Made by a program: the position numbers and the translations under genes
In this document: positions 1 to 64,000 of the stretch, piece by piece
How the letters are laid out: each line of letters begins with the position of its first letter
Numbering within the stretch: the stretch's first letter is position 1
The notes under the pieces: generated by a model
Database searches by the model: none
Seen by the model: only the letters and a program-made list of their open reading frames with translations
What the model was told of the DNA's origin: nothing
IMG/VR virus record: IMGVR_UViG_3300029850_000008
Reading direction: 5' to 3' (one strand)
DNA length: 64,000 nt
Source: a virus

Positions 1-165
1 GGAATGCTAACAGCTATGGTATGCATTGATTTGATACAACAGGTTAGAAAAATCCCTTTTTGGAAAAGAGAGAAGTTTTGGAAAGAAAATTACGAACAGC
101 AGGTATTAGACGAGATTGTTAATCCGATAGAGAAGAAGCTGGATGAAATGGAAAAAGGAGATTGA
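1..165 (+). CDS. hypothetical protein, 3' fragment (start lies upstream of window)
   Basis: Frame 1 open from base 1 to TGA 163-165; same strand and tight spacing with next gene. Confidence 0.4.
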   Translation, partial: GMLTAMVCIDLIQQVRKIPFWKREKFWKENYEQQVLDEIVNPIEKKLDEMEKGD

Positions 166-169
166 GAAT

Positions 170-622
170 ATGGAACAGTTAATGCTTGAAGATATGATAA
201 AAGCCCTAAAATGTATTGCCAGCCAAGATGCTGATGGGGATTGCTATATGGAACACGAGAATTTTAAACATATGGAAGATGAAAATTACAAGCCCATTGT
301 CTGTGCGACTGGTGAGAATTTAAGAGATCCAATTAGCGGAGAAGATGCTATTAGTTGCCCATATTATAATAAAGCATATGAGTGTTGCCTTGAAGATGGG
401 GATCTGTCTTGGATGAAAGATGTTGCAGAACTTCTGGAAAAGCAAATTCCAAAAACCATAAAAATGAATGACGAAATAAAATATTTGGATGGAGAAGGCG
501 TTGGCTGGGTATGCCCAGGGTGCAATACAGTGATTTTTGATTTTGGCATTTATGATTACTGCCCTCATTGTGGTCAGAGATTGGAATGGAGAGATGATAA
601 TATTGAAGCTGAAAGTAATTAG
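170..622 (+). CDS. Cys-rich hypothetical protein with C-terminal zinc ribbon
   Basis: SD AAAGGAG then ATG 170 inside track ORF 143..622; C-terminal CPGC-x12-CPHC. Confidence 0.6.
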   Translation: MEQLMLEDMIKALKCIASQDADGDCYMEHENFKHMEDENYKPIVCATGENLRDPISGEDAISCPYYNKAYECCLEDGDLSWMKDVAELLEKQIPKTIKMNDEIKYLDGEGVGWVCPGCNTVIFDFGIYDYCPHCGQRLEWRDDNIEAESN

Positions 623-1334
623 CAGTGGAAGCCAGTACGGTAATTGCTATGCAATTATAGCCGGAAGCGAGATATTGCTGCTAGATTGTGGATGCAGATA
701 CAGTGATATTTTAAAAGGAATCGGATATAAAATCACAAATGTGGTCGGTTGCTTGTTGACACATGAACATGGAGACCATTCCAAATCATATAAAGAGATT
801 TTAAAGGCTGGAATTCCAATCTATACAAATGATGAAGCGGCAGATTCTCTTGAAATTATCACGGGTGAGAAAATGATTGGGAAACAGGAAAAACGCCCAT
901 TTATGGCTGGAAATTTTGTGATTACGCCATTTTATGTGCCACATGATGGCACGCCAAACTATGCGTATCTGGTCAGATTGCCGGATGGTGGAGTTTTCCT
1001 ATATGCTACGGACTTTTTGTATTTGCCATATAAGTTTCAAAAAATGAGGATCAATCATTTTCTCATAGAGTGCAATCATATGGACGAATCACCAGATGAA
1101 AGCTCTATGAAGTACAACCATAGCATTTGTGGGCATTCAAGGCTTTCTGAAGTGAAGAAAATCATAGATATAAATAAAAGTTCTTCGCTCAGAAATGTGA
1201 TTCTATGTCACTTGTCAGAAACGTGGGGGAACCCAGAAATAATGCAAAACGAAGTTCAATCTATTATTCCAGATGTTAATGTTCAGATTGCAGATCCTGG
1301 GCTTGAAGTTGATTTGAAATTAGAGCCATTTTAG
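594..1334 (+). CDS. metallo-beta-lactamase-fold hydrolase
   Basis: THEHGDHS (HxHxDH) motif; ATG 594 inside track ORF 537..1334, overlaps upstream gene end. Confidence 0.8.
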   Translation: MIILKLKVISSGSQYGNCYAIIAGSEILLLDCGCRYSDILKGIGYKITNVVGCLLTHEHGDHSKSYKEILKAGIPIYTNDEAADSLEIITGEKMIGKQEKRPFMAGNFVITPFYVPHDGTPNYAYLVRLPDGGVFLYATDFLYLPYKFQKMRINHFLIECNHMDESPDESSMKYNHSICGHSRLSEVKKIIDINKSSSLRNVILCHLSETWGNPEIMQNEVQSIIPDVNVQIADPGLEVDLKLEPF

Positions 1335-1370
1335 AAAATGAGTGTTTGTTAGAAAGGGTTTAAAGTTACA

Positions 1371-1514
1371 ATGATTACTGCAACAGATTATGTGAAAAAG
1401 AAAAAATCAAGCGATATTAAATGGTTGGAAATGCTGGAAAGCCTTGGATTTAAAAATGTAGGGTTAGAAGAATCTATTCGGCTTTTTGAAGCAATCAGAT
1501 ATTTCCATAAATAA
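1371..1514 (+). CDS. small hypothetical protein (47 aa)
   Basis: ATG 1371 to TAA 1512-1514, fills gap between MBL and SSB genes; weak SD. Confidence 0.3.
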   Translation: MITATDYVKKKKSSDIKWLEMLESLGFKNVGLEESIRLFEAIRYFHK

Positions 1515-1534
1515 CAGAAAGGAAGGTATTGAAA

Positions 1535-1981
1535 ATGAACAAAGTTATTCTGATTGGTCGGTTAACCCGTGATCCAGAAGTGAGATATTCTCAAGGTGAG
1601 GAGTCGATGGCGATTGCACGCTATACATTAGCTGTAGATCGTAGAGGTAAAAAAGATACGAATGAGCAGGCAGCGGATTTTATTAACTGCATTGCTTTTA
1701 GAAAAAACGGAGAATTTGCCGAAAAATATCTTACCAAAGGGATGAAGATTGCAGTTGTTGGAAGAATCCAGACCGGATCATACACGAATAAAGACGGTCA
1801 AAAAGTTTACACCACAGATGTTGTTGTCGAAGAGCATGAATTCGCTGAGAGTAAATCTTCTGGAAATTCAAACTATTCCGATTCTAGCGGTTCTACAAAG
1901 TCAAAACCAGAAAATGCATCGAATGATGGATTTGTAAACATCCCGGATGGAGTTGAAGACGAAGGGCTTCCATTTAATTAA
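1535..1981 (+). CDS. ssb: single-stranded DNA-binding protein
   Basis: MNKVILIGRLTRDPEVRY OB-fold N-terminus, Gly/Ser-rich linker, acidic tail DEGLPF; SD GAAAGGAAGG. Confidence 0.9.
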   Translation: MNKVILIGRLTRDPEVRYSQGEESMAIARYTLAVDRRGKKDTNEQAADFINCIAFRKNGEFAEKYLTKGMKIAVVGRIQTGSYTNKDGQKVYTTDVVVEEHEFAESKSSGNSNYSDSSGSTKSKPENASNDGFVNIPDGVEDEGLPFN

Positions 1982-2066
1982 CCGTCTCAAGAATTCTACG
2001 GCCTCTTAGGTAGCGGGATGAATTGAGACAAAGAATAATATATGTGAAAGGAAGTGACAAAGAATA

Positions 2067-2444
2067 ATGACTTCAAGAAAACCATCAGAGATTATTAAGG
2101 ATTTTTTGGATCTTATGGATAGTTCTCATGACCAGTATTTGAATTCCAAGAAAACAGTGGAAAGTTATGATGAACAGACAATTTCATGGGTTCACAAAAT
2201 CGAAAATGAGGATCTGGCAGAAGAGCGGAGTAAAATTTCTACTGCCTGGCATAAAGAGAGACTTGCTAGAAGAGCAGAGAAAAATAACATGCTTCTGTAT
2301 GAAAAAATCCATGAGTTTTCTATTAATGAGATGAACAAGTCAACTTTGAAGCGTTTAAGAAGTATGCTTGGAAACCAGATTAAGACAGAGGAATATCTGT
2401 CACAGGAAAATAAGGTTTTGAAAAGCAAACGGAGGATAGAGTAA
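2067..2444 (+). CDS. hypothetical protein
   Basis: Track ORF, charged coiled-coil-like, abuts next gene (ATGA overlap at 2444). Confidence 0.55.
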   Translation: MTSRKPSEIIKDFLDLMDSSHDQYLNSKKTVESYDEQTISWVHKIENEDLAEERSKISTAWHKERLARRAEKNNMLLYEKIHEFSINEMNKSTLKRLRSMLGNQIKTEEYLSQENKVLKSKRRIE

Positions 2445-3022
2445 TGGTCATTGGAGTTGATAAGGCTCAACAGGACGGAAAACACATTTTGAAACACAAA
2501 ATGTTGCAAGATATGGGAAATCAGCTGATTGATCTTCCAATTCCTGTTGGGGACTATATCGAAATCACACCGGAAATCAAGGAAGTGATTGACCGGAGAG
2601 GAGATAAGCTAAAGAAAATGGATCTCATTGGTTTAATCAATGTATCTGTAGATACAAAGAGAGACTGTGAAGAGTTATATTCCTGCTTGATGCAGGGGCA
2701 TAAGCGATTTTCGGATAGTTGTTTTTTGGCTCATAATAACGGAATCCGGCTGGTTATTCTTGTTGAAAATCTGGATGGTGTCACGTCAGTAGACAATCTG
2801 GAAAAATGGAAGAATGAAAAACGGTGGAAAAGCTACTTCATTGCCAGAAAAAGAGCGGAAAGAGCTGGAACAAAGGCTCCGAAACCTCCATGCAAACCAT
2901 CTCAGCTGAAACAGATCATGTGGACGATGCATGGAAAATATGGAACAGAATTTGTTTTTTGTAGACCAGAAGAAACGGCACAGAAAATAGTAGAATATCT
3001 TACATCAGATAATAGTAAGTAA
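2444..3022 (+). CDS. putative ERCC4/Mus81-like nuclease (possible junction resolvase)
   Basis: PVGDYIEI ... VDTKRDCEELYSCL resembles the GDY ... ERK..DL..S nuclease signature; by-eye only. Confidence 0.4.
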   Translation: MVIGVDKAQQDGKHILKHKMLQDMGNQLIDLPIPVGDYIEITPEIKEVIDRRGDKLKKMDLIGLINVSVDTKRDCEELYSCLMQGHKRFSDSCFLAHNNGIRLVILVENLDGVTSVDNLEKWKNEKRWKSYFIARKRAERAGTKAPKPPCKPSQLKQIMWTMHGKYGTEFVFCRPEETAQKIVEYLTSDNSK

Positions 3023-3137
3023 ATCTAAAGATCATAAACATCAGATAACCCAGGTGAATCATCCTGGAATACCAATAAAAAGAAGAAAGGAACCGAACCT
3101 CCGGCCGGGGCAATGCTATAGCAGGTTCCTATAAAAA

Positions 3138-5654
3138 ATGACATACAAAGAATTTTTAGAGACAAAGATTGAGCTTGCGACCGAAAGCGGATTTGTTGTA
3201 AGTCAAGAGGAAGTCAACAGTGCATTAAAACCACACCAGAAAGATGCGGTGATGTGGGCGCTAAGAGGTGGCAGAAGGGCGTTATTTGAGAGCTTTGGAC
3301 TTGGAAAGACGGCACAGGAAATTGAATTCTGCCACTTGGCAGCGAAACATAGTGGTGGAAGGGCATTAATTGTGTTGCCGCTTGGAGTAAAACAAGAGTT
3401 TACCAGAGATGCTGTGGAAATTCTTGGCTATGAAAAACCAGAATACTGTCGGACGATGGAAGAGGTGGAAAAAAGTACAAGTCAGATTGTATTAACTAAC
3501 TATGAACGAGTCAGAGATGGAGACATTAGACCGGATTATTTTGTGGCAACTTCTCTTGATGAAGCGAGTGTATTGAGGAGTTTTGGAAGCAAGACCTATC
3601 AAACATTTTTGGACAAGTTCAAGAATGTACCATATAAACTAGTAGCGACTGCTACACCGTCACCAAACAAATACAAGGAACTAATTCACTATGCTGGTTA
3701 CCTGGAAGTGATGGATACTGGGCAGGCGTTGACAAGATTCTTTCAGAGAGATAGCACAAAGGCAAATAATTTGACATTGTACCCAAACATGGAAGATGAG
3801 TTCTGGATGTGGGTAAGTAGTTGGGCATTATTCATCACTAGACCCTCAGATCTGAATCCTAATTATTCAGACGATGGATATGATCTGCCGCCGCTGGAAG
3901 TAAGATGGCATGAACTTCCAGTACACTACGGAGATACCTCTGGTAAGGATGGCCAGATGCAACTATTTCAAGAAGCAGCAGAAGGGTTGAAAGAAGCTGC
4001 ATCAGTAAAGCGTGACAGCATAGATCAGCGAGTGGCCGAAATGAAGAGAATCGTAGAAGAATCACCAAATGATCATTTCTTATTGTGGCATGATCTGGAA
4101 AATGAGCGTCATGCCATTAAAAAAGCATTACCGGATACTGTAGATATTTATGGAGCTATGGACTATGACCTGAGAGAACAACTGGTGATTGACTTTTCAA
4201 ATGGAGCGACCAAATTATTTGCCACAAAGAAATCATTGTCGGGATCCGGATGTAATTTCCAGAGATATTGTCACAGGGAGATTTTTCTGGGAATTGATTA
4301 TGAGTTTAATGATTTCATTCAGGCCGTGCACCGATGTTACAGATTTTTACAGAAAGAACCAGTTGTGATCGATATTATTTACATTGAGAATGAGAGACAG
4401 ATAAAAGAAGCATTGATGGAAAAATGGAAGAATCATAATCATATGGTTTTCAAAATGATAGAAATCGTAAAAAAATATGGACTGACGTCTGCAAATAAAG
4501 AGGAGCGGCTGGAAAGGAAAATGGGAGTGGAAGGAAGTAGAGAAGAAAGAACAGTAAGAGGAAAACACTATGAAGCGGTATATGGTGACTGCGTGGAAGA
4601 AACTAGAACAATGGAAAGCAACAGTGTAGATCTGATCCACACATCAATCCCATTTGGTAATCACTATGAGTATAGCGCCAATTATAACGATTTTGGACAC
4701 AACCAGAATACAGAACGATTCTTTGAACAGATGGATTTTCTTACACCAGAGCTGCTGCGGGTATTGCGTCCTGGAAGAGTGGCAGCAATTCATGTAAAGG
4801 ATCGTGTGCTGTTCGGAAATGCTACAGGTACGGGAATGCCAACTGTCGAACCTTTTCATGCACTGTGTATCAGTCATTATATGAAGCATGGTTTTCAGTA
4901 TTTTGGCATGATTACAGTTGTTACAGATGTGGTTCGAGAAAATAACCAAACATATCGTTTAGGGTGGACGGAACAGTGCAAAGACGGTTCAAAGATGGGG
5001 GTAGGATGCCCAGAATATATTTTACTATTCCGAAAACTCCCGACAGACAGATCTACTGCATATGCTGATGTACCAGTTAAGAAGTCAAAAGAGGACTATA
5101 CCAGGGCGCAGTGGCAGATTGATGCACATGGCTACTGGAGATCATCAGGTGATCGGTTGGTCGGCAAGGAAGAGCTGGAAAACATATCTGTAGATAACTT
5201 GCAGGCGGTATACCGGAAATACAGCCGGGAAAGTGTATACAACTATGAAGACCATGTGAATCTGGCAAAGAAACTGGATGAAAACGGAAAGTTACCGGCT
5301 ACGTTCATGGTGGTTGCACCGGGATCATGGAATCAGTTGGAGGTATGGGATGATATTAACCGGATGCGGACACTGAACACCACACAGAGCCGTAGACGTG
5401 CTCAAATGCACGTGTGCCCGTTACAGCTGGATATCGTTGAGAGAATCATCAATAGATACAGTAATGAGGGTGATACTGTCTATGATCCGTTTGGCGGTCT
5501 TATGACAGTACCTATGATAGCTGTGAAAATGCATAGATTTGGAAAAGGATGCGAGCTGAATGCTGACTATTTCCGGGATGGAATTGGTTATTTGCAAGCA
5601 GTTGAAAACGAGATCGACTCTCCTACGTTGTTCGATTTTATGCAAGAAGTATAG
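3138..5654 (+). CDS. SNF2-family helicase fused to beta-class amino DNA methyltransferase
   Basis: N-half GLGKT, DEAS, TATPSPN, QAVHRCYR helicase motifs; C-half TSIPF (motif IV-like) followed by DPFGG (motif I). Confidence 0.8.
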   Translation: MTYKEFLETKIELATESGFVVSQEEVNSALKPHQKDAVMWALRGGRRALFESFGLGKTAQEIEFCHLAAKHSGGRALIVLPLGVKQEFTRDAVEILGYEKPEYCRTMEEVEKSTSQIVLTNYERVRDGDIRPDYFVATSLDEASVLRSFGSKTYQTFLDKFKNVPYKLVATATPSPNKYKELIHYAGYLEVMDTGQALTRFFQRDSTKANNLTLYPNMEDEFWMWVSSWALFITRPSDLNPNYSDDGYDLPPLEVRWHELPVHYGDTSGKDGQMQLFQEAAEGLKEAASVKRDSIDQRVAEMKRIVEESPNDHFLLWHDLENERHAIKKALPDTVDIYGAMDYDLREQLVIDFSNGATKLFATKKSLSGSGCNFQRYCHREIFLGIDYEFNDFIQAVHRCYRFLQKEPVVIDIIYIENERQIKEALMEKWKNHNHMVFKMIEIVKKYGLTSANKEERLERKMGVEGSREERTVRGKHYEAVYGDCVEETRTMESNSVDLIHTSIPFGNHYEYSANYNDFGHNQNTERFFEQMDFLTPELLRVLRPGRVAAIHVKDRVLFGNATGTGMPTVEPFHALCISHYMKHGFQYFGMITVVTDVVRENNQTYRLGWTEQCKDGSKMGVGCPEYILLFRKLPTDRSTAYADVPVKKSKEDYTRAQWQIDAHGYWRSSGDRLVGKEELENISVDNLQAVYRKYSRESVYNYEDHVNLAKKLDENGKLPATFMVVAPGSWNQLEVWDDINRMRTLNTTQSRRRAQMHVCPLQLDIVERIINRYSNEGDTVYDPFGGLMTVPMIAVKMHRFGKGCELNADYFRDGIGYLQAVENEIDSPTLFDFMQEV

Positions 5655-5674
5655 ATATTCCAGGAGTAATTAAA

Positions 5675-6331
5675 ATGCCAACATCAATCTACCAAAAAAG
5701 AATGTATCAAAAAAGAAGATCGCTAGGTCTTTGCGTTGATTGCGGTAATCCTGCTGAAAATGGTGCGTGCAGATGCCTAAACTGTAGCACGAATAAAAAT
5801 AATGAGAAAGCATTGAATTACCGATTGTATCAATCCTATGGAGTATGCCCTATATGCAAAGTTAATTCAATTATGGGTGATGAAAAAACTTGTCCAGAGT
5901 GCAGAGCCACTTCTGTAGAATATTCAAATGATTGGCATAGGAAAAATCGTGACCAATATAACCAGACTCATCGTACATGGGCAAAGATGGAATACTCCAA
6001 TAGAAAAGAACTTGGAATATGTACCAGGTGTGGAAAAAGAAAATCAATAAACGGAAGAGTTATGTGCGGTATATGTGCAGATAAGGCAAGGAAGCAGAAA
6101 GAAAAGAAGAGAGTTTCGGCCATGACAAAATCCGAGAGAATTGAAAATGGAATCTGCTATTTTTGTGACAATCCAGCAAAGAAAGGTTATAAGGTGTGTG
6201 AAGAACATTATCAGAAAAACCTTGAGAATCTGAAACATCCAAAATGTGTGGAAGCAACCAATAAAGAGAAGAAAAAAATTCATCGTATTATTCAAGGGAG
6301 GAAAGCAAGAAATGAACGAATTTGCAATTAA
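5675..6331 (+). CDS. protein with four tandem CxxC...CxxC zinc-ribbon units
   Basis: CVDC..CLNC, CPIC..CPEC, CTRC..CGIC, CYFC..C repeats; SD AGGAG upstream. Confidence 0.6.
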   Translation: MPTSIYQKRMYQKRRSLGLCVDCGNPAENGACRCLNCSTNKNNEKALNYRLYQSYGVCPICKVNSIMGDEKTCPECRATSVEYSNDWHRKNRDQYNQTHRTWAKMEYSNRKELGICTRCGKRKSINGRVMCGICADKARKQKEKKRVSAMTKSERIENGICYFCDNPAKKGYKVCEEHYQKNLENLKHPKCVEATNKEKKKIHRIIQGRKARNERICN

Positions 6332-6596
6332 CTGGATTAAGGGTGGAACATATGCAGAAATTACCGTGCCGAGTGGTACTGCTTTAAAATCAAAATTACT
6401 GAAACTGGCAAAAAGAAAGCCAAATGAAGTAAACCATGTAATTATCAATAAAGATGGTTCCATGGTTTGCCACGTACCGATTAATTATATCAAAGTTAGT
6501 CCTCCAAGAAAGATTTCCGATGAACAGGCAGCAGCGGCAAGCGATCGTTTTAAGCAGATGTGGGAAGAAAAGAAATCTGAAAGCAATTTGAATTAG
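6312..6596 (+). CDS. hypothetical protein
   Basis: SD GGGAGGAAAG then ATG 6312 inside track ORF 6246..6596. Confidence 0.5.
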   Translation: MNEFAINWIKGGTYAEITVPSGTALKSKLLKLAKRKPNEVNHVIINKDGSMVCHVPINYIKVSPPRKISDEQAAAASDRFKQMWEEKKSESNLN

Positions 6597-6669
6597 AAAC
6601 AATTAACAATCCGCCCAGATCCATATGATTTGGGCGGAAATCAACTAATCAGAGAGGCGGCATAGTGTT

Positions 6670-7419
6670 ATGGGAGAAAAAAGAGGCTATGCATTAACAG
6701 AAAGTAATCCATTTTCCGGAAGAATCATAGAAAAGTTAGGAAAACTGCCTGGTGGTGATAGATTATCGCTTGCTTATTTAAAAATGTATATTTTACAGAA
6801 GAATAATATGTTGGAAACATATCTTTTTGAAAAATCTGGATTTTATCCATTGGCACAGGCAATTAACGAAGACGAAGAAATAGTTCGTTTATTGTGTTCT
6901 TATCTTATTTCTACTAATGAGTTGAAGTTGACAGATGATTATAAAGAAAAATCAAAGAAAGAAAACCAGAAGAGAGAAACATTAATTAATGATGATGATA
7001 TAGAAGAGATTATAAAAGTATGGAATGCATCTGGTGCTGATCCCGTAATACGAATTTCTAAGACAACTGATCGTTACAAGATGCTTATTTGCAGGGTAAG
7101 GGAGTACGGAAAAGACGCAGTCATTCAAGCCATTAAAAATGTTTCTTCCAGTGACTTCTTAAGGGGGAAAAATGATCATGGGTGGAAAATTACATTTCAG
7201 TGGTTCGTTAAGCCTAACAACTTTGTAAAAGTATATGAAGGTCAGTACAATAAAAGTAATAACGGTCATCAAAATAATACAGATAAATTTTACATGGTTC
7301 CAAAGGAAATTCGAGAGGACATGGAGCGTAGGGGAGTGATCCGAGATGGAAGCATTAACTATGCGAAGCTATCTGATCGGGATTCGGATATACTTAGAAA
7401 CGCCGGGGTGAAAATTTGA
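6670..7419 (+). CDS. replication-associated protein with conserved phage C-terminal (Phg_2220_C-like) domain
   Basis: C-terminal DFLRGKNDHGWKITFQWFVKPNNFVKVYEGQY pattern; sits directly before primase-helicase. Confidence 0.55.
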   Translation: MGEKRGYALTESNPFSGRIIEKLGKLPGGDRLSLAYLKMYILQKNNMLETYLFEKSGFYPLAQAINEDEEIVRLLCSYLISTNELKLTDDYKEKSKKENQKRETLINDDDIEEIIKVWNASGADPVIRISKTTDRYKMLICRVREYGKDAVIQAIKNVSSSDFLRGKNDHGWKITFQWFVKPNNFVKVYEGQYNKSNNGHQNNTDKFYMVPKEIREDMERRGVIRDGSINYAKLSDRDSDILRNAGVKI

Positions 7420-9236
7420 TGCAATACGAATTCAATGTACAAGATGCTTGGGATTTTGCTAGAAGAATGAATGAGCAGCCAAAGCAAAAGGGGGATGAAC
7501 TTCATTTTCGCCTTTGCCCATATTGCAGAGGGGGGCAAGGTGGAAAAGACAAAGAAACGTTTTCAATAAATCTTATTACTGGACAGTTCAAGTGCTTGCG
7601 TGCATCATGTGGAATCACTGGAAACATGGTGACACTAGCAAAAGATTTCGATTTTCGGTTAAGTGGTGACTACCAAGAGTATTTGAAGCCATCGAAACAG
7701 TTTCGTGCTCTGAAAACACCGCCAAAGCCGATTATCCCCAAAGATCCGGCCATAAAATATTTAGAGTCCAGAGGAATTTCCAAAGAAACAGCTGAATTAT
7801 ATGAAATTACTGTTCAGAATGGAAAAGACAACATTCTGGTATTCCCTTTCTATGACGAAAATGGAAAGTTGCAGTTTGTGAAATACCGAAAAACGGATTT
7901 TAATAAGGAAAAAGATAAAAATAAAGAGTGGTGTGAATCATCCTGCAAGCCTATTTTGTTTGGAATGAAACAGTGTAAGGATTTCACCAGACTTATTTTA
8001 ACAGAGGGACAATTAGATTCGCTTTCTGTTGCTGAATCTGGAATTGATAATGCAGTTTCGGTTCCAACAGGTGCCAAGGGATTTACCTGGATTCCATATT
8101 GTTGGGACTGGGTTCGGAAGTTTGAAGAAATCATTGTTTTTGGAGACTGTGAAAACGGGAAGGTCACGCTTCTTGATGAAATAAAATCGAGATTTCCGAA
8201 TAAAATCCGTGTAGTTCGCATGGATGATTACCAAGGATGCAAAGATGCAAATGAGATTTTGCAGAAACATGGCAAGGGCGCAGTGAAAAAAGCAGTAGAA
8301 CAGGCTGAAATGCTTCCGGTTAAGCGTATCAAGCAATTTGCAGACATCAAAAGGGTTGATATTTATAAGCTACCAAAGTTAAAAACAGGCTTTAAGGAAC
8401 TGGACAAAATCTTAGGTGGTGGTCTCTTTTTTGGACAGGTTGATTTAATTTGCGGCAAAAGAGGAGATGGAAAAAGTACTGTTGCGCAGCAAATTATTGG
8501 TGGATCAGTAGCCCAAGGATACCCAACATTAATATATTCTGGTGAGTTGACGGATTATCTTTGTAAAAGCTGGCTTGATTTTCAAATGGCAGGTCCATCA
8601 AATGTCATTGAGAATTACAATATTGATGGAACCATTCACAGATTTATCACAAATTCAACAGAAGAACTATTAAACAACTGGTATCGAGATAAATTATTTA
8701 TTTACGATAATTCTATTATTGACGATGATGAACCAGAAGATCTAATAAAGACCATAACGGAATCTATTATGCAATACGGAATAAAGGTTATATTGATTGA
8801 TAACCTCATGACAGCCATTGACCTAGATGCTTCTCCGGAATCCGACAAATACGAGAGACAGTCAAAATTTGTGAAAAATTTGGCTAAAATTGCCACGAAG
8901 TATGATGTTTTGATTATTCTGGTAGCACACAAGAGAAAGAACGGTTATACCACAGATGCAAATGATGAGGTTTCCGGATCTGCAGATATCACAAATGCTG
9001 CCGGCGTAGTCATGAGTTATGACCGAGACACTGAGTTACCACAAGATCAGCGGAAATTGATTCTATCAAAAAGCCGTATTATGGGAAAATTGAATTATGA
9101 TGGCTATATCCTTCAATACGATGAAAAATCAAAAAGAATCTTTTCCAATGCAGAAGAATTGAATCGTAGATACGGATGGGAAAAAGAAAATAACGGATTC
9201 TATGAAAGCGCAGAAGGAGATGTGGTGTTTGCATGA
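7416..9236 (+). CDS. bifunctional primase-helicase (Zn finger + Toprim + DnaB-like ATPase)
   Basis: CPYC..C..C zinc finger, Toprim TEGQLDS, Walker A GKRGDGKST, Walker B VILIDNL. Confidence 0.85.
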   Translation: MMQYEFNVQDAWDFARRMNEQPKQKGDELHFRLCPYCRGGQGGKDKETFSINLITGQFKCLRASCGITGNMVTLAKDFDFRLSGDYQEYLKPSKQFRALKTPPKPIIPKDPAIKYLESRGISKETAELYEITVQNGKDNILVFPFYDENGKLQFVKYRKTDFNKEKDKNKEWCESSCKPILFGMKQCKDFTRLILTEGQLDSLSVAESGIDNAVSVPTGAKGFTWIPYCWDWVRKFEEIIVFGDCENGKVTLLDEIKSRFPNKIRVVRMDDYQGCKDANEILQKHGKGAVKKAVEQAEMLPVKRIKQFADIKRVDIYKLPKLKTGFKELDKILGGGLFFGQVDLICGKRGDGKSTVAQQIIGGSVAQGYPTLIYSGELTDYLCKSWLDFQMAGPSNVIENYNIDGTIHRFITNSTEELLNNWYRDKLFIYDNSIIDDDEPEDLIKTITESIMQYGIKVILIDNLMTAIDLDASPESDKYERQSKFVKNLAKIATKYDVLIILVAHKRKNGYTTDANDEVSGSADITNAAGVVMSYDRDTELPQDQRKLILSKSRIMGKLNYDGYILQYDEKSKRIFSNAEELNRRYGWEKENNGFYESAEGDVVFA

Positions 9237-9487
9237 AAGAAATGAAAAATACAGATGTTATGGCATTGATGAATGATATTCATAACGTATTTTTTAAAAA
9301 ATACCGTGACATGGAATTAAGCCCAGATTCAACAGCATGGGATGACATTGTTGCAGATGCCGGGAAACTGATGGATAAGTACAAGGAATTTACACATATG
9401 GAGTGTGGGACAGAGGTCAGAAGTGCTGATGCCCCAATACTCTGGATGCTTGGAATACTGGAAAGAAGGTCGAAAAAGAATGAATAG
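9233..9487 (+). CDS. hypothetical protein
   Basis: Track ORF, ATGA overlap with primase-helicase stop. Confidence 0.5.
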   Translation: MKEMKNTDVMALMNDIHNVFFKKYRDMELSPDSTAWDDIVADAGKLMDKYKEFTHMECGTEVRSADAPILWMLGILERRSKKNE

Positions 9488-9809
9488 ACAGCAAAGAAGA
9501 TTATCTGAAAAAATGCAAGGGAAGAAACGATCCTATACAGACGAAGAAATGCATGAAATTTGTGAAAAATACGCCAAAAAGCGTATTGAAATGGATCGAA
9601 AGAAAAGCAATGAAGTGGAAATTGAATTGTATTTCACTGCTTTGGGATTAGCATTGGAAGAGATTCATGGTTTTAAAATGGAGCGGATCTTGAATGTGTG
9701 GAAGAAAACGGATGAATACATTTCAAAGATTCCGGCTGGTGAATGCACATTTGAAGATTTGAAAAATATGCTTTATGAACGTGCGAATATCATTTGCAGC
9801 TTTGAATAG
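9480..9809 (+). CDS. hypothetical protein
   Basis: ATG 9480 overlaps upstream stop (ATGAATAG); inside track ORF 9405..9809. Confidence 0.5.
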   Translation: MNRQQRRLSEKMQGKKRSYTDEEMHEICEKYAKKRIEMDRKKSNEVEIELYFTALGLALEEIHGFKMERILNVWKKTDEYISKIPAGECTFEDLKNMLYERANIICSFE

Positions 9810-9823
9810 GTTGGTGAGGACAA

Positions 9824-9964
9824 ATGGGGATTGATAAAACCATATTACTTATGATAAATGAGCGGTTATACAAAAATGGAAAGATAGATAAATACACGAA
9901 AGAAAAAATAGAAAAGGAGATTAATAAAAATGATTGTAAAACAGGAATGGATAGACTAAAATAA
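9824..9964 (+). CDS. small hypothetical protein (46 aa)
   Basis: SD GGTGAGGA then ATG 9824, TAA 9962-9964. Confidence 0.3.
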   Translation: MGIDKTILLMINERLYKNGKIDKYTKEKIEKEINKNDCKTGMDRLK

Positions 9965-9998
9965 TGGTAGGTTCTGTCCTTCCATATGGAGGATTAGC

Positions 9999-11753
9999 AT
10001 GAGTAATATATACCAGTTAAGAGAACTACTTAGAACACAGACAATTTATGATTTGCCGTTACGAGTTGCATACTATGCAAGAGTCAGCACAGATCATGAT
10101 GAACAGAAAACATCAATCAAGAACCAGGATGATTATTTTAAGGAATTGATAAAATCAAAGCCGAACTGGAAATTTATGGGAGGCTATATTGATGAGGGGA
10201 TTTCTGGAATTGCCGTAAAAAATCGTGAAGATTTTTTGAGGATGATTGATGATGCTAAGAATGGAAAGATTGATTTGATACTGACAAAAGAAATTTCCAG
10301 ATTCGCTAGGAATACACTAGATAGCATCAAATACACCCGTGAACTTTTGGCATGTGGTGTATGTGTATGGTTTATGAATGATGGAATCAATACGATTGAT
10401 GAAGACAGTGAGTTAAGATTGACTATTATGGCAGCTATGGCACAGGACGAAATCAGAAAGATGTCTTCCAGGATTAAATTCGGTCAGGCTCAGTCAATAA
10501 AAAATGGCGTAGTAATGGGAAATTCAAGATTGTATGGTTATGACAAAAAAGATGGAAAACTGACAATCAATGAAGCTGAAGCCGAAATGGTTCGATTCAT
10601 TTTTGAAAGTTATGCATCTGGCAAATGGACAACACCACAGATTGAACGATACCTATATGAAAAAGGGTACAGAAACTATAATGGAGGTAAAATCAACCGT
10701 GGAGTTATCAAAAATATCATAAAGAATCCAAAGTACAAAGGTTATTATGCTGGTGGAAAAGTAAAAGTTATTGATATGTTTACAAAAAAACAGATGTTTC
10801 TTCCAAAAGACCAATGGGTTTATTACAAGGATGATGGATCAACGGTTCCGCAAATCATAGATGAAAAGACTTGGGAAGATGCAAATTATTATATGAAGAG
10901 CCGTGGTGACAATATAAGAAGTCACAGAACGGTGTTTAAGTATGGTAATGTGTTTACTGGAAAGGTAATTTGTGGGATAGATGGTGCTTCGTATTGGCTA
11001 CGTGAACACAAGATACGTGGAAAAGAAAGTGATCCAAGATGGGTCTGTAGTCATAAAATCAAAAATGGAGCAAATTCTTGTCTATCGGTTCCTGTCAGAG
11101 AAAGCGACTTGAAACAAATGGTTGCATCAGCAATCAGTCAAGCAGCTGGAAACTCTAAAGATGTTATTGATTCATATATGAATTATTACTTAAAAGCCAT
11201 TGATGATTCAAAAGAAAAAGAGGGAGAAATAGCAGTTTTAAGAAAAAATATTGAATCCACAAAATTGAAGATGGAGAAAATCCTGGATTACAATTTGAAC
11301 GGATCAATATCTGATGATGAATTCTTAAAAAGAAACGCTGCGTATAAAAAAGAGATTGAAAACGCAGAAGAGAAAATTCTAAAATTGTCTAAAAAACCGG
11401 AAGAGCCGGATTCTATTGCAAGGAAAATCGAACAGATAAGGGAATACTTGGCGAACACAGAAATTGTTTCTGCTGATGACATAACTAAACAAATTGTCGA
11501 AAAATTAATTGAAAAGATAATTATATTACCAGAAGAGGAAAATGGTATAAAAGTCATCAAGTCAGAAATATACCTTATAAATAAGGAACTGTATAAGTTT
11601 TGTAAGGATATGGGGACAAAAAATAGTTGTTCAGATAACGTAACTTTGATCATGTTCCCTAAACAACGCATGGAAATTACTAATGAAAATGCGCATTGTG
11701 TGAACCAGTATAAAAGATTTTCAATAGAATTTTCTCTCTTTGTAAGATTTTAA
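9999..11753 (+). CDS. large serine recombinase (integrase)
   Basis: Resolvase catalytic N-terminus YARVSTDHDEQKTSIKNQ, 584 aa with Cys cluster and long coiled-coil tail. Confidence 0.9.
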   Translation: MSNIYQLRELLRTQTIYDLPLRVAYYARVSTDHDEQKTSIKNQDDYFKELIKSKPNWKFMGGYIDEGISGIAVKNREDFLRMIDDAKNGKIDLILTKEISRFARNTLDSIKYTRELLACGVCVWFMNDGINTIDEDSELRLTIMAAMAQDEIRKMSSRIKFGQAQSIKNGVVMGNSRLYGYDKKDGKLTINEAEAEMVRFIFESYASGKWTTPQIERYLYEKGYRNYNGGKINRGVIKNIIKNPKYKGYYAGGKVKVIDMFTKKQMFLPKDQWVYYKDDGSTVPQIIDEKTWEDANYYMKSRGDNIRSHRTVFKYGNVFTGKVICGIDGASYWLREHKIRGKESDPRWVCSHKIKNGANSCLSVPVRESDLKQMVASAISQAAGNSKDVIDSYMNYYLKAIDDSKEKEGEIAVLRKNIESTKLKMEKILDYNLNGSISDDEFLKRNAAYKKEIENAEEKILKLSKKPEEPDSIARKIEQIREYLANTEIVSADDITKQIVEKLIEKIIILPEEENGIKVIKSEIYLINKELYKFCKDMGTKNSCSDNVTLIMFPKQRMEITNENAHCVNQYKRFSIEFSLFVRF

Positions 11754-11916
11754 ACTAACAAAAGATGAAAAAAGGGCAGAACCTACCAAATAAAATTGCC
11801 ACGGTGAAGAACAAGTTCATCGTGGCTTTGATTATAAGCTATTCTAATGTTTAAGTCAATATTGCAAGAAATAATTGTCTGAATTTTTCAGAATTGTTTT
11901 TTTCGGAATACTAATT

Positions 11917-11980
11917 GGAAATTTTTTGATACCCCCCCTGGGTCTGGTTTTCTACTGGAAATTCCATTTTCAATCTTCTC
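11917..11980. repeat. 64-bp bipartite direct repeat, copy A
   Basis: GGAAATTTTTTGATACCCCCCCT ... GAAATTCCATTTTCAATCTTCTC; first 23-mer 22/23 identical to copy B. Confidence 0.7.
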
Positions 11981-12040
11981 TAAATTCTCTTCTGAAATTC
12001 TAAGAATTTTTTTCAAAAATTTTTTCTCGCCAGACCATTC

Positions 12041-12104
12041 GGAATTTTTTTGATACCCCCCCTACCCTCTATTTTGGAGCCGAAATTTCGATTTTCAATT
12101 TCTC
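12041..12104. repeat. 64-bp bipartite direct repeat, copy B
   Basis: GGAATTTTTTTGATACCCCCCCT ... GAAATTTCGATTTTCAATTTCTC; 124 bp downstream of copy A. Confidence 0.7.
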
Positions 12105-12305
12105 GAAAAACGCTTCAAAAATCCCAGGCAGATTTTGTTCAGATCCAATGGCAGACCTCACCAGAGCGATTTTGACGGCTTTTGTGGCTGGAGTATATGA
12201 AAGTCCTGCTGAAAACCTGGAAACGCCTAAATGGGGCTATAAACGTGCCTATTAATTAGATTACATCGTACCACAAATAAACTCAATATACAAGTGTAAA
12301 CACAA

Positions 12306-12332
12306 ATAGAGGGGCGTTATTATCCCCTCTAT
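12306..12332 (-). terminator. intrinsic terminator of the minus-strand micro-gene operon
   Basis: 9-bp stem ATAGAGGGG/CCCCTCTAT directly after stop at 12332-12334, followed on the minus strand by UUUGUGUUU. Confidence 0.65.
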
Positions 12333-12532
12333 TATTCATAAAAGCCCCATGCTTTGTATTGCTTTTTCAATACTTCCAAAGCAGAATTTTTACTGAGAAA
12401 CTCAGCTCTAGCCGTTTCTCTTGTATATTTCTTGGCACTATACCAGGCGAAACCATTGATCACATACCAGGAATCCCCGTGATCATCGGTTTCCAGCTCA
12501 ATACTATAAACCATCTTTTTCTTACGTGGCAT
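12332..12532 (-). CDS. hypothetical micro-protein (66 aa)
   Basis: Track ORF; SD AAGGAGG 8 nt before ATG. Confidence 0.55.
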   Translation of the reverse strand: MPRKKKMVYSIELETDDHGDSWYVINGFAWYSAKKYTRETARAEFLSKNSALEVLKKQYKAWGFYE

Positions 12533-12568
12533 GGCTTGACCTCCTTATTCTTTTTTTCTGGATATGCT

Positions 12569-12758
12569 AAAAAATCCCGGATATACCGCCGGGGCGGTGC
12601 CCTGTTATGGCCTTGGACATCGGCTACAGTGCTGGCTTTTTCGGCTCCCAGTCAACGCCGCTTTTGCCTCCCTTCGCGATCCGGGCATTAAAAGCGGATA
12701 AAGCCCGGAGAGAAACCCAGCGGCGGACTGAACCGCCCACGGCTTAACCGTCACAGGG
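12569..12758 (-). ncRNA. candidate structured RNA (~190 nt, GC-rich, pseudoknotted), class unknown
   Basis: Closing helix 12600-05/12753-58, three hairpins, interleaved helices 12681-86/12703-08 and 12658-65/12690-97, U6 at the 3' end. Confidence 0.4.
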
Positions 12759-12764
12759 TAGGTT

Positions 12765-12827
12765 TTATAAGAGGCTCAAGCTATAACCTCCGATAAATGA
12801 CAAAACGGCAATAAGAACGTAATACAT
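12765..12827 (-). CDS. 20-codon hydrophobic mini-ORF (MYYVLIAVLSFIGGYSLSLL)
   Basis: Strong SD AAAGGAGGG 6 nt before ATG at 12827-12825; TAA at 12767-12765. Confidence 0.3.
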   Translation of the reverse strand: MYYVLIAVLSFIGGYSLSLL

Positions 12828-12842
12828 ATGTTTCCCTCCTTT

Positions 12843-13103
12843 CTATGCTTGGCAGAAATCGCCCTGCCAGCCTGTTACTAGGATCATTTTCCCGTCATCC
12901 CGGCGGTAAACAACGCCGCAGCCGTCCGCCCATGTGCTCCATACAAGCCAACCTGGACGGCCTACAGTTTCCTTTTTTCTGGAATCGTACCAGATAAAGG
13001 ACGGCTTAATACCTTCTTTTTCTTGATCCAGAGCGTTCTGGATCGCTTGATCTTCCGTGATAATCTGGTTATGATCCTTAAAATGCAAGATATATTTTCT
13101 CAT
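12843..13103 (-). CDS. hypothetical micro-protein (86 aa)
   Basis: Track ORF; SD GGAGGAAAA upstream. Confidence 0.55.
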   Translation of the reverse strand: MRKYILHFKDHNQIITEDQAIQNALDQEKEGIKPSFIWYDSRKKETVGRPGWLVWSTWADGCGVVYRRDDGKMILVTGWQGDFCQA

Positions 13104-13138
13104 GTGTTTTCCTCCATTTTTTTTGATTTTTATAAAAA

Positions 13139-13178
13139 CGCCGCCCGTGGGAATCGAACCAACGAAACTCCAAACGGC
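13139..13178 (-). other. tRNA-like acceptor/T-arm minihelix followed by U run
   Basis: Minus strand GCCGUUU-GGAGUUUC-GUUGG-UUCGAUU-CCCAC-GGGCGGC-G then UUUUU; starts right after a stop codon. Confidence 0.3.
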
Positions 13179-13328
13179 TTAATATTCGATGAATACAAAC
13201 TCTTCATCGGTTTCCAGTTCTGCAACCCGGTTTCCAAGTGTGATAAGCATAAAACCGGCCTTTCTGTAATCCTTGATAAGGCTTTCAAAATGCTCCTTAC
13301 TTGCTGCGGTGATTTTATATTTTCTCAT
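13179..13328 (-). CDS. hypothetical micro-protein (49 aa)
   Basis: SD AAAGGAAC then ATG 13328; the longer track ORF 13179..13448 would run through the ribozyme. Confidence 0.45.
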   Translation of the reverse strand: MRKYKITAASKEHFESLIKDYRKAGFMLITLGNRVAELETDEEFVFIEY

Positions 13329-13341
13329 ATTGTTCCTTTCT

Positions 13342-13404
13342 CGCCTGTCATCATCAGCGCAACGGGGCGGATCGTTGCGGACGCCCTGGAGGGCGTTTCG
13401 ACTA
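13342..13404 (-). ncRNA. hammerhead ribozyme, type II (copy A)
   Basis: UAGUC GAAAC GCCC-UCCA-GGGC GUC^CGCAACG-loop-CGUUGCG CUGAUGA U GAC; predicted cut after C at 13380. Confidence 0.75.
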
Positions 13405-13662
13405 TTTAAGCAGCTTTTCAAATGCTTTTCTCTTTTTGTAATTTTCAACTTGACTTATACTGGAGTCATCAAAAAGGATCTGGAAACCATCAGAAGCAAG
13501 TGCTGCGGCCATTGTGTACGGGTCAATCTTTGGGAACCTGCAAAGGTATTCGACCACGTTCATTCTTATGTTTTTATCATTTTTCGTTCCGATCTTTTCA
13601 AGGTCTCTTTTGTAAACATTAAAAATTCTTTCCTGTTTCTCTTTCACGGTTTCTTTTATCAT
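13402..13662 (-). CDS. hypothetical micro-protein (86 aa)
   Basis: Track ORF; SD AAAGGA upstream; stop TAG overlaps the 5' end of hammerhead A. Confidence 0.55.
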   Translation of the reverse strand: MIKETVKEKQERIFNVYKRDLEKIGTKNDKNIRMNVVEYLCRFPKIDPYTMAAALASDGFQILFDDSSISQVENYKKRKAFEKLLK

Positions 13663-13683
13663 ATATTTTACGTCCTTTCTTTT

Positions 13684-13747
13684 TGCCCTGTCTCATCGGT
13701 GCAGGTGGGGCAGTTCCTACAGACCGCCGGGCGGCGGTTTCGACTAA
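13684..13747 (-). ncRNA. hammerhead ribozyme, type II (copy B, U4C core variant)
   Basis: UUAGUC GAAAC CGCC-GCCC-GGCG GUC^UGUAGG-loop-CCUGCA CCGAUGA GAC; predicted cut after C at 13722. Confidence 0.7.
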
Positions 13748-13975
13748 TTAGCATTCTCGGTGTATGCAACCAGTGTAAACAGTGTTTGTGGTTCCCTCGC
13801 AGCCGTTCAACCACTTTTTGCAGTGGTAGCAGATGCTATTGTAACGGTTGTATTCTGTAGCTTTTCCATATTCCTCGCACTCTTTGCGATATGGACAAGT
13901 GGTGCAGTCCTTTTTGTATTTATGGCAATTTCTTTTTAGCAGTTTTTCCAGCTCTAAAAATCTTTCTTTTGTCAT
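13748..13975 (-). CDS. Cys-rich hypothetical micro-protein (75 aa)
   Basis: Track ORF; 11 Cys including CTTCPYRKEC and CYHC; SD AAAGGAG upstream. Confidence 0.55.
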   Translation of the reverse strand: MTKERFLELEKLLKRNCHKYKKDCTTCPYRKECEEYGKATEYNRYNSICYHCKKWLNGCEGTTNTVYTGCIHREC

Positions 13976-14012
13976 GTTTTCTATCTCCTTTTAGGTTTTC
14001 ATCTCTTTGTTA

Positions 14013-14106
14013 TGTACACAATTATATAATGTTACGTACACAATATCAATGTGCATTTTACACAAAGTTACGCACACATTTTTATATATTTTTGATGTGT
14101 ACACAA
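14013..14106. promoter_or_regulatory. divergent promoter region with five GTACACAA-type repeats
   Basis: TGTACACAA 14013, CGTACACAA 14035, TTTACACAA 14057, CGCACACAT 14071, TGTACACAA 14098; TATAAT at 14120-14125. Confidence 0.45.
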
Positions 14107-14155
14107 CATTGAAACTATGTTATAATTTCCGCATAATGGAAGGGGGGGCCTTTTT

Positions 14156-14338
14156 ATGGCGATGTCAGAAGAACGAAAAAATTATCTGTATTCTTACAAA
14201 AAACAAAGGCTAAAGCGTGTCCCGCTGGATATGCAAATAGCGGACTATGAAGCGCTAAAAGCAGCAGCAGATCAAGCCGGGCAAACTGTCAACGGCTTTA
14301 TTAAACAAGCCATAGCCGAAAAACTGGAGCGGATGTAG
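14156..14338 (+). CDS. ribbon-helix-helix (Arc/CopG-like) protein
   Basis: 60 aa; KRVPLDMQIADYEALKAAADQAGQTVNGFIKQAI fits a beta-alpha-alpha RHH pattern. Confidence 0.65.
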   Translation: MAMSEERKNYLYSYKKQRLKRVPLDMQIADYEALKAAADQAGQTVNGFIKQAIAEKLERM

Positions 14339-14382
14339 TAGGAGAGAGGGGAATAACCCCCTCTTTTTCTATTTCCCGGCAT

Positions 14383-14586
14383 TTAACACATACTTCCGCA
14401 GATCCCGTCTTTTGGCGCTGGTTCGTCTAACCAGTGATTAAACGCTTCCGGGTTCCGGCGTTCGATCTCGTCCATGATCCAGCCCCTAACCGTTGAAAGA
14501 TTCGGGTTCCGCTCTGCGGTGCTGGTCGCCTCCCAGATGTCCAGGAGCTGACAGAGTGACATAGTTTTCAAGTCTTTTTTCTTCAT
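14383..14586 (-). CDS. hypothetical protein (67 aa)
   Basis: SD GGAAAGGAAG then ATG 14586 inside track ORF 14383..14691. Confidence 0.5.
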   Translation of the reverse strand: MKKKDLKTMSLCQLLDIWEATSTAERNPNLSTVRGWIMDEIERRNPEAFNHWLDEPAPKDGICGSMC

Positions 14587-14605
14587 GTTTATGTTCTTCC
14601 TTTCC

Positions 14606-14842
14606 TTAGAATTCGATTTTCCCATTTGATAAGCATTTGCAGGCGTATGAAAAACCTGCAATGAATGCTTTTTCCTGGATATCCCATACATTTTTATTGA
14701 TGGAGCATTCTATTTCCTCTGCTAATTCCTCTTTGAGAATTTCATGGATTTTTGCAACTGCTTTGTCATAATCTCCCCAACTAAGGTTCCCGGCTTCTTC
14801 CTCGAACCACTTTTTGTAAATCATTTTTGCGAATTCTTCCAT
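14606..14842 (-). CDS. hypothetical protein (78 aa)
   Basis: SD AAGGAG then ATG 14842 inside track ORF 14606..14905. Confidence 0.5.
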   Translation of the reverse strand: MEEFAKMIYKKWFEEEAGNLSWGDYDKAVAKIHEILKEELAEEIECSINKNVWDIQEKAFIAGFSYACKCLSNGKIEF

Positions 14843-14989
14843 GTTTAACTCCTTTCTTAAAACAAATGTTTTACTATGGTTTAATAATACACTATAGTAA
14901 AACAAATGTCAACATTATAACAAAACATTTTAAACTATATTGAATAATTATATTTGTTATGGTATTATATAGAATATAGGAGGGGAAAA

Positions 14990-15202
14990 ATGGAGAATAT
15001 AAGAAATGAAATTAAATCATATATAGCAAAAAGCGGTATGACATTAACGGAAATAATAGCTAAATACAACGAGACGCATGACACACCAACAACAACACAA
15101 AACATTTCTAATAAGTTGACCAGAGGAACTATAAAATATAGTGAATGTTTAGAACTAGCTAAAATCATGGGGTATGTTATTAAATGGGAAAAAGAAAATT
15201 GA
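14990..15202 (+). CDS. small helix-turn-helix regulator
   Basis: SD AGGAGGGG then ATG 14990; SGMTLTEIIAKYN ... ISNKLTRGT HTH-like segment. Confidence 0.55.
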   Translation: MENIRNEIKSYIAKSGMTLTEIIAKYNETHDTPTTTQNISNKLTRGTIKYSECLELAKIMGYVIKWEKEN

Positions 15203-15314
15203 TTTCATATTCTGCTAAATAAGTCATGTAATTTTGCTATTTAATCGCCCCTTTTAGTATGAATTTTCCCACATTTGTGATATAATAAAATCAAAAATGA
15301 TGGGAGGATTTTTT

Positions 15315-16268
15315 ATGGTTGCGTTTATTGGTTTTTTGATGCTTTTAACACTAATTGGAATGCTGATTGGTGGATCATGGCTAATAATGGCGTTATTGCT
15401 AAGAGGGAAAAAGAAAAAAGCGTTGAAAATTTTTTGTGCTTCTTTTCTTGGCCTTATACTGCTGCTTTTAATATATGAAAAGGCGGTTCCAGAAAGCGCA
15501 AAAGCTGAGGCAAAGGCTAGTATTGAGGCAGAAAATACAGTTGAAGAAACCACCGTAGAATATACAGAAGAGGGAACCACAACAGAAGCACCGACAGAGT
15601 CAGAACCAGAAACAACTACGGAGGAAGCCACAGAAACGCAAACGGAGACGGAGCCACCAACAGAACCAAGCACAGAAGAGGCTACAACAAGTGCATATTC
15701 TGAAGATCAGTTGATGGAAACCTTGAAAACAAATCTTCCAGAAGATGTTGCAGAAAAAGCGTATGATATTATTGTAAATCAGATTGGATTTACTGGAATT
15801 GAATATAAAGGTAAAAATTCAATGGGAACCGATAACTATGATTTTTCGGCAGATCATTATAATTTTACTTTGACCGCAAGCGATGATGTTTATAGAATCT
15901 TCCAGCCTGGTGGAGCAAATTTTTATGTTGATGGAGAAGTAAAAATAAAATTAACTGATATCATAGATCAATATGATGCAGTGCCATATATGCAGATTGC
16001 AGAAGAAATAGTTAATCAAAATTTAAAGAACCCAAGATCCGCAAAATTTCCGTCTATTGTCACCCATTCAAGCGATATTACAATGATGAAAAAAGACGAT
16101 ATTGTAGCAGTACAGAGCTATGTAGATGCCACAAATTCATATGGGGCAAAAGTCAGAACGCAATGGACTGTAGAATTTAAAGTACTAGATTTAGCGAATT
16201 ATAAATATCAAACAATTTATATAAAAATTGGGGATAGTTCAACAGGAATTTTTATTGATCTAAATTAA
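15315..16268 (+). CDS. membrane-anchored protein with Thr/Glu-rich linker
   Basis: SD GGGAGGA then ATG 15315; two N-terminal hydrophobic helices, TE-rich low-complexity linker, beta-rich C-domain. Confidence 0.6.
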   Translation: MVAFIGFLMLLTLIGMLIGGSWLIMALLLRGKKKKALKIFCASFLGLILLLLIYEKAVPESAKAEAKASIEAENTVEETTVEYTEEGTTTEAPTESEPETTTEEATETQTETEPPTEPSTEEATTSAYSEDQLMETLKTNLPEDVAEKAYDIIVNQIGFTGIEYKGKNSMGTDNYDFSADHYNFTLTASDDVYRIFQPGGANFYVDGEVKIKLTDIIDQYDAVPYMQIAEEIVNQNLKNPRSAKFPSIVTHSSDITMMKKDDIVAVQSYVDATNSYGAKVRTQWTVEFKVLDLANYKYQTIYIKIGDSSTGIFIDLN

Positions 16269-16286
16269 ATAGAATTTATTTTTTAT

Positions 16287-16345
16287 GCACTGAAGATAAG
16301 AAATGCCAATAAATGATTGTATGGCGCTTATTTTCAGTGCTTTTT
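16287..16345 (+). terminator. intrinsic terminator
   Basis: 14-bp stem GCACTGAAGATAAG/CTTATTTTCAGTGC followed by TTTTT. Confidence 0.6.
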
Positions 16346-16448
16346 ATTTTTGGGGGAGGTGAGGCCGAAAAACAATTTTTTACTTCCGACAACCTACGCA
16401 AGATAAGAAGTTAATAGAAAAATACTATAAGACTATGGAGGTTGTACC

Positions 16449-17246
16449 ATGAACGATTTAATGATTTTTGAAGGTCACAATGTAGAGGTTTTTGAACTGA
16501 ACGGACAAGTGTTATTTAACCCGTACCACGTGGGAGAATGTTTGGAATTGAATAGTGATGCAGTGAGAAAGGCAATGTCCAGAATGAATGACAAGCAGGC
16601 TATCAAGATCAAAAATTCGGATGTGACTAATAGTCACATCCGAAAACTGAACAATGCTGGAGAGAATTTTCTCACTGAAAGCGGCGTGTATAAGCTGGTA
16701 TTTAAAAGCCGTAAACCAGAGGCAGAGAGATTTTCCGATTGGGTGACAGACGAGGTGCTGCCAACGATTCGCAAAACTGGTGGGTATGTAAATAACGATG
16801 ATCTTTTTATTTCCACCTATTTACCATACGCAGACGATACTACTAAAATGTTATTTGCTCAGACGTTGAAAACAGTCAGAGAACAGAATGAAACCATTGT
16901 GCGGCAGAAAACCGAAATCATTCACAAAGAAAACGTTATTATCGGACTAGTTGAAAATATCGACCTAGCAACCAAGCGCCAGCGTATAACCCAGATTGTG
17001 CGCTATGGAGCAGGCGGGAACTATAAGGAAAGATATAATTTATTATACGGAGAATTTGAAAGAAAATACCACTGCAACTTGAAAATGAGAATGGAAAATT
17101 CCACGATCAAGCCAAAGGTGAAAAATAAAATGGATTATATAGATAGGGAACTTGGAATGATTCCACAGTTATATGAAATTGCTTGTAAACTTTTTGAAAA
17201 TGATGTAGAAAAGTTAAAGGCTGAATGGGAGAGTATTGTGGCATAA
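16449..17246 (+). CDS. Bro-N domain antirepressor-like protein
   Basis: N-terminal MIFEGHNVEVFELNGQVLFNPYHVGECL ... FSDWVTDEVLPTIRKTGGY Bro-N pattern. Confidence 0.8.
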   Translation: MNDLMIFEGHNVEVFELNGQVLFNPYHVGECLELNSDAVRKAMSRMNDKQAIKIKNSDVTNSHIRKLNNAGENFLTESGVYKLVFKSRKPEAERFSDWVTDEVLPTIRKTGGYVNNDDLFISTYLPYADDTTKMLFAQTLKTVREQNETIVRQKTEIIHKENVIIGLVENIDLATKRQRITQIVRYGAGGNYKERYNLLYGEFERKYHCNLKMRMENSTIKPKVKNKMDYIDRELGMIPQLYEIACKLFENDVEKLKAEWESIVA

Positions 17247-17276
17247 AGAGGGAGGGCTTTAAGCCCTCCTGTTTTA

Positions 17277-18278
17277 TTATGCGGTCTTGAGAATTTCGGA
17301 CGGATCAACCCGGAATAAGAAACCATGTAAGAATTTGCTATAATATGCGCCCCGCTCTTTCATGGCCTTATTTTCCGCAATGTATGCGTCACGGTCTAAT
17401 TTTTCAACTATCCGAACGATCCAGAGCGTGGAGCCGTCACGGGTATCTTCTCCACGGGTGATTTTGTAGGTGTAGCCGGTTTTCTGGGTGATCGCTTCCA
17501 GATCTTCTTTACTTTTGGCGCTTTCTGTTTTCACTTCGGATTTTTTGTTCTTGATTCGTGGCGTTTTCGGTACGATGTTAACAGATATACCGTTATTCTG
17601 GCAGCAACCGAAATAATAAAAATTGACGTCAAAATAGTCTATCATTCCGTCACAGTCGCTATAATTGTAGGAATGTACAAAAGCGTCCACATCTTCTACA
17701 ACGGCCTTAGTCACTTCGTTCATGACCTTGTAAAAGTCTCCATGTTCGGAAACAATCCGGTTGTATTCTGCCTTAAATTCCGTATCATTCCAGCAGCTAA
17801 GAGACCAGTAACCGTTGTGTTGTGCCTTCCGGAAGAATTCGCTTTTATCCTCATTGGTGAACTCATCAATGGTTTTATAGATCTCTATTGGGCTATCTTT
17901 CATTGTCACGTGTAACTCCTGGCACATGGAAGCGTATGAGGTTCTAACGCTGAATTTGTAAAGAGGGTATTTCTCTTTGATATATGCCCGGACTATCTGA
18001 GAAATCTCTTTCAGTGTCAAGCTACCATCATATCGGGATCCCTCCCAGCCGAACATAGTGTAGAACTGGCGGCGGGTGCTTTCTGCGGTTTCCTCTACTT
18101 TTTCGCCTGTCTCTTTTTCCTGGTGGTCTTTCCAGATGCGAAAAAGAGCGTCATACTCCACATTAATTTCTTTCATGGTTTCCAGATCTCCGCCGTTGTC
18201 TGGATGGTTCGCTTTTAACAGGCCCCGGTACTGATTTTTCAGATCATCATAAGATTTGATGTTTTTAAAATGTTTCAT
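17277..18278 (-). CDS. J-domain (DnaJ-like) protein with large unknown C-terminal region
   Basis: N-terminal YRGLLKANHPDNGGD with HPD tripeptide; 333 aa. Confidence 0.8.
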   Translation of the reverse strand: MKHFKNIKSYDDLKNQYRGLLKANHPDNGGDLETMKEINVEYDALFRIWKDHQEKETGEKVEETAESTRRQFYTMFGWEGSRYDGSLTLKEISQIVRAYIKEKYPLYKFSVRTSYASMCQELHVTMKDSPIEIYKTIDEFTNEDKSEFFRKAQHNGYWSLSCWNDTEFKAEYNRIVSEHGDFYKVMNEVTKAVVEDVDAFVHSYNYSDCDGMIDYFDVNFYYFGCCQNNGISVNIVPKTPRIKNKKSEVKTESAKSKEDLEAITQKTGYTYKITRGEDTRDGSTLWIVRIVEKLDRDAYIAENKAMKERGAYYSKFLHGFLFRVDPSEILKTA

Positions 18279-18331
18279 ATGTTTGTCCCCTTTCTGGTGA
18301 TGTGGTTTTCTTTATTTGATGGTTTTATTAT

Positions 18332-18473
18332 ATATTGAGTAATATATAAAGTCAATATAAATTGAGCAATATTATTCGAAATAGCAATTTGCACAAATGC
18401 CCACAATCATATTGAACAATATAAACAAAAAAATAATTCTTATATTGATAAATTGAATTGAGTATACTATAAT
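18332..18473 (+). promoter_or_regulatory. ATTGAGYAAT operator-like repeats plus consensus promoter
   Basis: Repeats at 18332, 18359, 18409, 18455; TTGATA 18445-50, 17-bp spacer, TATAAT 18468-73. Confidence 0.5.
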
Positions 18474-18496
18474 TAAGAAAAAAGGAGGTTGAACAA

Positions 18497-18706
18497 ATGG
18501 AATTATTAGAAGCAAAAAGAAAGTTAGAACAACGTTATAACAAACAAAATGAATATAATAAGAAGAATTACGACAGGGTTTCGGTGATGTTTCCGGCTGG
18601 ATATCGTGACAAAGTGAGAGAGATTGCAAGTGGAGAAGGGAAAAGCCTAAACGCTTATATACTTGAGGCTGTGCAAGAAAAGATGGAAAAATTGAGTAAT
18701 TTATAA
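18497..18706 (+). CDS. ribbon-helix-helix protein
   Basis: 69 aa; YDRVSVMFPAGYRDKVREIASGEGKSLNAYILEAV fits an RHH pattern. Confidence 0.6.
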   Translation: MELLEAKRKLEQRYNKQNEYNKKNYDRVSVMFPAGYRDKVREIASGEGKSLNAYILEAVQEKMEKLSNL

Positions 18707-18713
18707 AAAACTA

Positions 18714-18742
18714 TTGACAAAATATATTGAGTAATATATAAT
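18714..18742 (+). promoter_or_regulatory. consensus sigma-70-type promoter overlapping an ATTGAGTAAT repeat
   Basis: TTGACA 18714-19, 17-bp spacer, TATAAT 18737-42. Confidence 0.6.
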
Positions 18743-18788
18743 AATATTGTCGAAAGGCAATAGGGCGAAAGCCCAGAAAGGGGGACGC

Positions 18789-18941
18789 ATGGAAGATATG
18801 CGTGAATTCGTTTCATATTGCCGGAAACTTCTTAGGGTTCTTGAGAAGATCGAAAAACTTCTTGAATCCGGGAAGATCGGCGAGGCTCTGGAGCTGGTTA
18901 GAGAGCTGAAAGAGGATACACAAAAGGACATTGAAGCCTAG
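18789..18941 (+). CDS. small helical hypothetical protein
   Basis: SD AAAGGGGG then ATG 18789 inside track ORF 18747..18941. Confidence 0.5.
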   Translation: MEDMREFVSYCRKLLRVLEKIEKLLESGKIGEALELVRELKEDTQKDIEA

Positions 18942-18999
18942 TGTTCCAGACCAGAGGGCGGCGAATAACCGCCCTGTAAAAAAACAGGAGGAGAAGAAA

Positions 19000-19251
19000 A
19001 TGAAGACTTGGGCACTTTATGACGGTGAGTTTATCGAAAATGTTGGTACTGTGGACGCCGAGAGTAAGGAAGACGCATTGTTAAGCATGTGCGAGATGCT
19101 CAATAATGACAGCGAGGTTTATAATTATGTTATTACTGGTGAAGAGATTTACCAGTATGAAGGTGAGGTTCATGATGGTGATGAGCCTGTTAGAGTATAT
19201 GATGTAGAAGAAGAGGAAGTTATTGATCGGAAATATGCGGAGGTAGAATAA
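19000..19251 (+). CDS. acidic hypothetical protein
   Basis: SD CAGGAGGAG then ATG 19000 inside track ORF 18931..19251. Confidence 0.55.
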   Translation: MKTWALYDGEFIENVGTVDAESKEDALLSMCEMLNNDSEVYNYVITGEEIYQYEGEVHDGDEPVRVYDVEEEEVIDRKYAEVE

Positions 19252-19454
19252 TGAAAAGAAAAATTTACGGAGTATCAAGCAAATACGATTTTGGAGCATG
19301 GAGTCATAAAGTATATGTTTTCAGTGACAGAGATTCTGCTGAAAAATGGCTAAACACGGAAGAACGTGACTTCCGTGAAAGAGAGCTTATGTCCAAAATA
19401 GCAGCAATTAAGCTTGCTGGAAGAAAAGCTATTGAAAATGCAGAAAAAATTTAA
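19251..19454 (+). CDS. hypothetical protein
   Basis: Track ORF; start overlaps upstream stop (TAATG). Confidence 0.55.
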   Translation: MKRKIYGVSSKYDFGAWSHKVYVFSDRDSAEKWLNTEERDFRERELMSKIAAIKLAGRKAIENAEKI

Positions 19455-19509
19455 GGCCAACATGGGTGGGCGGGCAACCGCCCAACATGAAACCAGGAGG
19501 AAGCAAAAC

Positions 19510-19632
19510 ATGAGCAAAATTGATAACATGAGAGCCGCAATGGTTCTTTTTTTGTTAGATATAATGCTATTATTTAAACCCGTGTCTGACTGGTTTGCTG
19601 GCAGCTCCATATATACAGCATCATGTATATAG
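19510..19632 (+). CDS. small hydrophobic peptide (40 aa)
   Basis: SD AGGAGG 19494-99 then ATG 19510; MSKIDNMRAAMVLFLLDIMLLF. Confidence 0.35.
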   Translation: MSKIDNMRAAMVLFLLDIMLLFKPVSDWFAGSSIYTASCI

Positions 19633-19745
19633 ACAAAATTATGATAAACCATGTTTTCGGGTATTACAATATGATTTTGTTTTTTATTTTGGCGCTTTAT
19701 GTTATGCATGATATTTTTACCATTTAAACGATTTTAAAGGCAAAT

Positions 19746-20060
19746 TGGCACGATTTTTATTTTGTGTGCAAATGATTAAAGATAATAGCAAGGCCCGGAA
19801 TCGTGATCTATGGATTCCAGAAAAGAAAGGTTACCCGGTGTTTTGCGATCTCGCAAAATATACAAGCGTTTTAAACGTCGATTTTTGATTTTTGGTGTAT
19901 ACATGAGGATTTTACCGCGAGAGTTATTTTGACAGGAATTTGACACGATTTTTATTTATCTGCTATAGGATTCCAGAAAAAGAAGTTGTTGTTATGTGCG
20001 TTTGCTTTCACCGGATCGGAACACGGCCACAAAAGAGCCGGAATGATTCCAGAAGAAAAA
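19746..20060. repeat. iteron-like repeat cluster
   Basis: CACGATTTTTATTT x2 (19749, 19943) plus CGATTTTTGATT; CCGGAAT..GATTCCAGAAAAGAA x3 (19794-19826, 19968, 20037); palindrome TGCGATCTCGCA 19843. Confidence 0.45.
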
Positions 20061-20106
20061 AACTGATCCACTTACTGCTGATCTGGAAGAAGCGGAGCAG
20101 ATGCCC

Positions 20107-20275
20107 CGAAAATCACCCCTTCTTCTTTCCCTAACTTCTCTTCCTTTCTTCTTTTCCCCTCATACTCCCCTTATTATCTATCTATTACTTTATACCCTTA
20201 TAACAACCCCATAATATATAATATATATAATAACACTATATATATAAATAACGTATATTTTTATATATACCGTGG
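20107..20275. other. ~100-bp polypyrimidine tract followed by a TA-rich tract (unwinding-element-like)
   Basis: CT-only runs 20107-20200, then ATAATATATAATATATATAATAACACTATATATATAAATA. Confidence 0.4.
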
Positions 20276-20547
20276 ATATACCACAAAAAAGAAAGAAAAA
20301 AAGGACCACCTACTCGTAACTTTTTATGAGCGTAGCGAATAAAAAGGCTAACGGTTTTAGGTAAATATAAAAAATACAGTATACTCGTAAGCCAAGAAAG
20401 AGTATTATATATAATGGTTTTAGGTATATGATTATAATTATGCTATTCGTTAGCCAAAGAGTAAATATATAAACAAATACAATAGTTTATGGAATACATA
20501 TATACTATTCCATTAATAATTAGAATATTCTGAAAATTAATACCATG

Positions 20548-20576
20548 TTGACAAATTAAAAAAATTAGAGTAATAT
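20548..20576 (+). promoter_or_regulatory. sigma-70-type promoter upstream of terS leader
   Basis: TTGACA 20548-53, 17-bp spacer, TAATAT 20571-76. Confidence 0.55.
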
Positions 20577-20612
20577 ATCCATACAACGTGTATAAAGAAA
20601 TGCTTTTCACTG

Positions 20613-20695
20613 GAAGATGATAAATAAGAGAGATAAAGGGCTTTTGTGTGCCCATGTAACACTCTTTATTTTCATCTTCTTTTTTTATTTTTTAG
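20613..20695 (+). terminator. leader terminator upstream of terS
   Basis: Long imperfect stem GAAGATGATAAATAAGAGAG / CTCTTTATTTTCATCTTC followed by T7-A-T6. Confidence 0.65.
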
Positions 20696-20737
20696 ATTCC
20701 TGGATCGGATGATCCGGAGAGAGGAGAACCCAAAACG

Positions 20738-21415
20738 ATGATTGACAAGAGCGAGTTGAAAGAAACCACGGAAACCGGGATAGAAGTATATTTATCCGAA
20801 GTACACGCATGCCTAGCACAGTACATGGAGGACCGGGGAATTGAGGACATGGAAAAAGAAAGCCAAAATAAATGGTCGGCTGCCATGAGATATGTTGGGC
20901 AGCACGTTTTTAAGGGGACGCAGAAGTTAAAAGAAAAGCCTACGATTGTTCGAGAAGGGTTTTCGGGCGTGACCAATGACAACGCTTACGATTTGGATAA
21001 GGTAAACGCTCTGGTTGATTATTATGTTAGCCTTTGTTATGAGTATGACAAAGAGGTTTCTATGAATGGGTTTTCTTTTATCTCTGGGATTCCACCAGAA
21101 ATCTTGACAGTTTGGAGTGGGGTGTATACAGATGGATATGGAAATATTCGGAAAACTGGAGAAGCGGGATTAAGAATTATCAGAAAACTTAAGTCAAACA
21201 ATGAGGAAAGTTTGTCTGGAATGCTAATAAGTGGAGGGAAGCGGTCGCCTGTCGGAATCCTTGGAGCATTGAACCGTAAACACGGCTGGAACATGGGCCA
21301 GCCGATCGAGATTCAGAGAAACGGACTCCCGAACAGGACAGCGGCAGATATAGCGGAAGAACATAGAATAGCATCTACAGAGGTTCCGGAGCTGCCAGAT
21401 TTAGATGAGAATTAA
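20738..21415 (+). CDS. terS: terminase small subunit
   Basis: GFSFISGIPPEILTVWSG HTH-like segment and C-terminal GILGALNRKHGWN resemble the Terminase_2 pattern; first gene after the non-coding region. Confidence 0.7.
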   Translation: MIDKSELKETTETGIEVYLSEVHACLAQYMEDRGIEDMEKESQNKWSAAMRYVGQHVFKGTQKLKEKPTIVREGFSGVTNDNAYDLDKVNALVDYYVSLCYEYDKEVSMNGFSFISGIPPEILTVWSGVYTDGYGNIRKTGEAGLRIIRKLKSNNEESLSGMLISGGKRSPVGILGALNRKHGWNMGQPIEIQRNGLPNRTAADIAEEHRIASTEVPELPDLDEN

Positions 21416-21557
21416 CAGATAATTAATACACACATAGAAACAAAACAAACAATTTAATCATTCATATACATCTTGCACAATAAATACATATCTTTCTTAT
21501 GTACTATGAACAAAGAACTATTCGTGAAACAATTCTTTATCGAATAGTTTAGAAGTA

Positions 21558-21693
21558 AGAGGATCACAAGGAGCCATCTGGAATCCTAAACGGTTTCAGC
21601 CATTGGAAGCACTGCGGAGTCTGGAAAACTCACGGTTTGGCGCATGGGGGGTAGGGGTCTAAACGGCCCGCCCGATACCGCCTAGTGACCTCT
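21558..21693. ncRNA. candidate structured RNA domain (GC-rich island), strand undetermined
   Basis: 9-bp closing helix AGAGG(a)TCAC 21558-67 / GTGACCTCT 21685-93 encloses ~115 GC-rich nt with ACGGTTT repeats. Confidence 0.3.
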
Positions 21694-21809
21694 CCAAATT
21701 TCCAAAAAATAAAAAAGCCCGATAGTGATTGCAATATGACAAGCCGTGAGCCTTGACGGTTTCTCTGCCATAACAATCAAGGCAAATATCAGAAAGACAG
21801 GTATAAAAA

Positions 21810-22571
21810 ATGAACGAGATGATGATTTTCAATAATCCAGAATTTGGTAAAATACGAATGGTGCTTGTTTCTGGGAAAGAATATTTTTACGGAAGTGATG
21901 TTGCAACGGCTTTAAAGTATGAGCGACCAAGCAAAGCAGTTAGCGATCATTGCAAAGGTGTCCTAACTTTGGACAGCATAAAGAACGATGGCGGTTATCC
22001 GGAAAAGCTGATTCCAGAAGGAGATATGTACCGTTTAATAGTAAAGGCATCTACGCAGGGTACAAGTGAACAGGTGAAGAAAGCAGCGGATAGATTTGAG
22101 AGATGGATATTCGATGAGGTTCTTCCAGAAATCCGTAAGACCGGAAAATACGAAATCAATCAGAAACAAGATTCCTACCAGATCGAAGATCCAATAGAAC
22201 GTGCTAAGCGTTGGATTGAGGAGCAGGAAGAAAAGAAACTTCTGGAAGAGAAAGTGAAAGAGCAGGAGCCAAAGGCCAGATATTTTGATAATCTTGTGGA
22301 TAGTAAGCTTCTGACAACGTTTAGAGATACGGCCAAGGAATTTCATATTTCTCCAAGAGAATTGACCAAGTGGTTAACGGATAATGGCTATATTTACAGA
22401 GATAGACATAAAATCATCAAGCCATATGAACAACATAGAAAATCTGGGTTGTTCCAAATGAAAGACTTCTCAACACCATATGGATATTCAAACGTCCAGA
22501 CTTACATCACGGTCAAAGGGAAAGAGACATTCCGATTGTTGATGGAAAGTCAGGGCATCATAAGACAATAA
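21810..22571 (+). CDS. Bro-N / KilAC-type antirepressor
   Basis: N-terminal MIFNNPEFGKIRMV ... FERWIFDEVLPEIRKTGKY; C-terminal ARYFDNLVDSKLLTTFRDTAKEF KilAC-like. Confidence 0.8.
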   Translation: MNEMMIFNNPEFGKIRMVLVSGKEYFYGSDVATALKYERPSKAVSDHCKGVLTLDSIKNDGGYPEKLIPEGDMYRLIVKASTQGTSEQVKKAADRFERWIFDEVLPEIRKTGKYEINQKQDSYQIEDPIERAKRWIEEQEEKKLLEEKVKEQEPKARYFDNLVDSKLLTTFRDTAKEFHISPRELTKWLTDNGYIYRDRHKIIKPYEQHRKSGLFQMKDFSTPYGYSNVQTYITVKGKETFRLLMESQGIIRQ

Positions 22572-22678
22572 AAATCATTTTCACATCAGATAATCAGTAT
22601 TTCAAAATTTTCCAAAAACAAAAAAATTAATCCATAGGGAGGCACTCATGCAATATTGTATGTAGGAGTGTAATTGAT

Positions 22679-22855
22679 ATGAATAAGGTAATGTGCTTTT
22701 TAACTGGTGGGCATAAATTCAAAAGTTCTGATACAGAATCAAAATGTAATGACAAAGAAAAGACTTGTACCATTACGGAAACTTGCTGTAAATGTGGAAA
22801 ACAGTTCTCATTTACAGGTACATACAAACAGTTTGGCATTCCAGATGTGAGGTAA
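22679..22855 (+). CDS. small Cys-rich protein (58 aa)
   Basis: SD AGGAG 22664-68 then ATG 22679, TAA 22853-55; below track length cutoff. Confidence 0.4.
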   Translation: MNKVMCFLTGGHKFKSSDTESKCNDKEKTCTITETCCKCGKQFSFTGTYKQFGIPDVR

Positions 22856-22860
22856 AAATA

Positions 22861-23175
22861 ATGAAAAAGTTATTTATTTCTCAGCCCATGAGGGGCAAGA
22901 CAGACGAAGAAATTCTTGCAACAAGAGAGAAAGCTATTGCAAAAGCGAAAGAGTTAGTTGGAGAACCTGTAGAGGCGCTTGAGACGTTTTTCCAGAGTGC
23001 TCCGGCAAATGCAAAACCACTGTGGTATCTTGGCGAATCCATCAAGTATCTGGGCGATGCCGATGTTGCCTTTTTCGCCAAAGGCTGGGAAGATGCGCGC
23101 GGATGCCGCATTGAGCACGAGTGTGCGAAAGAATATAATGTTGATCGCATCGAAGAGACAGAGGAGGAAATATGA
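22861..23175 (+). CDS. DUF4406-like (nucleoside 2-deoxyribosyltransferase-fold) protein
   Basis: FISQPMRGKTDEE and ADVAFFAKGWEDARGCRIEHECA match the DUF4406 pattern; ATG 22861. Confidence 0.55.
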   Translation: MKKLFISQPMRGKTDEEILATREKAIAKAKELVGEPVEALETFFQSAPANAKPLWYLGESIKYLGDADVAFFAKGWEDARGCRIEHECAKEYNVDRIEETEEEI

Positions 23176-23507
23176 CAGGATCAGAATATCAAAAATTAGC
23201 AATGCGGACATGCAGTATTCCGTATGATAGAAAAGAGGATATGGCCAGACACGCTATTTTCGGGCTGACATCTGAAGCGGGAGAAGTGGCTGGAATCATG
23301 CAGAAACAGTACCAGGGTCATGAGATTTGTGTGGATCACATGAGAAAAGAAGTTGGTGACTGTCTTTGGATGTTAGCTGAGATTTGCCAGGCATTCGGAT
23401 TTTCCATGGACGATGCTATGGAAACCAATATTGAGAAATTAAAGGCCCGGTATCCAGATGGCTTTTCAGCAGAAAAATCTTTGCACCGGAAAGCAGGTGA
23501 CATTTGA
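23172..23507 (+). CDS. MazG-like nucleotide pyrophosphohydrolase
   Basis: LTSEAGEVAG and EVGDCLWMLAEIC acidic helix motifs, NIEKLKARYP tail. Confidence 0.8.
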   Translation: MTGSEYQKLAMRTCSIPYDRKEDMARHAIFGLTSEAGEVAGIMQKQYQGHEICVDHMRKEVGDCLWMLAEICQAFGFSMDDAMETNIEKLKARYPDGFSAEKSLHRKAGDI

Positions 23508-23755
23508 TGGAGAAGTTGCTCAAGGATTTGAAACTGGAATCGGAGATGATTAATCATCCAAACCATTATACAAACCACCAGCATGAGTGTATTGACGAAA
23601 TGATAGCAGCATTTGGGAAACGTGCTGTTATTAATTTCTGCATCTGTAACGCATGGAAATATCGTTATCGGGCTGATAGTAAAGGGCAACATGATATGGA
23701 CATGGAAAAGGCTGATTGGTACATCAATAAGGCAATGGAACTTCAAGAATCTTAG
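23507..23755 (+). CDS. DUF3310-family protein
   Basis: HPNHYT..ECID..F..CNAWKYRYR...KADWYI pattern; TGATG overlap with mazG-like stop. Confidence 0.7.
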   Translation: MEKLLKDLKLESEMINHPNHYTNHQHECIDEMIAAFGKRAVINFCICNAWKYRYRADSKGQHDMDMEKADWYINKAMELQES

Positions 23756-23772
23756 GCGGGGAGGTAAAAAGA

Positions 23773-23904
23773 ATGATTCCTAATCTTATTATTTTATACA
23801 TGCTTTGCCAGATGCAATCACCGGAGTGGTGCAAGATAGTAATTATTGCCTGCACAGTTCTTGATGTGGCTATCAGTGTATATAAACTTTGTACATCTAA
23901 ATAG
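23773..23904 (+). CDS. small membrane peptide (43 aa)
   Basis: SD GGGGAGG then ATG 23773, TAG 23902-04; hydrophobic. Confidence 0.35.
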   Translation: MIPNLIILYMLCQMQSPEWCKIVIIACTVLDVAISVYKLCTSK

Positions 23905-23914
23905 AGGTGAGAAC

Positions 23915-24805
23915 ATGATAAAAATTGAAAATATTACGCCGCCTTCTACTGATCAGTGGGGAATGGCGATTTTAGGTGCAAGAAACCCCATGAATAGTTG
24001 GAATAAAAGCGATAGCCAAGTTGTACAATGGCACATGCTGGAAATCGGGGAGAATGATTTAGGACTTATGAAGAGACTTGTTGCAGCCGGAACAGATCAT
24101 TCAAAATTTCTTAGATTCTTGCCAGTTGTTATGGACATTACAGCACCGTTGTATTGGTGGTCTGAGTATGATACTTATAAGGTTGGAACAGTTGCTAACT
24201 CTTGTTCAAAAATGCATAAGATCCATACCAAAGAATTTTCCATGAACGATTTTTCAACAGAACATTTGATTTCTTATGAATCATCTAAACCTTATAGCGA
24301 AATAGACGGAAGCCTTGATGATGAGTATACATATTATTTGCCAAAGGATTTCTTGGATTGTTGGATTATTCCGATATTGAATAAATATAGAAAAAAATAT
24401 CTTGAAACCAAGGACAAAACGTATTGGTGGCAGATGATTCAGCTTCTTCCGTCTAGCTACAACCAGAAGCGAACAGTTATGCTAAACTATGCGGTACTTC
24501 GGAATATGTACCACGCAAGAAAAAATCATAAGCTGGATGAATGGAGAGATTTCTGCGAGTGGATTAAAGTGCTTCCATATAGCGAATTGATCACTATGGA
24601 ATCTGGCAATCAGAATAGCAAACCTATTTCTGTAGAAGATGCCATGAAAACCATTAGAAACGAATTGGTAAAGCATGGAAATTTATACGATGGATTCCAG
24701 ACAAGTGTAATATCTGCAATCTTTGAGAATTCAGACATTACCGATTCAGAAAATGCAGTTTTGCTTGCTAAAACAATTCTTGACCGAGTGATAGGAGATG
24801 ATTAA
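23915..24805 (+). CDS. divergent ThyX-fold (flavin-dependent thymidylate synthase-like) protein
   Basis: HSKFLRFLPVVMDITAPLYWW..Y and LLPSSYNQKRTVMLNYAVLRNMYHAR resemble ThyX blocks, but RHR..S..SxRY is not recognisable. Confidence 0.6.
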   Translation: MIKIENITPPSTDQWGMAILGARNPMNSWNKSDSQVVQWHMLEIGENDLGLMKRLVAAGTDHSKFLRFLPVVMDITAPLYWWSEYDTYKVGTVANSCSKMHKIHTKEFSMNDFSTEHLISYESSKPYSEIDGSLDDEYTYYLPKDFLDCWIIPILNKYRKKYLETKDKTYWWQMIQLLPSSYNQKRTVMLNYAVLRNMYHARKNHKLDEWRDFCEWIKVLPYSELITMESGNQNSKPISVEDAMKTIRNELVKHGNLYDGFQTSVISAIFENSDITDSENAVLLAKTILDRVIGDD

Positions 24806-24970
24806 ATGTTTAGATTATTTGCAATGTGTGTATCAGCATTTGATATAATGCTTGCCATAGCGATTTTCCTAACGTGGAGAAACATTGAAAAAGATAAATC
24901 AAGTAATTTAGCTGTAGCATCTCTCGAATTATCATTTTTAGCATCTGCAATCCTCTTGATTTTTTCATAG
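24806..24970 (+). CDS. small membrane peptide (54 aa)
   Basis: ATG 24806 immediately follows upstream stop (TAAATG); two hydrophobic segments; TAG 24968-70. Confidence 0.35.
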   Translation: MFRLFAMCVSAFDIMLAIAIFLTWRNIEKDKSSNLAVASLELSFLASAILLIFS

Positions 24971-24978
24971 ATGCTTTA

Positions 24979-25050
24979 TGGGCTATCGCCAAGCGGTAAG
25001 GCACATGACTTTGACTCATGTATGCGTTGGTTCGAATCCAACTAGCCCAG
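24979..25050 (+). tRNA. tRNA-Gln (anticodon UUG)
   Basis: Acceptor TGGGCTA/TAGCCCA, anticodon arm CATGA-CTTTGAC-TCATG, T arm GTTGG-TTCGAAT-CCAAC. Confidence 0.85.
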
Positions 25051-25312
25051 CTTGGTAAGATTTATTTACCTTACCAAAATAGCATATCATTTATGCTATT
25101 CCTCCTCATTCATATTACCACCTAGCGGAAAGCTGATAAAAGAACCGTCACAAGGTTCGGGTGGTTTTCTGGTTTGGAAGCCAGGACATGTGCAAAGTTC
25201 CGAACTGTTTACCACATCATAGGGATGTTTGCATGGCCTTTGTTATGGCTGGTGGATAAGAACCATAACAGTGAAGGGGATTTCTTGCAGAATTCAAATC
25301 CCCTTTATCTCA

Positions 25313-25385
25313 GGAGCTTTATTTCAGTTGGTAGAAAGACCGCCTCATAAGCGGTAAGTCATCGGTTCGAGTCCGGTAGGCTCCA
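25313..25385 (+). tRNA. tRNA-Met-type (anticodon CAU; Met vs Ile2 vs initiator not resolved)
   Basis: Acceptor GGAGCTT/AGGCTCC (one G-U), anticodon arm ACCGC-CTCATAA-GCGGT, T loop TTCGAGT. Confidence 0.85.
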
Positions 25386-25410
25386 TTATTTCAATGGAGG
25401 TGTGAAGAAT

Positions 25411-25602
25411 ATGGCAGGAAGAAAATTAAAACGATTGGACAAAAAAAAATTTGAAGATGCTTTGAATGGGTATTTGAATGGAAAATATATCCAGTTAGAA
25501 GCAGCAAAGATTGCAGGATGCAATAGGGATACTTTTTTGAAATATGCAAACATGATTTTACTTGGAGAACCGATTCCGAATGGGGTGTTTTGGGATGATT
25601 AA
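25411..25602 (+). CDS. small HTH protein
   Basis: SD GGAGG then ATG 25411; LEAAKIAGCNRDTFLKY HTH-like. Confidence 0.5.
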   Translation: MAGRKLKRLDKKKFEDALNGYLNGKYIQLEAAKIAGCNRDTFLKYANMILLGEPIPNGVFWDD

Positions 25603-25762
25603 TGCTGATACAAAGATATTTCCAGATGGAGCAAAATGGGTGGTCTGCCCATATTGTCGAAAAAAGGCGGTTAAGGTATTGGAAGATACCAGAATTTATC
25701 ATATGCCGTTCCGGTGCCATGGAAGTAACTGCAAAAAGGATTTTATTGTGAATGTGGGGTAA
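25595..25762 (+). CDS. small zinc-ribbon protein (Mu Com-like architecture)
   Basis: CPYC-x20-CHGSNC; ATG 25595 overlaps upstream stop. Confidence 0.45.
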   Translation: MINADTKIFPDGAKWVVCPYCRKKAVKVLEDTRIYHMPFRCHGSNCKKDFIVNVG

Positions 25763-26133
25763 TGAATATGTCTTGTTATTATGAACCGGGAACAGATAGA
25801 TACTACGCATGTAGCATGTGTGATAGTCGAAGGATACTTGGCTGTATATTCAATAATCCGCAAGAAAAAGAGGTGGAATCAATGGAAAATACTAAAATTT
25901 TATATGCTCATGAGGCAAATAGGATAGCCAAAGAAAAGAACAAAGACATCCAGGAAAATTTAAAAGAGATTGAAGAAAAAATTAGATGTGCTGCGGATAA
26001 CGGTTATTTTTCTGTTATGTTAAACGGATCATTAAGAAAGATAGTTAATGACGAGCTGGTGAAACTTGGATACGATGTGCAAACATATTTGAATCATAAT
26101 GAAAATGTGTATGTAATCAGTTGGGACAAATAA
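25762..26133 (+). CDS. hypothetical protein
   Basis: Track ORF; TAATG overlap with upstream stop. Confidence 0.5.
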   Translation: MNMSCYYEPGTDRYYACSMCDSRRILGCIFNNPQEKEVESMENTKILYAHEANRIAKEKNKDIQENLKEIEEKIRCAADNGYFSVMLNGSLRKIVNDELVKLGYDVQTYLNHNENVYVISWDK

Positions 26134-26197
26134 ATAGAACTAGTCAAGAGAGCCAAAGAGAGCCATGACTTCATAGAAAGGAGGTCTGGCTCTTTTT

Positions 26198-28396
26198 ATG
26201 CAAGAAGGATCATTTGAATGGTATAAGGCTATTTTTAATAGTCTTTTAAAATCTGACATGAAAAACTTTCAAAATCAAAAGGATTGTTATGATTTGCTGC
26301 TAAACATGAAAATTGATTTGAAGTTTGATGATAAGCAGATAAAAAACTATGCTTTAAAAATCAGTCAGTATACACACAAAATGGCAGATTATATGGCCGG
26401 AATGACTGGAAGTGGACAATTTGATGAATTGTATTGGAATTTACTTCTGTTCGAAGCCCCGGATCTTCTGGATTCCTATTGTCTGTATGTTGAGAAAGAT
26501 AGAAAACCTCAAGAACGCTTTTACCAGCCAAGAAGAAAAACCTTGATAAAGGTTGTGAACTTGTTACAGCGGTTGGAAGATGACGAACTGGACGAAGGAT
26601 TTGTACACATGCCAGCACGTGTCGGAAAACTGATTTCCAATGATACTCCTGTTTTCACAAAAGATGGATGGAAAAAGCATGGAGAATTAAAACTGGGAGA
26701 TAAGGTTATTGGAAGTGATGGAAATTTTACTACGGTTATTTGTGTTCATCCAAAATATCATACAACTCATACCGTAGAATTTTCTGATGGAACAAAAATT
26801 GAATGCCACTTTAGGCATGAATGGACTGTATACGATTCACTTGGGAAACGATGGATTACAACAGAAACAAAAAATCTTATAAAGAGCCAAACCTATGGAT
26901 TTTTTAAAGAACGATATTTTCTTCCAATAGTTTCAACAAATTTGGACTTAAAAGTACCATTAGTTCAAGAAAAAAGATCAATCAAATCTATTAGGAAGAG
27001 CAATCCAAAACAAGGTAACTGTATTACGGTTTCAAATAGCGATGGTTTGTATCTGGTTGGAAAAACAATGATTCCAACGCATAACACGCAGATCATTACA
27101 CTTGGTATGAGCTGGCATTGTTGCCGAAATACAGAGAAAAGCAATCTTTATTGTTCCTACAAAGAAGATGCTGGAGGAGCATTTCTTGATGGTGTAAAAG
27201 AAATCTGGACAGATCCTATATATCGTCATGTAGATGTGTTCCCTAAAGCACAGATTGTTGATACGGATGCAAAAGCAAACACGATTGATCTGGAACGCAA
27301 GAAAAAATACAAGTCTCTGTCTGGAAAAGGCCTTACTTCTGGATTGAATGGATTGTATGATGCAAATGGTTGGTTGGTTGCTGATGATATTTTATCTGGA
27401 ATTGAGGACGTGTTAAGTCCAGATGTTTTAGCAAGAAAACAGATGCTGTTCGATAACAACCTTATGAAAAGAAAAAAAGAACAGTGCAAGGTTCTTTATA
27501 ACGGAACAATTTGGAGTCTCCATGATATTTATATGGATCGTGTAAACTTCCTGGAAACAGATCCAGAAGCAAAAGATGTAAGATGGGAAGTTCTGAAGAT
27601 CCCTGCTCTTGACCCAGAAACCGATGAAAGTAACTTCGACTATGATTATGGAGTAGGATTCAGCACAAAATACTACAGAATGGAACGTGCAAAATTTGAA
27701 GCAAATGACGATATGGCTTCATGGTTTGCACAGTGTCAACAAGAACCGATAGAACGTGATGGAGCGGTATTTAATCCGGAGCATATGAATTTTTATAATG
27801 GTGTTCTTCCAGACGAAATTCCATTGAAAATAGTCGCTGCATGTGATGTGGCTCTTGGTGGAACGGACTTTCTTTCCATGCCAGTTGCCTATGTATATGA
27901 AGATGGATCTGTTTATATTCATGATGTGGTATTTGACAGTAGTGAGAAGTCAGTAACTCAGCCTAAAGTAGTAGATTGTTTGATCAGGAACAATGTTACA
28001 AATTCCTTTTTCGAAGCAAACAATGGTGGAGAGGGATACAAAGATGATATTGATAGGTTGTTAAAAGAGAGAGGACACAAGATTAATCTGGTATCAAAAT
28101 TTGCACAACAGATGATTGTCAACGCTGGAAAGGGTGGATCAAAAACTGCGCAGCGGAAAGAACAAAGAATCTGGGACAATGCACAGACAATCAGAAGCTT
28201 TTATTTCCGGGACTCCGGACATCAAAGCCTGGAATACCGAAAATTTATGAATCAGCTTTATTCTTTTACTGTAAACGGTAAAAATAAGCATGATGATAGC
28301 CCAGATAGTTTGGCAGCATTAGCAGTATTTTTAAATAAGGGTAGTGGAACTCAAACAACTCAAGTAGTGTCAAGTCCTTTTGGACGTAGGAGGTAA
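26198..28396 (+). CDS. terL: terminase large subunit, interrupted by a mini-intein
   Basis: Walker A PARVGK/T split at aa 144/297; 732 aa; precedes portal; C-terminal nuclease-like HDDSPDS. Confidence 0.9.
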   Translation: MQEGSFEWYKAIFNSLLKSDMKNFQNQKDCYDLLLNMKIDLKFDDKQIKNYALKISQYTHKMADYMAGMTGSGQFDELYWNLLLFEAPDLLDSYCLYVEKDRKPQERFYQPRRKTLIKVVNLLQRLEDDELDEGFVHMPARVGKLISNDTPVFTKDGWKKHGELKLGDKVIGSDGNFTTVICVHPKYHTTHTVEFSDGTKIECHFRHEWTVYDSLGKRWITTETKNLIKSQTYGFFKERYFLPIVSTNLDLKVPLVQEKRSIKSIRKSNPKQGNCITVSNSDGLYLVGKTMIPTHNTQIITLGMSWHCCRNTEKSNLYCSYKEDAGGAFLDGVKEIWTDPIYRHVDVFPKAQIVDTDAKANTIDLERKKKYKSLSGKGLTSGLNGLYDANGWLVADDILSGIEDVLSPDVLARKQMLFDNNLMKRKKEQCKVLYNGTIWSLHDIYMDRVNFLETDPEAKDVRWEVLKIPALDPETDESNFDYDYGVGFSTKYYRMERAKFEANDDMASWFAQCQQEPIERDGAVFNPEHMNFYNGVLPDEIPLKIVAACDVALGGTDFLSMPVAYVYEDGSVYIHDVVFDSSEKSVTQPKVVDCLIRNNVTNSFFEANNGGEGYKDDIDRLLKERGHKINLVSKFAQQMIVNAGKGGSKTAQRKEQRIWDNAQTIRSFYFRDSGHQSLEYRKFMNQLYSFTVNGKNKHDDSPDSLAALAVFLNKGSGTQTTQVVSSPFGRRR
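26630..27085 (+). mobile_element. 152-aa mini-intein (class 3 / WCT-type) in the TerL P-loop
   Basis: Block A-like LISNDTPV (no Cys1), H-E-W in block B, GNCITV block F Cys, IPTHN then +1 Thr; removal restores ARVGKTQI. Confidence 0.75.
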
Positions 28397-28401
28397 TAAT
28401 C

Positions 28402-28812
28402 ATGAACAAACGCAAAGCCAGATATAAAGATTACGATATTACGCCAAAGAGAAAGAAAGAATTAGAGGGATTTTGCGAACAATATCCAGAATGGAAAGAT
28501 GAGTTAATCATTAACCGTATTTCTCCAAAGGGGCAGAAAATTACTGGAATGCCATATTCCAGGACAAATGAAACCAGTGATGAAACCGCCATGTTGGCAA
28601 TCAGAAGAGCTGAAATTCAAGAAAAGATTGATTTGATTGAAAACATTGCCAAGGAAGTAGATCCAGATATTTGGACATACATTATTAAGTCGGTATGCTA
28701 TTTGAAACCATATCCATATTTGAGAAATGTTATGGGAATTCCGTGTTCTCCGGCGGCACTCGCAGACCGGAGAAGATATTTCTTTTGTCTGTTGAATTTA
28801 AGAAAAAAGTGA
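28402..28812 (+). CDS. hypothetical protein (possible late regulator)
   Basis: Track ORF between terL and portal; basic N-terminus; function not recognised. Confidence 0.5.
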   Translation: MNKRKARYKDYDITPKRKKELEGFCEQYPEWKDELIINRISPKGQKITGMPYSRTNETSDETAMLAIRRAEIQEKIDLIENIAKEVDPDIWTYIIKSVCYLKPYPYLRNVMGIPCSPAALADRRRYFFCLLNLRKK

Positions 28813-28894
28813 GTTTTTAAACGGTATTAAACTGTATTATAATACTATTGTGAAAAAATAAAATTGCGTTTGGAGAATATCCAGACGCTTTTTT
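28809..28894 (+). promoter_or_regulatory. late promoter-terminator cassette L1
   Basis: GTGAGTTTTTAAAC 28809, TATAAT 28838 (29 nt start to start), 8-bp hairpin 28866-88 plus T6. Confidence 0.55.
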
Positions 28895-28932
28895 CTTTGC
28901 AAAAACTATGAGAAGGGAGAAATATCTGACAC

Positions 28933-30480
28933 ATGAGAGCAACAATAGAAGACATAAAAATTCGGGAAAAACTTCGTGGCAGAAGGAAGATTTTCACTAG
29001 CTATAAAGTTATCACGAAGGACAATTTGCTTGATGTATTGACGAAAGCAAAATCTACACATATGCTGAATGTTGCAGAAATGAACTTTCTCATAGATTAC
29101 GAAAGAGGGAACCAACCACTTCTGAGAGATAAGATTATAAGACCAGAAATTGATATTGAGGTTAATAGTAATCTTGCGAACTATATCAAGGAATTCAAGA
29201 TAGGTTATGTTTGGAGCAGCCCTGCGATGCTGGTGCAACGAGGAAACCAGGAGATGCATGAGACATCTTCGGATAGTGATGACTCTGGTATTAATGCCTT
29301 GAATGAATCTCTGATCAATGGATCTAATATGGGAAGATTGGAACAGTCTATGGCTGAATTCGTGGAAATCTGCGGAATTGGTCACAGAATGGTTGATGTG
29401 AAATCATCCGACTGGGAAGATGGTCAACTCGCAGAGATCTACACGTTAGATTCCAGATATGCTTTTAATGTGTATTGGAATGGTCCGGGACAGAAAAAGG
29501 TCTTAAGCGTGTCATACTATGAAGATGATGTTGATGATAAAACATATTTTACTTGTATAACGGACGATATGCGATATGAGGTTGTCAACGATGAGATTGT
29601 TGATATGATGCCTAATCCGCTTGGAAAGTGTTCTATTGTGGAATACGAAAGAACCTTTGACCGTACTGGATGCTTTGAAAGGGAAATTCCAAGAATGGAT
29701 TCCTTGAATATCCTGCTTTCTGATTTTACCAATGATGTAGCACAAAGAACGCAGGAAGTTTGGTGGGGAGACAATATTGATTTTAAGCAGGATGAAAAAG
29801 GGAATCGTATTGAACCGCAAAGCGGAGATTGGGTTCTAACTTATAGTGGAGAAGGGAAAACAGCAAAAATCCAGCCGCTTTCAAGTTCATTTGATGGAAG
29901 TAGTACTTTAAATGCTATTTCAAGTGCCAGAAATGAGATTTTGCAGGATTGCAAAGTACCAATTCAGTATGATAGTGCTGGTGGTGGATCTACGGGAACT
30001 GCTATGGATATGGGAAGCGGATGGAGCGCAACAGAACTGGATGCTATGAAAGAGCAGCAGATGATTGAAGCTGGAAAACGTGAAGAACTAGACCTAATAA
30101 TTAGGGCAATTCAAAAAGTTCCAGAAAGAATTCTTCCGCTTGATGATCCGATAAGATCTGTGCATTTAACGGACGTGAACTTCCATTTTACAAGAAGAAA
30201 GAGCCTTGATATGAGCATTAAAGCTAATACGTTTTCAACGTACTTTAACGCTGGAGTTCATCCGAGACATATTTTACAAGCTGTTGACGCTTTCCCGGAT
30301 AATGAGCAGGTATATCTTGATTCCAAAGATATGTTTGATGCTTTACAGAAAAAAATGGTATCAGATACATCAATGGAAAATACAGATGATGCTGCGAATA
30401 CATCAAGTGATCCAATAAATCAGATTGGACAGTCTCCACTTCTTGATGGAATGAACACAGACCGATCAACGGTTGTATAG
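28933..30480 (+). CDS. portal protein
   Basis: 515 aa, position after terL and before Mu F-like head protein. Confidence 0.8.
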   Translation: MRATIEDIKIREKLRGRRKIFTSYKVITKDNLLDVLTKAKSTHMLNVAEMNFLIDYERGNQPLLRDKIIRPEIDIEVNSNLANYIKEFKIGYVWSSPAMLVQRGNQEMHETSSDSDDSGINALNESLINGSNMGRLEQSMAEFVEICGIGHRMVDVKSSDWEDGQLAEIYTLDSRYAFNVYWNGPGQKKVLSVSYYEDDVDDKTYFTCITDDMRYEVVNDEIVDMMPNPLGKCSIVEYERTFDRTGCFEREIPRMDSLNILLSDFTNDVAQRTQEVWWGDNIDFKQDEKGNRIEPQSGDWVLTYSGEGKTAKIQPLSSSFDGSSTLNAISSARNEILQDCKVPIQYDSAGGGSTGTAMDMGSGWSATELDAMKEQQMIEAGKREELDLIIRAIQKVPERILPLDDPIRSVHLTDVNFHFTRRKSLDMSIKANTFSTYFNAGVHPRHILQAVDAFPDNEQVYLDSKDMFDALQKKMVSDTSMENTDDAANTSSDPINQIGQSPLLDGMNTDRSTVV

Positions 30481-30490
30481 GTGATGGCTT

Positions 30491-31126
30491 ATGATTGGTG
30501 CTAGAAGCTTCGATGAAGTGAATGATCTGGTTACAAATAAGCGTGGAATAGATTTTGAAGAATATTTTTCCACGATGGATATTTCAAACGGAGAAAAGGA
30601 AAAGCGTGTTGAATTGGCAAAAAGATTAAATGATCAGTTTCTTGTAATTGTTTCTTTGCTTTTTATGGCTCAGAAATATAGTACAAACGATTATGAATTG
30701 ATTAGAAATAAATTTGTTGATATGTACAAGAATGCGATATTGGGTGTGATTGCTATAGATTCCTATATGAGCGATTATATAGAACAGATATCGCACGATG
30801 TCATAGATTCAACATTGAATAATCCAGATGATCCATACTATGTTTCACCGGACAGAGCAGTGTTCATGGCAGAAAATGAATCAAATACTTGCTGGAATCA
30901 TCAAGAGTTTGAAGATGCCATCGAAAACGGAGCAACAAAAAAACAATGGATTGATATAAGGGATAAAAGAGAAAGAAAAACGCACATAGAAGTTGGCGGA
31001 AAAATAAAACCAATACAAGAACCATTTGCAGTTGGAGATTCACTTTTAGATTATCCGAAAGATACAAAATATGGTGCCGATGCAAAAGAAATTGTAAATT
31101 GCAGATGCTCCATTCGATATTTTTAA
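30491..31126 (+). CDS. minor head protein (Mu F / SPP1 gp7-like)
   Basis: C-terminal VNCRCSIRYF motif typical of Phage_Mu_F; follows portal. Confidence 0.8.
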   Translation: MIGARSFDEVNDLVTNKRGIDFEEYFSTMDISNGEKEKRVELAKRLNDQFLVIVSLLFMAQKYSTNDYELIRNKFVDMYKNAILGVIAIDSYMSDYIEQISHDVIDSTLNNPDDPYYVSPDRAVFMAENESNTCWNHQEFEDAIENGATKKQWIDIRDKRERKTHIEVGGKIKPIQEPFAVGDSLLDYPKDTKYGADAKEIVNCRCSIRYF

Positions 31127-31130
31127 AATT

Positions 31131-31149
31131 ACAGGCATTGCCTGTTTTT
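31131..31149 (+). terminator. intrinsic terminator
   Basis: ACAGGC-ATT-GCCTGT followed by TTTTT. Confidence 0.55.
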
Positions 31150-31227
31150 ATATTGTCCGAGAGAACGGACATTAATATCACACAAAACGCAGAGAAGCGT
31201 ATAAACACAGAAAGGTAGGATTTTGAT

Positions 31228-31887
31228 ATGAAATACATGAATAATCATTTTGGTCAGAGTAGAATTTTTGGAAAGGCTAGATTTATGGCTGAACCAGCCG
31301 GAGATATTGGTGGCGATGATCCTGGATCAAGTGGTGGAGGATCTGGAAACGGAGGATCTGATGATGACAAACCATCGGTTGAGGAACTGATGGCAAGACT
31401 CGCAAAAGCAGAATCTGATAACCAGAAGAATAAACTGGCACTTGATAAAGCACTAAAAGAAAAAGGAGAAATCACTAAACAGTATCGGCAAACAATGACC
31501 GCTCAAGAACAGGCGGAAATTGCGAAGAAAGAAGCAGATGAAGCCAAAGATGCGAGAATCAAAGAGCTGGAAACCAAGATGCTTATTGGTGAGTATACAG
31601 AAAAAGGAATGGATGCTGCTATTGGCATGGACAAAAACACAGCCAAAGAATTCGCCACATCTCTTACATCTGGAGATGTAGAAAAAGCATTTGAGTCCCT
31701 TGGAAATCATATCAAATCTTTAAAGGCTAAATGGGAAGAGGATTTTTATGCAAGCCGACCAGATATTAAGGCTGGAAACGGTGATGGAAAAGATCAGGAA
31801 ACACTGGCAATGAAAAAAGCCAAAGAGTACGCAGAAGCACATAAAAATTCCAAAGCCAATCAGGATGTATTGAAACATTATCTTTAA
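31228..31887 (+). CDS. scaffolding protein
   Basis: Gly-rich N-terminus then A/K/E-rich coiled coil; directly upstream of capsid genes. Confidence 0.65.
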   Translation: MKYMNNHFGQSRIFGKARFMAEPAGDIGGDDPGSSGGGSGNGGSDDDKPSVEELMARLAKAESDNQKNKLALDKALKEKGEITKQYRQTMTAQEQAEIAKKEADEAKDARIKELETKMLIGEYTEKGMDAAIGMDKNTAKEFATSLTSGDVEKAFESLGNHIKSLKAKWEEDFYASRPDIKAGNGDGKDQETLAMKKAKEYAEAHKNSKANQDVLKHYL

Positions 31888-31906
31888 TTTTTAAGGAGGT
31901 TTAACC

Positions 31907-32317
31907 ATGGCAAGAGGTGACATGAAGATGACTAAGATTTCTGTTAATTTAGAAACAGAAATCTTGAATCGCAAAGAATTTGAAGCAACTCCAATGACCA
32001 TTGATTTTGCTGACGTTACTGATACGGCAGACAATGGAGAAAAGATTGTAAAAGCTGGAATGCCGATTGATAAGGACGGAAAACCAGTTAAGACAACACC
32101 GTGGACTGGTGCGGTTGGAATTTTGCTGCACGATGCATACGAGAGCAGACCACAACAGCAGATTTTAAAGAAAGCATATATTAATGTAACCAGAGCAAAG
32201 GCAAATTGTGGATTAACATACGATGCGGCTCTTGTTGCTGCTATGGTAAACGCTGGTTGCAGAATCGTATTTGAGGAAGGAACTTTAGTGGGAACAGTTC
32301 CAGCAGCAGGATCATAA
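31907..32317 (+). CDS. head-associated protein (possible decoration protein)
   Basis: SD AAGGAGG then ATG 31907; between scaffold and major capsid genes. Confidence 0.5.
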   Translation: MARGDMKMTKISVNLETEILNRKEFEATPMTIDFADVTDTADNGEKIVKAGMPIDKDGKPVKTTPWTGAVGILLHDAYESRPQQQILKKAYINVTRAKANCGLTYDAALVAAMVNAGCRIVFEEGTLVGTVPAAGS

Positions 32318-32390
32318 TAAAATTACCGATCGCTTGAAACATAAGAGGTTGCTGACCCCTAACAGTTATGGGGTGGAAAGGAGTTAAGAA

Positions 32391-33458
32391 ATGAGATTTA
32401 CAGATGTATTTTCTGCACAGTCTATCGCATTTAGATGGACCGTTGATGCAAGCAATGCGGTTCCGTTTTTAGGAACCATATGGTTTCCAAACAAAAGAAA
32501 AAATGGTATTACTTTGAAATGGATTAAGGGGCATAAGGGAGTAGGAGTTGCATTAAAGCCGTCTTCTTTTGATGCATTAGCTACTATCAGACCAAGAGCT
32601 GGAGTTACAACTCTGGAACAGGAAATGCCTTTATTTAGAGAGTCTATGACTGTCAAAGAACATGACCTTATGGAGTTAGAGAGAATCAAAGACTCTAATG
32701 ATTCATATCTGGACGATGTGATTGAGCATGTATACAATGATACTGGTGAGCTGATTGATGGTGCGGAAATCTCTGCTGAAAGAATGAGAATGCAGTTACT
32801 GGCTCCGGCAGTTGGAGAGATGCAGATTTCTGTAGGACTGGCCGACAACACTGCATATATCTATGATTATGACAGTGATGATTCCTGGAAAGGAACTCAT
32901 TATGCATCTTTATCCGGAAACGCAACATGGGATAATGCAGCAACAGCAAAACCATTAAAAGATATCAGAACTGGTGTTGAGGCATTGACTGATATCGGAG
33001 TTGTTGCCACATACGCATTAATGAACAGTAAGACATTTGATTATCTTCTGGAAAATGCTCAAATGAAAAATGCATTAATTACTACTTCTGGTGTTAATGT
33101 AGATTTTATGACAAAAGATAAATTAAAAGAGCTGTTCAGAAGCATGACTGGTCTGATCCCGGTACTGTACGATAAGAAATATAAGGATTATGATGGAACA
33201 ACCAAAAAGTTTTATCCAGATGATTATGTTACAATCATTGGAGATGGAGAACTTGGTAACACTTGGTTTGGTGTTACTCCAGAAGAGAGAACTTTAAGGG
33301 AAGATTCCAACGTAGACGTAAGCGTGATGGATAATGGAATTGCAGTTGCTGTGCAGACCGTATATGGTCCGCCTGTTCAGTACAATACAACAGCTTCCAT
33401 GATTGCTCTTCCATCTTTTGAAGGCATGGATGAAATCTATGTTATCAAAGTGAAATAG
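32391..33458 (+). CDS. major capsid protein
   Basis: 355 aa, SD GGAAAGGAG, position after scaffold; capsid E-like pattern. Confidence 0.85.
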   Translation: MRFTDVFSAQSIAFRWTVDASNAVPFLGTIWFPNKRKNGITLKWIKGHKGVGVALKPSSFDALATIRPRAGVTTLEQEMPLFRESMTVKEHDLMELERIKDSNDSYLDDVIEHVYNDTGELIDGAEISAERMRMQLLAPAVGEMQISVGLADNTAYIYDYDSDDSWKGTHYASLSGNATWDNAATAKPLKDIRTGVEALTDIGVVATYALMNSKTFDYLLENAQMKNALITTSGVNVDFMTKDKLKELFRSMTGLIPVLYDKKYKDYDGTTKKFYPDDYVTIIGDGELGNTWFGVTPEERTLREDSNVDVSVMDNGIAVAVQTVYGPPVQYNTTASMIALPSFEGMDEIYVIKVK

Positions 33459-33470
33459 GAGGCCCAGCAA

Positions 33471-33650
33471 ATGAAGTATGACCACATTGTAAATTACAAT
33501 GGAGTCTATTATAAAGCTGGCGAGGATGTACCAGATGAGTTAACGGGAGATGGGAACGAAAGTTCTTGTCTCCCTAATTCCTTTAATGTAGATGATGAAG
33601 TTACGGAGTCAACTACGCCAAAAAGAGGAAGGCCTAAGAAACATCAATAG
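33471..33650 (+). CDS. small protein with AT-hook-like KRGRPKK tail (59 aa)
   Basis: SD AGGAGG then ATG 33471, TAG 33648-50. Confidence 0.4.
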   Translation: MKYDHIVNYNGVYYKAGEDVPDELTGDGNESSCLPNSFNVDDEVTESTTPKRGRPKKHQ

Positions 33651-33661
33651 AGGTGACGAAC

Positions 33662-34006
33662 ATGGAAAATCAACTACTCAAAGAACTTATTCTGTATATC
33701 GGACCAGATTATACTCCAGATCAAGATTCATTTTTGCTTCTTCTAGTCAATGATGCAATAGAAGAGGTTTGCAACGAAATGTTTCCATATGGATTTTCTT
33801 CTGATGAAGAAAAAGAAAAAGGGAAGAATCTTGCAATCAAACGATATGGAAGTGTTATTCGGAAGATTGCACAGTACCATTACGATAAACAAGGAAAAGA
33901 AGGGTTAGTTGGTTTTTCAGAAAGTGGAACTTCTGTTTCTTATGAGAGTGCTGGTACGCCAACCAGTTATTTAAGAAGCGTTATTCCGGTGTCCTTGATT
34001 ATTTAA
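33662..34006 (+). CDS. head-tail connector (gp6-like)
   Basis: ATG 33662 in track ORF 33653..34006; LKELILYIGPDYTPDQDSFLLLLVNDAIEEV resembles gp6-like connectors. Confidence 0.6.
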   Translation: MENQLLKELILYIGPDYTPDQDSFLLLLVNDAIEEVCNEMFPYGFSSDEEKEKGKNLAIKRYGSVIRKIAQYHYDKQGKEGLVGFSESGTSVSYESAGTPTSYLRSVIPVSLII

Positions 34007-34112
34007 AAAGATGGTACGTGGTACGGTGCCCTCCCATCCGTATTGCTGGGATGTTTCGTGAGGTGGTGGGGAGAAACATATCTTTTGACTAACCTGGGAG
34101 AGCGAGGTAAAA

Positions 34113-34427
34113 ATGATGGGATGTGAAAGTGATTGCCCAAATCTTCACCGTTTGCAGAGCCTAGAAGAAGATTACCATGCGTTCAAAGAAAAAAATTCTG
34201 CTGATCACAAAGAATTTTATAATAGAATTGAAATGCTGGAAAAAGAAAGTGCTTTGCATAAGAATGATTTAGAACATATCAAGGAAACGGTGGATGAAGT
34301 AAATACAAATGTGAAAAGTCTCATGGCAATGCCAGGGAAACGATATGAAACTTTGATTGTGTCAGTTATAACCGCTCTTGCAGGTGCATTTGTCGGTTTT
34401 TTGTTAAGCGGTAATATCCCTGTTTAA
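34113..34427 (+). CDS. XhlA-like coiled-coil protein with C-terminal membrane anchor
   Basis: Coiled coil then TLIVSVITALAGAFVGFLLSG transmembrane tail. Confidence 0.5.
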   Translation: MMGCESDCPNLHRLQSLEEDYHAFKEKNSADHKEFYNRIEMLEKESALHKNDLEHIKETVDEVNTNVKSLMAMPGKRYETLIVSVITALAGAFVGFLLSGNIPV

Positions 34428-34459
34428 AACAGGAAATTCCACTTCGGGAGGGACGTGGA

Positions 34460-34702
34460 ATGGAAGACTACAGAGATTTTACAGAAGATGAGAGAAGTTT
34501 TTATTTGCATGAAGCTGGATTTGATTCCAGAGAATCAATGCTTTTCCGATTGCGAGTCTATGATGAAAAAACATTATGGGAGGCAGCGGAGATTATGGGA
34601 TATAGTTCTAGGACTATTGACCGAATAAATAGAAAAATGAAAAAGAAGATTATTCGATGCGCCCCGATGTATTATCGGGGCGTTTCTTTGCAATGGAAAT
34701 AA
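34460..34702 (+). CDS. small sigma-70 region-4-like HTH regulator
   Basis: LWEAAEIMGYSSRTIDRINRKMKKK HTH; SD GGGAGGGA; hairpin CGCCCCGAT..ATCGGGGCG at the 3' end. Confidence 0.5.
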   Translation: MEDYRDFTEDERSFYLHEAGFDSRESMLFRLRVYDEKTLWEAAEIMGYSSRTIDRINRKMKKKIIRCAPMYYRGVSLQWK

Positions 34703-34740
34703 AATAAATGGCGTATAGATGACGTGCTTTTGTCGATATA

Positions 34741-34775
34741 GTGGCGTTTAAACTTCTTTATATAAGGCTTATAAT
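34741..34775 (+). promoter_or_regulatory. late promoter L2 (no terminator)
   Basis: GTGGCGTTTAAAC 34741 and TATAAT 34770, same 29-nt geometry as L1, L3 and L4. Confidence 0.5.
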
Positions 34776-34805
34776 AGTCTTATCAAGATAGGGGAGGGAC
34801 AGAAC

Positions 34806-35300
34806 ATGATGCAACCATATATGTATCCACAATATCAACAGACGATGCCTCCATATGATAGATTGACTCAGTTACAGTCAAATTACCAGGCAGCAATGGC
34901 ACCATACGCACAGATGCAGCAACAAGCACAAGTGCCGATTCAGCCAATTATGCAACCAAACCAATTTCTTTCTGGACAAATGGTTGACAGTATTGAATCA
35001 GTAAAGGCGAAAGATGTGGATATGTCTGGAAACCCTGTTTACTATCCAAAAACAGATGGATCAGAGATTTACAGAAAACAGTTGCAAGCAGATGGAAGAA
35101 GCCGAATTTTTGTTTATCGACTAATAAATCCAGATCAGCAACAGGTTCAAGATGAACCAAAGCAGGTCGATATCGTTGCATTGTTTGACCAACTTAGAAA
35201 TGATGTTCACTCTGAAATTTCTGGACTTAGAGAATTAGTTGGATCGCAAATGGTACCATTAAATAATACCTCCAAAGAAAAAGGAGGTGTATCAAAATGA
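34806..35300 (+). CDS. Q/M/P-rich low-complexity protein
   Basis: MMQPYMYPQYQQTMPPY ... MQQQAQVPIQPIMQPNQ N-terminus; SD GGGGAGGGA. Confidence 0.6.
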   Translation: MMQPYMYPQYQQTMPPYDRLTQLQSNYQAAMAPYAQMQQQAQVPIQPIMQPNQFLSGQMVDSIESVKAKDVDMSGNPVYYPKTDGSEIYRKQLQADGRSRIFVYRLINPDQQQVQDEPKQVDIVALFDQLRNDVHSEISGLRELVGSQMVPLNNTSKEKGGVSK

Positions 35301-35536
35301 TGAATCCAATGCAGATGATTCAGATGATTAGAGGTTCCGGAAATCCTCAACAGATGATGATGAACATGATAAAACAAAATTCCAGTTCTAACCCAATGTT
35401 GAGTAATGCCATGAAAATGATGGAAAATGGAAACACTTCTGGAGTTGAGGACATGGTGAAAAATATATGTAAAGATAAAGGAATTGATCCAAACGATGTT
35501 ATGAAAGCAACTAAAAATATGTTTGGAATGAAATAA
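35297..35536 (+). CDS. M/N/Q-rich small protein
   Basis: MMNPMQMIQMIRGSGNPQQMMMNMIKQN; ATGA overlap with upstream gene. Confidence 0.6.
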   Translation: MMNPMQMIQMIRGSGNPQQMMMNMIKQNSSSNPMLSNAMKMMENGNTSGVEDMVKNICKDKGIDPNDVMKATKNMFGMK

Positions 35537-35613
35537 TCGCCTACAAGATTAAAAGAGCCGCGGACTTTTGATTTTTGTATATATTTATGAAAAATCAATA
35601 GGAGGTAAACACT

Positions 35614-36408
35614 ATGATGACTAGTGGATTATCAGCGAGTGATGTCGCTTTGTTAAGCGGCTCTAATAACCGTGCCAACGATGGATTCGGCTGGGGCGGT
35701 GACGGCGCTTGGTGGATCATCATCCTTTTCTTATTCGTTTTCTGCGGATGGGGAAATGGTGGCTGGGGTGGTTTTGGCGGCAATAATGGCGGTGGCTATG
35801 TTGCTACAGCAGCTACTCAGGCAGATATCCAGAGAGGATTTGATAACCAGGCAGTGATTAGTAAACTGGATGGAATTAATAACGGTCTGTGTGATGGTTT
35901 TTATGCCATGAATAATGGTATGCTTACTGGTTTTAACGGTATCAATACCAATATTATGCAAACTGGATTCGGAATTCAGCAGGCAATCAATGCTGACACG
36001 GTAGCCAATATGCAGAACACAAATGCAATTCAGTCTCAGCTTGCAAATTGTTGCTGCGAAACAAGAGAAGCTATCCAGGGAATTAATTACAACATGGCTA
36101 CCAACACTTGCGCATTGCAGAATACGATGAATAACAATACTCGTGATCTTCTGGAAAACCAGAACGCAAACGCAAGAGCAATCCTGGACTTTTTAACCAA
36201 CGATAAGCTTGCTACTTTACAAGCAGAGAACTCCGATCTGAAGAGAGCAGCTTCTCAAGATCGCCAGAGCGCACTTCTGACTACTGCAATGCAGGCTCAG
36301 ACACAGCAGTTAATCAATGCGATTAACCCGGCTCCGATTCCTGCTTTCCAGGTTCCGGCTCCATATGCTTATGCAGGTTGTAATGGATATGGAAATGGAT
36401 GCTGCTAG
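35614..36408 (+). CDS. Gly/Trp-rich membrane protein with N/Q-rich domain and Cys clusters
   Basis: GFGWGGDGAWWIIILFLFVFCGWGNGGWGGFGG, internal CCCE, C-terminal GCNGYGNGCC; SD AGGAGG. Confidence 0.6.
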   Translation: MMTSGLSASDVALLSGSNNRANDGFGWGGDGAWWIIILFLFVFCGWGNGGWGGFGGNNGGGYVATAATQADIQRGFDNQAVISKLDGINNGLCDGFYAMNNGMLTGFNGINTNIMQTGFGIQQAINADTVANMQNTNAIQSQLANCCCETREAIQGINYNMATNTCALQNTMNNNTRDLLENQNANARAILDFLTNDKLATLQAENSDLKRAASQDRQSALLTTAMQAQTQQLINAINPAPIPAFQVPAPYAYAGCNGYGNGCC

Positions 36409-36486
36409 GTAACTCGCCCTTAGAGGCTGATTGATTCTAAGAGGTGAGTTCCGGCTCACCTCTTATTTTGATTGAGAGGTAAGAAT

Positions 36487-36900
36487 ATGAGTTGTAGAAA
36501 TATTTGCAAATTATGCAATCGACTTGTCATCAGTACGGCAGTGACCTTTACTGGAGGCAATCTCGTAGTAACAATTCCTGCTGGAAGCTATAATAATGGA
36601 GAAAAGTATTGCATTGTTGTTGCACAGTCTATTCCAGATACAACTACAATTAATGCTCCAGTAGTTATCCAAATTGGAACTGGTGCTACTCTTTATCCAG
36701 TATCAAAGAAGAATTGCGCACAACTTACAGCAAGTGGATTAAGAACCAGGACAAAATATGCCATGAGAGTGCATACATCTGTTGATACCGCAACTTTTCG
36801 GTTACTTGGAGATGTTTGCTGTGTTCCAACCAATAATCTTAGAGCGGTAAATGGTGATGGAACGCAGGTTACAACGCAGACCGTGAAAGGGGGAAAATAG
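36487..36900 (+). CDS. beta-rich protein with Cys-rich termini
   Basis: ATG 36487; N-terminal CRNICKLCNRL and CCVP near the C-terminus. Confidence 0.6.
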   Translation: MSCRNICKLCNRLVISTAVTFTGGNLVVTIPAGSYNNGEKYCIVVAQSIPDTTTINAPVVIQIGTGATLYPVSKKNCAQLTASGLRTRTKYAMRVHTSVDTATFRLLGDVCCVPTNNLRAVNGDGTQVTTQTVKGGK

Positions 36901-36903
36901 TTT

Positions 36904-37464
36904 ATGCATAGATTCGCTAAAGAAATCGCTGAATGTGTAAAAAAAAATATTGAATCAAAAGGAATCGACAATATCACTCCAGAAGAAGTTTGTGTTTACG
37001 GACAGTGGGTTGACATTGCAAAGGATCTGGCAGACTTTGATAAAAATATGCGTGTCATCGAAGAGATGGACAGAGAAAATGAAAACGATTTTATGGATCG
37101 TCTAGGATATGACCGATACCGCTATGCAAATGGAAGATTCGCTCCAAAAGGCAGAGGAACAAGAATGGGATATCAGCCATATACATACATGCAGGATGAT
37201 GACTGGATGAAGGAATATCTTGGCCAGAAGAAATACGATGGAGAGAAATCGAGATATGGTGAGTCCTATGATCGATATGATGAAAGCAGAAGGCATTACC
37301 ATGATACAAAAGATGCTGATTCTAAGCGTAGAATGGATGATAGCATGAAGACCTATACCGATGATGTGATTCATAGCATCAAAGAAATGTGGTCAGACGC
37401 AGATTCCACATTACGCCAGACAATGAAAGCAGATTTGACAAAAATGATTCAACAGTTACAGTAA
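36904..37464 (+). CDS. D/R/Y-rich hypothetical protein
   Basis: Track ORF; DRYRYANGRFAPKGRG ... YDRYDESRRHYHD low complexity. Confidence 0.6.
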   Translation: MHRFAKEIAECVKKNIESKGIDNITPEEVCVYGQWVDIAKDLADFDKNMRVIEEMDRENENDFMDRLGYDRYRYANGRFAPKGRGTRMGYQPYTYMQDDDWMKEYLGQKKYDGEKSRYGESYDRYDESRRHYHDTKDADSKRRMDDSMKTYTDDVIHSIKEMWSDADSTLRQTMKADLTKMIQQLQ

Positions 37465-37470
37465 ATGGAA

Positions 37471-37510
37471 GGAACCTGTGCCGCATATATTTGCGGTATG
37501 GGTTCTTTTT
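37471..37510 (+). terminator. intrinsic terminator closing the low-complexity cassette
   Basis: Two-tier hairpin GGAACC..CCGC-loop-GCGG..GGTTC followed by TTTTT. Confidence 0.6.
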
Positions 37511-37530
37511 ATCAGTGATAGGTGACAAAT

Positions 37531-37914
37531 ATGAGAAGTGTAAGAATCAATGATCATATATGGAATATTTACTATGTATCAGAAGATAATCCGGTTTTGA
37601 TTGATCGCACAGGAACATGGACGTTGGCCGTTACCATACCAAAAAGGAAATCTATATATTTGTCAGACAATTTATTCAGAAATCAGTTAATTACTGTGCT
37701 GTTGCATGAAATGACTCATGCAACCTTATGGGAGTTTGGAATCATAAATGACATAAGGAAATATTGCTATCCAGAGAATGCAATAGACATGGAAGAACTG
37801 GTTTGCAATATTGTGGCAGACTATGCACAGTATATTTTTATGGAAGCATATAGGGTTTTAGGTGGTCAAGCTATATTTTATATGCCTATGGTATTGGAAA
37901 GGCTGGTGGCGTAA
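37531..37914 (+). CDS. HExxH metallopeptidase-like small protein
   Basis: LLHEMTHATLWEFG motif; ATG 37531. Confidence 0.5.
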   Translation: MRSVRINDHIWNIYYVSEDNPVLIDRTGTWTLAVTIPKRKSIYLSDNLFRNQLITVLLHEMTHATLWEFGIINDIRKYCYPENAIDMEELVCNIVADYAQYIFMEAYRVLGGQAIFYMPMVLERLVA

Positions 37915-37915
37915 A

Positions 37916-38332
37916 ATGAGAAGCAATATGAGACAAAGACAAGAAGTGTATTTCTGTAAAATATCAGAAAAAATAGAAGGAATTGATACTGTGAGAGAGT
38001 ATCAAAAGCCAGAATGCCTATGGGTTACTGTATCTTCAACCTCTGGAACACCAGAAGAACAGGCTGCCGGAATCGTACTTGATTATGACCGATACATCAC
38101 ACACTGGAAATCCAGATGGGATAACTTTGAACCAGAAGAAGGTATGCTTTTGTGGATTGATGAAGTCCCAGATATTGACGATGATGGAAACCTTATACTT
38201 GATGATGATGGAGAACCAACGATCCTACCGGATTATCGTCTGTTAAGAATCATTGATACTCAAAAAGGGACTGTAGCACGATATGGAATTGTAAAAACTG
38301 GTGGTGATTTTTATGGTGAAAAGAGTAATTAG
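37916..38332 (+). CDS. head-tail joining region protein
   Basis: ATG 37916 in track ORF 37862..38332; position only. Confidence 0.5.
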   Translation: MRSNMRQRQEVYFCKISEKIEGIDTVREYQKPECLWVTVSSTSGTPEEQAAGIVLDYDRYITHWKSRWDNFEPEEGMLLWIDEVPDIDDDGNLILDDDGEPTILPDYRLLRIIDTQKGTVARYGIVKTGGDFYGEKSN

Positions 38333-38831
38333 TGGGGTCTTATCGGCAACCAGCATTGAACAAATGAAAGATGAACTTTTGAGATATCAGAAAAGCCTTA
38401 AGAATAAAAACGAACTATTTGTCCGTAGACTGGCAGAAATTGGAATTCCGGTTATTGATCGAAACATTGCTTCTGCGAAAGGGGATTCAAAGAAGAGCCA
38501 CAACACGTATATAAAGATAAATTCGTTTGGAGAATATTCACAAGCAGTGCTGGTTTGTGAGGGAAAAGATTTGCTATTTATAGAATTTGGTGCTGGTATC
38601 CATTACAATGGAAACCCGGGAGGGAGCAATCATCCAAAAGGGGAAGAGATGGGCTATACAATAGGTTCTTATGGTAAAGGTCTTGGAAAGAATGACTACT
38701 GGGTATATTATACAGACGATGGAAGATTTTTAACATCTCATGGTACAGAAGCAACCATGCCTGTTTATAAAGCCGGACAAGAAATCATCAAAAGGATAAG
38801 AGAAATCGCAAAAGAGGTATTTGGAGGTTGA
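38313..38831 (+). CDS. head-tail joining protein (HK97 gp10-like?)
   Basis: ATG 38313; position and size; weak by-eye similarity. Confidence 0.45.
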   Translation: MVKRVISGVLSATSIEQMKDELLRYQKSLKNKNELFVRRLAEIGIPVIDRNIASAKGDSKKSHNTYIKINSFGEYSQAVLVCEGKDLLFIEFGAGIHYNGNPGGSNHPKGEEMGYTIGSYGKGLGKNDYWVYYTDDGRFLTSHGTEATMPVYKAGQEIIKRIREIAKEVFGG

Positions 38832-38835
38832 ATGT

Positions 38836-39231
38836 ATGATTACAGTTAGAAACCCAACGCTAGATGTGTTTGAAATATGGTCTGAGAAAATAAAGGCAAT
38901 TAAAAACGTTTCTTATTCTATGGAAATGAGCAAAATTCCAAGCTCTTTTCCATATGCAAGGCTTTTCCCTATTGGAAATCCGACTTATCGATCTGATTTG
39001 ACAGGAAACGAATGCGCCATAACACCATCTTATCAGATAGATCTATTTGCAAAAGGGAAATATGCGTTAAAAAATGTTTATGAGTTGGACGAAGTAAGCC
39101 ATAATGCAATGGTCGAAATGGGATTCCATCGAACGTATGGACCGGAGCCAATAGAAAACACAGATAATACGATTAAAAGGCTTGTAAGTCGCTATAGTAG
39201 GACATACTGCGGAGAAGATCTACGAATGTGA
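38836..39231 (+). CDS. tail completion-region protein
   Basis: SD GGAGG then ATG 38836; position only. Confidence 0.45.
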   Translation: MITVRNPTLDVFEIWSEKIKAIKNVSYSMEMSKIPSSFPYARLFPIGNPTYRSDLTGNECAITPSYQIDLFAKGKYALKNVYELDEVSHNAMVEMGFHRTYGPEPIENTDNTIKRLVSRYSRTYCGEDLRM

Positions 39232-39305
39232 GTTTTTAAAACAATAGTAACTGGTTTATAATAGTATAAGAGAAATGAGACATCTGGATTCCAGGTGTCT
39301 TTTTT
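39228..39305 (+). promoter_or_regulatory. late promoter-terminator cassette L3
   Basis: GTGAGTTTTTAAAAC 39228, TATAAT 39257, 10-bp hairpin 39278-39300 plus T5. Confidence 0.6.
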
Positions 39306-39329
39306 AATTTGTGGAAAGGAGAAAATGAT

Positions 39330-39590
39330 ATGGATTTTGGAATTGCGAGTGTGGCTGCGATTGTTGCAATCTGTTATTTTATCGGTCTTGGTGTGAAAGC
39401 ATCTGGCATTAATGATAAATGGATTACAGTGATTGTTGCAGTAACTGGTGGACTTCTTGGAATTGCCGGAATGTATGTCATGCCAGATTACCCGGCAAAT
39501 GATGTGATCAATGCCGTTGCGATTGGCATGGTATCTGGTGCATCCTCCACATGGATTGACCAAACCAAGAAACAGTTATCAAAAAAGTAA
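39330..39590 (+). CDS. holin-like membrane protein
   Basis: SD AAGGAG then ATG 39330; 86 aa, hydrophobic segments with a charged C-terminus. Confidence 0.5.
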   Translation: MDFGIASVAAIVAICYFIGLGVKASGINDKWITVIVAVTGGLLGIAGMYVMPDYPANDVINAVAIGMVSGASSTWIDQTKKQLSKK

Positions 39591-39667
39591 CAGAACAATA
39601 AAAAATTTTCCGGTCATTGAAATGATGATCGCTGACCACAAATAATTACGTGGTAGAAAGGAGAAAT

Positions 39668-40153
39668 ATGGCAATAGCTAATATTCCAGGCATTTCCACG
39701 TTAAAGATGAGATTAGGATATGCCGTTGAAACTACTCCTGGAGAAGCTCCTACTGCCTATACATGGCTTCAAAGAGCAAACTCCATTGGAGAAATTAGCC
39801 TGAGTACAGAAACGATTGATGCATCTGCGGTCGAAGACGAACAAACCAGATCCATTGCTGGTAGACAGGATACTGGCGGCGAATGGACGTTGTCATTTAA
39901 CCTTACGAATGAGACAGAGCCAGTATATAGCAAAATGTTGGAAGATGCTGCAACGGGTTTGGCGGCGAATAAGAGAACATGGTTCACTGTATGGTCTCCA
40001 TACATGACAAAAGCATTTTTCATTGTCGCACAGCCTGGTGGTAAGATTCCAATGCCATCCATTGATCAGAATGCTCTTCTGGTAGCAGAACTTTCTCTGG
40101 CTATTGATGAGTATAAGGGACTGATGACTGCGATTGAGCCAACAGCCGACTGA
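39668..40153 (+). CDS. major tail protein
   Basis: SD GAAAGGAG then ATG 39668; 161 aa directly upstream of the chaperone pair and tape measure. Confidence 0.65.
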   Translation: MAIANIPGISTLKMRLGYAVETTPGEAPTAYTWLQRANSIGEISLSTETIDASAVEDEQTRSIAGRQDTGGEWTLSFNLTNETEPVYSKMLEDAATGLAANKRTWFTVWSPYMTKAFFIVAQPGGKIPMPSIDQNALLVAELSLAIDEYKGLMTAIEPTAD

Positions 40154-40192
40154 TGATTTAATAGAACGGTTATTAATGGGAGGGGATAACTG

Positions 40193-40732
40193 ATGTATAA
40201 AGTTTTAAAAATTGGAGACAAAGATTATAAACTGGAGTATACAATCGAGGCATCTTTGTATGACGAGGGCATTGATACAACATTAAAGTTTATTAGTGCT
40301 GCCGGAATGCCAAAAGAAGAGGATCTGGAAAAGTATACTCCAGAACAACAGATCGAGATCCGAAAACAAGTGGTTGATAATATCATGAAATCCATGACAA
40401 ATCTTCCGAAAACAGCTATGGACTTATTTTACATGGGGCTTTTGGAACATCATGGATCTGGAAAATATGCAGACCATACCATTAAAAGTAAGGACGATGT
40501 AAAAGATCTTATCAGAGATTATTTTGAAGACCATACAGATGATGGGACTGGAACTTTTTATGATATTTTATCCATGTGTTTGGATCAAATGGCAGAAGAC
40601 GGTTTTTTCAAACGGACGGGGCTGGAGAAGATGATGAGCAACGCACAGAAAAAGGACGAATCGAGCGAACCAGTTCCGGTAAACAGAGAACAGAGACGGG
40701 CGAAGCAGAAGCAGAAACCCTCAAAGAACTAG
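40193..40732 (+). CDS. tail assembly chaperone (G-like)
   Basis: Position before tape measure; acidic; overlapping -1 frame ORF downstream. Confidence 0.7.
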   Translation: MYKVLKIGDKDYKLEYTIEASLYDEGIDTTLKFISAAGMPKEEDLEKYTPEQQIEIRKQVVDNIMKSMTNLPKTAMDLFYMGLLEHHGSGKYADHTIKSKDDVKDLIRDYFEDHTDDGTGTFYDILSMCLDQMAEDGFFKRTGLEKMMSNAQKKDESSEPVPVNREQRRAKQKQKPSKN

Positions 40733-41076
40733 CATTAAAGAAATTACTTCCAAAAGCGATTGATTGTGGAATACGGACAGAAGATTTTTACCATATGACA
40801 TTAAAATCGGTTCGTATGGAGATCGAAGGATTTTGGAACAGAAGAAAAAATGAATGGGAACTTGCTGAATATCAAGCGTGGGTTTCTGGTGCTTATAACT
40901 TAAGAGCCATTGCTTCGGCATTTTCCAGAAATGCAAAATATCCAGGTAATCCGATGCAGGAAGAATCCATTAATGTGGAAGAACTGACGGATGATGAACT
41001 TGCTGGAATCCAGGAACAATATCTTTTGAGCCTGGATCGCATGGCGAAAAGAGCCACTGGGCAGGCAGATGATTAA
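40193..41076 (+). CDS. tail assembly chaperone -1 frameshift product (GT-like)
   Basis: Track ORF 40576..41076 is in the -1 frame and has no SD of its own; slip at 40648-54 joins the frames. Confidence 0.55.
40648..40654 (+). promoter_or_regulatory. candidate -1 slippery heptamer G_AAA_AAG
   Basis: Zero-frame codons CAG AAA AAG; the -1 frame continues GGA CGA ... to 41076. Confidence 0.5.
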
Positions 41077-41098
41077 ACGTCTGCTTGCCCTATTTTTT
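41059..41098 (+). terminator. intrinsic terminator between chaperone and tape-measure genes
   Basis: 11-bp stem GGGCAGGCAGA/TCTGCTTGCCC followed by TATTTTTT. Confidence 0.65.
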
Positions 41099-41159
41099 AT
41101 TATATACGGTTATTTAAGCACGAAAATAACTGTTGACCTTTAAAAGATTGGAGGAAGAC

Positions 41160-44100
41160 ATGGCTGATAATACAATAGATTCTTTGGCGATAAAAATATC
41201 GAGTAATATGGGCAGTGCCGATAAATCTATAGGGCGATTGGCGGATTCCTTATCTAGGGTAGCAGAGTCGCTTGGCAAAATAAACCCATCTACGTTTTCC
41301 AACTTAGCTAGTGGAATCGGTGATTTGAAAGTTGCAATGGATGGAATGAATGCTACGGTAAAAACTGTTGATTATACTAGGGTTGCAAAAGGATTAAACT
41401 CTATCGCCACAGTAAATGTACAGGGAGTAACTGATGCGTCAAGGGCAATAAGGGATCTGGTTACAAATCTTAATCAGGTTGGTACAATTGCGTTTGATTC
41501 ACAGGGCATTTTGAATATTGCGAACTCTGTTGCGCAATTAGGAAGAGGCACAGTAACGCAAGCAGCAGACAATATTCCAAAATTGACTACGGAATTAAAA
41601 AATCTTATCGCTGGGCTTAATGGACTGAATTTTAATGGATTTGATCTTACTGGTCTCACGAATTTAACCACGGCAATATCGAAAATGGGAGGTGCGGCAG
41701 CCGGAAGAGCGGCAAGCGGAAATATAGAGAATCTTGGAAAAGCATTGAAAAATATGCTGACTACGCTTTCCACGGCACCAACGGTAAGCAATAACATCAT
41801 TCAGATGACAAATGCGCTTGCTGGATTGGCGGCGGCAGGTGGAAAGGCGGGTGTTGCGGCAAACAGCCTGGTTTCTGGATTCCGTTCACTCCCTGCGACT
41901 ACTTCAAAAGCAAAGAATAGTTTTGGCGGACTTGCATCAGCAATAAGCAAGTTCTATGCAACATATTGGATGATCATTCGTTCTATTGGTCTATTCAAAA
42001 AGGCTATTGATATTTCCAGTGACTTAACCGAGGTTCAAAACGTTGTCGATGTCACATTTGGTGACTTGGCAAACAAAGTTGATGAACTGGCAAGCCACTC
42101 CATCCAGGACTACGGAATGTCTGAACTGACTGTAAAGCAGGTATCCAGCCGTTTTCAAGCAATGGGAACTTCAATGGGATTTGCGCAGGATAAAATGGCT
42201 GATATGTCCATTGAATTGACCAAATTAACAGCAGACATGGCGTCATTTTACAATGAAAGCCAGGGAGATGTGGCTAAGAGATTACAGTCGATCTACACTG
42301 GTGAAACCGAACCACTCCGCCGTTACGGAATTGACCTTACAAATGCCACTTTGCAGGAATGGGCAAACAAAAAAGGAATTGATGCAAAAGTAAATTCCAT
42401 GACGCAGGCACAGAAGACCATGCTTCGGTATGCGTATGTCATGGAAAATACATCAGCAGCACAAGGGGATTTCGCCCGTACAAGCGGAAGTTGGGCGAAT
42501 CAACTTAGAATGCTTGTTCAGCAGTTTGAACAATTAGGATCAGTAGTTGGCGGTACTTTGGTTAATGCATTTAAGCCTTTAATCACTGTATTGAACAACG
42601 TAATGCAAAAGGTTATCTCCTTTGCAAAAACGGTAGCAAATGCACTTGGTGCTATTTTTGGATGGACAATTCAAATTGATTCTGGTGGCATGGCTAACGA
42701 TTTCGAAGCGGCAGGAACAGCGGCAGAAGACATGGCTGATGGAACCGGAGATGCTGCTAAAAATGCAAAGAAGCTGAGTAACTATATTGCTGCATGGCAT
42801 GAAGTCAATAATATGACTACAGATGATAGCAAGAAAAAAGGCTCTGGTTCTGGTGGTGGTGCTGGAGACTTAGGGGATTTATCTGGATACCAGGAAAATC
42901 TTGTAAAGACCGATGGTTTGCTTCAAAAGTATGAGAGCGAGATTGATACTCTCAGAAAACTTGGAAAATATATTGGTGATACTCTTTCTGATGCCATGGA
43001 AAGTATAAACTGGGATGCGGTTTATGAAAAAGCCAGAAATTTCGGAACGGGATTAGCAGATTTTCTTAATGGATTATTTGTTGACACCAGTCTGTTTTCG
43101 AGTCTTGGAAAAACCATCGCCGGATCTTTAAATACGGCATTACATGCACTGAATTCATTTGGAACCACATTTGACTGGACTGGATTTGGAAAATCTGTTG
43201 CTGATGGTATTAATAAATTCTTTTCCACGTTTGATTTTGGATTATTGGCTAATACACTAAACGCATGGGTTCATGGAATTTTCGATATGGTTAAATCAGC
43301 AGTGCTAAATATAGATTGGTCTAATATTTTATCTGGAATCGCTGATTTTTTTAATGAAATTGACATTGATACCTTGTTGGTAATAATAGGCGGAATTGCA
43401 CTTAAAAAAGGAACTGTAAAAAAACTTTTTGCATCTTCAATAATTAAATCAATAGGAACTGGAATTTCATTAAAAAATCTCCCTGTGAGTATTAGTTCGA
43501 TTTCATGGGGAACAATTTATCTTGGTGGAGCTGCTTTCGATGTAATTGGAACAGAAATCATAAACGGAGTAAACAGTTTTATAACAACATACTTTGGAGA
43601 AAGTGTTGCTAACGCAATGGGAGAAGCACTTCTTATATCCGTTACTACTGGAGCTGGATTGGTATTAGGTGGACCGATAGGATCGGCTATTGGTGCAGCC
43701 ATAGGCATTGCACTCGATACTTTTGTGGTAAAAGGCGAGTGGATAACGAAGTTCTGGAAAAAAATAGGAGATGACTTATTTAATTTTGATGTGACAAAAA
43801 GTCTTCTGGACTACTCTAAACAATGCTTTTCTACTGCATTTAGCACGGATTCGTTTGCTGAATTTGGTATTAATATAGTAGAAGGAATTGCTAATGGATT
43901 GGCATCTGCTCTTACTTTTTTAGTAGAACCAATATTCGATATGTTTGATATAGTCGTAAAAGGAATTTGTGATGTGTTTGGTATACATTCTCCATCAAAG
44001 GAAATGGAACCATATGGAGAATACATCTTACTCGGAATAGTACAAGGATTTTCTAATTCTATAGGAACATGGGTTCAAAAAATAGTCGATTGGAAAAATC

Positions 44101-44873
44101 AAACCACAGAAAAATTCAAATCAATTATTAATGATACTGTTATACCAAATGTCATGACATGGTTCTCTGCTATGCCAGGGAAAATATATGATTCCATTAT
44201 TAAAGTTAAAGATAAACTTGATGTATGGAAAACCAATATCAATTCATTCTTCGCAACAAATATTCCTCAGATTGTAAAGCGTGTGGTTGATTTGTTTGGT
44301 GATCTTCCAAAACAGATGGTCACTGTTGGAGAAAATATCATCAAGGGACTTTGGAATGGTATTAATAATATGGTCGGATGGATTGGAGACAAAATCAAGG
44401 GTTTCACATCTGGAATCGTAAACGGATTCAAGGAAGGATTTGACGAACATTCTCCATCAAAGATTGCTTTTCAGATTGGCGATTACTGGACGATTGGACT
44501 TGGTAATGGTATGTCTGATAAGTTTTCAGATATTTACAAGCAAGTCAACAATTTCACAGATAATATTGCAAAAACTCAGATTTCAATTCCAAAATTGGAT
44601 TTATCTGTGCCGGATACTGATTTCACACCTAAAATGAATTTTGATTCTGGAAAACTTTCCACCACAATGCATGATGAAATTGATGTAAAGATGGCTGAAT
44701 ATTCCTATCAGATGCGTCAGCTTCAACAGTCCATTGAAACCCAGAATCAGATTCTGGAAGAAATGAATGCAAAAGGCTTGGTATTTGATGATAATGCTAT
44801 GGTCAAAAAATATCAAACGGCAGCAACAAAGTTCCGTAGACAAACCGGAAGACAGTTAGGAATTGCATATTAA
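41160..44873 (+). CDS. tape measure protein
   Basis: 1237 aa from ATG 41160 (SD GGAGGA); Ala/Gly-rich helical repeats; canonical position. Confidence 0.9.
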   Translation: MADNTIDSLAIKISSNMGSADKSIGRLADSLSRVAESLGKINPSTFSNLASGIGDLKVAMDGMNATVKTVDYTRVAKGLNSIATVNVQGVTDASRAIRDLVTNLNQVGTIAFDSQGILNIANSVAQLGRGTVTQAADNIPKLTTELKNLIAGLNGLNFNGFDLTGLTNLTTAISKMGGAAAGRAASGNIENLGKALKNMLTTLSTAPTVSNNIIQMTNALAGLAAAGGKAGVAANSLVSGFRSLPATTSKAKNSFGGLASAISKFYATYWMIIRSIGLFKKAIDISSDLTEVQNVVDVTFGDLANKVDELASHSIQDYGMSELTVKQVSSRFQAMGTSMGFAQDKMADMSIELTKLTADMASFYNESQGDVAKRLQSIYTGETEPLRRYGIDLTNATLQEWANKKGIDAKVNSMTQAQKTMLRYAYVMENTSAAQGDFARTSGSWANQLRMLVQQFEQLGSVVGGTLVNAFKPLITVLNNVMQKVISFAKTVANALGAIFGWTIQIDSGGMANDFEAAGTAAEDMADGTGDAAKNAKKLSNYIAAWHEVNNMTTDDSKKKGSGSGGGAGDLGDLSGYQENLVKTDGLLQKYESEIDTLRKLGKYIGDTLSDAMESINWDAVYEKARNFGTGLADFLNGLFVDTSLFSSLGKTIAGSLNTALHALNSFGTTFDWTGFGKSVADGINKFFSTFDFGLLANTLNAWVHGIFDMVKSAVLNIDWSNILSGIADFFNEIDIDTLLVIIGGIALKKGTVKKLFASSIIKSIGTGISLKNLPVSISSISWGTIYLGGAAFDVIGTEIINGVNSFITTYFGESVANAMGEALLISVTTGAGLVLGGPIGSAIGAAIGIALDTFVVKGEWITKFWKKIGDDLFNFDVTKSLLDYSKQCFSTAFSTDSFAEFGINIVEGIANGLASALTFLVEPIFDMFDIVVKGICDVFGIHSPSKEMEPYGEYILLGIVQGFSNSIGTWVQKIVDWKNQTTEKFKSIINDTVIPNVMTWFSAMPGKIYDSIIKVKDKLDVWKTNINSFFATNIPQIVKRVVDLFGDLPKQMVTVGENIIKGLWNGINNMVGWIGDKIKGFTSGIVNGFKEGFDEHSPSKIAFQIGDYWTIGLGNGMSDKFSDIYKQVNNFTDNIAKTQISIPKLDLSVPDTDFTPKMNFDSGKLSTTMHDEIDVKMAEYSYQMRQLQQSIETQNQILEEMNAKGLVFDDNAMVKKYQTAATKFRRQTGRQLGIAY

Positions 44874-44890
44874 AAGTTTTGCAGAAAGAA

Positions 44891-44940
44891 AGGCAACAAA
44901 ACTGTTCTTAATAAGAGAGCGGCAATGTTGCCTTTTTCTT
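44891..44940 (+). terminator. terminator after the tape-measure gene
   Basis: 8-bp stem AGGCAACA/TGTTGCCT (27-nt loop) followed by a T-rich run. Confidence 0.5.
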
Positions 44941-44965
44941 TTTTTGGTGAAAACAGATAGTGCCA

Positions 44966-45011
44966 TTGACTTTTGTCATAACAAAACGTATAATTATGTC
45001 ATGACAAAACG
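44966..45011 (+). promoter_or_regulatory. consensus promoter with twin 15-bp direct repeats
   Basis: TTGACT 44966-71, 17-bp spacer, TATAAT 44989-94; TGTCATAACAAAACG 44974 and TGTCATGACAAAACG 44997. Confidence 0.6.
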
Positions 45012-45026
45012 AAAGGAATTAATACA

Positions 45027-45191
45027 ATGGCTAGACCAACAAAAAACCCAAAAGGGAACAGGGAGAGTTTTCGCCTGTCAGACCAAGATGTTGAAAAACT
45101 GAAATTATGTGTAGAAAAAACAGGAATGAGCAAGACCGATGTGATTCGAATGGGAATTGACAAGATATATACGGAATTAAAAGAAAAGTGA
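45027..45191 (+). CDS. ribbon-helix-helix protein (54 aa)
   Basis: ATG 45027, TGA 45189-91; ESFRLSDQDVEKLKLCVEKTGMSKTDVIRMGI RHH pattern. Confidence 0.6.
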   Translation: MARPTKNPKGNRESFRLSDQDVEKLKLCVEKTGMSKTDVIRMGIDKIYTELKEK

Positions 45192-45329
45192 TGGGAGTTT
45201 ATTCCCACCACTAAATCTTTGTTGAAAGTGTTTCCACCGTTCAACTAGTTTATAATTCTTTCTCGACAATTGAATTATAACACGGTGGTTACTCTTTCGC
45301 AAGTGAAAAGGCAGAAAGAGGGTAGAAAT

Positions 45330-46328
45330 GTGAGCAAGTTATTAATAGATGAATCACCATTATTAGTATTGCCGTCATTGGCGGCAACTATTGGACTCAA
45401 TGAATCAATCGTGCTGCAACAAGTTCATTATTGGCTCCAAGTAAAAAAATCAGCAGGAAAAGATTATATTGATGGGCATTATTGGGTGTACAACAGTTTT
45501 TCTGACTGGAACAAGCAATTTCCGTTTTGGTCTATCAATACGATAAAAAGAACTTTTTACAGCCTGGAAGAAAAAGGTTTATTGATCTCCGGAAACTACA
45601 ATCAGAGAAATTTTGATAAAACTAAGTGGTATTCCATCGACTATTCTGTGTTGACTCATTTTGATGCACTCGTCGACCCATTTTGGGTCGATCGAGAATC
45701 CCATTTTGGGTCGACCAATACCATAGACTACATTACAGATAATAACAACAATAATGTCACAAACCCTCTGGAGGAAAAGAATCCAGAGGATAGTGATAAG
45801 GATAATGCTTTTTCCAAAAAGAAGGAAAAAGATATTCATGCTTCTTCTTGTAATTATATAAACAATGTAAATATATCTAATAGCATTCAAAAACAGAGAG
45901 AACTGATTAAATCAAGGAAGAAGGAACAGTTATCTTTAACTCTTCCAGAAACGATTCTTTTATCGGAACAATCAATCCATGCTGCTATGGCTCAATCAGT
46001 GATTGGAGAAGATGCATGCTTTGAATCGTGGGTAAAAGAAGTGGTTAGGTACTTCTTGGAATCATATGGCAGAAACCGTGGCGAGATGCACCCGTCTATT
46101 ACGGTATCTCAAGCAGTGAAAATTATTGATAAGTATGTTCTGGTTCCAAAATCATTGGAAAATGAGGATATTGGTGTTAGAGAATACAAGTTAATGATAG
46201 ATCAATACTTTAAGACTAAATTTGGGCTGAGGAGCGGGCAAAACGTGGATTATCGTATCATGCATTTCATGAGCGATAAAATTAGGGAACGTATGTACTG
46301 GAAAATTAATAACTCTGATATGCAGTAG
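45330..46328 (+). CDS. replication-initiator-like winged-helix protein
   Basis: GTG 45330 after SD AAAGAGGG; LPSLAATIGLNESIVLQQVHYWL ... INTIKRTFYSLEEKGLL resembles RepA_N / replisome-organizer N-domains. Confidence 0.5.
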   Translation: MSKLLIDESPLLVLPSLAATIGLNESIVLQQVHYWLQVKKSAGKDYIDGHYWVYNSFSDWNKQFPFWSINTIKRTFYSLEEKGLLISGNYNQRNFDKTKWYSIDYSVLTHFDALVDPFWVDRESHFGSTNTIDYITDNNNNNVTNPLEEKNPEDSDKDNAFSKKKEKDIHASSCNYINNVNISNSIQKQRELIKSRKKEQLSLTLPETILLSEQSIHAAMAQSVIGEDACFESWVKEVVRYFLESYGRNRGEMHPSITVSQAVKIIDKYVLVPKSLENEDIGVREYKLMIDQYFKTKFGLRSGQNVDYRIMHFMSDKIRERMYWKINNSDMQ

Positions 46329-46348
46329 CTTTTTGGTGGAGGGATGAC

Positions 46349-46650
46349 ATGAATCATAGGAAAGAAGAAAAAAAGAGTGGATTATTGATTATGCAATAAA
46401 TAATCAAGATGTTTTTATTGATATAACATCTGAAGAGTTTGTAGAAGCATATGTTGAAAAATTCGATCCACCAGGCGTATTGTGGCAATGGTATGGTGCA
46501 CCGACTGTTCCGGAGCTGAAAAAGCTATTAGCGGATCTTTACAAAGAGGGGAAAATGTCAAGGTATAGACACTACTGCGATATATGGAAAGATGGATTTC
46601 CTAGATGGTTTTATATTTATAAATATACTGGAACAGATCGCAGATTTTAG
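46349..46650 (+). CDS. ORF needing a -1 shift at A_AAA_AAG (programmed slip, or A7 indel/pseudogene)
   Basis: SD GGTGGAGGG then ATG 46349 gives a 16-codon ORF; heptamer 46369-75; the -1 frame has 91 further codons and no start codon. Confidence 0.35.
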
Positions 46651-47164
46651 ATTCATAATTCCGCTAAATAGCAATTTGAGTAACTTCCAATCTGAAAATG
46701 CCAAATTGGTAATCGGTAAAGTTGACAATGGTCCATATATGTACTTAATAAACAAAATTACTAACAGTTTGTTAATGCTACGGATGAATGAAGAAGATAA
46801 GTCCATAGCTGTGAATGCACAGACCAATGGTGCATGGGGATCCGAAAAACTGCTTGCCACAAAGGATTATTTAGGCGTGACCCAATACAATGGCGTAGAC
46901 TACATTTCTCTGAGCGGGAAATTATCCAATATTGGTGAATGGGTAAAAAATAATGGTACGCCAGGTAAATGTACATTTGTTCGTGTAGAACCATCAGATT
47001 CTGACGGATATTTTGGTACATCCGGATTTAGCATCTTATGGATGCGCACTTCAGTTAACTATGGCTGGTGTATCTTAATATCTGATGATCCAAGAATGGT
47101 AGTTTTTGGTCGGAATTCCACTGGATGGCATTGGTATGCGCCGTCGTTGACCGAAGTATCATAG
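46592..47164 (+). CDS. hypothetical protein (start uncertain)
   Basis: Track ORF; overlaps previous ORF by 59 nt; weak SD. Confidence 0.4.
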   Translation: MDFLDGFIFINILEQIADFRFIIPLNSNLSNFQSENAKLVIGKVDNGPYMYLINKITNSLLMLRMNEEDKSIAVNAQTNGAWGSEKLLATKDYLGVTQYNGVDYISLSGKLSNIGEWVKNNGTPGKCTFVRVEPSDSDGYFGTSGFSILWMRTSVNYGWCILISDDPRMVVFGRNSTGWHWYAPSLTEVS

Positions 47165-47266
47165 TTTTACATCACTAAAAGTACCACCATTGCTATTTAT
47201 TTGAGTAATTTTAAAATGTATATTTAATCAAAATTATCACATAAATTACTGTGATGATAAATGGTA

Positions 47267-47327
47267 AATAAGAGCTATTCGGCTGTACAATCCTTACGGA
47301 TTATGGGTACTGTGAATAGCTCTTATT
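47267..47327. repeat. long perfect inverted repeat / hairpin
   Basis: 14-bp arms AATAAGAGCTATTC / GAATAGCTCTTATT with inner AATCC/GGATT and GTAC/GTAC pairs. Confidence 0.6.
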
Positions 47328-47398
47328 AAGATATCTTATGTGTATTTTACAATAATATGCTTAAGATTGCAAGTTAATTACCATTTAGCAATTTCAAA

Positions 47399-47479
47399 GT
47401 GAGTTTTTAAAACTGCCCAATATGGGTTAAAATAATATAAGAGATTTTAGGAGAACGTCATTTTGTGGCGTTCTTTTTT
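47399..47479 (+). promoter_or_regulatory. late promoter-terminator cassette L4
   Basis: GTGAGTTTTTAAAAC 47399, TAAAAT 47428, 8-bp hairpin 47453-73 plus T6. Confidence 0.6.
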
Positions 47480-47505
47480 CTTTGTGAGAAAGGAGGTCGA
47501 TTTTC

Positions 47506-47919
47506 GTGAATGGATTTGAAGGTTGGCTCATAAAAATAAATGGAAAGATATTTCCAAACAAATATATTCATGCTGGAACATATAAGTGTACTCCAGACCA
47601 GGAAACCGACCTTGATGATGAAACTGACGCTGATGGAATATTTCACAGAAATGTATTGCCAGCTAAAGCAACTAAGATTGAATTCGATATCAAGCCAGTA
47701 AGATTGAATGATTTAGTTCAAATAAAAGAAATCATTCCAGATAATGCAACGGAAATTGATGTAGAATACTGGAATGACAGAAAAATGCAATATCAAACCG
47801 GAAAAGCATATATTCCTGTTGCAACTTTTGAACCATATATGGTTTACAAAGATATTAATGACATATTATACAATCCAACAAGAATAGCAATCATTGAATA
47901 CGGGGAGGTGAGAGATTGA
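47506..47919 (+). CDS. distal tail-region protein
   Basis: SD GAAAGGAGG then GTG 47506; position after the tape-measure region. Confidence 0.5.
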   Translation: MNGFEGWLIKINGKIFPNKYIHAGTYKCTPDQETDLDDETDADGIFHRNVLPAKATKIEFDIKPVRLNDLVQIKEIIPDNATEIDVEYWNDRKMQYQTGKAYIPVATFEPYMVYKDINDILYNPTRIAIIEYGEVRD

Positions 47920-49916
47920 TGCTCAACTTTCCAGAAGAACTAAAAGAACTATTCAAAAAAGATAATACATCAGCTGAAACTAGAAAAAGTTTGCGGCTGA
48001 TTTTTTTTGATGATAAATCTGATTCTTTGTATCCTGCTGAAAACTTATATCCGGAAGAATCGTTGTTTCCGGCTGAACATGGAGTACCGTGGCTTGTGAT
48101 AGAGAATGACCGTATTGAAAGCGAGTCATTGAGCATTACAGAAACGCTTTCCTCATCTGATGACATTGAATTTGGATCGTGTGAGGCTTCCAAACTGGAA
48201 ATCACAGTATTTGATGTAGTTGAAAATCTCTCTGGGAAAGAATTCATGTTAGTCTTAAAAATTGGTGAGCATGAGTTAGAAATGGGGCATTACACCGTAG
48301 AGTCCTATGTCAGACAATCCAATCGAAGAAAGAGAAAGATTACGGCATATGACCGAATGCGAAAATTCAATATAGATGTTTCAACTTGGTATAATGATTT
48401 GACATTCCCGATGACCTTAAAAACGTTTAGAAATTCGTTGTGTGAATACATTGGAGTTGTTCAATCATTTGCCAGCCTAATCCTGGATGATATGGAAATT
48501 TCAAAAACGGTAGAACCATCAAAGTTATCTGGATTAGATGTGATGAAAGCTATATGTCAAATAAATGGTTGTTTTGGACATTTTGATAAGACTGGAAGTT
48601 TTAAATACATTCAGCTGCAACAGACTGGATTGTATCCATCAGAAGAACTTTTTCCAGCGGAAAGTTTGTATCCATCAGAATTTGGATCTGATGGAATGGA
48701 TGTTGAAGTTATATCAAAATACAGTCAGCCAATGACATATGAAGATTATTTGGTCAATGGAATTAGTGGATTACAAATCCGACAGCAAGAAGGAGATGTT
48801 GGAGCAAGTGTTGGCGATGGTGATAATGCGTATATCATTGAGGGAAATTTCTTAGTTTACGGAAAAGATGCTAATACACTTTTGAATATTGCACAGTCAA
48901 TACTTCCACAAATTTCCGGAAGATCATATAGACCTGCTTCTTTAAAAACCAATTTTTTACCATGGGTTGAAGTTGGTGATGCACTGAGAGTAATAACTAG
49001 AGATGATATCGTGGAAACCTTTTGCATGAAAAGGGAAATAAAAGGAATCCAAGCGATGTCAGATACGTTTACATCAACAGGATCTGAAACCAGAGAAGAA
49101 TCATTCGGAATAGAAAGCCAAATTGTTCAGTTGGAAGGGAAAACGGCAGTCATTATTAAAAGTGTAGATGAAGTTTCTGCAACGGTTACAGACTTGAAAA
49201 ACTACACAGAAGCACAGTTTAAGATAACTGCCGACAGTATCACAGCCGAAGTCACAAGAGCAAAAGGGGCAGAAGGAGAATTATCCAGTAAGATAACGCA
49301 GACAGCTACAGAAATTAGATCAGAAGTTACTGATAAGACGAATGGCCTGCAAAGCCAAATCACACAGCAAGCCGGACAAATTGCATTGAAAGTAAGTCAA
49401 GGAGATGTAACAAATCAGCTGAATTCCGAATTGAAGATCACCGGGAATTCAATTGCTCTGACTACCGGACACTTTACTATTGATTCCAAAAATATGAAAC
49501 TGGACGCTTCTGGAAATGCGACATTCTCTGGAACAGTTTCTGGTGCTGCAATTAGTGGTGGTACTATTTCTGGATCTAGTATCACTGGTGTAAGTATTAA
49601 TATTGATGATTTTTTTGTGTGTGATAGTCAAGAAGTACAGATTGGTGGTTTTGAGACATCCTACGCATACGGAAGAGATATTTTCCAGTCACAAGATGGT
49701 CAGTGCGGTATTTCTGCGAGTGCTTCAAAGGCAGGAAAACTATGGATATGGGCAGGATATAATAGTGCTTCCGATTACGATTTTATGGTAAATAATGCTG
49801 GTAGCGTATATTGCCGAAATGGTGTTCACGCAGATGATTTCTATCCGACTAGTTATAAGAATTCGGTAGTCTATTGGATTGATTGGCTTTATGATGCAGT
49901 TCAATCACTTTCATAA
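47916..49916 (+). CDS. tail-tip / minor structural protein
   Basis: 666 aa; coiled-coil TAEVTRAKGAEGELSSKITQTATEIRSEV and SGxxISG repeats typical of tail structural proteins. Confidence 0.7.
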   Translation: MMLNFPEELKELFKKDNTSAETRKSLRLIFFDDKSDSLYPAENLYPEESLFPAEHGVPWLVIENDRIESESLSITETLSSSDDIEFGSCEASKLEITVFDVVENLSGKEFMLVLKIGEHELEMGHYTVESYVRQSNRRKRKITAYDRMRKFNIDVSTWYNDLTFPMTLKTFRNSLCEYIGVVQSFASLILDDMEISKTVEPSKLSGLDVMKAICQINGCFGHFDKTGSFKYIQLQQTGLYPSEELFPAESLYPSEFGSDGMDVEVISKYSQPMTYEDYLVNGISGLQIRQQEGDVGASVGDGDNAYIIEGNFLVYGKDANTLLNIAQSILPQISGRSYRPASLKTNFLPWVEVGDALRVITRDDIVETFCMKREIKGIQAMSDTFTSTGSETREESFGIESQIVQLEGKTAVIIKSVDEVSATVTDLKNYTEAQFKITADSITAEVTRAKGAEGELSSKITQTATEIRSEVTDKTNGLQSQITQQAGQIALKVSQGDVTNQLNSELKITGNSIALTTGHFTIDSKNMKLDASGNATFSGTVSGAAISGGTISGSSITGVSINIDDFFVCDSQEVQIGGFETSYAYGRDIFQSQDGQCGISASASKAGKLWIWAGYNSASDYDFMVNNAGSVYCRNGVHADDFYPTSYKNSVVYWIDWLYDAVQSLS

Positions 49917-49930
49917 TTGGAGGATATGTG

Positions 49931-50239
49931 ATGTATAAAATAAAAAAAGTACCATCACCTACTGGATATACAATTTTAGAGTCAGAAATCGAAGTTAATA
50001 GCGTAAATGGGATTCAGACCGTATACGAGAGCGATGGAGAATTAAGAGGGAAAATTAGTATTGTATCGATAGAATCAGAACTTGAGATTTCTTACGAGAG
50101 AAAGTATAAAAATGGGAAAATAAGAACTTTTGTTGTTCGCAAGAAAATGGATGTTGGAGAAAATGATTTTAGCCTATCAGAAGCACCAATGTTTGATAAA
50201 GAGTTAGAGTCGGTCTCCATTGTTGCGAAACTTATATAA
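49931..50239 (+). CDS. hypothetical tail-region protein
   Basis: SD GGAGG then ATG 49931. Confidence 0.5.
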   Translation: MYKIKKVPSPTGYTILESEIEVNSVNGIQTVYESDGELRGKISIVSIESELEISYERKYKNGKIRTFVVRKKMDVGENDFSLSEAPMFDKELESVSIVAKLI

Positions 50240-50251
50240 GAGGAGAAACAC

Positions 50252-50467
50252 ATGAAAAAGACGTTGACATATGATTATGATTTGATGGTAAGGGCTGGAC
50301 AGTTACTCAATTCCCTTACCTTTACTGGAATTCAGCAAGCAAGAGTTGTATCAGAACTTGCTAATATTTTAGATTCTGGAAAAACAGGAGAAATATTTGA
50401 AAGAAAGGATGATGAAAAGAATGGCGTACACGGCGAAAAAATACAGTCGGATAAACTGGAAAAATAG
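50252..50467 (+). CDS. hypothetical protein
   Basis: SD GAGGAG then ATG 50252. Confidence 0.45.
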   Translation: MKKTLTYDYDLMVRAGQLLNSLTFTGIQQARVVSELANILDSGKTGEIFERKDDEKNGVHGEKIQSDKLEK

Positions 50468-51719
50468 ACCATCTACTTCTACGGCATTAGGTGCCACCAA
50501 CATGAACCACATGGATGTTTTTCTCAATGATGTTGATAATGCACTTGTTGAGATGGAAGCCGCAAAGCTTAATATTGCAACGGCAAATTCCATGTTGAAA
50601 AGTGTGGCATATAATAAATCCACTGGTGTTTGGAATTTTCAACAGTTAGATGGTACATCATTTTCATTTGACCAAAACATTGAAAAAATTCCAGTATCGT
50701 TTTCACTTTCAGAAAGTGGTGTACTGACCATGACAACGGAAGATGGCACGCAATGGGAATGCAATGTTGCAGAACTTATAAAAGATTATGTGTTTGACGA
50801 TTCAGAAACGATTGGTTTTAGCAAAGAATTCAAGAGCAATGAATACCATGTATCCGCAATTGTGAAGGACGGAAGCATTGGGGCTAAGCATTTGAACCCA
50901 GATTATAGGTCTGATATACAGTCTTATATGAATACGGCTCAAACCGCTGCGAATGATTCACTGACTTACTCCAAGGATTCTAAGCGATGGGCGGTTGGTG
51001 ATGCGTCATATTCTGGAAGTGAAACGGACAATAGCCGATATTACAAAGAGCAAGCAGAATCGGCAAAAGTAGCGGCAGAAAAAGCAAGAGATGAAGCTCA
51101 AGCTGCTACTGGTGCAAAAATTATGACTTCCACCGAAATGGGCGTTGGCAGACCAGACGGAACAACGATTGGAGTAGAAAATGGGATTTTCGGTCTTGTT
51201 GCAAAAGCAATTAATCTTCCAGCAGTTGATACTTCTGGAATTGTTGGAACTGCTGGAGAAGAATCGACCGCTCAAGCGTTGCTGGACGAATTAGCAAGTA
51301 GAGTTGTGAGCAAACTGGTCACAAACGATGCTTTAACCGCAAAACTGGCTGACTATATGACAAAATCCATGATGTCTGGAACGCAGGTAAATGATGCAAA
51401 TCATGTACCAACATCAGCATTAGCGTACTCCATGAATCAAGCCATTGAGACACTAAATAGCAAGACTCCGAAGATAATCACTAAAAGTTATTCAAATGTT
51501 GCCATAGATTCTTCAAGTACACCAGCATATAAAATATTGGATTCATTTTCTGATCTTGGAGTCCCAGCTGGTGGAAAAGTAATAGGTTTAAATGTTAAAG
51601 GTTGGAACTCTGGAACTGGGACATTTAATTTAGCCAAAGATAGTGCTGGAAATAATCTTATTCTGATCGCTCCGAATGGTACTTTTGGAGGCATCACTGT
51701 CGAAGTAACTTATGTTTAA
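50421..51719 (+). CDS. tail fiber / receptor-binding-type protein (start 50409-50421 uncertain)
   Basis: N-terminal INWKNRPSTSTALGATNMNHMD pattern common in phage fibers; 433 aa. Confidence 0.6.
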   Translation: MAYTAKKYSRINWKNRPSTSTALGATNMNHMDVFLNDVDNALVEMEAAKLNIATANSMLKSVAYNKSTGVWNFQQLDGTSFSFDQNIEKIPVSFSLSESGVLTMTTEDGTQWECNVAELIKDYVFDDSETIGFSKEFKSNEYHVSAIVKDGSIGAKHLNPDYRSDIQSYMNTAQTAANDSLTYSKDSKRWAVGDASYSGSETDNSRYYKEQAESAKVAAEKARDEAQAATGAKIMTSTEMGVGRPDGTTIGVENGIFGLVAKAINLPAVDTSGIVGTAGEESTAQALLDELASRVVSKLVTNDALTAKLADYMTKSMMSGTQVNDANHVPTSALAYSMNQAIETLNSKTPKIITKSYSNVAIDSSSTPAYKILDSFSDLGVPAGGKVIGLNVKGWNSGTGTFNLAKDSAGNNLILIAPNGTFGGITVEVTYV

Positions 51720-51834
51720 AGGCTACAATATCAATAAATATACATTAGGTTCGGCCATGCCAGAGGGTGCTATTGTATCATTTATTCCAGTTGTATGATT
51801 TAAGCGATACAATACGAACAGGATACATATGTTG

Positions 51835-52284
51835 CTATTTAAACGGAACAAATAAATACCAAATCACCCGGTGCTGGGCATTTGTCGAGTTGGTAAGAGT
51901 ACTGAGTATATCTCCTTTATGTACAATTACCGATCCATTGGAAGCACCTAATTTATTAGGATTTCGAAGCGCAAATACCTGCACACCGGAAGCTAATACA
52001 CTCTTTCCAATTAGATTTATGACAAAATAAAAATCGGAACCATCATATGCAATTTGAGAATCTGCCGAAATGTAAACTATTCCATTTGCTGGAACAGAAA
52101 ACCTAGAACCATTTGTTCTGTGTGAAGTTTTTAAATCGACAGAATTATCATAATCCAATTCATACATCTTGCTATTTAGCAACGTTGATGTAGAAAAGAA
52201 AATAGGCGGGCCGTGGTATACACCCGGTGCCGCCTTTTGTGAAATTATTTTATGGAATGCATAATAATCATGAGATTTACTTCC
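51835..52284 (-). pseudogene. start-less, SD-less beta-rich (C1q/TNF-like?) ORF on the opposite strand
   Basis: Frame open from 52284 with no ATG/GTG; first candidates TTG 52182 and ATG 52167 lack an SD; a terminator hairpin lies within the open frame, ~20 nt 5' of those candidate starts. Confidence 0.35.
52204..52238. terminator. bidirectional-looking GC hairpin terminator
   Basis: AGGCGG...CCGCCT outer stem with inner pairs; TTTT on the plus side, T-rich on the minus side. Confidence 0.5.
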
Positions 52285-52484
52285 CTACAAATAAATAGAC
52301 GAATGAATTTATAAAATGCAACAAAAAATATTGATTTTCTGATTTTAAAGTATAAAATAAAAAAAGAGTGGGCATTCTACCCTCGCAAAGTATGTATGCC
52401 CACTCAATCTCTAAAGGAGATCGTGTCTATTATACCACGATCTCTGTTTGAGTACAATAAAAATATGAAAAGGGGACTAGTGGT

Positions 52485-53480
52485 ATGTCTAACGAAATCA
52501 GAAATCAAGTAATTATGGAACTCCAGGGAGACTTTACAACGGAACAATTAAAGATCATTGATTTGGCAGTGGCTAAGGCAATGAGGGGATATAGGATTGA
52601 GCGAGAAGAGACGCTTCCGGCGACAACAGTATGTGAAATGCCTTTAGATATAAGGGAATTCCTTGCAAGGAAGAAAATGAAAGGTTGTTCTGATGGAACA
52701 ATCGAACAGTACAAAGATTTGTTGTCGGATTTTGCATTGTGGGCCAGAAAAGATCTTCGGCAGGTAAAAGACCTTGATATTTTAGCGTATTTGGATTATA
52801 GGGCGAAGCTTGGAGCATCGAACAGAACATTGGATAGTAAGCGTCTCATATTATCATCATTTTATACTACGATGCATGAAACTGGGAAAATGCAGTATAA
52901 TCCGTCTAAGACAGTTGATCCAGTGAAATACAAGGCAAAAGTTCGGGAACCGCTGAACGATATGGAATTGGAAAAAGTTCGGTCTGCTTGTCGGACTCTA
53001 AGAGAAAAAGCGTTGTTTGAAGTCTTATATGCAACTGGCGGACGTGTGAGTGAGATAGTTGGAATTAATTATACGGAAATAGACAAGCAAACCAGAAGCG
53101 TAGTAATAACTGGAAAAGGTGACCAGGAAAGATATGTATTTCTAAATGCGAAAGCCATGTTAGCTATCGAAAATTATATAAAAAGCAGGGGAGATGAAAG
53201 CCCAGCATTATTTGTTGGTGCAAGAAAACCACATAATCGTTTGGGGAAAGAAGCCATTGAAAGAGAGCTGAAAGCAATAGGGGAAAGGTCTGGGATTGAC
53301 AGACCAGTTTTCCCACATTTATTAAGACATACGTTTGCGACTGATATGCTTGAACATGGAGCATCTCTTAATGAGGTATCGGAGATGTTGGGGCACAAGA
53401 AATTGGATACAACAAAGATTTATGCTAAAATCAGTACGAATACATTGGCAATTTCTTATAAAAAACATCATGCCGCATAA
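52485..53480 (+). CDS. tyrosine recombinase (XerC/D-like)
   Basis: ATGGRVSE (Arg I), HLLRHTFAT (H-x-x-R), LGHKKLDTTKIYAKI (His ... Tyr). Confidence 0.85.
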   Translation: MSNEIRNQVIMELQGDFTTEQLKIIDLAVAKAMRGYRIEREETLPATTVCEMPLDIREFLARKKMKGCSDGTIEQYKDLLSDFALWARKDLRQVKDLDILAYLDYRAKLGASNRTLDSKRLILSSFYTTMHETGKMQYNPSKTVDPVKYKAKVREPLNDMELEKVRSACRTLREKALFEVLYATGGRVSEIVGINYTEIDKQTRSVVITGKGDQERYVFLNAKAMLAIENYIKSRGDESPALFVGARKPHNRLGKEAIERELKAIGERSGIDRPVFPHLLRHTFATDMLEHGASLNEVSEMLGHKKLDTTKIYAKISTNTLAISYKKHHAA

Positions 53481-53511
53481 AATAGGACAATCAAATCTAC
53501 TGCATGGAATA

Positions 53512-53533
53512 GGCTGCCACGGGTGGCCTTTTT
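53512..53533 (+). terminator. intrinsic terminator
   Basis: GGCTGCC-ACG-GGTGGCC followed by TTTTT. Confidence 0.45.
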
Positions 53534-53691
53534 GGTGTGGAGATGAAGAAATGTATAAATAGTATTTTTTAGGAATATGTGTTTTGGGATGAATAGCAAT
53601 ATTCCTGAGAAAATGATTTTAAAGCAAATGCTTCCAAGTATTTGCGCCAAGAGAGAATAATTATACATATCAAACCAATAAAGGAGCCAAC

Positions 53692-54069
53692 ATGATAAAA
53701 GAACAAGAGATTCCCACCTACCGTAAATCAACCAACAGCAATGTATCTAAGAGCCGCAGGAAAACAGATCATAAGCACAACTATGAAGAATGCTTAATCA
53801 AATACAGATCACCGTATTTTGATAAGGAATATATTTTTACGCACCTGGCAAGTTATTGTACTATTTGCGGCAAACTTGGTCCAAAATTCAAAGATGAAAA
53901 ATCCATAGTAACCGATTATAAAAAAATCATTAATTCGCCAATTGGCAAAGTCATCCAGGTACTCAGCGGCGAAGAACTCTATAAAAGATACAAGGATACA
54001 CTGCCGATTTTCTTTCTAAAATACAGATCTGATAAATATGTCCACTTATGGCAAAACAACGAAAAATGA
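53692..54069 (+). CDS. hypothetical protein
   Basis: SD AAAGGAG then ATG 53692. Confidence 0.5.
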   Translation: MIKEQEIPTYRKSTNSNVSKSRRKTDHKHNYEECLIKYRSPYFDKEYIFTHLASYCTICGKLGPKFKDEKSIVTDYKKIINSPIGKVIQVLSGEELYKRYKDTLPIFFLKYRSDKYVHLWQNNEK

Positions 54070-54115
54070 TACAAAAATCTACTATCGCAATAATAAAAAC
54101 TAGGAGGAATAAACC

Positions 54116-54238
54116 ATGGGTAAACATAATGAATTAGAAGCTGTCTATACTGGCCGCCAATTAGAAGAAAAATACAATATTGTAAAGGACTATTTAATAT
54201 TGAAAACCCACACCACAAAGGTGTTTAAATATAAATAA
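54116..54238 (+). CDS. small hypothetical protein (40 aa)
   Basis: Strong SD AGGAGG then ATG 54116, TAA 54236-38. Confidence 0.4.
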   Translation: MGKHNELEAVYTGRQLEEKYNIVKDYLILKTHTTKVFKYK

Positions 54239-54275
54239 AACTGAAATTTAATAAATTCTGAAAGGAGAAATCAAT

Positions 54276-55058
54276 ATGACACCAAACCAAAAACGAAAAT
54301 CAGTAATTGATAAGTACGATGAAATTATTGGAAGAAACATATATAACCAGACGCTTCGGGACTGGTGCTACAAGCCATATAAAGATGGAAAATACTACAG
54401 TGATTGTTCTTCTTCCATCTGCTATGCCTACAAAGAAGCAGGACTCGGATTTGGAATTTTGAATACCGCAGGAATGTATAATTCCAAGAAATTGACCACA
54501 GTCAATGTGGAGATCAAGGACGGCATTCCAAATGAGAAAGATTTGAGAATGGGAGATATGCTTCTGTTTGCCGGAAATGATTCTAGTAGACCTCTTCGTA
54601 TTGGCCACGTAGAAATGTATGTTGGAGGCGGTAAAATTTGTGGGCATGGAAGCGGAAGACCATCTTACAAGGACTTGAAAACATACTGCAAAAACCGCTA
54701 CAATTCATTTGCTCCTGGTGGATGGAGAAAAGGCGTTGTGTGTGTAAAAAGATATATCCAAGATGAAACTGAACCAGAAGGATGGGTAAAAGATTCTCAT
54801 GGTTGGTGGTGGAGTAATGGAGACGGAACATTTGCTAAAAGCGAATGGAAACTGATTAATCATCATTGGTATCTCTTTGGCGCAAACGGATATATCAGAA
54901 AAGGCTGGCACCGTTGGAATCCAGACACAAAACAGGTAGATCCATTTGACGGATCTGGAGATTGGTATTTCTTGGACGATACAGAAAATGGAGATTTTGA
55001 AGGTGCTTGCTGGCATAGCCGGGACAACGGGGCACAAGAAATCTGGTATGTTGAGTAA
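54276..55058 (+). CDS. endolysin: NlpC/P60-type peptidase plus cell-wall-binding repeats
   Basis: Catalytic DCSSSICYAY and GHVEMYVGGG; C-terminal GW..WW/WY repeats (CW_binding_1-like). Confidence 0.85.
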   Translation: MTPNQKRKSVIDKYDEIIGRNIYNQTLRDWCYKPYKDGKYYSDCSSSICYAYKEAGLGFGILNTAGMYNSKKLTTVNVEIKDGIPNEKDLRMGDMLLFAGNDSSRPLRIGHVEMYVGGGKICGHGSGRPSYKDLKTYCKNRYNSFAPGGWRKGVVCVKRYIQDETEPEGWVKDSHGWWWSNGDGTFAKSEWKLINHHWYLFGANGYIRKGWHRWNPDTKQVDPFDGSGDWYFLDDTENGDFEGACWHSRDNGAQEIWYVE

Positions 55059-55088
55059 CTATTAATTTTTCATAGATGGAGGTTTATT

Positions 55089-55484
55089 ATGTCGGAGCAG
55101 TTAAAATTATCAAATGGGCAAGTATATGACCTTGTTACCGATGGTGTGCAACAGAGTGGAGATAACCTGGTTTTAAAGTTCCAACCATCGTTTAAAACAT
55201 TTGCAGGGATTGAAAATGATTTTGATGATGAGTCAAAAACAGAGAAAATCTATGTTTTGGATTCTGCCGGAGAAACCATGATGTCTCTTGTTGGATACAC
55301 CCAGTATAAGGGCATGGAAAAGATTATGAATTATGTGATTTCCTCTGAACTGGTGGATGGAGAAACTAAGGATGTAACGGCAGTAATATATAAGGTAAAT
55401 CTGTCCAAACCAGATATTCAGAAGAAAGTCCAGGATATCCAGGATACCGTTGACATGTTAGTAGCAGATCAGTTAGGAGTGTGA
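55089..55484 (+). CDS. hypothetical protein
   Basis: SD GGAGG then ATG 55089. Confidence 0.5.
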   Translation: MSEQLKLSNGQVYDLVTDGVQQSGDNLVLKFQPSFKTFAGIENDFDDESKTEKIYVLDSAGETMMSLVGYTQYKGMEKIMNYVISSELVDGETKDVTAVIYKVNLSKPDIQKKVQDIQDTVDMLVADQLGV

Positions 55485-55488
55485 TAGT

Positions 55489-55611
55489 ATGTATAACACA
55501 TTGAAGCGTATGTATTTAACAGGGAAGCTCACCAAAGAGGGATTGGACAAGGCAGTTTTAAAAGGTTGGATTACACTGGAACAGGAAAATGAGATTCTTT
55601 CTTTGAAATAG
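55489..55611 (+). CDS. XkdX-family small protein
   Basis: MYNTLKRMYLTGKLTKEGLDKAVLKGWITLEQENEIL matches the XkdX pattern; 40 aa. Confidence 0.6.
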   Translation: MYNTLKRMYLTGKLTKEGLDKAVLKGWITLEQENEILSLK

Positions 55612-55678
55612 AAAGGCGGTGATCCGTTTCTCCGGGTCCGGCGGTAACCGGGCGGCCTAAAGCCATCAAATGAAGAAA

Positions 55679-55716
55679 GGGGCAGAACATCCATAGAGAT
55701 GCTGCCCCTGTTTTTT
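55679..55716. terminator. bidirectional terminator between lysis and lysogeny modules
   Basis: GGGGCAG-loop-CTGCCCC followed by TGTTTTTTT. Confidence 0.6.
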
Positions 55717-56312
55717 TATTTTTTGATTGAGATAAGCGTATATCCATTTTCTCCGGCATATGCCGCTGATCGCCCTTTTGTAAGTGCATTTTTTAACGTT
55801 TCCACATCCGGCATGATTTGATCAGATCCAACAAGTTCTTCGTGCGCCTGTTCCATGGTGAAGTTGTCCAGGATTAACTGACACACATTGACTCTGGAAC
55901 GCATGGTACAGTGGTTGTTTGCGGTCAGCATGTTAAGCTGTTCGTGAAAAGAACTTCCAGTATTTCCAAACATACAGAATGCAAGTTGGCGAATATCACG
56001 TTCGCTACACTGATTATTGATATACGCATGAACACAATCTTTAATTTGCTGGATGCTGGAATCTTGTGTATCAAAATGATTTCTGTATTTGTAATTCAGA
56101 ATATACAGTTCCATATTAATTCCAAGAGCATCAAACCATTTTTCCAATGTCCGGTATCCTGGTTCTCCAACACCGGATTCCCAGTTCTGGATCGTGTTTA
56201 CTGATTTTCCAAGAGCCTGCGCCATGTATTTCTGCGTTTTGCCTGCGTCAGTTCTGGATTTTGCAAGCATAGCACCAAATCTCTGAGCATTTTCTAAATC
56301 TGTCATTGCCAT
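55716..56312 (-). CDS. XRE-family HTH protein with C-terminal extension
   Basis: KTQKYMAQALGKSVNTIQNWESG HTH. Confidence 0.75.
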   Translation of the reverse strand: MAMTDLENAQRFGAMLAKSRTDAGKTQKYMAQALGKSVNTIQNWESGVGEPGYRTLEKWFDALGINMELYILNYKYRNHFDTQDSSIQQIKDCVHAYINNQCSERDIRQLAFCMFGNTGSSFHEQLNMLTANNHCTMRSRVNVCQLILDNFTMEQAHEELVGSDQIMPDVETLKNALTKGRSAAYAGENGYTLISIKK

Positions 56313-56975
56313 AAAAAATCATCTCCCGTTCAAAGATTTTAACCCAAAAAATTATGGGTGTCCTAAAAAAAATATGGGCATAAAAAATTATGCCCATCGT
56401 TGGTAAAAGAACAGTATAAAAATTATGCATAAATTTGAAGAAAATCTGCTGAACACATTCCTGCTAGATTAGTAATATCATAGTAACATATAGGAAATAA
56501 TATACAAGTATAATACATCAATATTTTAGATATTTCAAGTGTTTTCTGGAATTGTTTCCATGAAAAACGCATATGATGTAATAAAAGGAGTGTGGCGGTA
56601 CGAAAAAGTTTAGTGTATGGGCAATTTTAATTGTAGTTTTGATTACGTCTACTTTGGTAAAAACAGACATATCATCTTCTGGAAAGCATAATTACAAGAT
56701 AATTCACCAGGATTGTAGTAAGACCATTATTGGGAACAACATTAAAACAACGGCAGTCAAGAAGCTACAACCAGTCAGTCCAGATATTACCGCAAGAGTA
56801 AACGGTGGTCATTTGATTCACAACAATAAGGTTCAGAAAATTTTTCTGATAGACAACCGGGAACGAAAAACAAAAATCCTTTTACGGAAGCAAAGAGCCA
56901 GAAGTAGTATCGACAAAAACGGACATATGTTCTATCATATAACCAGGCGATCATATTCAGTAAAGGGGTTAGAAT

Positions 56976-57086
56976 ATGGAAGATTACAAAGAAAAGATTA
57001 TAGAAATTGTGGAAAAGGTTGACAATGAGAAACTTCTTAGGTATATATGGATTATATTGGTAGATTTGACTGGTTTGGAAAAATGA
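56976..57086 (+). CDS. small hypothetical protein (36 aa)
   Basis: SD AAAGGGG then ATG 56976, TGA 57084-86. Confidence 0.3.
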   Translation: MEDYKEKIIEIVEKVDNEKLLRYIWIILVDLTGLEK

Positions 57087-57102
57087 AGGGAGTTGAGACA
57101 TA

Positions 57103-57405
57103 ATGATATTTTGTAAGAAAAATAGAACAAAAAAGCCTTACCGCATAGATACATCACGGAAAGGCTTTGAATATGTCGGCATAAAGCTAACAGAAGAACA
57201 GTTCCATGATCTGACAAATTTAGATATCCTTTGGAAAGGAAGTAGAAAAGATACTCCTGTTCTTAATACACTTGTTATGATGAAAATTCTTGGACTACTT
57301 CCACCCGAAATGATTTGCGATAGCAGCAACGGTAACTCCGATAATGATTCCAATAGCGATATCTACACTTCTCTGGAACGTAAATTTGGTAAGGTTATAA
57401 GATGA
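57103..57405 (+). CDS. hypothetical protein (doubtful; overlaps convergent ORF)
   Basis: Track ORF; 3' 110 nt overlap the minus-strand ORF 57295..57678. Confidence 0.3.
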   Translation: MIFCKKNRTKKPYRIDTSRKGFEYVGIKLTEEQFHDLTNLDILWKGSRKDTPVLNTLVMMKILGLLPPEMICDSSNGNSDNDSNSDIYTSLERKFGKVIR

Positions 57406-57678
57406 TTGTAGCAGAATTTTCTTAGCTTTTTTAGATGTCGATGGAAATAACCTATTGTATGCTTCAAGCCCTAAATCAGTAACGTGAATATCATAAGAAG
57501 ATGTTTGAAGTGTATAATGTTTAGTGTTTAGCGATTCGATAAATGGAATCAAGGAAAAATCATCGCATTTCAAAGTTTCCGTTATATCATCGAACATGGA
57601 ATTATGGCTATCATCCATACATTCGATGATTGCTTTTAAAACGTTTTCTTCTGATAACATATCATACCACCTATTCAT
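57295..57678 (-). CDS. membrane-anchored protein downstream of the repressor
   Basis: C-terminal VDIAIGIIIGVTVAAIANHFGW transmembrane segment; same strand as and just after the cI-like gene. Confidence 0.5.
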   Translation of the reverse strand: MNRWYDMLSEENVLKAIIECMDDSHNSMFDDITETLKCDDFSLIPFIESLNTKHYTLQTSSYDIHVTDLGLEAYNRLFPSTSKKAKKILLQSSYNLTKFTFQRSVDIAIGIIIGVTVAAIANHFGWK

Positions 57679-57725
57679 AAAATATATTTTGGCATCTGGA
57701 AGATATTTTCCAGGTGCCTTTTCTG

Positions 57726-58085
57726 TTATTCTGAGAGAAAATTAATCAGTTCAATTACGTGCTTCTTCTTAGCTTCAGATAGTTCGAAGTATTTCTGCAA
57801 TGCTTTGGACAACTCTGGGTCTCTTACCAGTTTTGCTACCAGATGGGCGGATTCATCAGAAAAATCTGGTTCCGGCTCTTTTCCTGTCATTAGAAAGTCT
57901 ATACTTACATCTAAAAAATCCGCAACTTCCATAATTCTACTACTAGGGATATCTTTTGCCTTTGAGAGAGAACCATTGCTATATCCTAATATATGCTCAA
58001 GTGTAGTAAGGCTTATATTCTTCTTTTCTCTACATAGTGTCTTTATTCGTTCTAGAACTGTCATGTGATTACTCCTTTTAAACAA
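57726..58085 (-). CDS. cI-like XRE-family repressor
   Basis: ISLTTLEHILGYSNGSLSKAK HTH; divergent from the cro-like gene across the operator array. Confidence 0.8.
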   Translation of the reverse strand: MFKRSNHMTVLERIKTLCREKKNISLTTLEHILGYSNGSLSKAKDIPSSRIMEVADFLDVSIDFLMTGKEPEPDFSDESAHLVAKLVRDPELSKALQKYFELSEAKKKHVIELINFLSE

Positions 58086-58109
58086 CTAGAAAAAAATCTA
58101 TAAAAGGGC

Positions 58110-58230
58110 TTGACAAACTAGAACATGTTCTATATACTAGCCTTATGAACTAGAGGATGTTCTAGTTCAAGACATAAATATAGAAGATGTTCTCTTTGTG
58201 TGTGGTAACTCAATTTTAGAACATCTTCTA
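58110..58230. promoter_or_regulatory. genetic-switch region: promoter plus four 14-bp palindromic operators
   Basis: TTGACA 58110-15, 17-bp spacer, TATACT 58133-38; TAGAACATGTTCTA 58119, TAGAGGATGTTCTA 58151, TAGAAGATGTTCTC 58181, TAGAACATCTTCTA 58217. Confidence 0.7.
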
Positions 58231-58272
58231 ATAAAAGTCAAGATAATTAAAAGGAAAGGAGAGTAAAACATA

Positions 58273-58464
58273 GTGGTTTATAACAATGTAATTGAATATT
58301 GCAGCAAGCACAATCTTTCAATTTTTGCATTTGAACAGAAATGCGGTATTGGAAATGGAACTGTGGCGAAATGGAAAGAAAAGAATTATGAGCCTAGTAT
58401 TCCAACTTTGCAAAAAATTGTGAATGCAACAAATATCCCGATTGCAGAATGGCTTAAGGAATAG
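58273..58464 (+). CDS. Cro-like XRE HTH protein
   Basis: GTG 58273; FAFEQKCGIGNGTVAKWK HTH; 63 aa. Confidence 0.7.
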   Translation: MVYNNVIEYCSKHNLSIFAFEQKCGIGNGTVAKWKEKNYEPSIPTLQKIVNATNIPIAEWLKE

Positions 58465-58477
58465 GGGGTGACAAATT

Positions 58478-59272
58478 ATGAATAGCTTACAAGTTTTTAA
58501 TTCGGCGGAATTCGGAGAGGTGAGGACAGTAACCATTGATAATGAACCGTGGTTTGTTGGTAAGGATATTGCAGAAGTATTGGGGTATGGAAATTCAAGA
58601 GATGCGTTGACAACCCATGTTGATGATGAGGATAAGACAATCATTCAAAGGTCGGATTTTCCGACTTTAGAAATTCCAAATAGAGGAATGGTAATTATCA
58701 ACGAGTCAGGATTATACAGTTTAATACTTTCCAGTAAACTTCCAACAGCAAAGAGATTTAAGCATTGGGTCACAAATGAGGTTCTTCCAGCTATTAGGAA
58801 AAACGGCGGTTATATCGCAGGGCAGGAAAATCTTTCTGATGCCGAGTTGATGGCGAAAGCAATCTTGGTGGCACAGAGAACCATCGAAGAGAAGAACAAG
58901 GTGATTGAACAGCAACGTCAGAAAATTGAGACAGATAAGCCAAAGACAATTTTCGCTGATGCGGTTTCCACAAGCAAAACATCAATTCTCATTGGAGACT
59001 TGGCGAAGCTGATTTGCCAGAACGGTTACAAGATCGGTCAGAAGAGATTGTTTCAGTGGATGCGAGATAACGGATATCTGATGAAGAAAGGCTTTTCTTA
59101 CAATATGCCAACACAGAGATATGTGGAACAGGGATTATTTGAAGTAAAAGAAAGCAACGTCCAGAATCCAGATGGTTCCGTTCGGATTACACGCACAACA
59201 AAGGTAAGCGGCAAAGGGCAAGTTTACTTTGTAAACAAATTTCTGGGAAGAAAGGAAACATTAGATGATTAG
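58478..59272 (+). CDS. Bro-N / KilAC-type antirepressor
   Basis: LQVFNSAEFGEVRTVTIDNEPWFVGKDIAEVLGY ... FKHWVTNEVLPAIRKNGGY. Confidence 0.8.
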   Translation: MNSLQVFNSAEFGEVRTVTIDNEPWFVGKDIAEVLGYGNSRDALTTHVDDEDKTIIQRSDFPTLEIPNRGMVIINESGLYSLILSSKLPTAKRFKHWVTNEVLPAIRKNGGYIAGQENLSDAELMAKAILVAQRTIEEKNKVIEQQRQKIETDKPKTIFADAVSTSKTSILIGDLAKLICQNGYKIGQKRLFQWMRDNGYLMKKGFSYNMPTQRYVEQGLFEVKESNVQNPDGSVRITRTTKVSGKGQVYFVNKFLGRKETLDD

Positions 59273-59597
59273 TGACTATGTTCCAGAAAATCCGGCAGAA
59301 GAATTGTTTGAACTGGTCGGAAGAATCAAGGCGTTTGCGGCATATGTCAATAATTCAAAATACGATATTGACAGAAGGACTTGTGCCGATATGCTTGGGT
59401 TCAAATTAAATGAAATGGTTGGAGAGAAATATCATGAAATATTACCAGTATATCCCATTTCCAAAACTTCGGAAGATGTACCGAAAAGAGAGGGAACACA
59501 AAGAGATGATAAAAAGTGTAGCAATCGGTCTGGTATGGATTTTGGTAATTGTGAGATTCCTTTTACTAGGGACGAATTAAAAATGCCCCGGCGGTGA
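59265..59597 (+). CDS. hypothetical protein
   Basis: Track ORF overlapping the upstream stop. Confidence 0.5.
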   Translation: MISDYVPENPAEELFELVGRIKAFAAYVNNSKYDIDRRTCADMLGFKLNEMVGEKYHEILPVYPISKTSEDVPKREGTQRDDKKCSNRSGMDFGNCEIPFTRDELKMPRR

Positions 59598-59701
59598 TGG
59601 CGCACCAACCGGAGCGAGCACCCACTAAAGCACACTTAGCGGATACATGGATAGTATAACATAAATTCTCCTGTATCTGCAAGGGTTAGGAGGATTATTT
59701 T

Positions 59702-60004
59702 ATGGAAGAGAACAATAAAAAATGGGAAAATGTGGAACACCAATTAGCAAGTGAGCTAATTTCGGGAAGTGTACGGCAGGCAAAAGCGAAGGATTTCGCT
59801 ATCTGGTGTTTGACGGTGGCGATTGTGATTATCGGAATCGGAATGTCAGCGATCAATTACAAGAATGACTGCGACTGGAGAAAACTGTTCAGTTCGTATG
59901 ACTATGTTTCACAGGATGGAAATGGTCAGAATTATTATAACGCAGATGTAGGAGGTGATGTATTAAATGGGGCAACGAGTACGGAGACAGAAGAACAGAA
60001 ATAG
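59702..60004 (+). CDS. single-pass membrane protein
   Basis: SD AGGAGGA then ATG 59702; FAIWCLTVAIVIIGIGMSAI transmembrane segment. Confidence 0.5.
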   Translation: MEENNKKWENVEHQLASELISGSVRQAKAKDFAIWCLTVAIVIIGIGMSAINYKNDCDWRKLFSSYDYVSQDGNGQNYYNADVGGDVLNGATSTETEEQK

Positions 60005-60031
60005 CGTTAAGTGTACAAAGAGGAGACGAAG

Positions 60032-60709
60032 ATGATGAGAAAATTTCTGGTATTTGCATTTGCAGTGATTTTAATGGCTGAATCAATCACACTTGGAACT
60101 TCCATGATTTACGAGGAAATTCCAGTAGTAGAAAAGGCAACGATAGAATCGAAGCCAAGAAAACTGATTGTGAACAATATTCAAAAAGAAGAAACACAAT
60201 CAGATATGTTGGAAGAAACAGCTCCAGATCCGATTGATTCCAGAATCTATTACACAGTAGTTGACCAGGGCGAAAGGGTGACACTTCATAGGGATTTGCA
60301 AGATCATGTCTATGAGATGTGTGAGAAATACGGAATCCAGGGATTTGAGAAAGTAATCATTGCAAAGCTATACAAGGAATCTTCTTTCAGACCGGATGCA
60401 ATCCATTACAACAGTAACGGTAGCTTTGATTCTGGAATGGCACAAATCAATTCCACAAACCAGAAAAGGCTTTCCAGAGATATCGGAATCACGGATTTTT
60501 ATGACCCGGTTCAGAGCATAGAAGCTGGCGTGTATATGTTTTCCGAATGCTTAAACGCCAATGACAGAAACGTTGATGCTGCACTGGTGGCATATAACAC
60601 AGGAAAGAATGGAATGGTATCTGGAAACAAATACTCAAATGCAATACAAGAAATCATAAAAAACATGGAGGAATGGCATGATTGGGATAAGCAAAAATTG
60701 TGTCAATGA
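60032..60709 (+). CDS. membrane-anchored lytic transglycosylase (SLT domain)
   Basis: LYKESSF catalytic Glu-Ser, GMAQIN, AYNTG motifs; N-terminal anchor; ATG 60032. Confidence 0.8.
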   Translation: MMRKFLVFAFAVILMAESITLGTSMIYEEIPVVEKATIESKPRKLIVNNIQKEETQSDMLEETAPDPIDSRIYYTVVDQGERVTLHRDLQDHVYEMCEKYGIQGFEKVIIAKLYKESSFRPDAIHYNSNGSFDSGMAQINSTNQKRLSRDIGITDFYDPVQSIEAGVYMFSECLNANDRNVDAALVAYNTGKNGMVSGNKYSNAIQEIIKNMEEWHDWDKQKLCQ

Positions 60710-61316
60710 AGTTACAATCATTGGAACAATTTCAGAAAATTTTGAATTCGACCATGAAGCCTATGGGAAAAAATATTTCCATTCATATATTTGTGCCGAG
60801 CGAAATAGCAAATATGTGGATCGGATTTTGATGGTGGTTCCAGAAGATATCATTGATGAAAATGAAGATTATGTGGGGCAACGTGTATTTGCCATTGGTC
60901 ATTATCTATCTCATGAATATCATGATGAAAACAATAAATACCATGTCAAATATTATTTCGCTGCTAATCAATTCGATATTTCCAGCAAAACAAATGATTG
61001 GAATGAGATCATCTTAAAAGGTTATGTCTGCAAAAAGCTAGTAAAAGAAAGAATTAGCGCAGGATTGACCATATTGAAATTAGCAATTAACAGAGAACAT
61101 GGATGTGATTATCTCCATTGTTTATTCTGGGGGGATAATTCTCGAATAGCAGCAAACCTTGAGATAGGAGATATGGTTGAAATTTTTGGAAGAATTCAAA
61201 GCCGTGATTATATCAAAAAAACGGACAATGGACAGGAGATCAGAACCGCATATGAAATATCTGTCGCAGAAATTTTAGAAGTGGAGGAACGTCACATTGA
61301 AAGACATCAGAATTAA
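60678..61316 (+). CDS. tandem OB-fold (SSB/PriB-like) protein
   Basis: NEVTIIGTISENFEF and NEIILKGYVCKK repeat starts, GDMVEIFGRIQSRDY; by-eye only. Confidence 0.45.
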   Translation: MIGISKNCVNEVTIIGTISENFEFDHEAYGKKYFHSYICAERNSKYVDRILMVVPEDIIDENEDYVGQRVFAIGHYLSHEYHDENNKYHVKYYFAANQFDISSKTNDWNEIILKGYVCKKLVKERISAGLTILKLAINREHGCDYLHCLFWGDNSRIAANLEIGDMVEIFGRIQSRDYIKKTDNGQEIRTAYEISVAEILEVEERHIERHQN

Positions 61317-63333
61317 GAACATTTCCCTTACAGATTTTAAAGGGAAGAAAGAAGAATCCTATGATTTTGGAAGCGATGGTTCTGTCATTGTTTCTGGACG
61401 TAATGGAAGCGGAAAAACTACGATTGCGGATGCTTATTATTGGGCAATGGCTGATAAGGATTATTCCTTAAAAAGCAATCCAAACATAAGACCGGATGAT
61501 GGACGTGAGTGCATTCCAAGAGTGGATATTTGTCTGGAAATTGATGGAAAGCCGGTTAATGTGGCGAAGTTCCAGAAGAAAAGCGTATCAGAGTCCAGAG
61601 ACGGAAAAACTCGTGTGTCTCTTACAAACCGATATGAAATTAATGGAGTTGTTAAGACTGAAAGAGATTTTAAGTCTGATATGGCTGAAAAAGGGGTCGA
61701 TTTCGACACGTTTCTCATGCTTTCTCATATTGATTTCTATACCATGCAGAAGTCCGATGATATGAGAAAAATCCTTTTTGAAATGGTTGGAAATGCGACC
61801 GATGCAGAAATCGCAGCTAAGTTCCCAGAATTAAAGGAGCTTTCCAGTTTGTTAGAGTCGTACCGTCTGGATGAAATCTCAGCTATGTACAAAGCAATTA
61901 AGAAAAAAGCTGATGAACAAGTCGAGGTTTTGAAAAACCAGATTATCGGCATGGAGAAAGCAAAATGCGATGAATCCGATGTTGCGGAATATGAACTTCG
62001 AAAAAATGCGTTGGTTGACGAAATAAAGGTTATTGAAAACAAATTGGCTCAGATATCAAATGGAAATGGAAAAGAAGAACTTCTGAATCTGCTAAATGCC
62101 AAGATCGCTAAGAAGATGTTAATGGAGACCGAAGAGCAAGACAGGGTATCAAAATCTAGGAATGATTTGAACCAGAATATTTCTATGCTTAAATCCGAGA
62201 AGTCAAAAGAGGAATACAACCTCAGATCCGCTGAAATGGATTTGAATCATGCAAATATGGGAATCCAGAGAAATACATCAGATCTCCAGAATGCAAGGGT
62301 TGACTGGAGAAAACTTCACGATTCTGAGTATGACACTTCTGTATTGGAATCTATCAAGGCAGAGCAGTTTGACGAAGAGACATTGATTTGTCCTACTTGT
62401 GGTCAGATATTTCCAGATGAAAGAGCGGATCGTATAAGACAGGATTTTGAAAGTTCCAAAAATGAGCGGGTTGCCAGAGAAGAGAAAAATGCTGAAAGTT
62501 GGAAAACCAGAAAGGAAGAAAAACTGAAAGCAATCACATCAGTTGGTCAAACTGCATCTGAGAATTTAAAGGAATCAAAGGCCATGAAAGAGACTTCTGA
62601 ATTGGAAATTGAAAGATGCAAGGTGCATATCTCCGAACTCAGCCTTAAAATTGCCAACACAGAAGCAGAATTAAAGAAGATTCCGGTTAACGTGAATCTT
62701 TCTGAAAATGCTGAATATCAGATTTTGGTGTCAGAAATTCTCAGCATCAAGGAACAGATTGCCGGAATGAATCATCAGATTCTGACAGATTCCGAATCAC
62801 TGAATTCAGAATTACAGAAAAAGAAATCAGAGTTGCAGGAAGTTTGGAATGAGATCGCCAAGGCAGAAAACAATGTTCGAATTGATGAACAGATTGAAGA
62901 AGCGGAGAAAGCGAAAAAAGATTATATCCAGTCCGGTGCAGATGCAAAAATGATTTTAGACCAAGTAGAAATGCTTAAAATGAAGAAAAATATTGAATCT
63001 GAAAACAATGTGAATTCTTATTTTTCTGGTGTAAAAGTTAAGCTATTTGCATATCAGAAAAATGGTGATGCAGTAGATGCTTGTGATTGGAGCGTATGGG
63101 ATGATCAGAATGGAAAATGGACAAAGCTGATTGGATGTGCCAATACTGCCCTGGCAATAAAAGGAAAGGCTGGAATCATTTCTGGTTTGCAGAAATTCTT
63201 TGGGCTGAATTATCCTGTGTTTGTAGATTATGCAGCTGAATTGGACAACACCAGCATCAAGGCAATCAAAAATGACAATCAGATGATTTATCTGAAGGTA
63301 AATGATGAGAAACTTTGCGTTTCTACATTATAA
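61297..63333 (+). CDS. SMC/Rad50/SbcC-like ATPase with coiled coil and CxxC hook
   Basis: Walker A GRNGSGKTT, ~400-aa coiled coil with central CPTCGQ, C-terminal PVFVDYAAELD; TTG start after SD GGAGGA. Confidence 0.8.
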   Translation: MKDIRIKNISLTDFKGKKEESYDFGSDGSVIVSGRNGSGKTTIADAYYWAMADKDYSLKSNPNIRPDDGRECIPRVDICLEIDGKPVNVAKFQKKSVSESRDGKTRVSLTNRYEINGVVKTERDFKSDMAEKGVDFDTFLMLSHIDFYTMQKSDDMRKILFEMVGNATDAEIAAKFPELKELSSLLESYRLDEISAMYKAIKKKADEQVEVLKNQIIGMEKAKCDESDVAEYELRKNALVDEIKVIENKLAQISNGNGKEELLNLLNAKIAKKMLMETEEQDRVSKSRNDLNQNISMLKSEKSKEEYNLRSAEMDLNHANMGIQRNTSDLQNARVDWRKLHDSEYDTSVLESIKAEQFDEETLICPTCGQIFPDERADRIRQDFESSKNERVAREEKNAESWKTRKEEKLKAITSVGQTASENLKESKAMKETSELEIERCKVHISELSLKIANTEAELKKIPVNVNLSENAEYQILVSEILSIKEQIAGMNHQILTDSESLNSELQKKKSELQEVWNEIAKAENNVRIDEQIEEAEKAKKDYIQSGADAKMILDQVEMLKMKKNIESENNVNSYFSGVKVKLFAYQKNGDAVDACDWSVWDDQNGKWTKLIGCANTALAIKGKAGIISGLQKFFGLNYPVFVDYAAELDNTSIKAIKNDNQMIYLKVNDEKLCVSTL

Positions 63334-63355
63334 AAAATAAAAGGAGATTAAGATC

Positions 63356-63589
63356 ATGATTAAATATGAAAAAGGCCATGCGGAAGTCAAAGGTGAAAAA
63401 ACGCAAATTCTCGCTGAGTATACATGTATTACTAAAATGTTACTTGATGATTTCAGCGAAGAAGAACTGAAAAGTTGCATCAAATATGCAAAAATGTCGG
63501 AAGAAGAACTTGACAATGAAATCAGAAACAAAACAAAGGATATTATTGATTCGCTTTTTAATTCATTCTTTAAGCAGGAGGGAAACTGA
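63356..63589 (+). CDS. hypothetical protein
   Basis: SD AAGGAG then ATG 63356. Confidence 0.5.
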   Translation: MIKYEKGHAEVKGEKTQILAEYTCITKMLLDDFSEEELKSCIKYAKMSEEELDNEIRNKTKDIIDSLFNSFFKQEGN

Positions 63590-64000
63590 TGAAAGCATAC
63601 AAGGGATTTCATAAGGACATGACATGCAAAGATTTTCAGTATGAAGAAGGAAAATCTTACCATGAAGACAAAGCAGTTTGCTGTGAGACGGGATTCCATG
63701 CATGTGAATATCCGTTGGATTGCTTGAGCTATTATGAACCAAATGATAGCGTTTACCATAAGGTTGAACTGTCTGGAGATACGGATAAAAACACAGAAGA
63801 TTCCAAAGTATGTGCTACAGACATTACAGTTGGGGCTAGACTTTCCATCGCTGGACTTGTTCAGGCTGCTATTGATTTTACCATGAAAAGAGTAAAAAAA
63901 GAAGCAAGCTCCAATGATGACTATGGAGCATCATCCGCAACCGGAAACTGTGGAGCATCATCCGCAACCGGAAACTGTGGAGCATCATCCGCAACCGGAA
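63589..64000 (+). CDS. hypothetical protein with 9-aa tandem repeats, 5' part (runs off the window)
   Basis: ATG 63589 overlaps upstream TGA; repeat GASSATGNC begins at aa ~113. Confidence 0.55.
   Translation, partial: MKAYKGFHKDMTCKDFQYEEGKSYHEDKAVCCETGFHACEYPLDCLSYYEPNDSVYHKVELSGDTDKNTEDSKVCATDITVGARLSIAGLVQAAIDFTMKRVKKEASSNDDYGASSATGNCGASSATGNCGASSATG
63925..64000 (+). repeat. perfect 27-bp tandem repeat (2.8 copies within the window)
   Basis: GGAGCATCATCCGCAACCGGAAACTGT at 63925, 63952 and 63979, in frame. Confidence 0.85.

Follow-up and report, generated by a model that had tools for sequence, protein, structure and literature searches.

Leader terminators at RinA-type late promoters of a gut phage: possible promoter-coupled antitermination

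How are the late genes of a phage expressed if an intrinsic terminator stands between each late promoter and the genes that it serves? This question arises in the window analyzed here, the 64,000 nucleotides of IMG/VR virus record IMGVR_UViG_3300029850_000008. A preliminary description had listed four equivalent promoter boxes there, three of them followed by a hairpin, and had suggested antitermination of the late genes by a protein or an RNA. An exact search of the window for GTGAGTTTTTAAA yielded three zero-mismatch matches, at 28809, 39228, and 47399, all on the + strand and all intergenic. The three copies of this 13-mer have an identical 29-nt spacing to the -10. No copy with a single mismatch was found in the window, and counts at ≤3 mismatches equaled the shuffle expectation, so that meaning is restricted to the exact copies. 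The distance of 29 nt from box start to -10 start is found at all four sites listed earlier, whose coordinates were correct (28809 to 28838, 34741 to 34770, 39228 to 39257, and 47399 to 47428). However, the site at 34741 belongs to a TGGCG repeat class and its box is not GTGAGTTTTTAAA; the four are thus not equivalent. We refer to that site as site 2 and to the others as cassettes 1, 3, and 4.

The cassette 1 promoter (28809..28851, + strand) consists of the box GTGAGTTTTTAAAC (28809-28822), the -10 hexamer TATAAT (28838-28843), and a second hexamer, TATTGT (28846-28851). Cassettes 3 (39228..39270, + strand) and 4 (47399..47441, + strand) share the box GTGAGTTTTTAAAAC, followed by TATAAT (39257-39262) or TAAAAT (47428-47433), respectively, and by TATAAG (39265-39270 and 47436-47441). 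Boxes 1 and 3 each contain the TGA stop codon of the gene before them, in box 3 that of the tail-terminator gene, and box 4 has 235 nt of upstream room. The second hexamer (TATTGT or TATAAG) starts 2 nt past the end and 8 nt past the start of the -10, at about -4 to +2. The similarity reported downstream of the -10 is therefore real, but it is not unique to the late cassettes: the hexamer is also present at an early promoter (18714..18751, + strand; TTGACA-17 nt-TATAAT-AA-TATTGT), and it is absent from DUF1492-type cassettes. For these reasons, and because of its position, we do not take it as a pause element, and no clear sigma-dependent pause element (-10-like, in the initially transcribed region) was found in the cassettes. 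The early promoter, also found in L015 and L019, has the late-cassette core plus a canonical -35, which suggests that host sigma-A polymerase would use the cassette -10 as well.

As the preliminary description had it, a hairpin and T-run and then a ribosome-binding site follow each of the three boxes. The cassette 1 leader terminator (28866..28898, + strand) reads GCGTTTGG-AGAATAT-CCAGACGC then TTTTTTCTTT, with a hairpin at 28866-28888 and a T-run to 28898 (-13.2 kcal/mol), and is followed by a ribosome-binding site and by portal, whose start codon is at 28933. That of cassette 3 (39277..39309, + strand; GAGACATCTGG-ATT-CCAGGTGTCTT then TTTTAATTT; hairpin 39277-39301 plus T-run, -14.6 kcal/mol) lies directly 5' of the ribosome-binding site of a Hol44-family holin-like gene (39309-39590), and that of cassette 4 (47449..47483, + strand; GAGAACGTCA-TTTT-GTGGCGTTCTT then TTTTCTTT; hairpin 47449-47477 plus T-run, about -12.4 kcal/mol) directly 5' of that of a DUF6711 distal-tail gene (47506-47919). 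All are strong terminators with GNRA-type loops and 6-7 U. By this geometry, every cassette transcript runs into an intrinsic terminator after 20-50 nt, immediately followed by the ribosome-binding site. The median distance from hairpin end to ribosome-binding site start is 11 nt, too little for a promoter to fit between them, so that late mRNA has to cross the terminator and the late genes can be expressed only via polymerase read-through. The reading of the hairpins as genuine leader terminators that late mRNA would cross is supported by these positions.

An RNA-based antitermination or attenuation device, be it a put/EAR/canT-like element, a boxB-like site, or an alternative antiterminator fold, might account for such read-through. 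Processive RNA antiterminators are known from Gram-positive mobile elements such as Tn916 (PMC11658703), and several leader hairpins have a GAAA-type loop. Nevertheless, only about 6-25 A-rich nt separate core promoter and hairpin, the leaders fold into the terminator without a competing structure, the hairpin sequences of the cassettes of one genome are unrelated, and an Rfam search gave no match. We regard this option, left open earlier, as highly improbable.

A candidate protein is encoded directly upstream of cassette 1. The gene of reg136 (28402..28812, + strand), whose TGA stop lies inside box 1, is co-oriented with that of TerL and begins 5 nt behind it. The 136-aa product matched phrog_248, 'transcriptional activator' (E 1.2e-5), which is also matched by RinA of 80alpha (E 6e-11). 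TIGR01637 phage_arpU was matched by three of the 33 reg136 family members (best E 5.6e-6), and an hhalign comparison with RinA was collinear over 86 columns (E 0.036). In profile searches reg136 itself had no NCBIfam or Pfam match, and each of its homologue clusters, at least 1144 in number, is named 'hypothetical'. Its predicted structure is all-helical (pLDDT 81.5), with an invariant RR in three C-terminal helices (91-135). The model gave weak matches in BFVD (TM 0.4-0.55) to entries named 'Sigma70 r4', 'ECF sigma', 'DUF1492', and 'transcriptional activator', no match in the PDB, and no Foldseek match with E below 3. Neither in sequence nor in fold did reg136 resemble Q-lambda, Q21, or Q82 (Pfam Q families, PDB sequences, and Foldseek). 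The assignment of reg136 as a putative divergent ArpU/RinA-type late transcriptional regulator (Ltr), a probable remote homologue below curated thresholds, is well supported. The earlier statement that no antiterminator gene can be recognized needs revision to the extent that the cognate regulator is recognizable as an Ltr, and both regulator genes proposed at that time (28402-28812 and 34460-34702) do belong to the RinA superfamily, by their phrog_248 and phrog_36 matches.

The arrangement is conserved. The order TerL, regulator, cassette, portal (then head genes) is kept in >60 relatives, and 43 of 51 non-identical relatives have a promoter-then-terminator cassette after the regulator gene. 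At this position, 43 of the 51 have a hairpin with a T-run at -12 kcal/mol or below, compared with 49 of 373 control ORF ends (13%). In two further lineages the cassettes have a box different from GTGAG. Lineage 3300045988_121765 has a GTGAC box at two cassettes in place of the three GTGAG boxes of the phage studied, and the L118/L128 lineage, with a DUF1492-type regulator and ATGTCW repeats, has GTCAGCT at three cassettes, 29 nt before the -10. In both, the cassettes occupy the same positions and keep the 29-nt geometry, and the hairpin sequences are unrelated; compensatory changes were seen in the hairpins. A family-wide alignment placed TGAG, TGCGG, or TGAC at one offset, with tandem hexamers and an extended TGn -10 in most clades. 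The promoter-then-terminator order was constant across three positions, three lineages, and four regulator families.

Since a box at a fixed distance stands in place of the -35, and since this box co-varies with the upstream-encoded regulator in three lineages, we read the cassettes as factor-dependent, in agreement with the earlier suggestion made from their poor -35. It is well supported that the three GTGAG cassettes are putative late promoters of this kind, lacking a -35 and starting three late-gene blocks. From the same co-variation we infer that reg136 is their cognate regulator and predict that it binds the box, in which TGAG starts 28 nt before the -10 (about -41 to -29) and would replace the -35.

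Box and hexamers could instead be a binding platform. The late mRNA would then continue the TerL-reg136 transcript or another from upstream, with reg136 letting the upstream polymerase pass the terminator, or it would have an unconventional start past the terminator, as mapped for 80alpha and phi11. The close, co-oriented placement of reg136 behind TerL is compatible with this, and so is the 5' end published for 80alpha/phi11, which is past the terminator, 23-24 nt ahead of terS, and far from the RinA site; the latter also fits a conventional terminator-then-promoter order in these two phages and counts against the antitermination reading considered below. We nonetheless consider a platform improbable, as cassettes 3 and 4 have the full box, -10, and geometry but no upstream regulator gene, the cassette core is that of a bona fide -35/-10 early promoter, and a downstream promoter has no space before the ribosome-binding site. 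Moreover, the transcription start of phi13 was mapped adjoining its repeats (PMC13123087), and there the TATA box is essential.

Site 2 (34709..34775, + strand) represents a separate promoter class. Its repeats TGGCG, TGACG, TGTCG, and TGGCG lie at 34709, 34720, 34731, and 34742, in 11-nt phase, with the last TGNCG 28 nt before TATAAT (34770-34775). Geometry and the GTTTAAAC palindrome are all that it has in common with the GTGAG cassettes. The repeats and geometry are also found in L001 and L118/L119, and in the L118/L128 lineage sig4_80 and the TGGCG repeats are unchanged while the cassette box and regulator differ. The gene of sig4_80 (34460..34702, + strand) encodes an 80-aa protein with only the sigma-region-4-like helix-turn-helix of RinA-type regulators. 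It matched Pfam Sigma70_r4 with an E of 4e-5, below the curated cutoff, and aligned with positions 116-163 of 165 in TIGR02937 and 140-185 of 220 in phrog_36 (E 1.6e-6), a profile matched by RinA with an E of 8e-39. A hairpin plus T-rich tail (34659..34683, + strand; -18.7 kcal/mol), conserved in L118, lies within the 3' end of the sig4_80 gene, ahead of site 2, and no leader terminator was found downstream of the site. The order is therefore terminator then promoter, the conventional one and the opposite of that in the cassettes. Site 2 would be a plain activator-type promoter served by sig4_80.

What, then, might carry polymerase across the leader terminators? We see about an even chance that the cassettes are Ltr-dependent promoters without a -35 whose leader terminators are overridden by Ltr-engaged polymerase in a lambda Q-like manner. 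Polymerase that initiates with box-bound reg136 would become terminator-resistant (promoter-coupled antitermination), and polymerase that comes from upstream or has started without reg136 would be stopped at the leader terminator. Each cassette would thus combine an insulator with an all-or-none late switch, and the three together may re-arm polymerase on its way through a 24-kb late region, in which more strong terminators occur. Such terminators stand before essential genes. Of the internal terminators listed earlier, that at 31131 is weak (6-bp stem), and three are strong: 37471..37514 (-24.1 kcal/mol), separated by 8 nt from the following late gene (37522), a gap in which no promoter fits; 41059..41100 (-23.3 kcal/mol), just upstream of the tape-measure gene (41133-44873); and 44890..44942 (-21.0 kcal/mol), past that gene and ahead of an inserted DnaD-like module and cassette 4. 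Another, at 36438..36473 (-17.5 kcal/mol), between the genes for a 264-aa and a 142-aa protein of the late operon, had been overlooked; all four are on the + strand. Active antitermination at the leader terminators is what we infer from this arrangement, although the extra promoters within the operon speak against its being fully processive.

It is also possible, though somewhat unlikely, that reg136 activates initiation only, as a class-II-type activator or a sigma-4 substitute, and that the hairpins are leaky: they would stop upstream read-through, damp basal expression in the lysogen, and protect the mRNA 5' end while a fixed fraction of transcripts leaks through. Published Ltr proteins are described as activators only (PMC3152322, PMC3753634, PMC13123087), neither a Q-like protein nor a pause element was found here, and the distribution of several promoters over the operon (site 2 besides cassettes 1, 3, and 4) suggests that transcription decays with distance. 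The early promoter leader likewise has a hairpin near its 5' end (GGGCGAAAGCCC), but one without a U-run. Leaky attenuation also sits poorly with the invariable promoter-then-terminator order, kept despite the upstream room at box 4 and reversed at site 2, and with the strength of the terminators; in the staphylococcal systems a terminator cut Pcad read-through to background. Losing most late transcripts would, in addition, be costly.

In RinA and other Ltr families, a functional terminator was shown between the ltr gene and terS, and the Ltr is the only phage protein needed (PMC3152322, PMC3753634). Members of the superfamily (RinA, ArpU, LtrA, LtrB/DUF1492, and LtrC) resemble reg136 in being small helical proteins of about 130-150 aa, probably in having a C-terminal sigma-4-like helix-turn-helix, in having a gene that ends at or within its own target site, and in having a terminator between that gene and the first late gene. 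In 80alpha, a phi69-type phage, an L. sakei phage, Paenibacillus phage Diane, and phi13, the target (direct repeats or a box) precedes a sigma-A-type -10 by 28-29 nt, and the same layout of target, -10, and terminator occurs in the staphylococcal phages 80alpha (RinA) and phi13 (LtrC) and in a phi69-type phage. In contrast, the reg136 family has no Pfam or NCBIfam assignment, its gene lies between TerL and portal rather than before terS, with TerL upstream instead of downstream, the target comprises one 13-15-nt box in place of 3-4 repeats, and each genome has three dispersed cassettes instead of one late promoter. The Ltr literature, moreover, places the terminator before the promoter and has not proposed read-through control.

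With lambdoid Q (PR', tR'; mechanism summarized in PMC6606751), the cassettes share a regulator gene placed just ahead of the late promoter, a DNA site within that promoter, a terminator that separates promoter from late genes, and more terminators within the late operon. They differ in that reg136 is neither homologous nor similar in fold to any Q family, the terminator is far nearer the promoter (about +20 to +50, compared with +194 in lambda), no sigma-dependent pause element is identifiable, the promoter lacks a -35 and hence is probably not constitutive, and there are several loading sites per genome. An activator box also replaces the -35, at a fixed distance from a sigma-70-type -10, in T4 MotA/AsiA middle promoters (sigma appropriation) and with class II activators such as Mu Mor/C; the proteins involved are unrelated, leader terminators are absent from those systems, and the present analysis identified no AsiA-like co-factor.

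Ltr proteins govern packaging, lysis, and pathogenicity-island transfer in many Gram-positive phages. RinA binds >155 bp upstream of the 5' end that was mapped, and the RinA authors remarked that this is too distant from the start and offered no explanation. The cassettes add a promoter grammar that lacks a -35 and in which the TGNNG core of the box precedes a sigma-A -10 by 28 nt (start to start), and, within the regulator family, a large gut-phage branch that is unannotated. That their layout is common to many relatives and RinA phages suggests that this regulator class also aids terminator read-through. We tentatively propose, with appreciably less than even confidence, that Ltr proteins (the reg136 family, DUF1492-type regulators, RinA of 80alpha/phi11, and LtrC of phi13) are promoter-loaded antiterminators and not activators alone, functional analogues of lambda Q in Gram-positive phages that use a sigma-4-like scaffold, and that leader terminators are integral to and conserved in Ltr promoters across Firmicutes phages, which would explain the remote RinA site. 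If true, Q-type promoter-coupled antitermination would extend beyond lambdoid phages; if false, the cassettes would still provide a compact, portable unit of insulator and inducible promoter from gut Lachnospiraceae phages.

The window carries the late module of a siphovirus-like phage with a G+C content of ~38%. The TerL gene (26198-28396) is followed by the gene for reg136, a 136-aa protein (28402-28812), and then by the portal gene, head genes, and the major capsid protein gene. Next come the gene for an 80-aa protein (34460-34702), neck and tail genes, a Hol44-family holin-like gene (39309-39590), the major tail protein gene, the tape-measure gene (41133-44873), an inserted DnaD-like module, and a DUF6711 distal-tail gene (47506-47919) that precedes further tail genes. 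A near-DNA search of the region against INPHARED identified no related annotated phage at the DNA level; metagenomes of the human gut commonly contain this phage.

The preliminary description placed GTGAG-type boxes at 28809, 34741, 39228, and 47399, each upstream of a -10 hexamer, and all four sites were recovered at these coordinates. The sequence GTGAGTTTTTAAA had exactly three zero-mismatch matches in the 64-kb window and none at one mismatch, and its counts at up to three mismatches equaled the shuffle expectation. All three copies (28809, 39228, and 47399; hereafter cassettes 1, 3, and 4) are intergenic and on the plus strand, with 29 nt from the start of the box to a TATAAT or TAAAAT hexamer, and they are followed by a hairpin and T-run at 28866-28898, 39277-39309, and 47449-47483, respectively. 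The site at 34741, grouped earlier with these three, has the 28-nt geometry in common with them but belongs to a different class. Among the terminators proposed inside the structural operon, those at 37471 (-24 kcal/mol), 41059 (-23 kcal/mol), and 44890 (-21 kcal/mol) are strong and that at 31131 is weak, and one at 36438 had been overlooked. The cassette leaders had no Rfam match and no alternative fold; since they are also too short, RNA-based antitermination, which the preliminary description had allowed for, is unlikely.

Several other RNA features were seen near the cassettes. A hairpin with a T-rich tail (28743-28777, -16.8 kcal/mol) lies within the 3' coding end of reg136, ~30 nt 5' of box 1, and could attenuate upstream transcription ahead of cassette 1. 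In the read-through RNA (28889-28920 and 47473-47500), base pairing is possible between the leader terminator's U-run and the purine-rich ribosome-binding site immediately 3' of it. Such pairing might link termination, read-through, and translation to one another, or might follow trivially from the complementarity between U-runs and purines. Conserved AGAAAT loops were considered as a protein-binding motif and are better read as GAAA tetraloops closed by an A-U pair.

The anatomy of cassette 1 was compared across 76 IMG/VR loci encoding reg136 relatives (35-100% identity). The order TerL, reg136, portal was kept among these loci, and the spacer after the reg136 gene was nearly constant: a TGAG, TGCGG, or TGAC box precedes a TATAAT-like hexamer by ~28 nt, most clades have a TGn extended -10, and a second hexamer (TATTGT or TATCAT) lies 2 nt past the -10; then come a short A-rich segment, a GC-rich hairpin and its T-run, and the ribosome-binding site. 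In two loci (L004 and L010) the box is present though it is not the stop codon, indicating that it is a nucleic-acid signal rather than a coding constraint. A terminator-like element was found within 140 nt after the reg136 gene in 44 of 51 non-identical loci, and 43 of these elements reached -12 kcal/mol or stronger, a level attained at only 49 of 373 ORF ends elsewhere in these loci. The distance from the hairpin to the start of the ribosome-binding site had a median of 11 nt and was within 19 nt in 36 of 42 loci, so that no promoter fits between terminator and gene, and the portal mRNA must therefore cross the terminator.

An early promoter (18714-18751; TTGACA, 17 nt, TATAAT, AA, TATTGT), also present in distant relatives (L015 and L019), served as a comparator. 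The late cassettes have the core of this promoter with the box in place of the -35, and this match points to the cassette -10 as a promoter element. A reading of the second hexamer as a Q-type pause element was rejected on account of its position and its presence at the early promoter. The early promoter points away from a minus-strand gene block (17277-18629), and its leader (window 18714-18790) contains a hairpin, GGGCGAAAGCCC, with a GAAA loop and no U-run.

reg136 itself had no Pfam or NCBIfam match, and its family comprises at least 1144 clusters, all unnamed. Several remote links point to a relationship with the RinA/ArpU regulators. reg136 matches phrog_248 ("transcriptional activator"), as does RinA of Staphylococcus phage 80alpha (6e-11); TIGR01637 (ArpU family) was matched by three of 33 family members (best E 5.6e-6), and DUF1492 was weakly touched by two. 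An hhalign comparison of the reg136 family with RinA was collinear over 86 columns, with the common motifs KYG[IL]..L..C..YP.[WY][KH]..L and P.S.TS.[ET]...[AS]IRR[AG].I...IE.I. The structure model of reg136 is all-helical; a profile search against PDB sequences and Foldseek against PDB found nothing, and the viral neighbors from BFVD were all weak, with activator or sigma-like annotations. Among the genes searched, none was NusG/LoaP-like or Q-like.

Other lineages carry several cassettes with different boxes. The exact GTGAG box is limited to the window's own species, in which all three cassettes are kept. A lineage with reg136 at 60% identity, found among the matches listed in a GTGACTTTTTA scan of low specificity, has GTGACTTTTTA in two places, cassette 1 and the holin cassette, each time 29 nt before a -10 and with an unrelated hairpin of its own. 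In the L118/L128 lineage, a different 150-aa protein fills the slot between TerL and portal; it shows a weak Sigma70_r4_2 match, matches phrog_36, and is named DUF1492 in nr, which corresponds to the LtrB family of late transcriptional regulators (PMC3753634). No significant match was obtained when the reg136 family was aligned by hhalign with the single L128 regulator sequence. Three cassettes of this lineage lie after the regulator gene, before the holin gene, and before DUF6711, and all have ATGTCW repeats at 10-nt phase that close with GTCAGCTWTAAA, placed exactly 29 nt ahead of TGn-TATAAT or TGn-TAAAAT; a different terminator follows in each cassette. Geometry and terminators thus stay across lineages while the box changes. 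Even as the cassette boxes differ, the window and the L118/L128 lineage share the 80-aa protein (76% identity) and its TGGCG repeats without change; therefore, the box changes with the regulator encoded beside cassette 1. We infer that reg136 is the box-binding factor, for which this co-variation is the strongest available evidence. Scans of 19 other relatives (10 kb on each side) found mostly one cassette in range, and a scan with the L010-type box pattern found one copy per contig, which says nothing of the tail region.

The Hol44-family holin-like gene, with its own cassette, lies between the tail-terminator and major-tail genes, a placement kept in three lineages; an endolysin-like gene (54276-55058) is far from it. 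Between the tape-measure gene and cassette 4 there is a low-GC (0.35) insertion (44873-47399), which encodes a DnaD-like replication initiator (45270-46328) together with a 190-aa ORF (46592-47164) and small ORFs in both orientations. L118/L119 lack this insertion but match the window in gene order otherwise. Cassette 4 was considered as a by-product of this insertion and rejected, because L118/L119 and the L118/L128 lineage have the cassette without it.

At 34741, four TGNCG repeats in exact 11-nt phase directly follow the 80-aa protein gene (34460-34775), and TATAAT lies 28 nt after the last repeat. There is no leader terminator; a hairpin is instead located upstream, inside the end of the gene. 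The arrangement is likewise present in L001, L118, L010, and L003. The 80-aa protein matches only the sigma-region-4-like helix-turn-helix end of the RinA/ArpU superfamily, and 34460-34775 resembles an additional, minimal pair of regulator and promoter within the late operon, conserved in L001 and L118/L119 and, with CTGTCC repeats, in L010/L004. As a correlation only, leader terminators accompany the full-length regulators and are missing from the promoter paired with the helix-turn-helix-only regulator. The possibility that reg136 and the 80-aa protein together make up a split sigma factor (SigO-RsoA-like) was rejected: their target sites are separate, each directly after its own gene, and the 80-aa protein and its repeats persist where a DUF1492-type protein replaces reg136.

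Additional features were observed around the packaging genes and elsewhere in the window. TerL is 732 aa long, with an apparent ~160-aa insertion in the Walker A motif (...PARVGK/LISND...IPTHN/TQIITLG) reminiscent of a mini-intein or Hint domain; an equivalent insertion is present in L128 TerL, and TerL of close relatives (913-925 aa) shows a faint LAGLIDADG match. Directly 5' of the TerL start codon, a hairpin and T-run (26159-26197, -18.8 kcal/mol) with an AAGGAGG ribosome-binding site in the loop region may act on the packaging genes as a terminator or as an element of translational control. Genes for tRNA Gln-TTG (24979-25051) and Met-CAT (25313-25385) lie just 5' of the packaging genes, preceded by an extended -10 promoter-like site (~24819-24850, TTGCAA ... 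TGATATAAT). The window encodes both a large serine recombinase (9999-11753) and a tyrosine integrase (52485-53480). Two 56-nt repeats (11884 and 12008), both with GATACCCCCCCT at the end, closely follow the serine recombinase gene, and three tandem 27-nt repeats (63920-64000, ACTRTGGAGCATCATCCGCAACCGGAA) run off the window end.

The same layout is present in known Ltr systems. In phage phi13 (LtrC family), mapping placed the transcription start immediately behind the Ltr repeats, and the TATA box is essential (PMC13123087); after the repeats and TATAAT come a 10-bp hairpin and UUUUUAUUUUU, with the first late gene close behind. The rinA-terS spacer of 80alpha (L155, 1419-1608) comprises the rinA stop, two TGGCAGT repeats at 11-nt phase, hexamers, a strong terminator, and terS. 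TATTAT-GA-TAGTGT lies 28 nt after the last repeat, with hexamers identical to those of locus L015, and these repeats, their spacing, and the hexamers recur in a phi69-type phage, a Latilactobacillus phage, and Paenibacillus phage Diane. Published work shows that all four Ltr families have a functional terminator separating the ltr gene from terS and that no phage protein other than Ltr is needed (PMC3152322, PMC3753634). RinA needs sequences >155 bp upstream of the mapped 5' end, which is unexplained in the literature. The published 80alpha 5' end, 24 nt before terS, is downstream of the terminator and has no recognizable -10, and the canonical-looking TATTAT-GA-TAGTGT lies upstream of that strong terminator; the RinA-dependent promoter may differ from the published start site. 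Our literature search found no paper tying RinA to antitermination.

Judged from sequence, these comparisons show that the cassettes are probable factor-type promoters, that their hairpins are predicted terminators under selection, and that late gene expression would require read-through of them. reg136 would bind the box and activate sigma-A polymerase, and polymerase started at a cassette would become terminator-resistant, Q-like in function. The main rival is that the regulator is an activator and each hairpin a leaky attenuator. Extra promoters along the late operon fit that explanation, as does the lack of Q homology and of a pause element, but the promoter-then-terminator order is invariant, the terminators are strong, the 34741 site has the opposite order, and the hairpin of the early leader lacks a U-run. 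The pattern noted in the preliminary description is real and reflects a conserved regulatory design, with regulators that belong, as divergent members, to a known superfamily. New here are the coupling of promoter and terminator, its distribution over multiple cassettes, and its extension to the RinA and LtrC systems, which make the mechanism of Ltr proteins directly testable.
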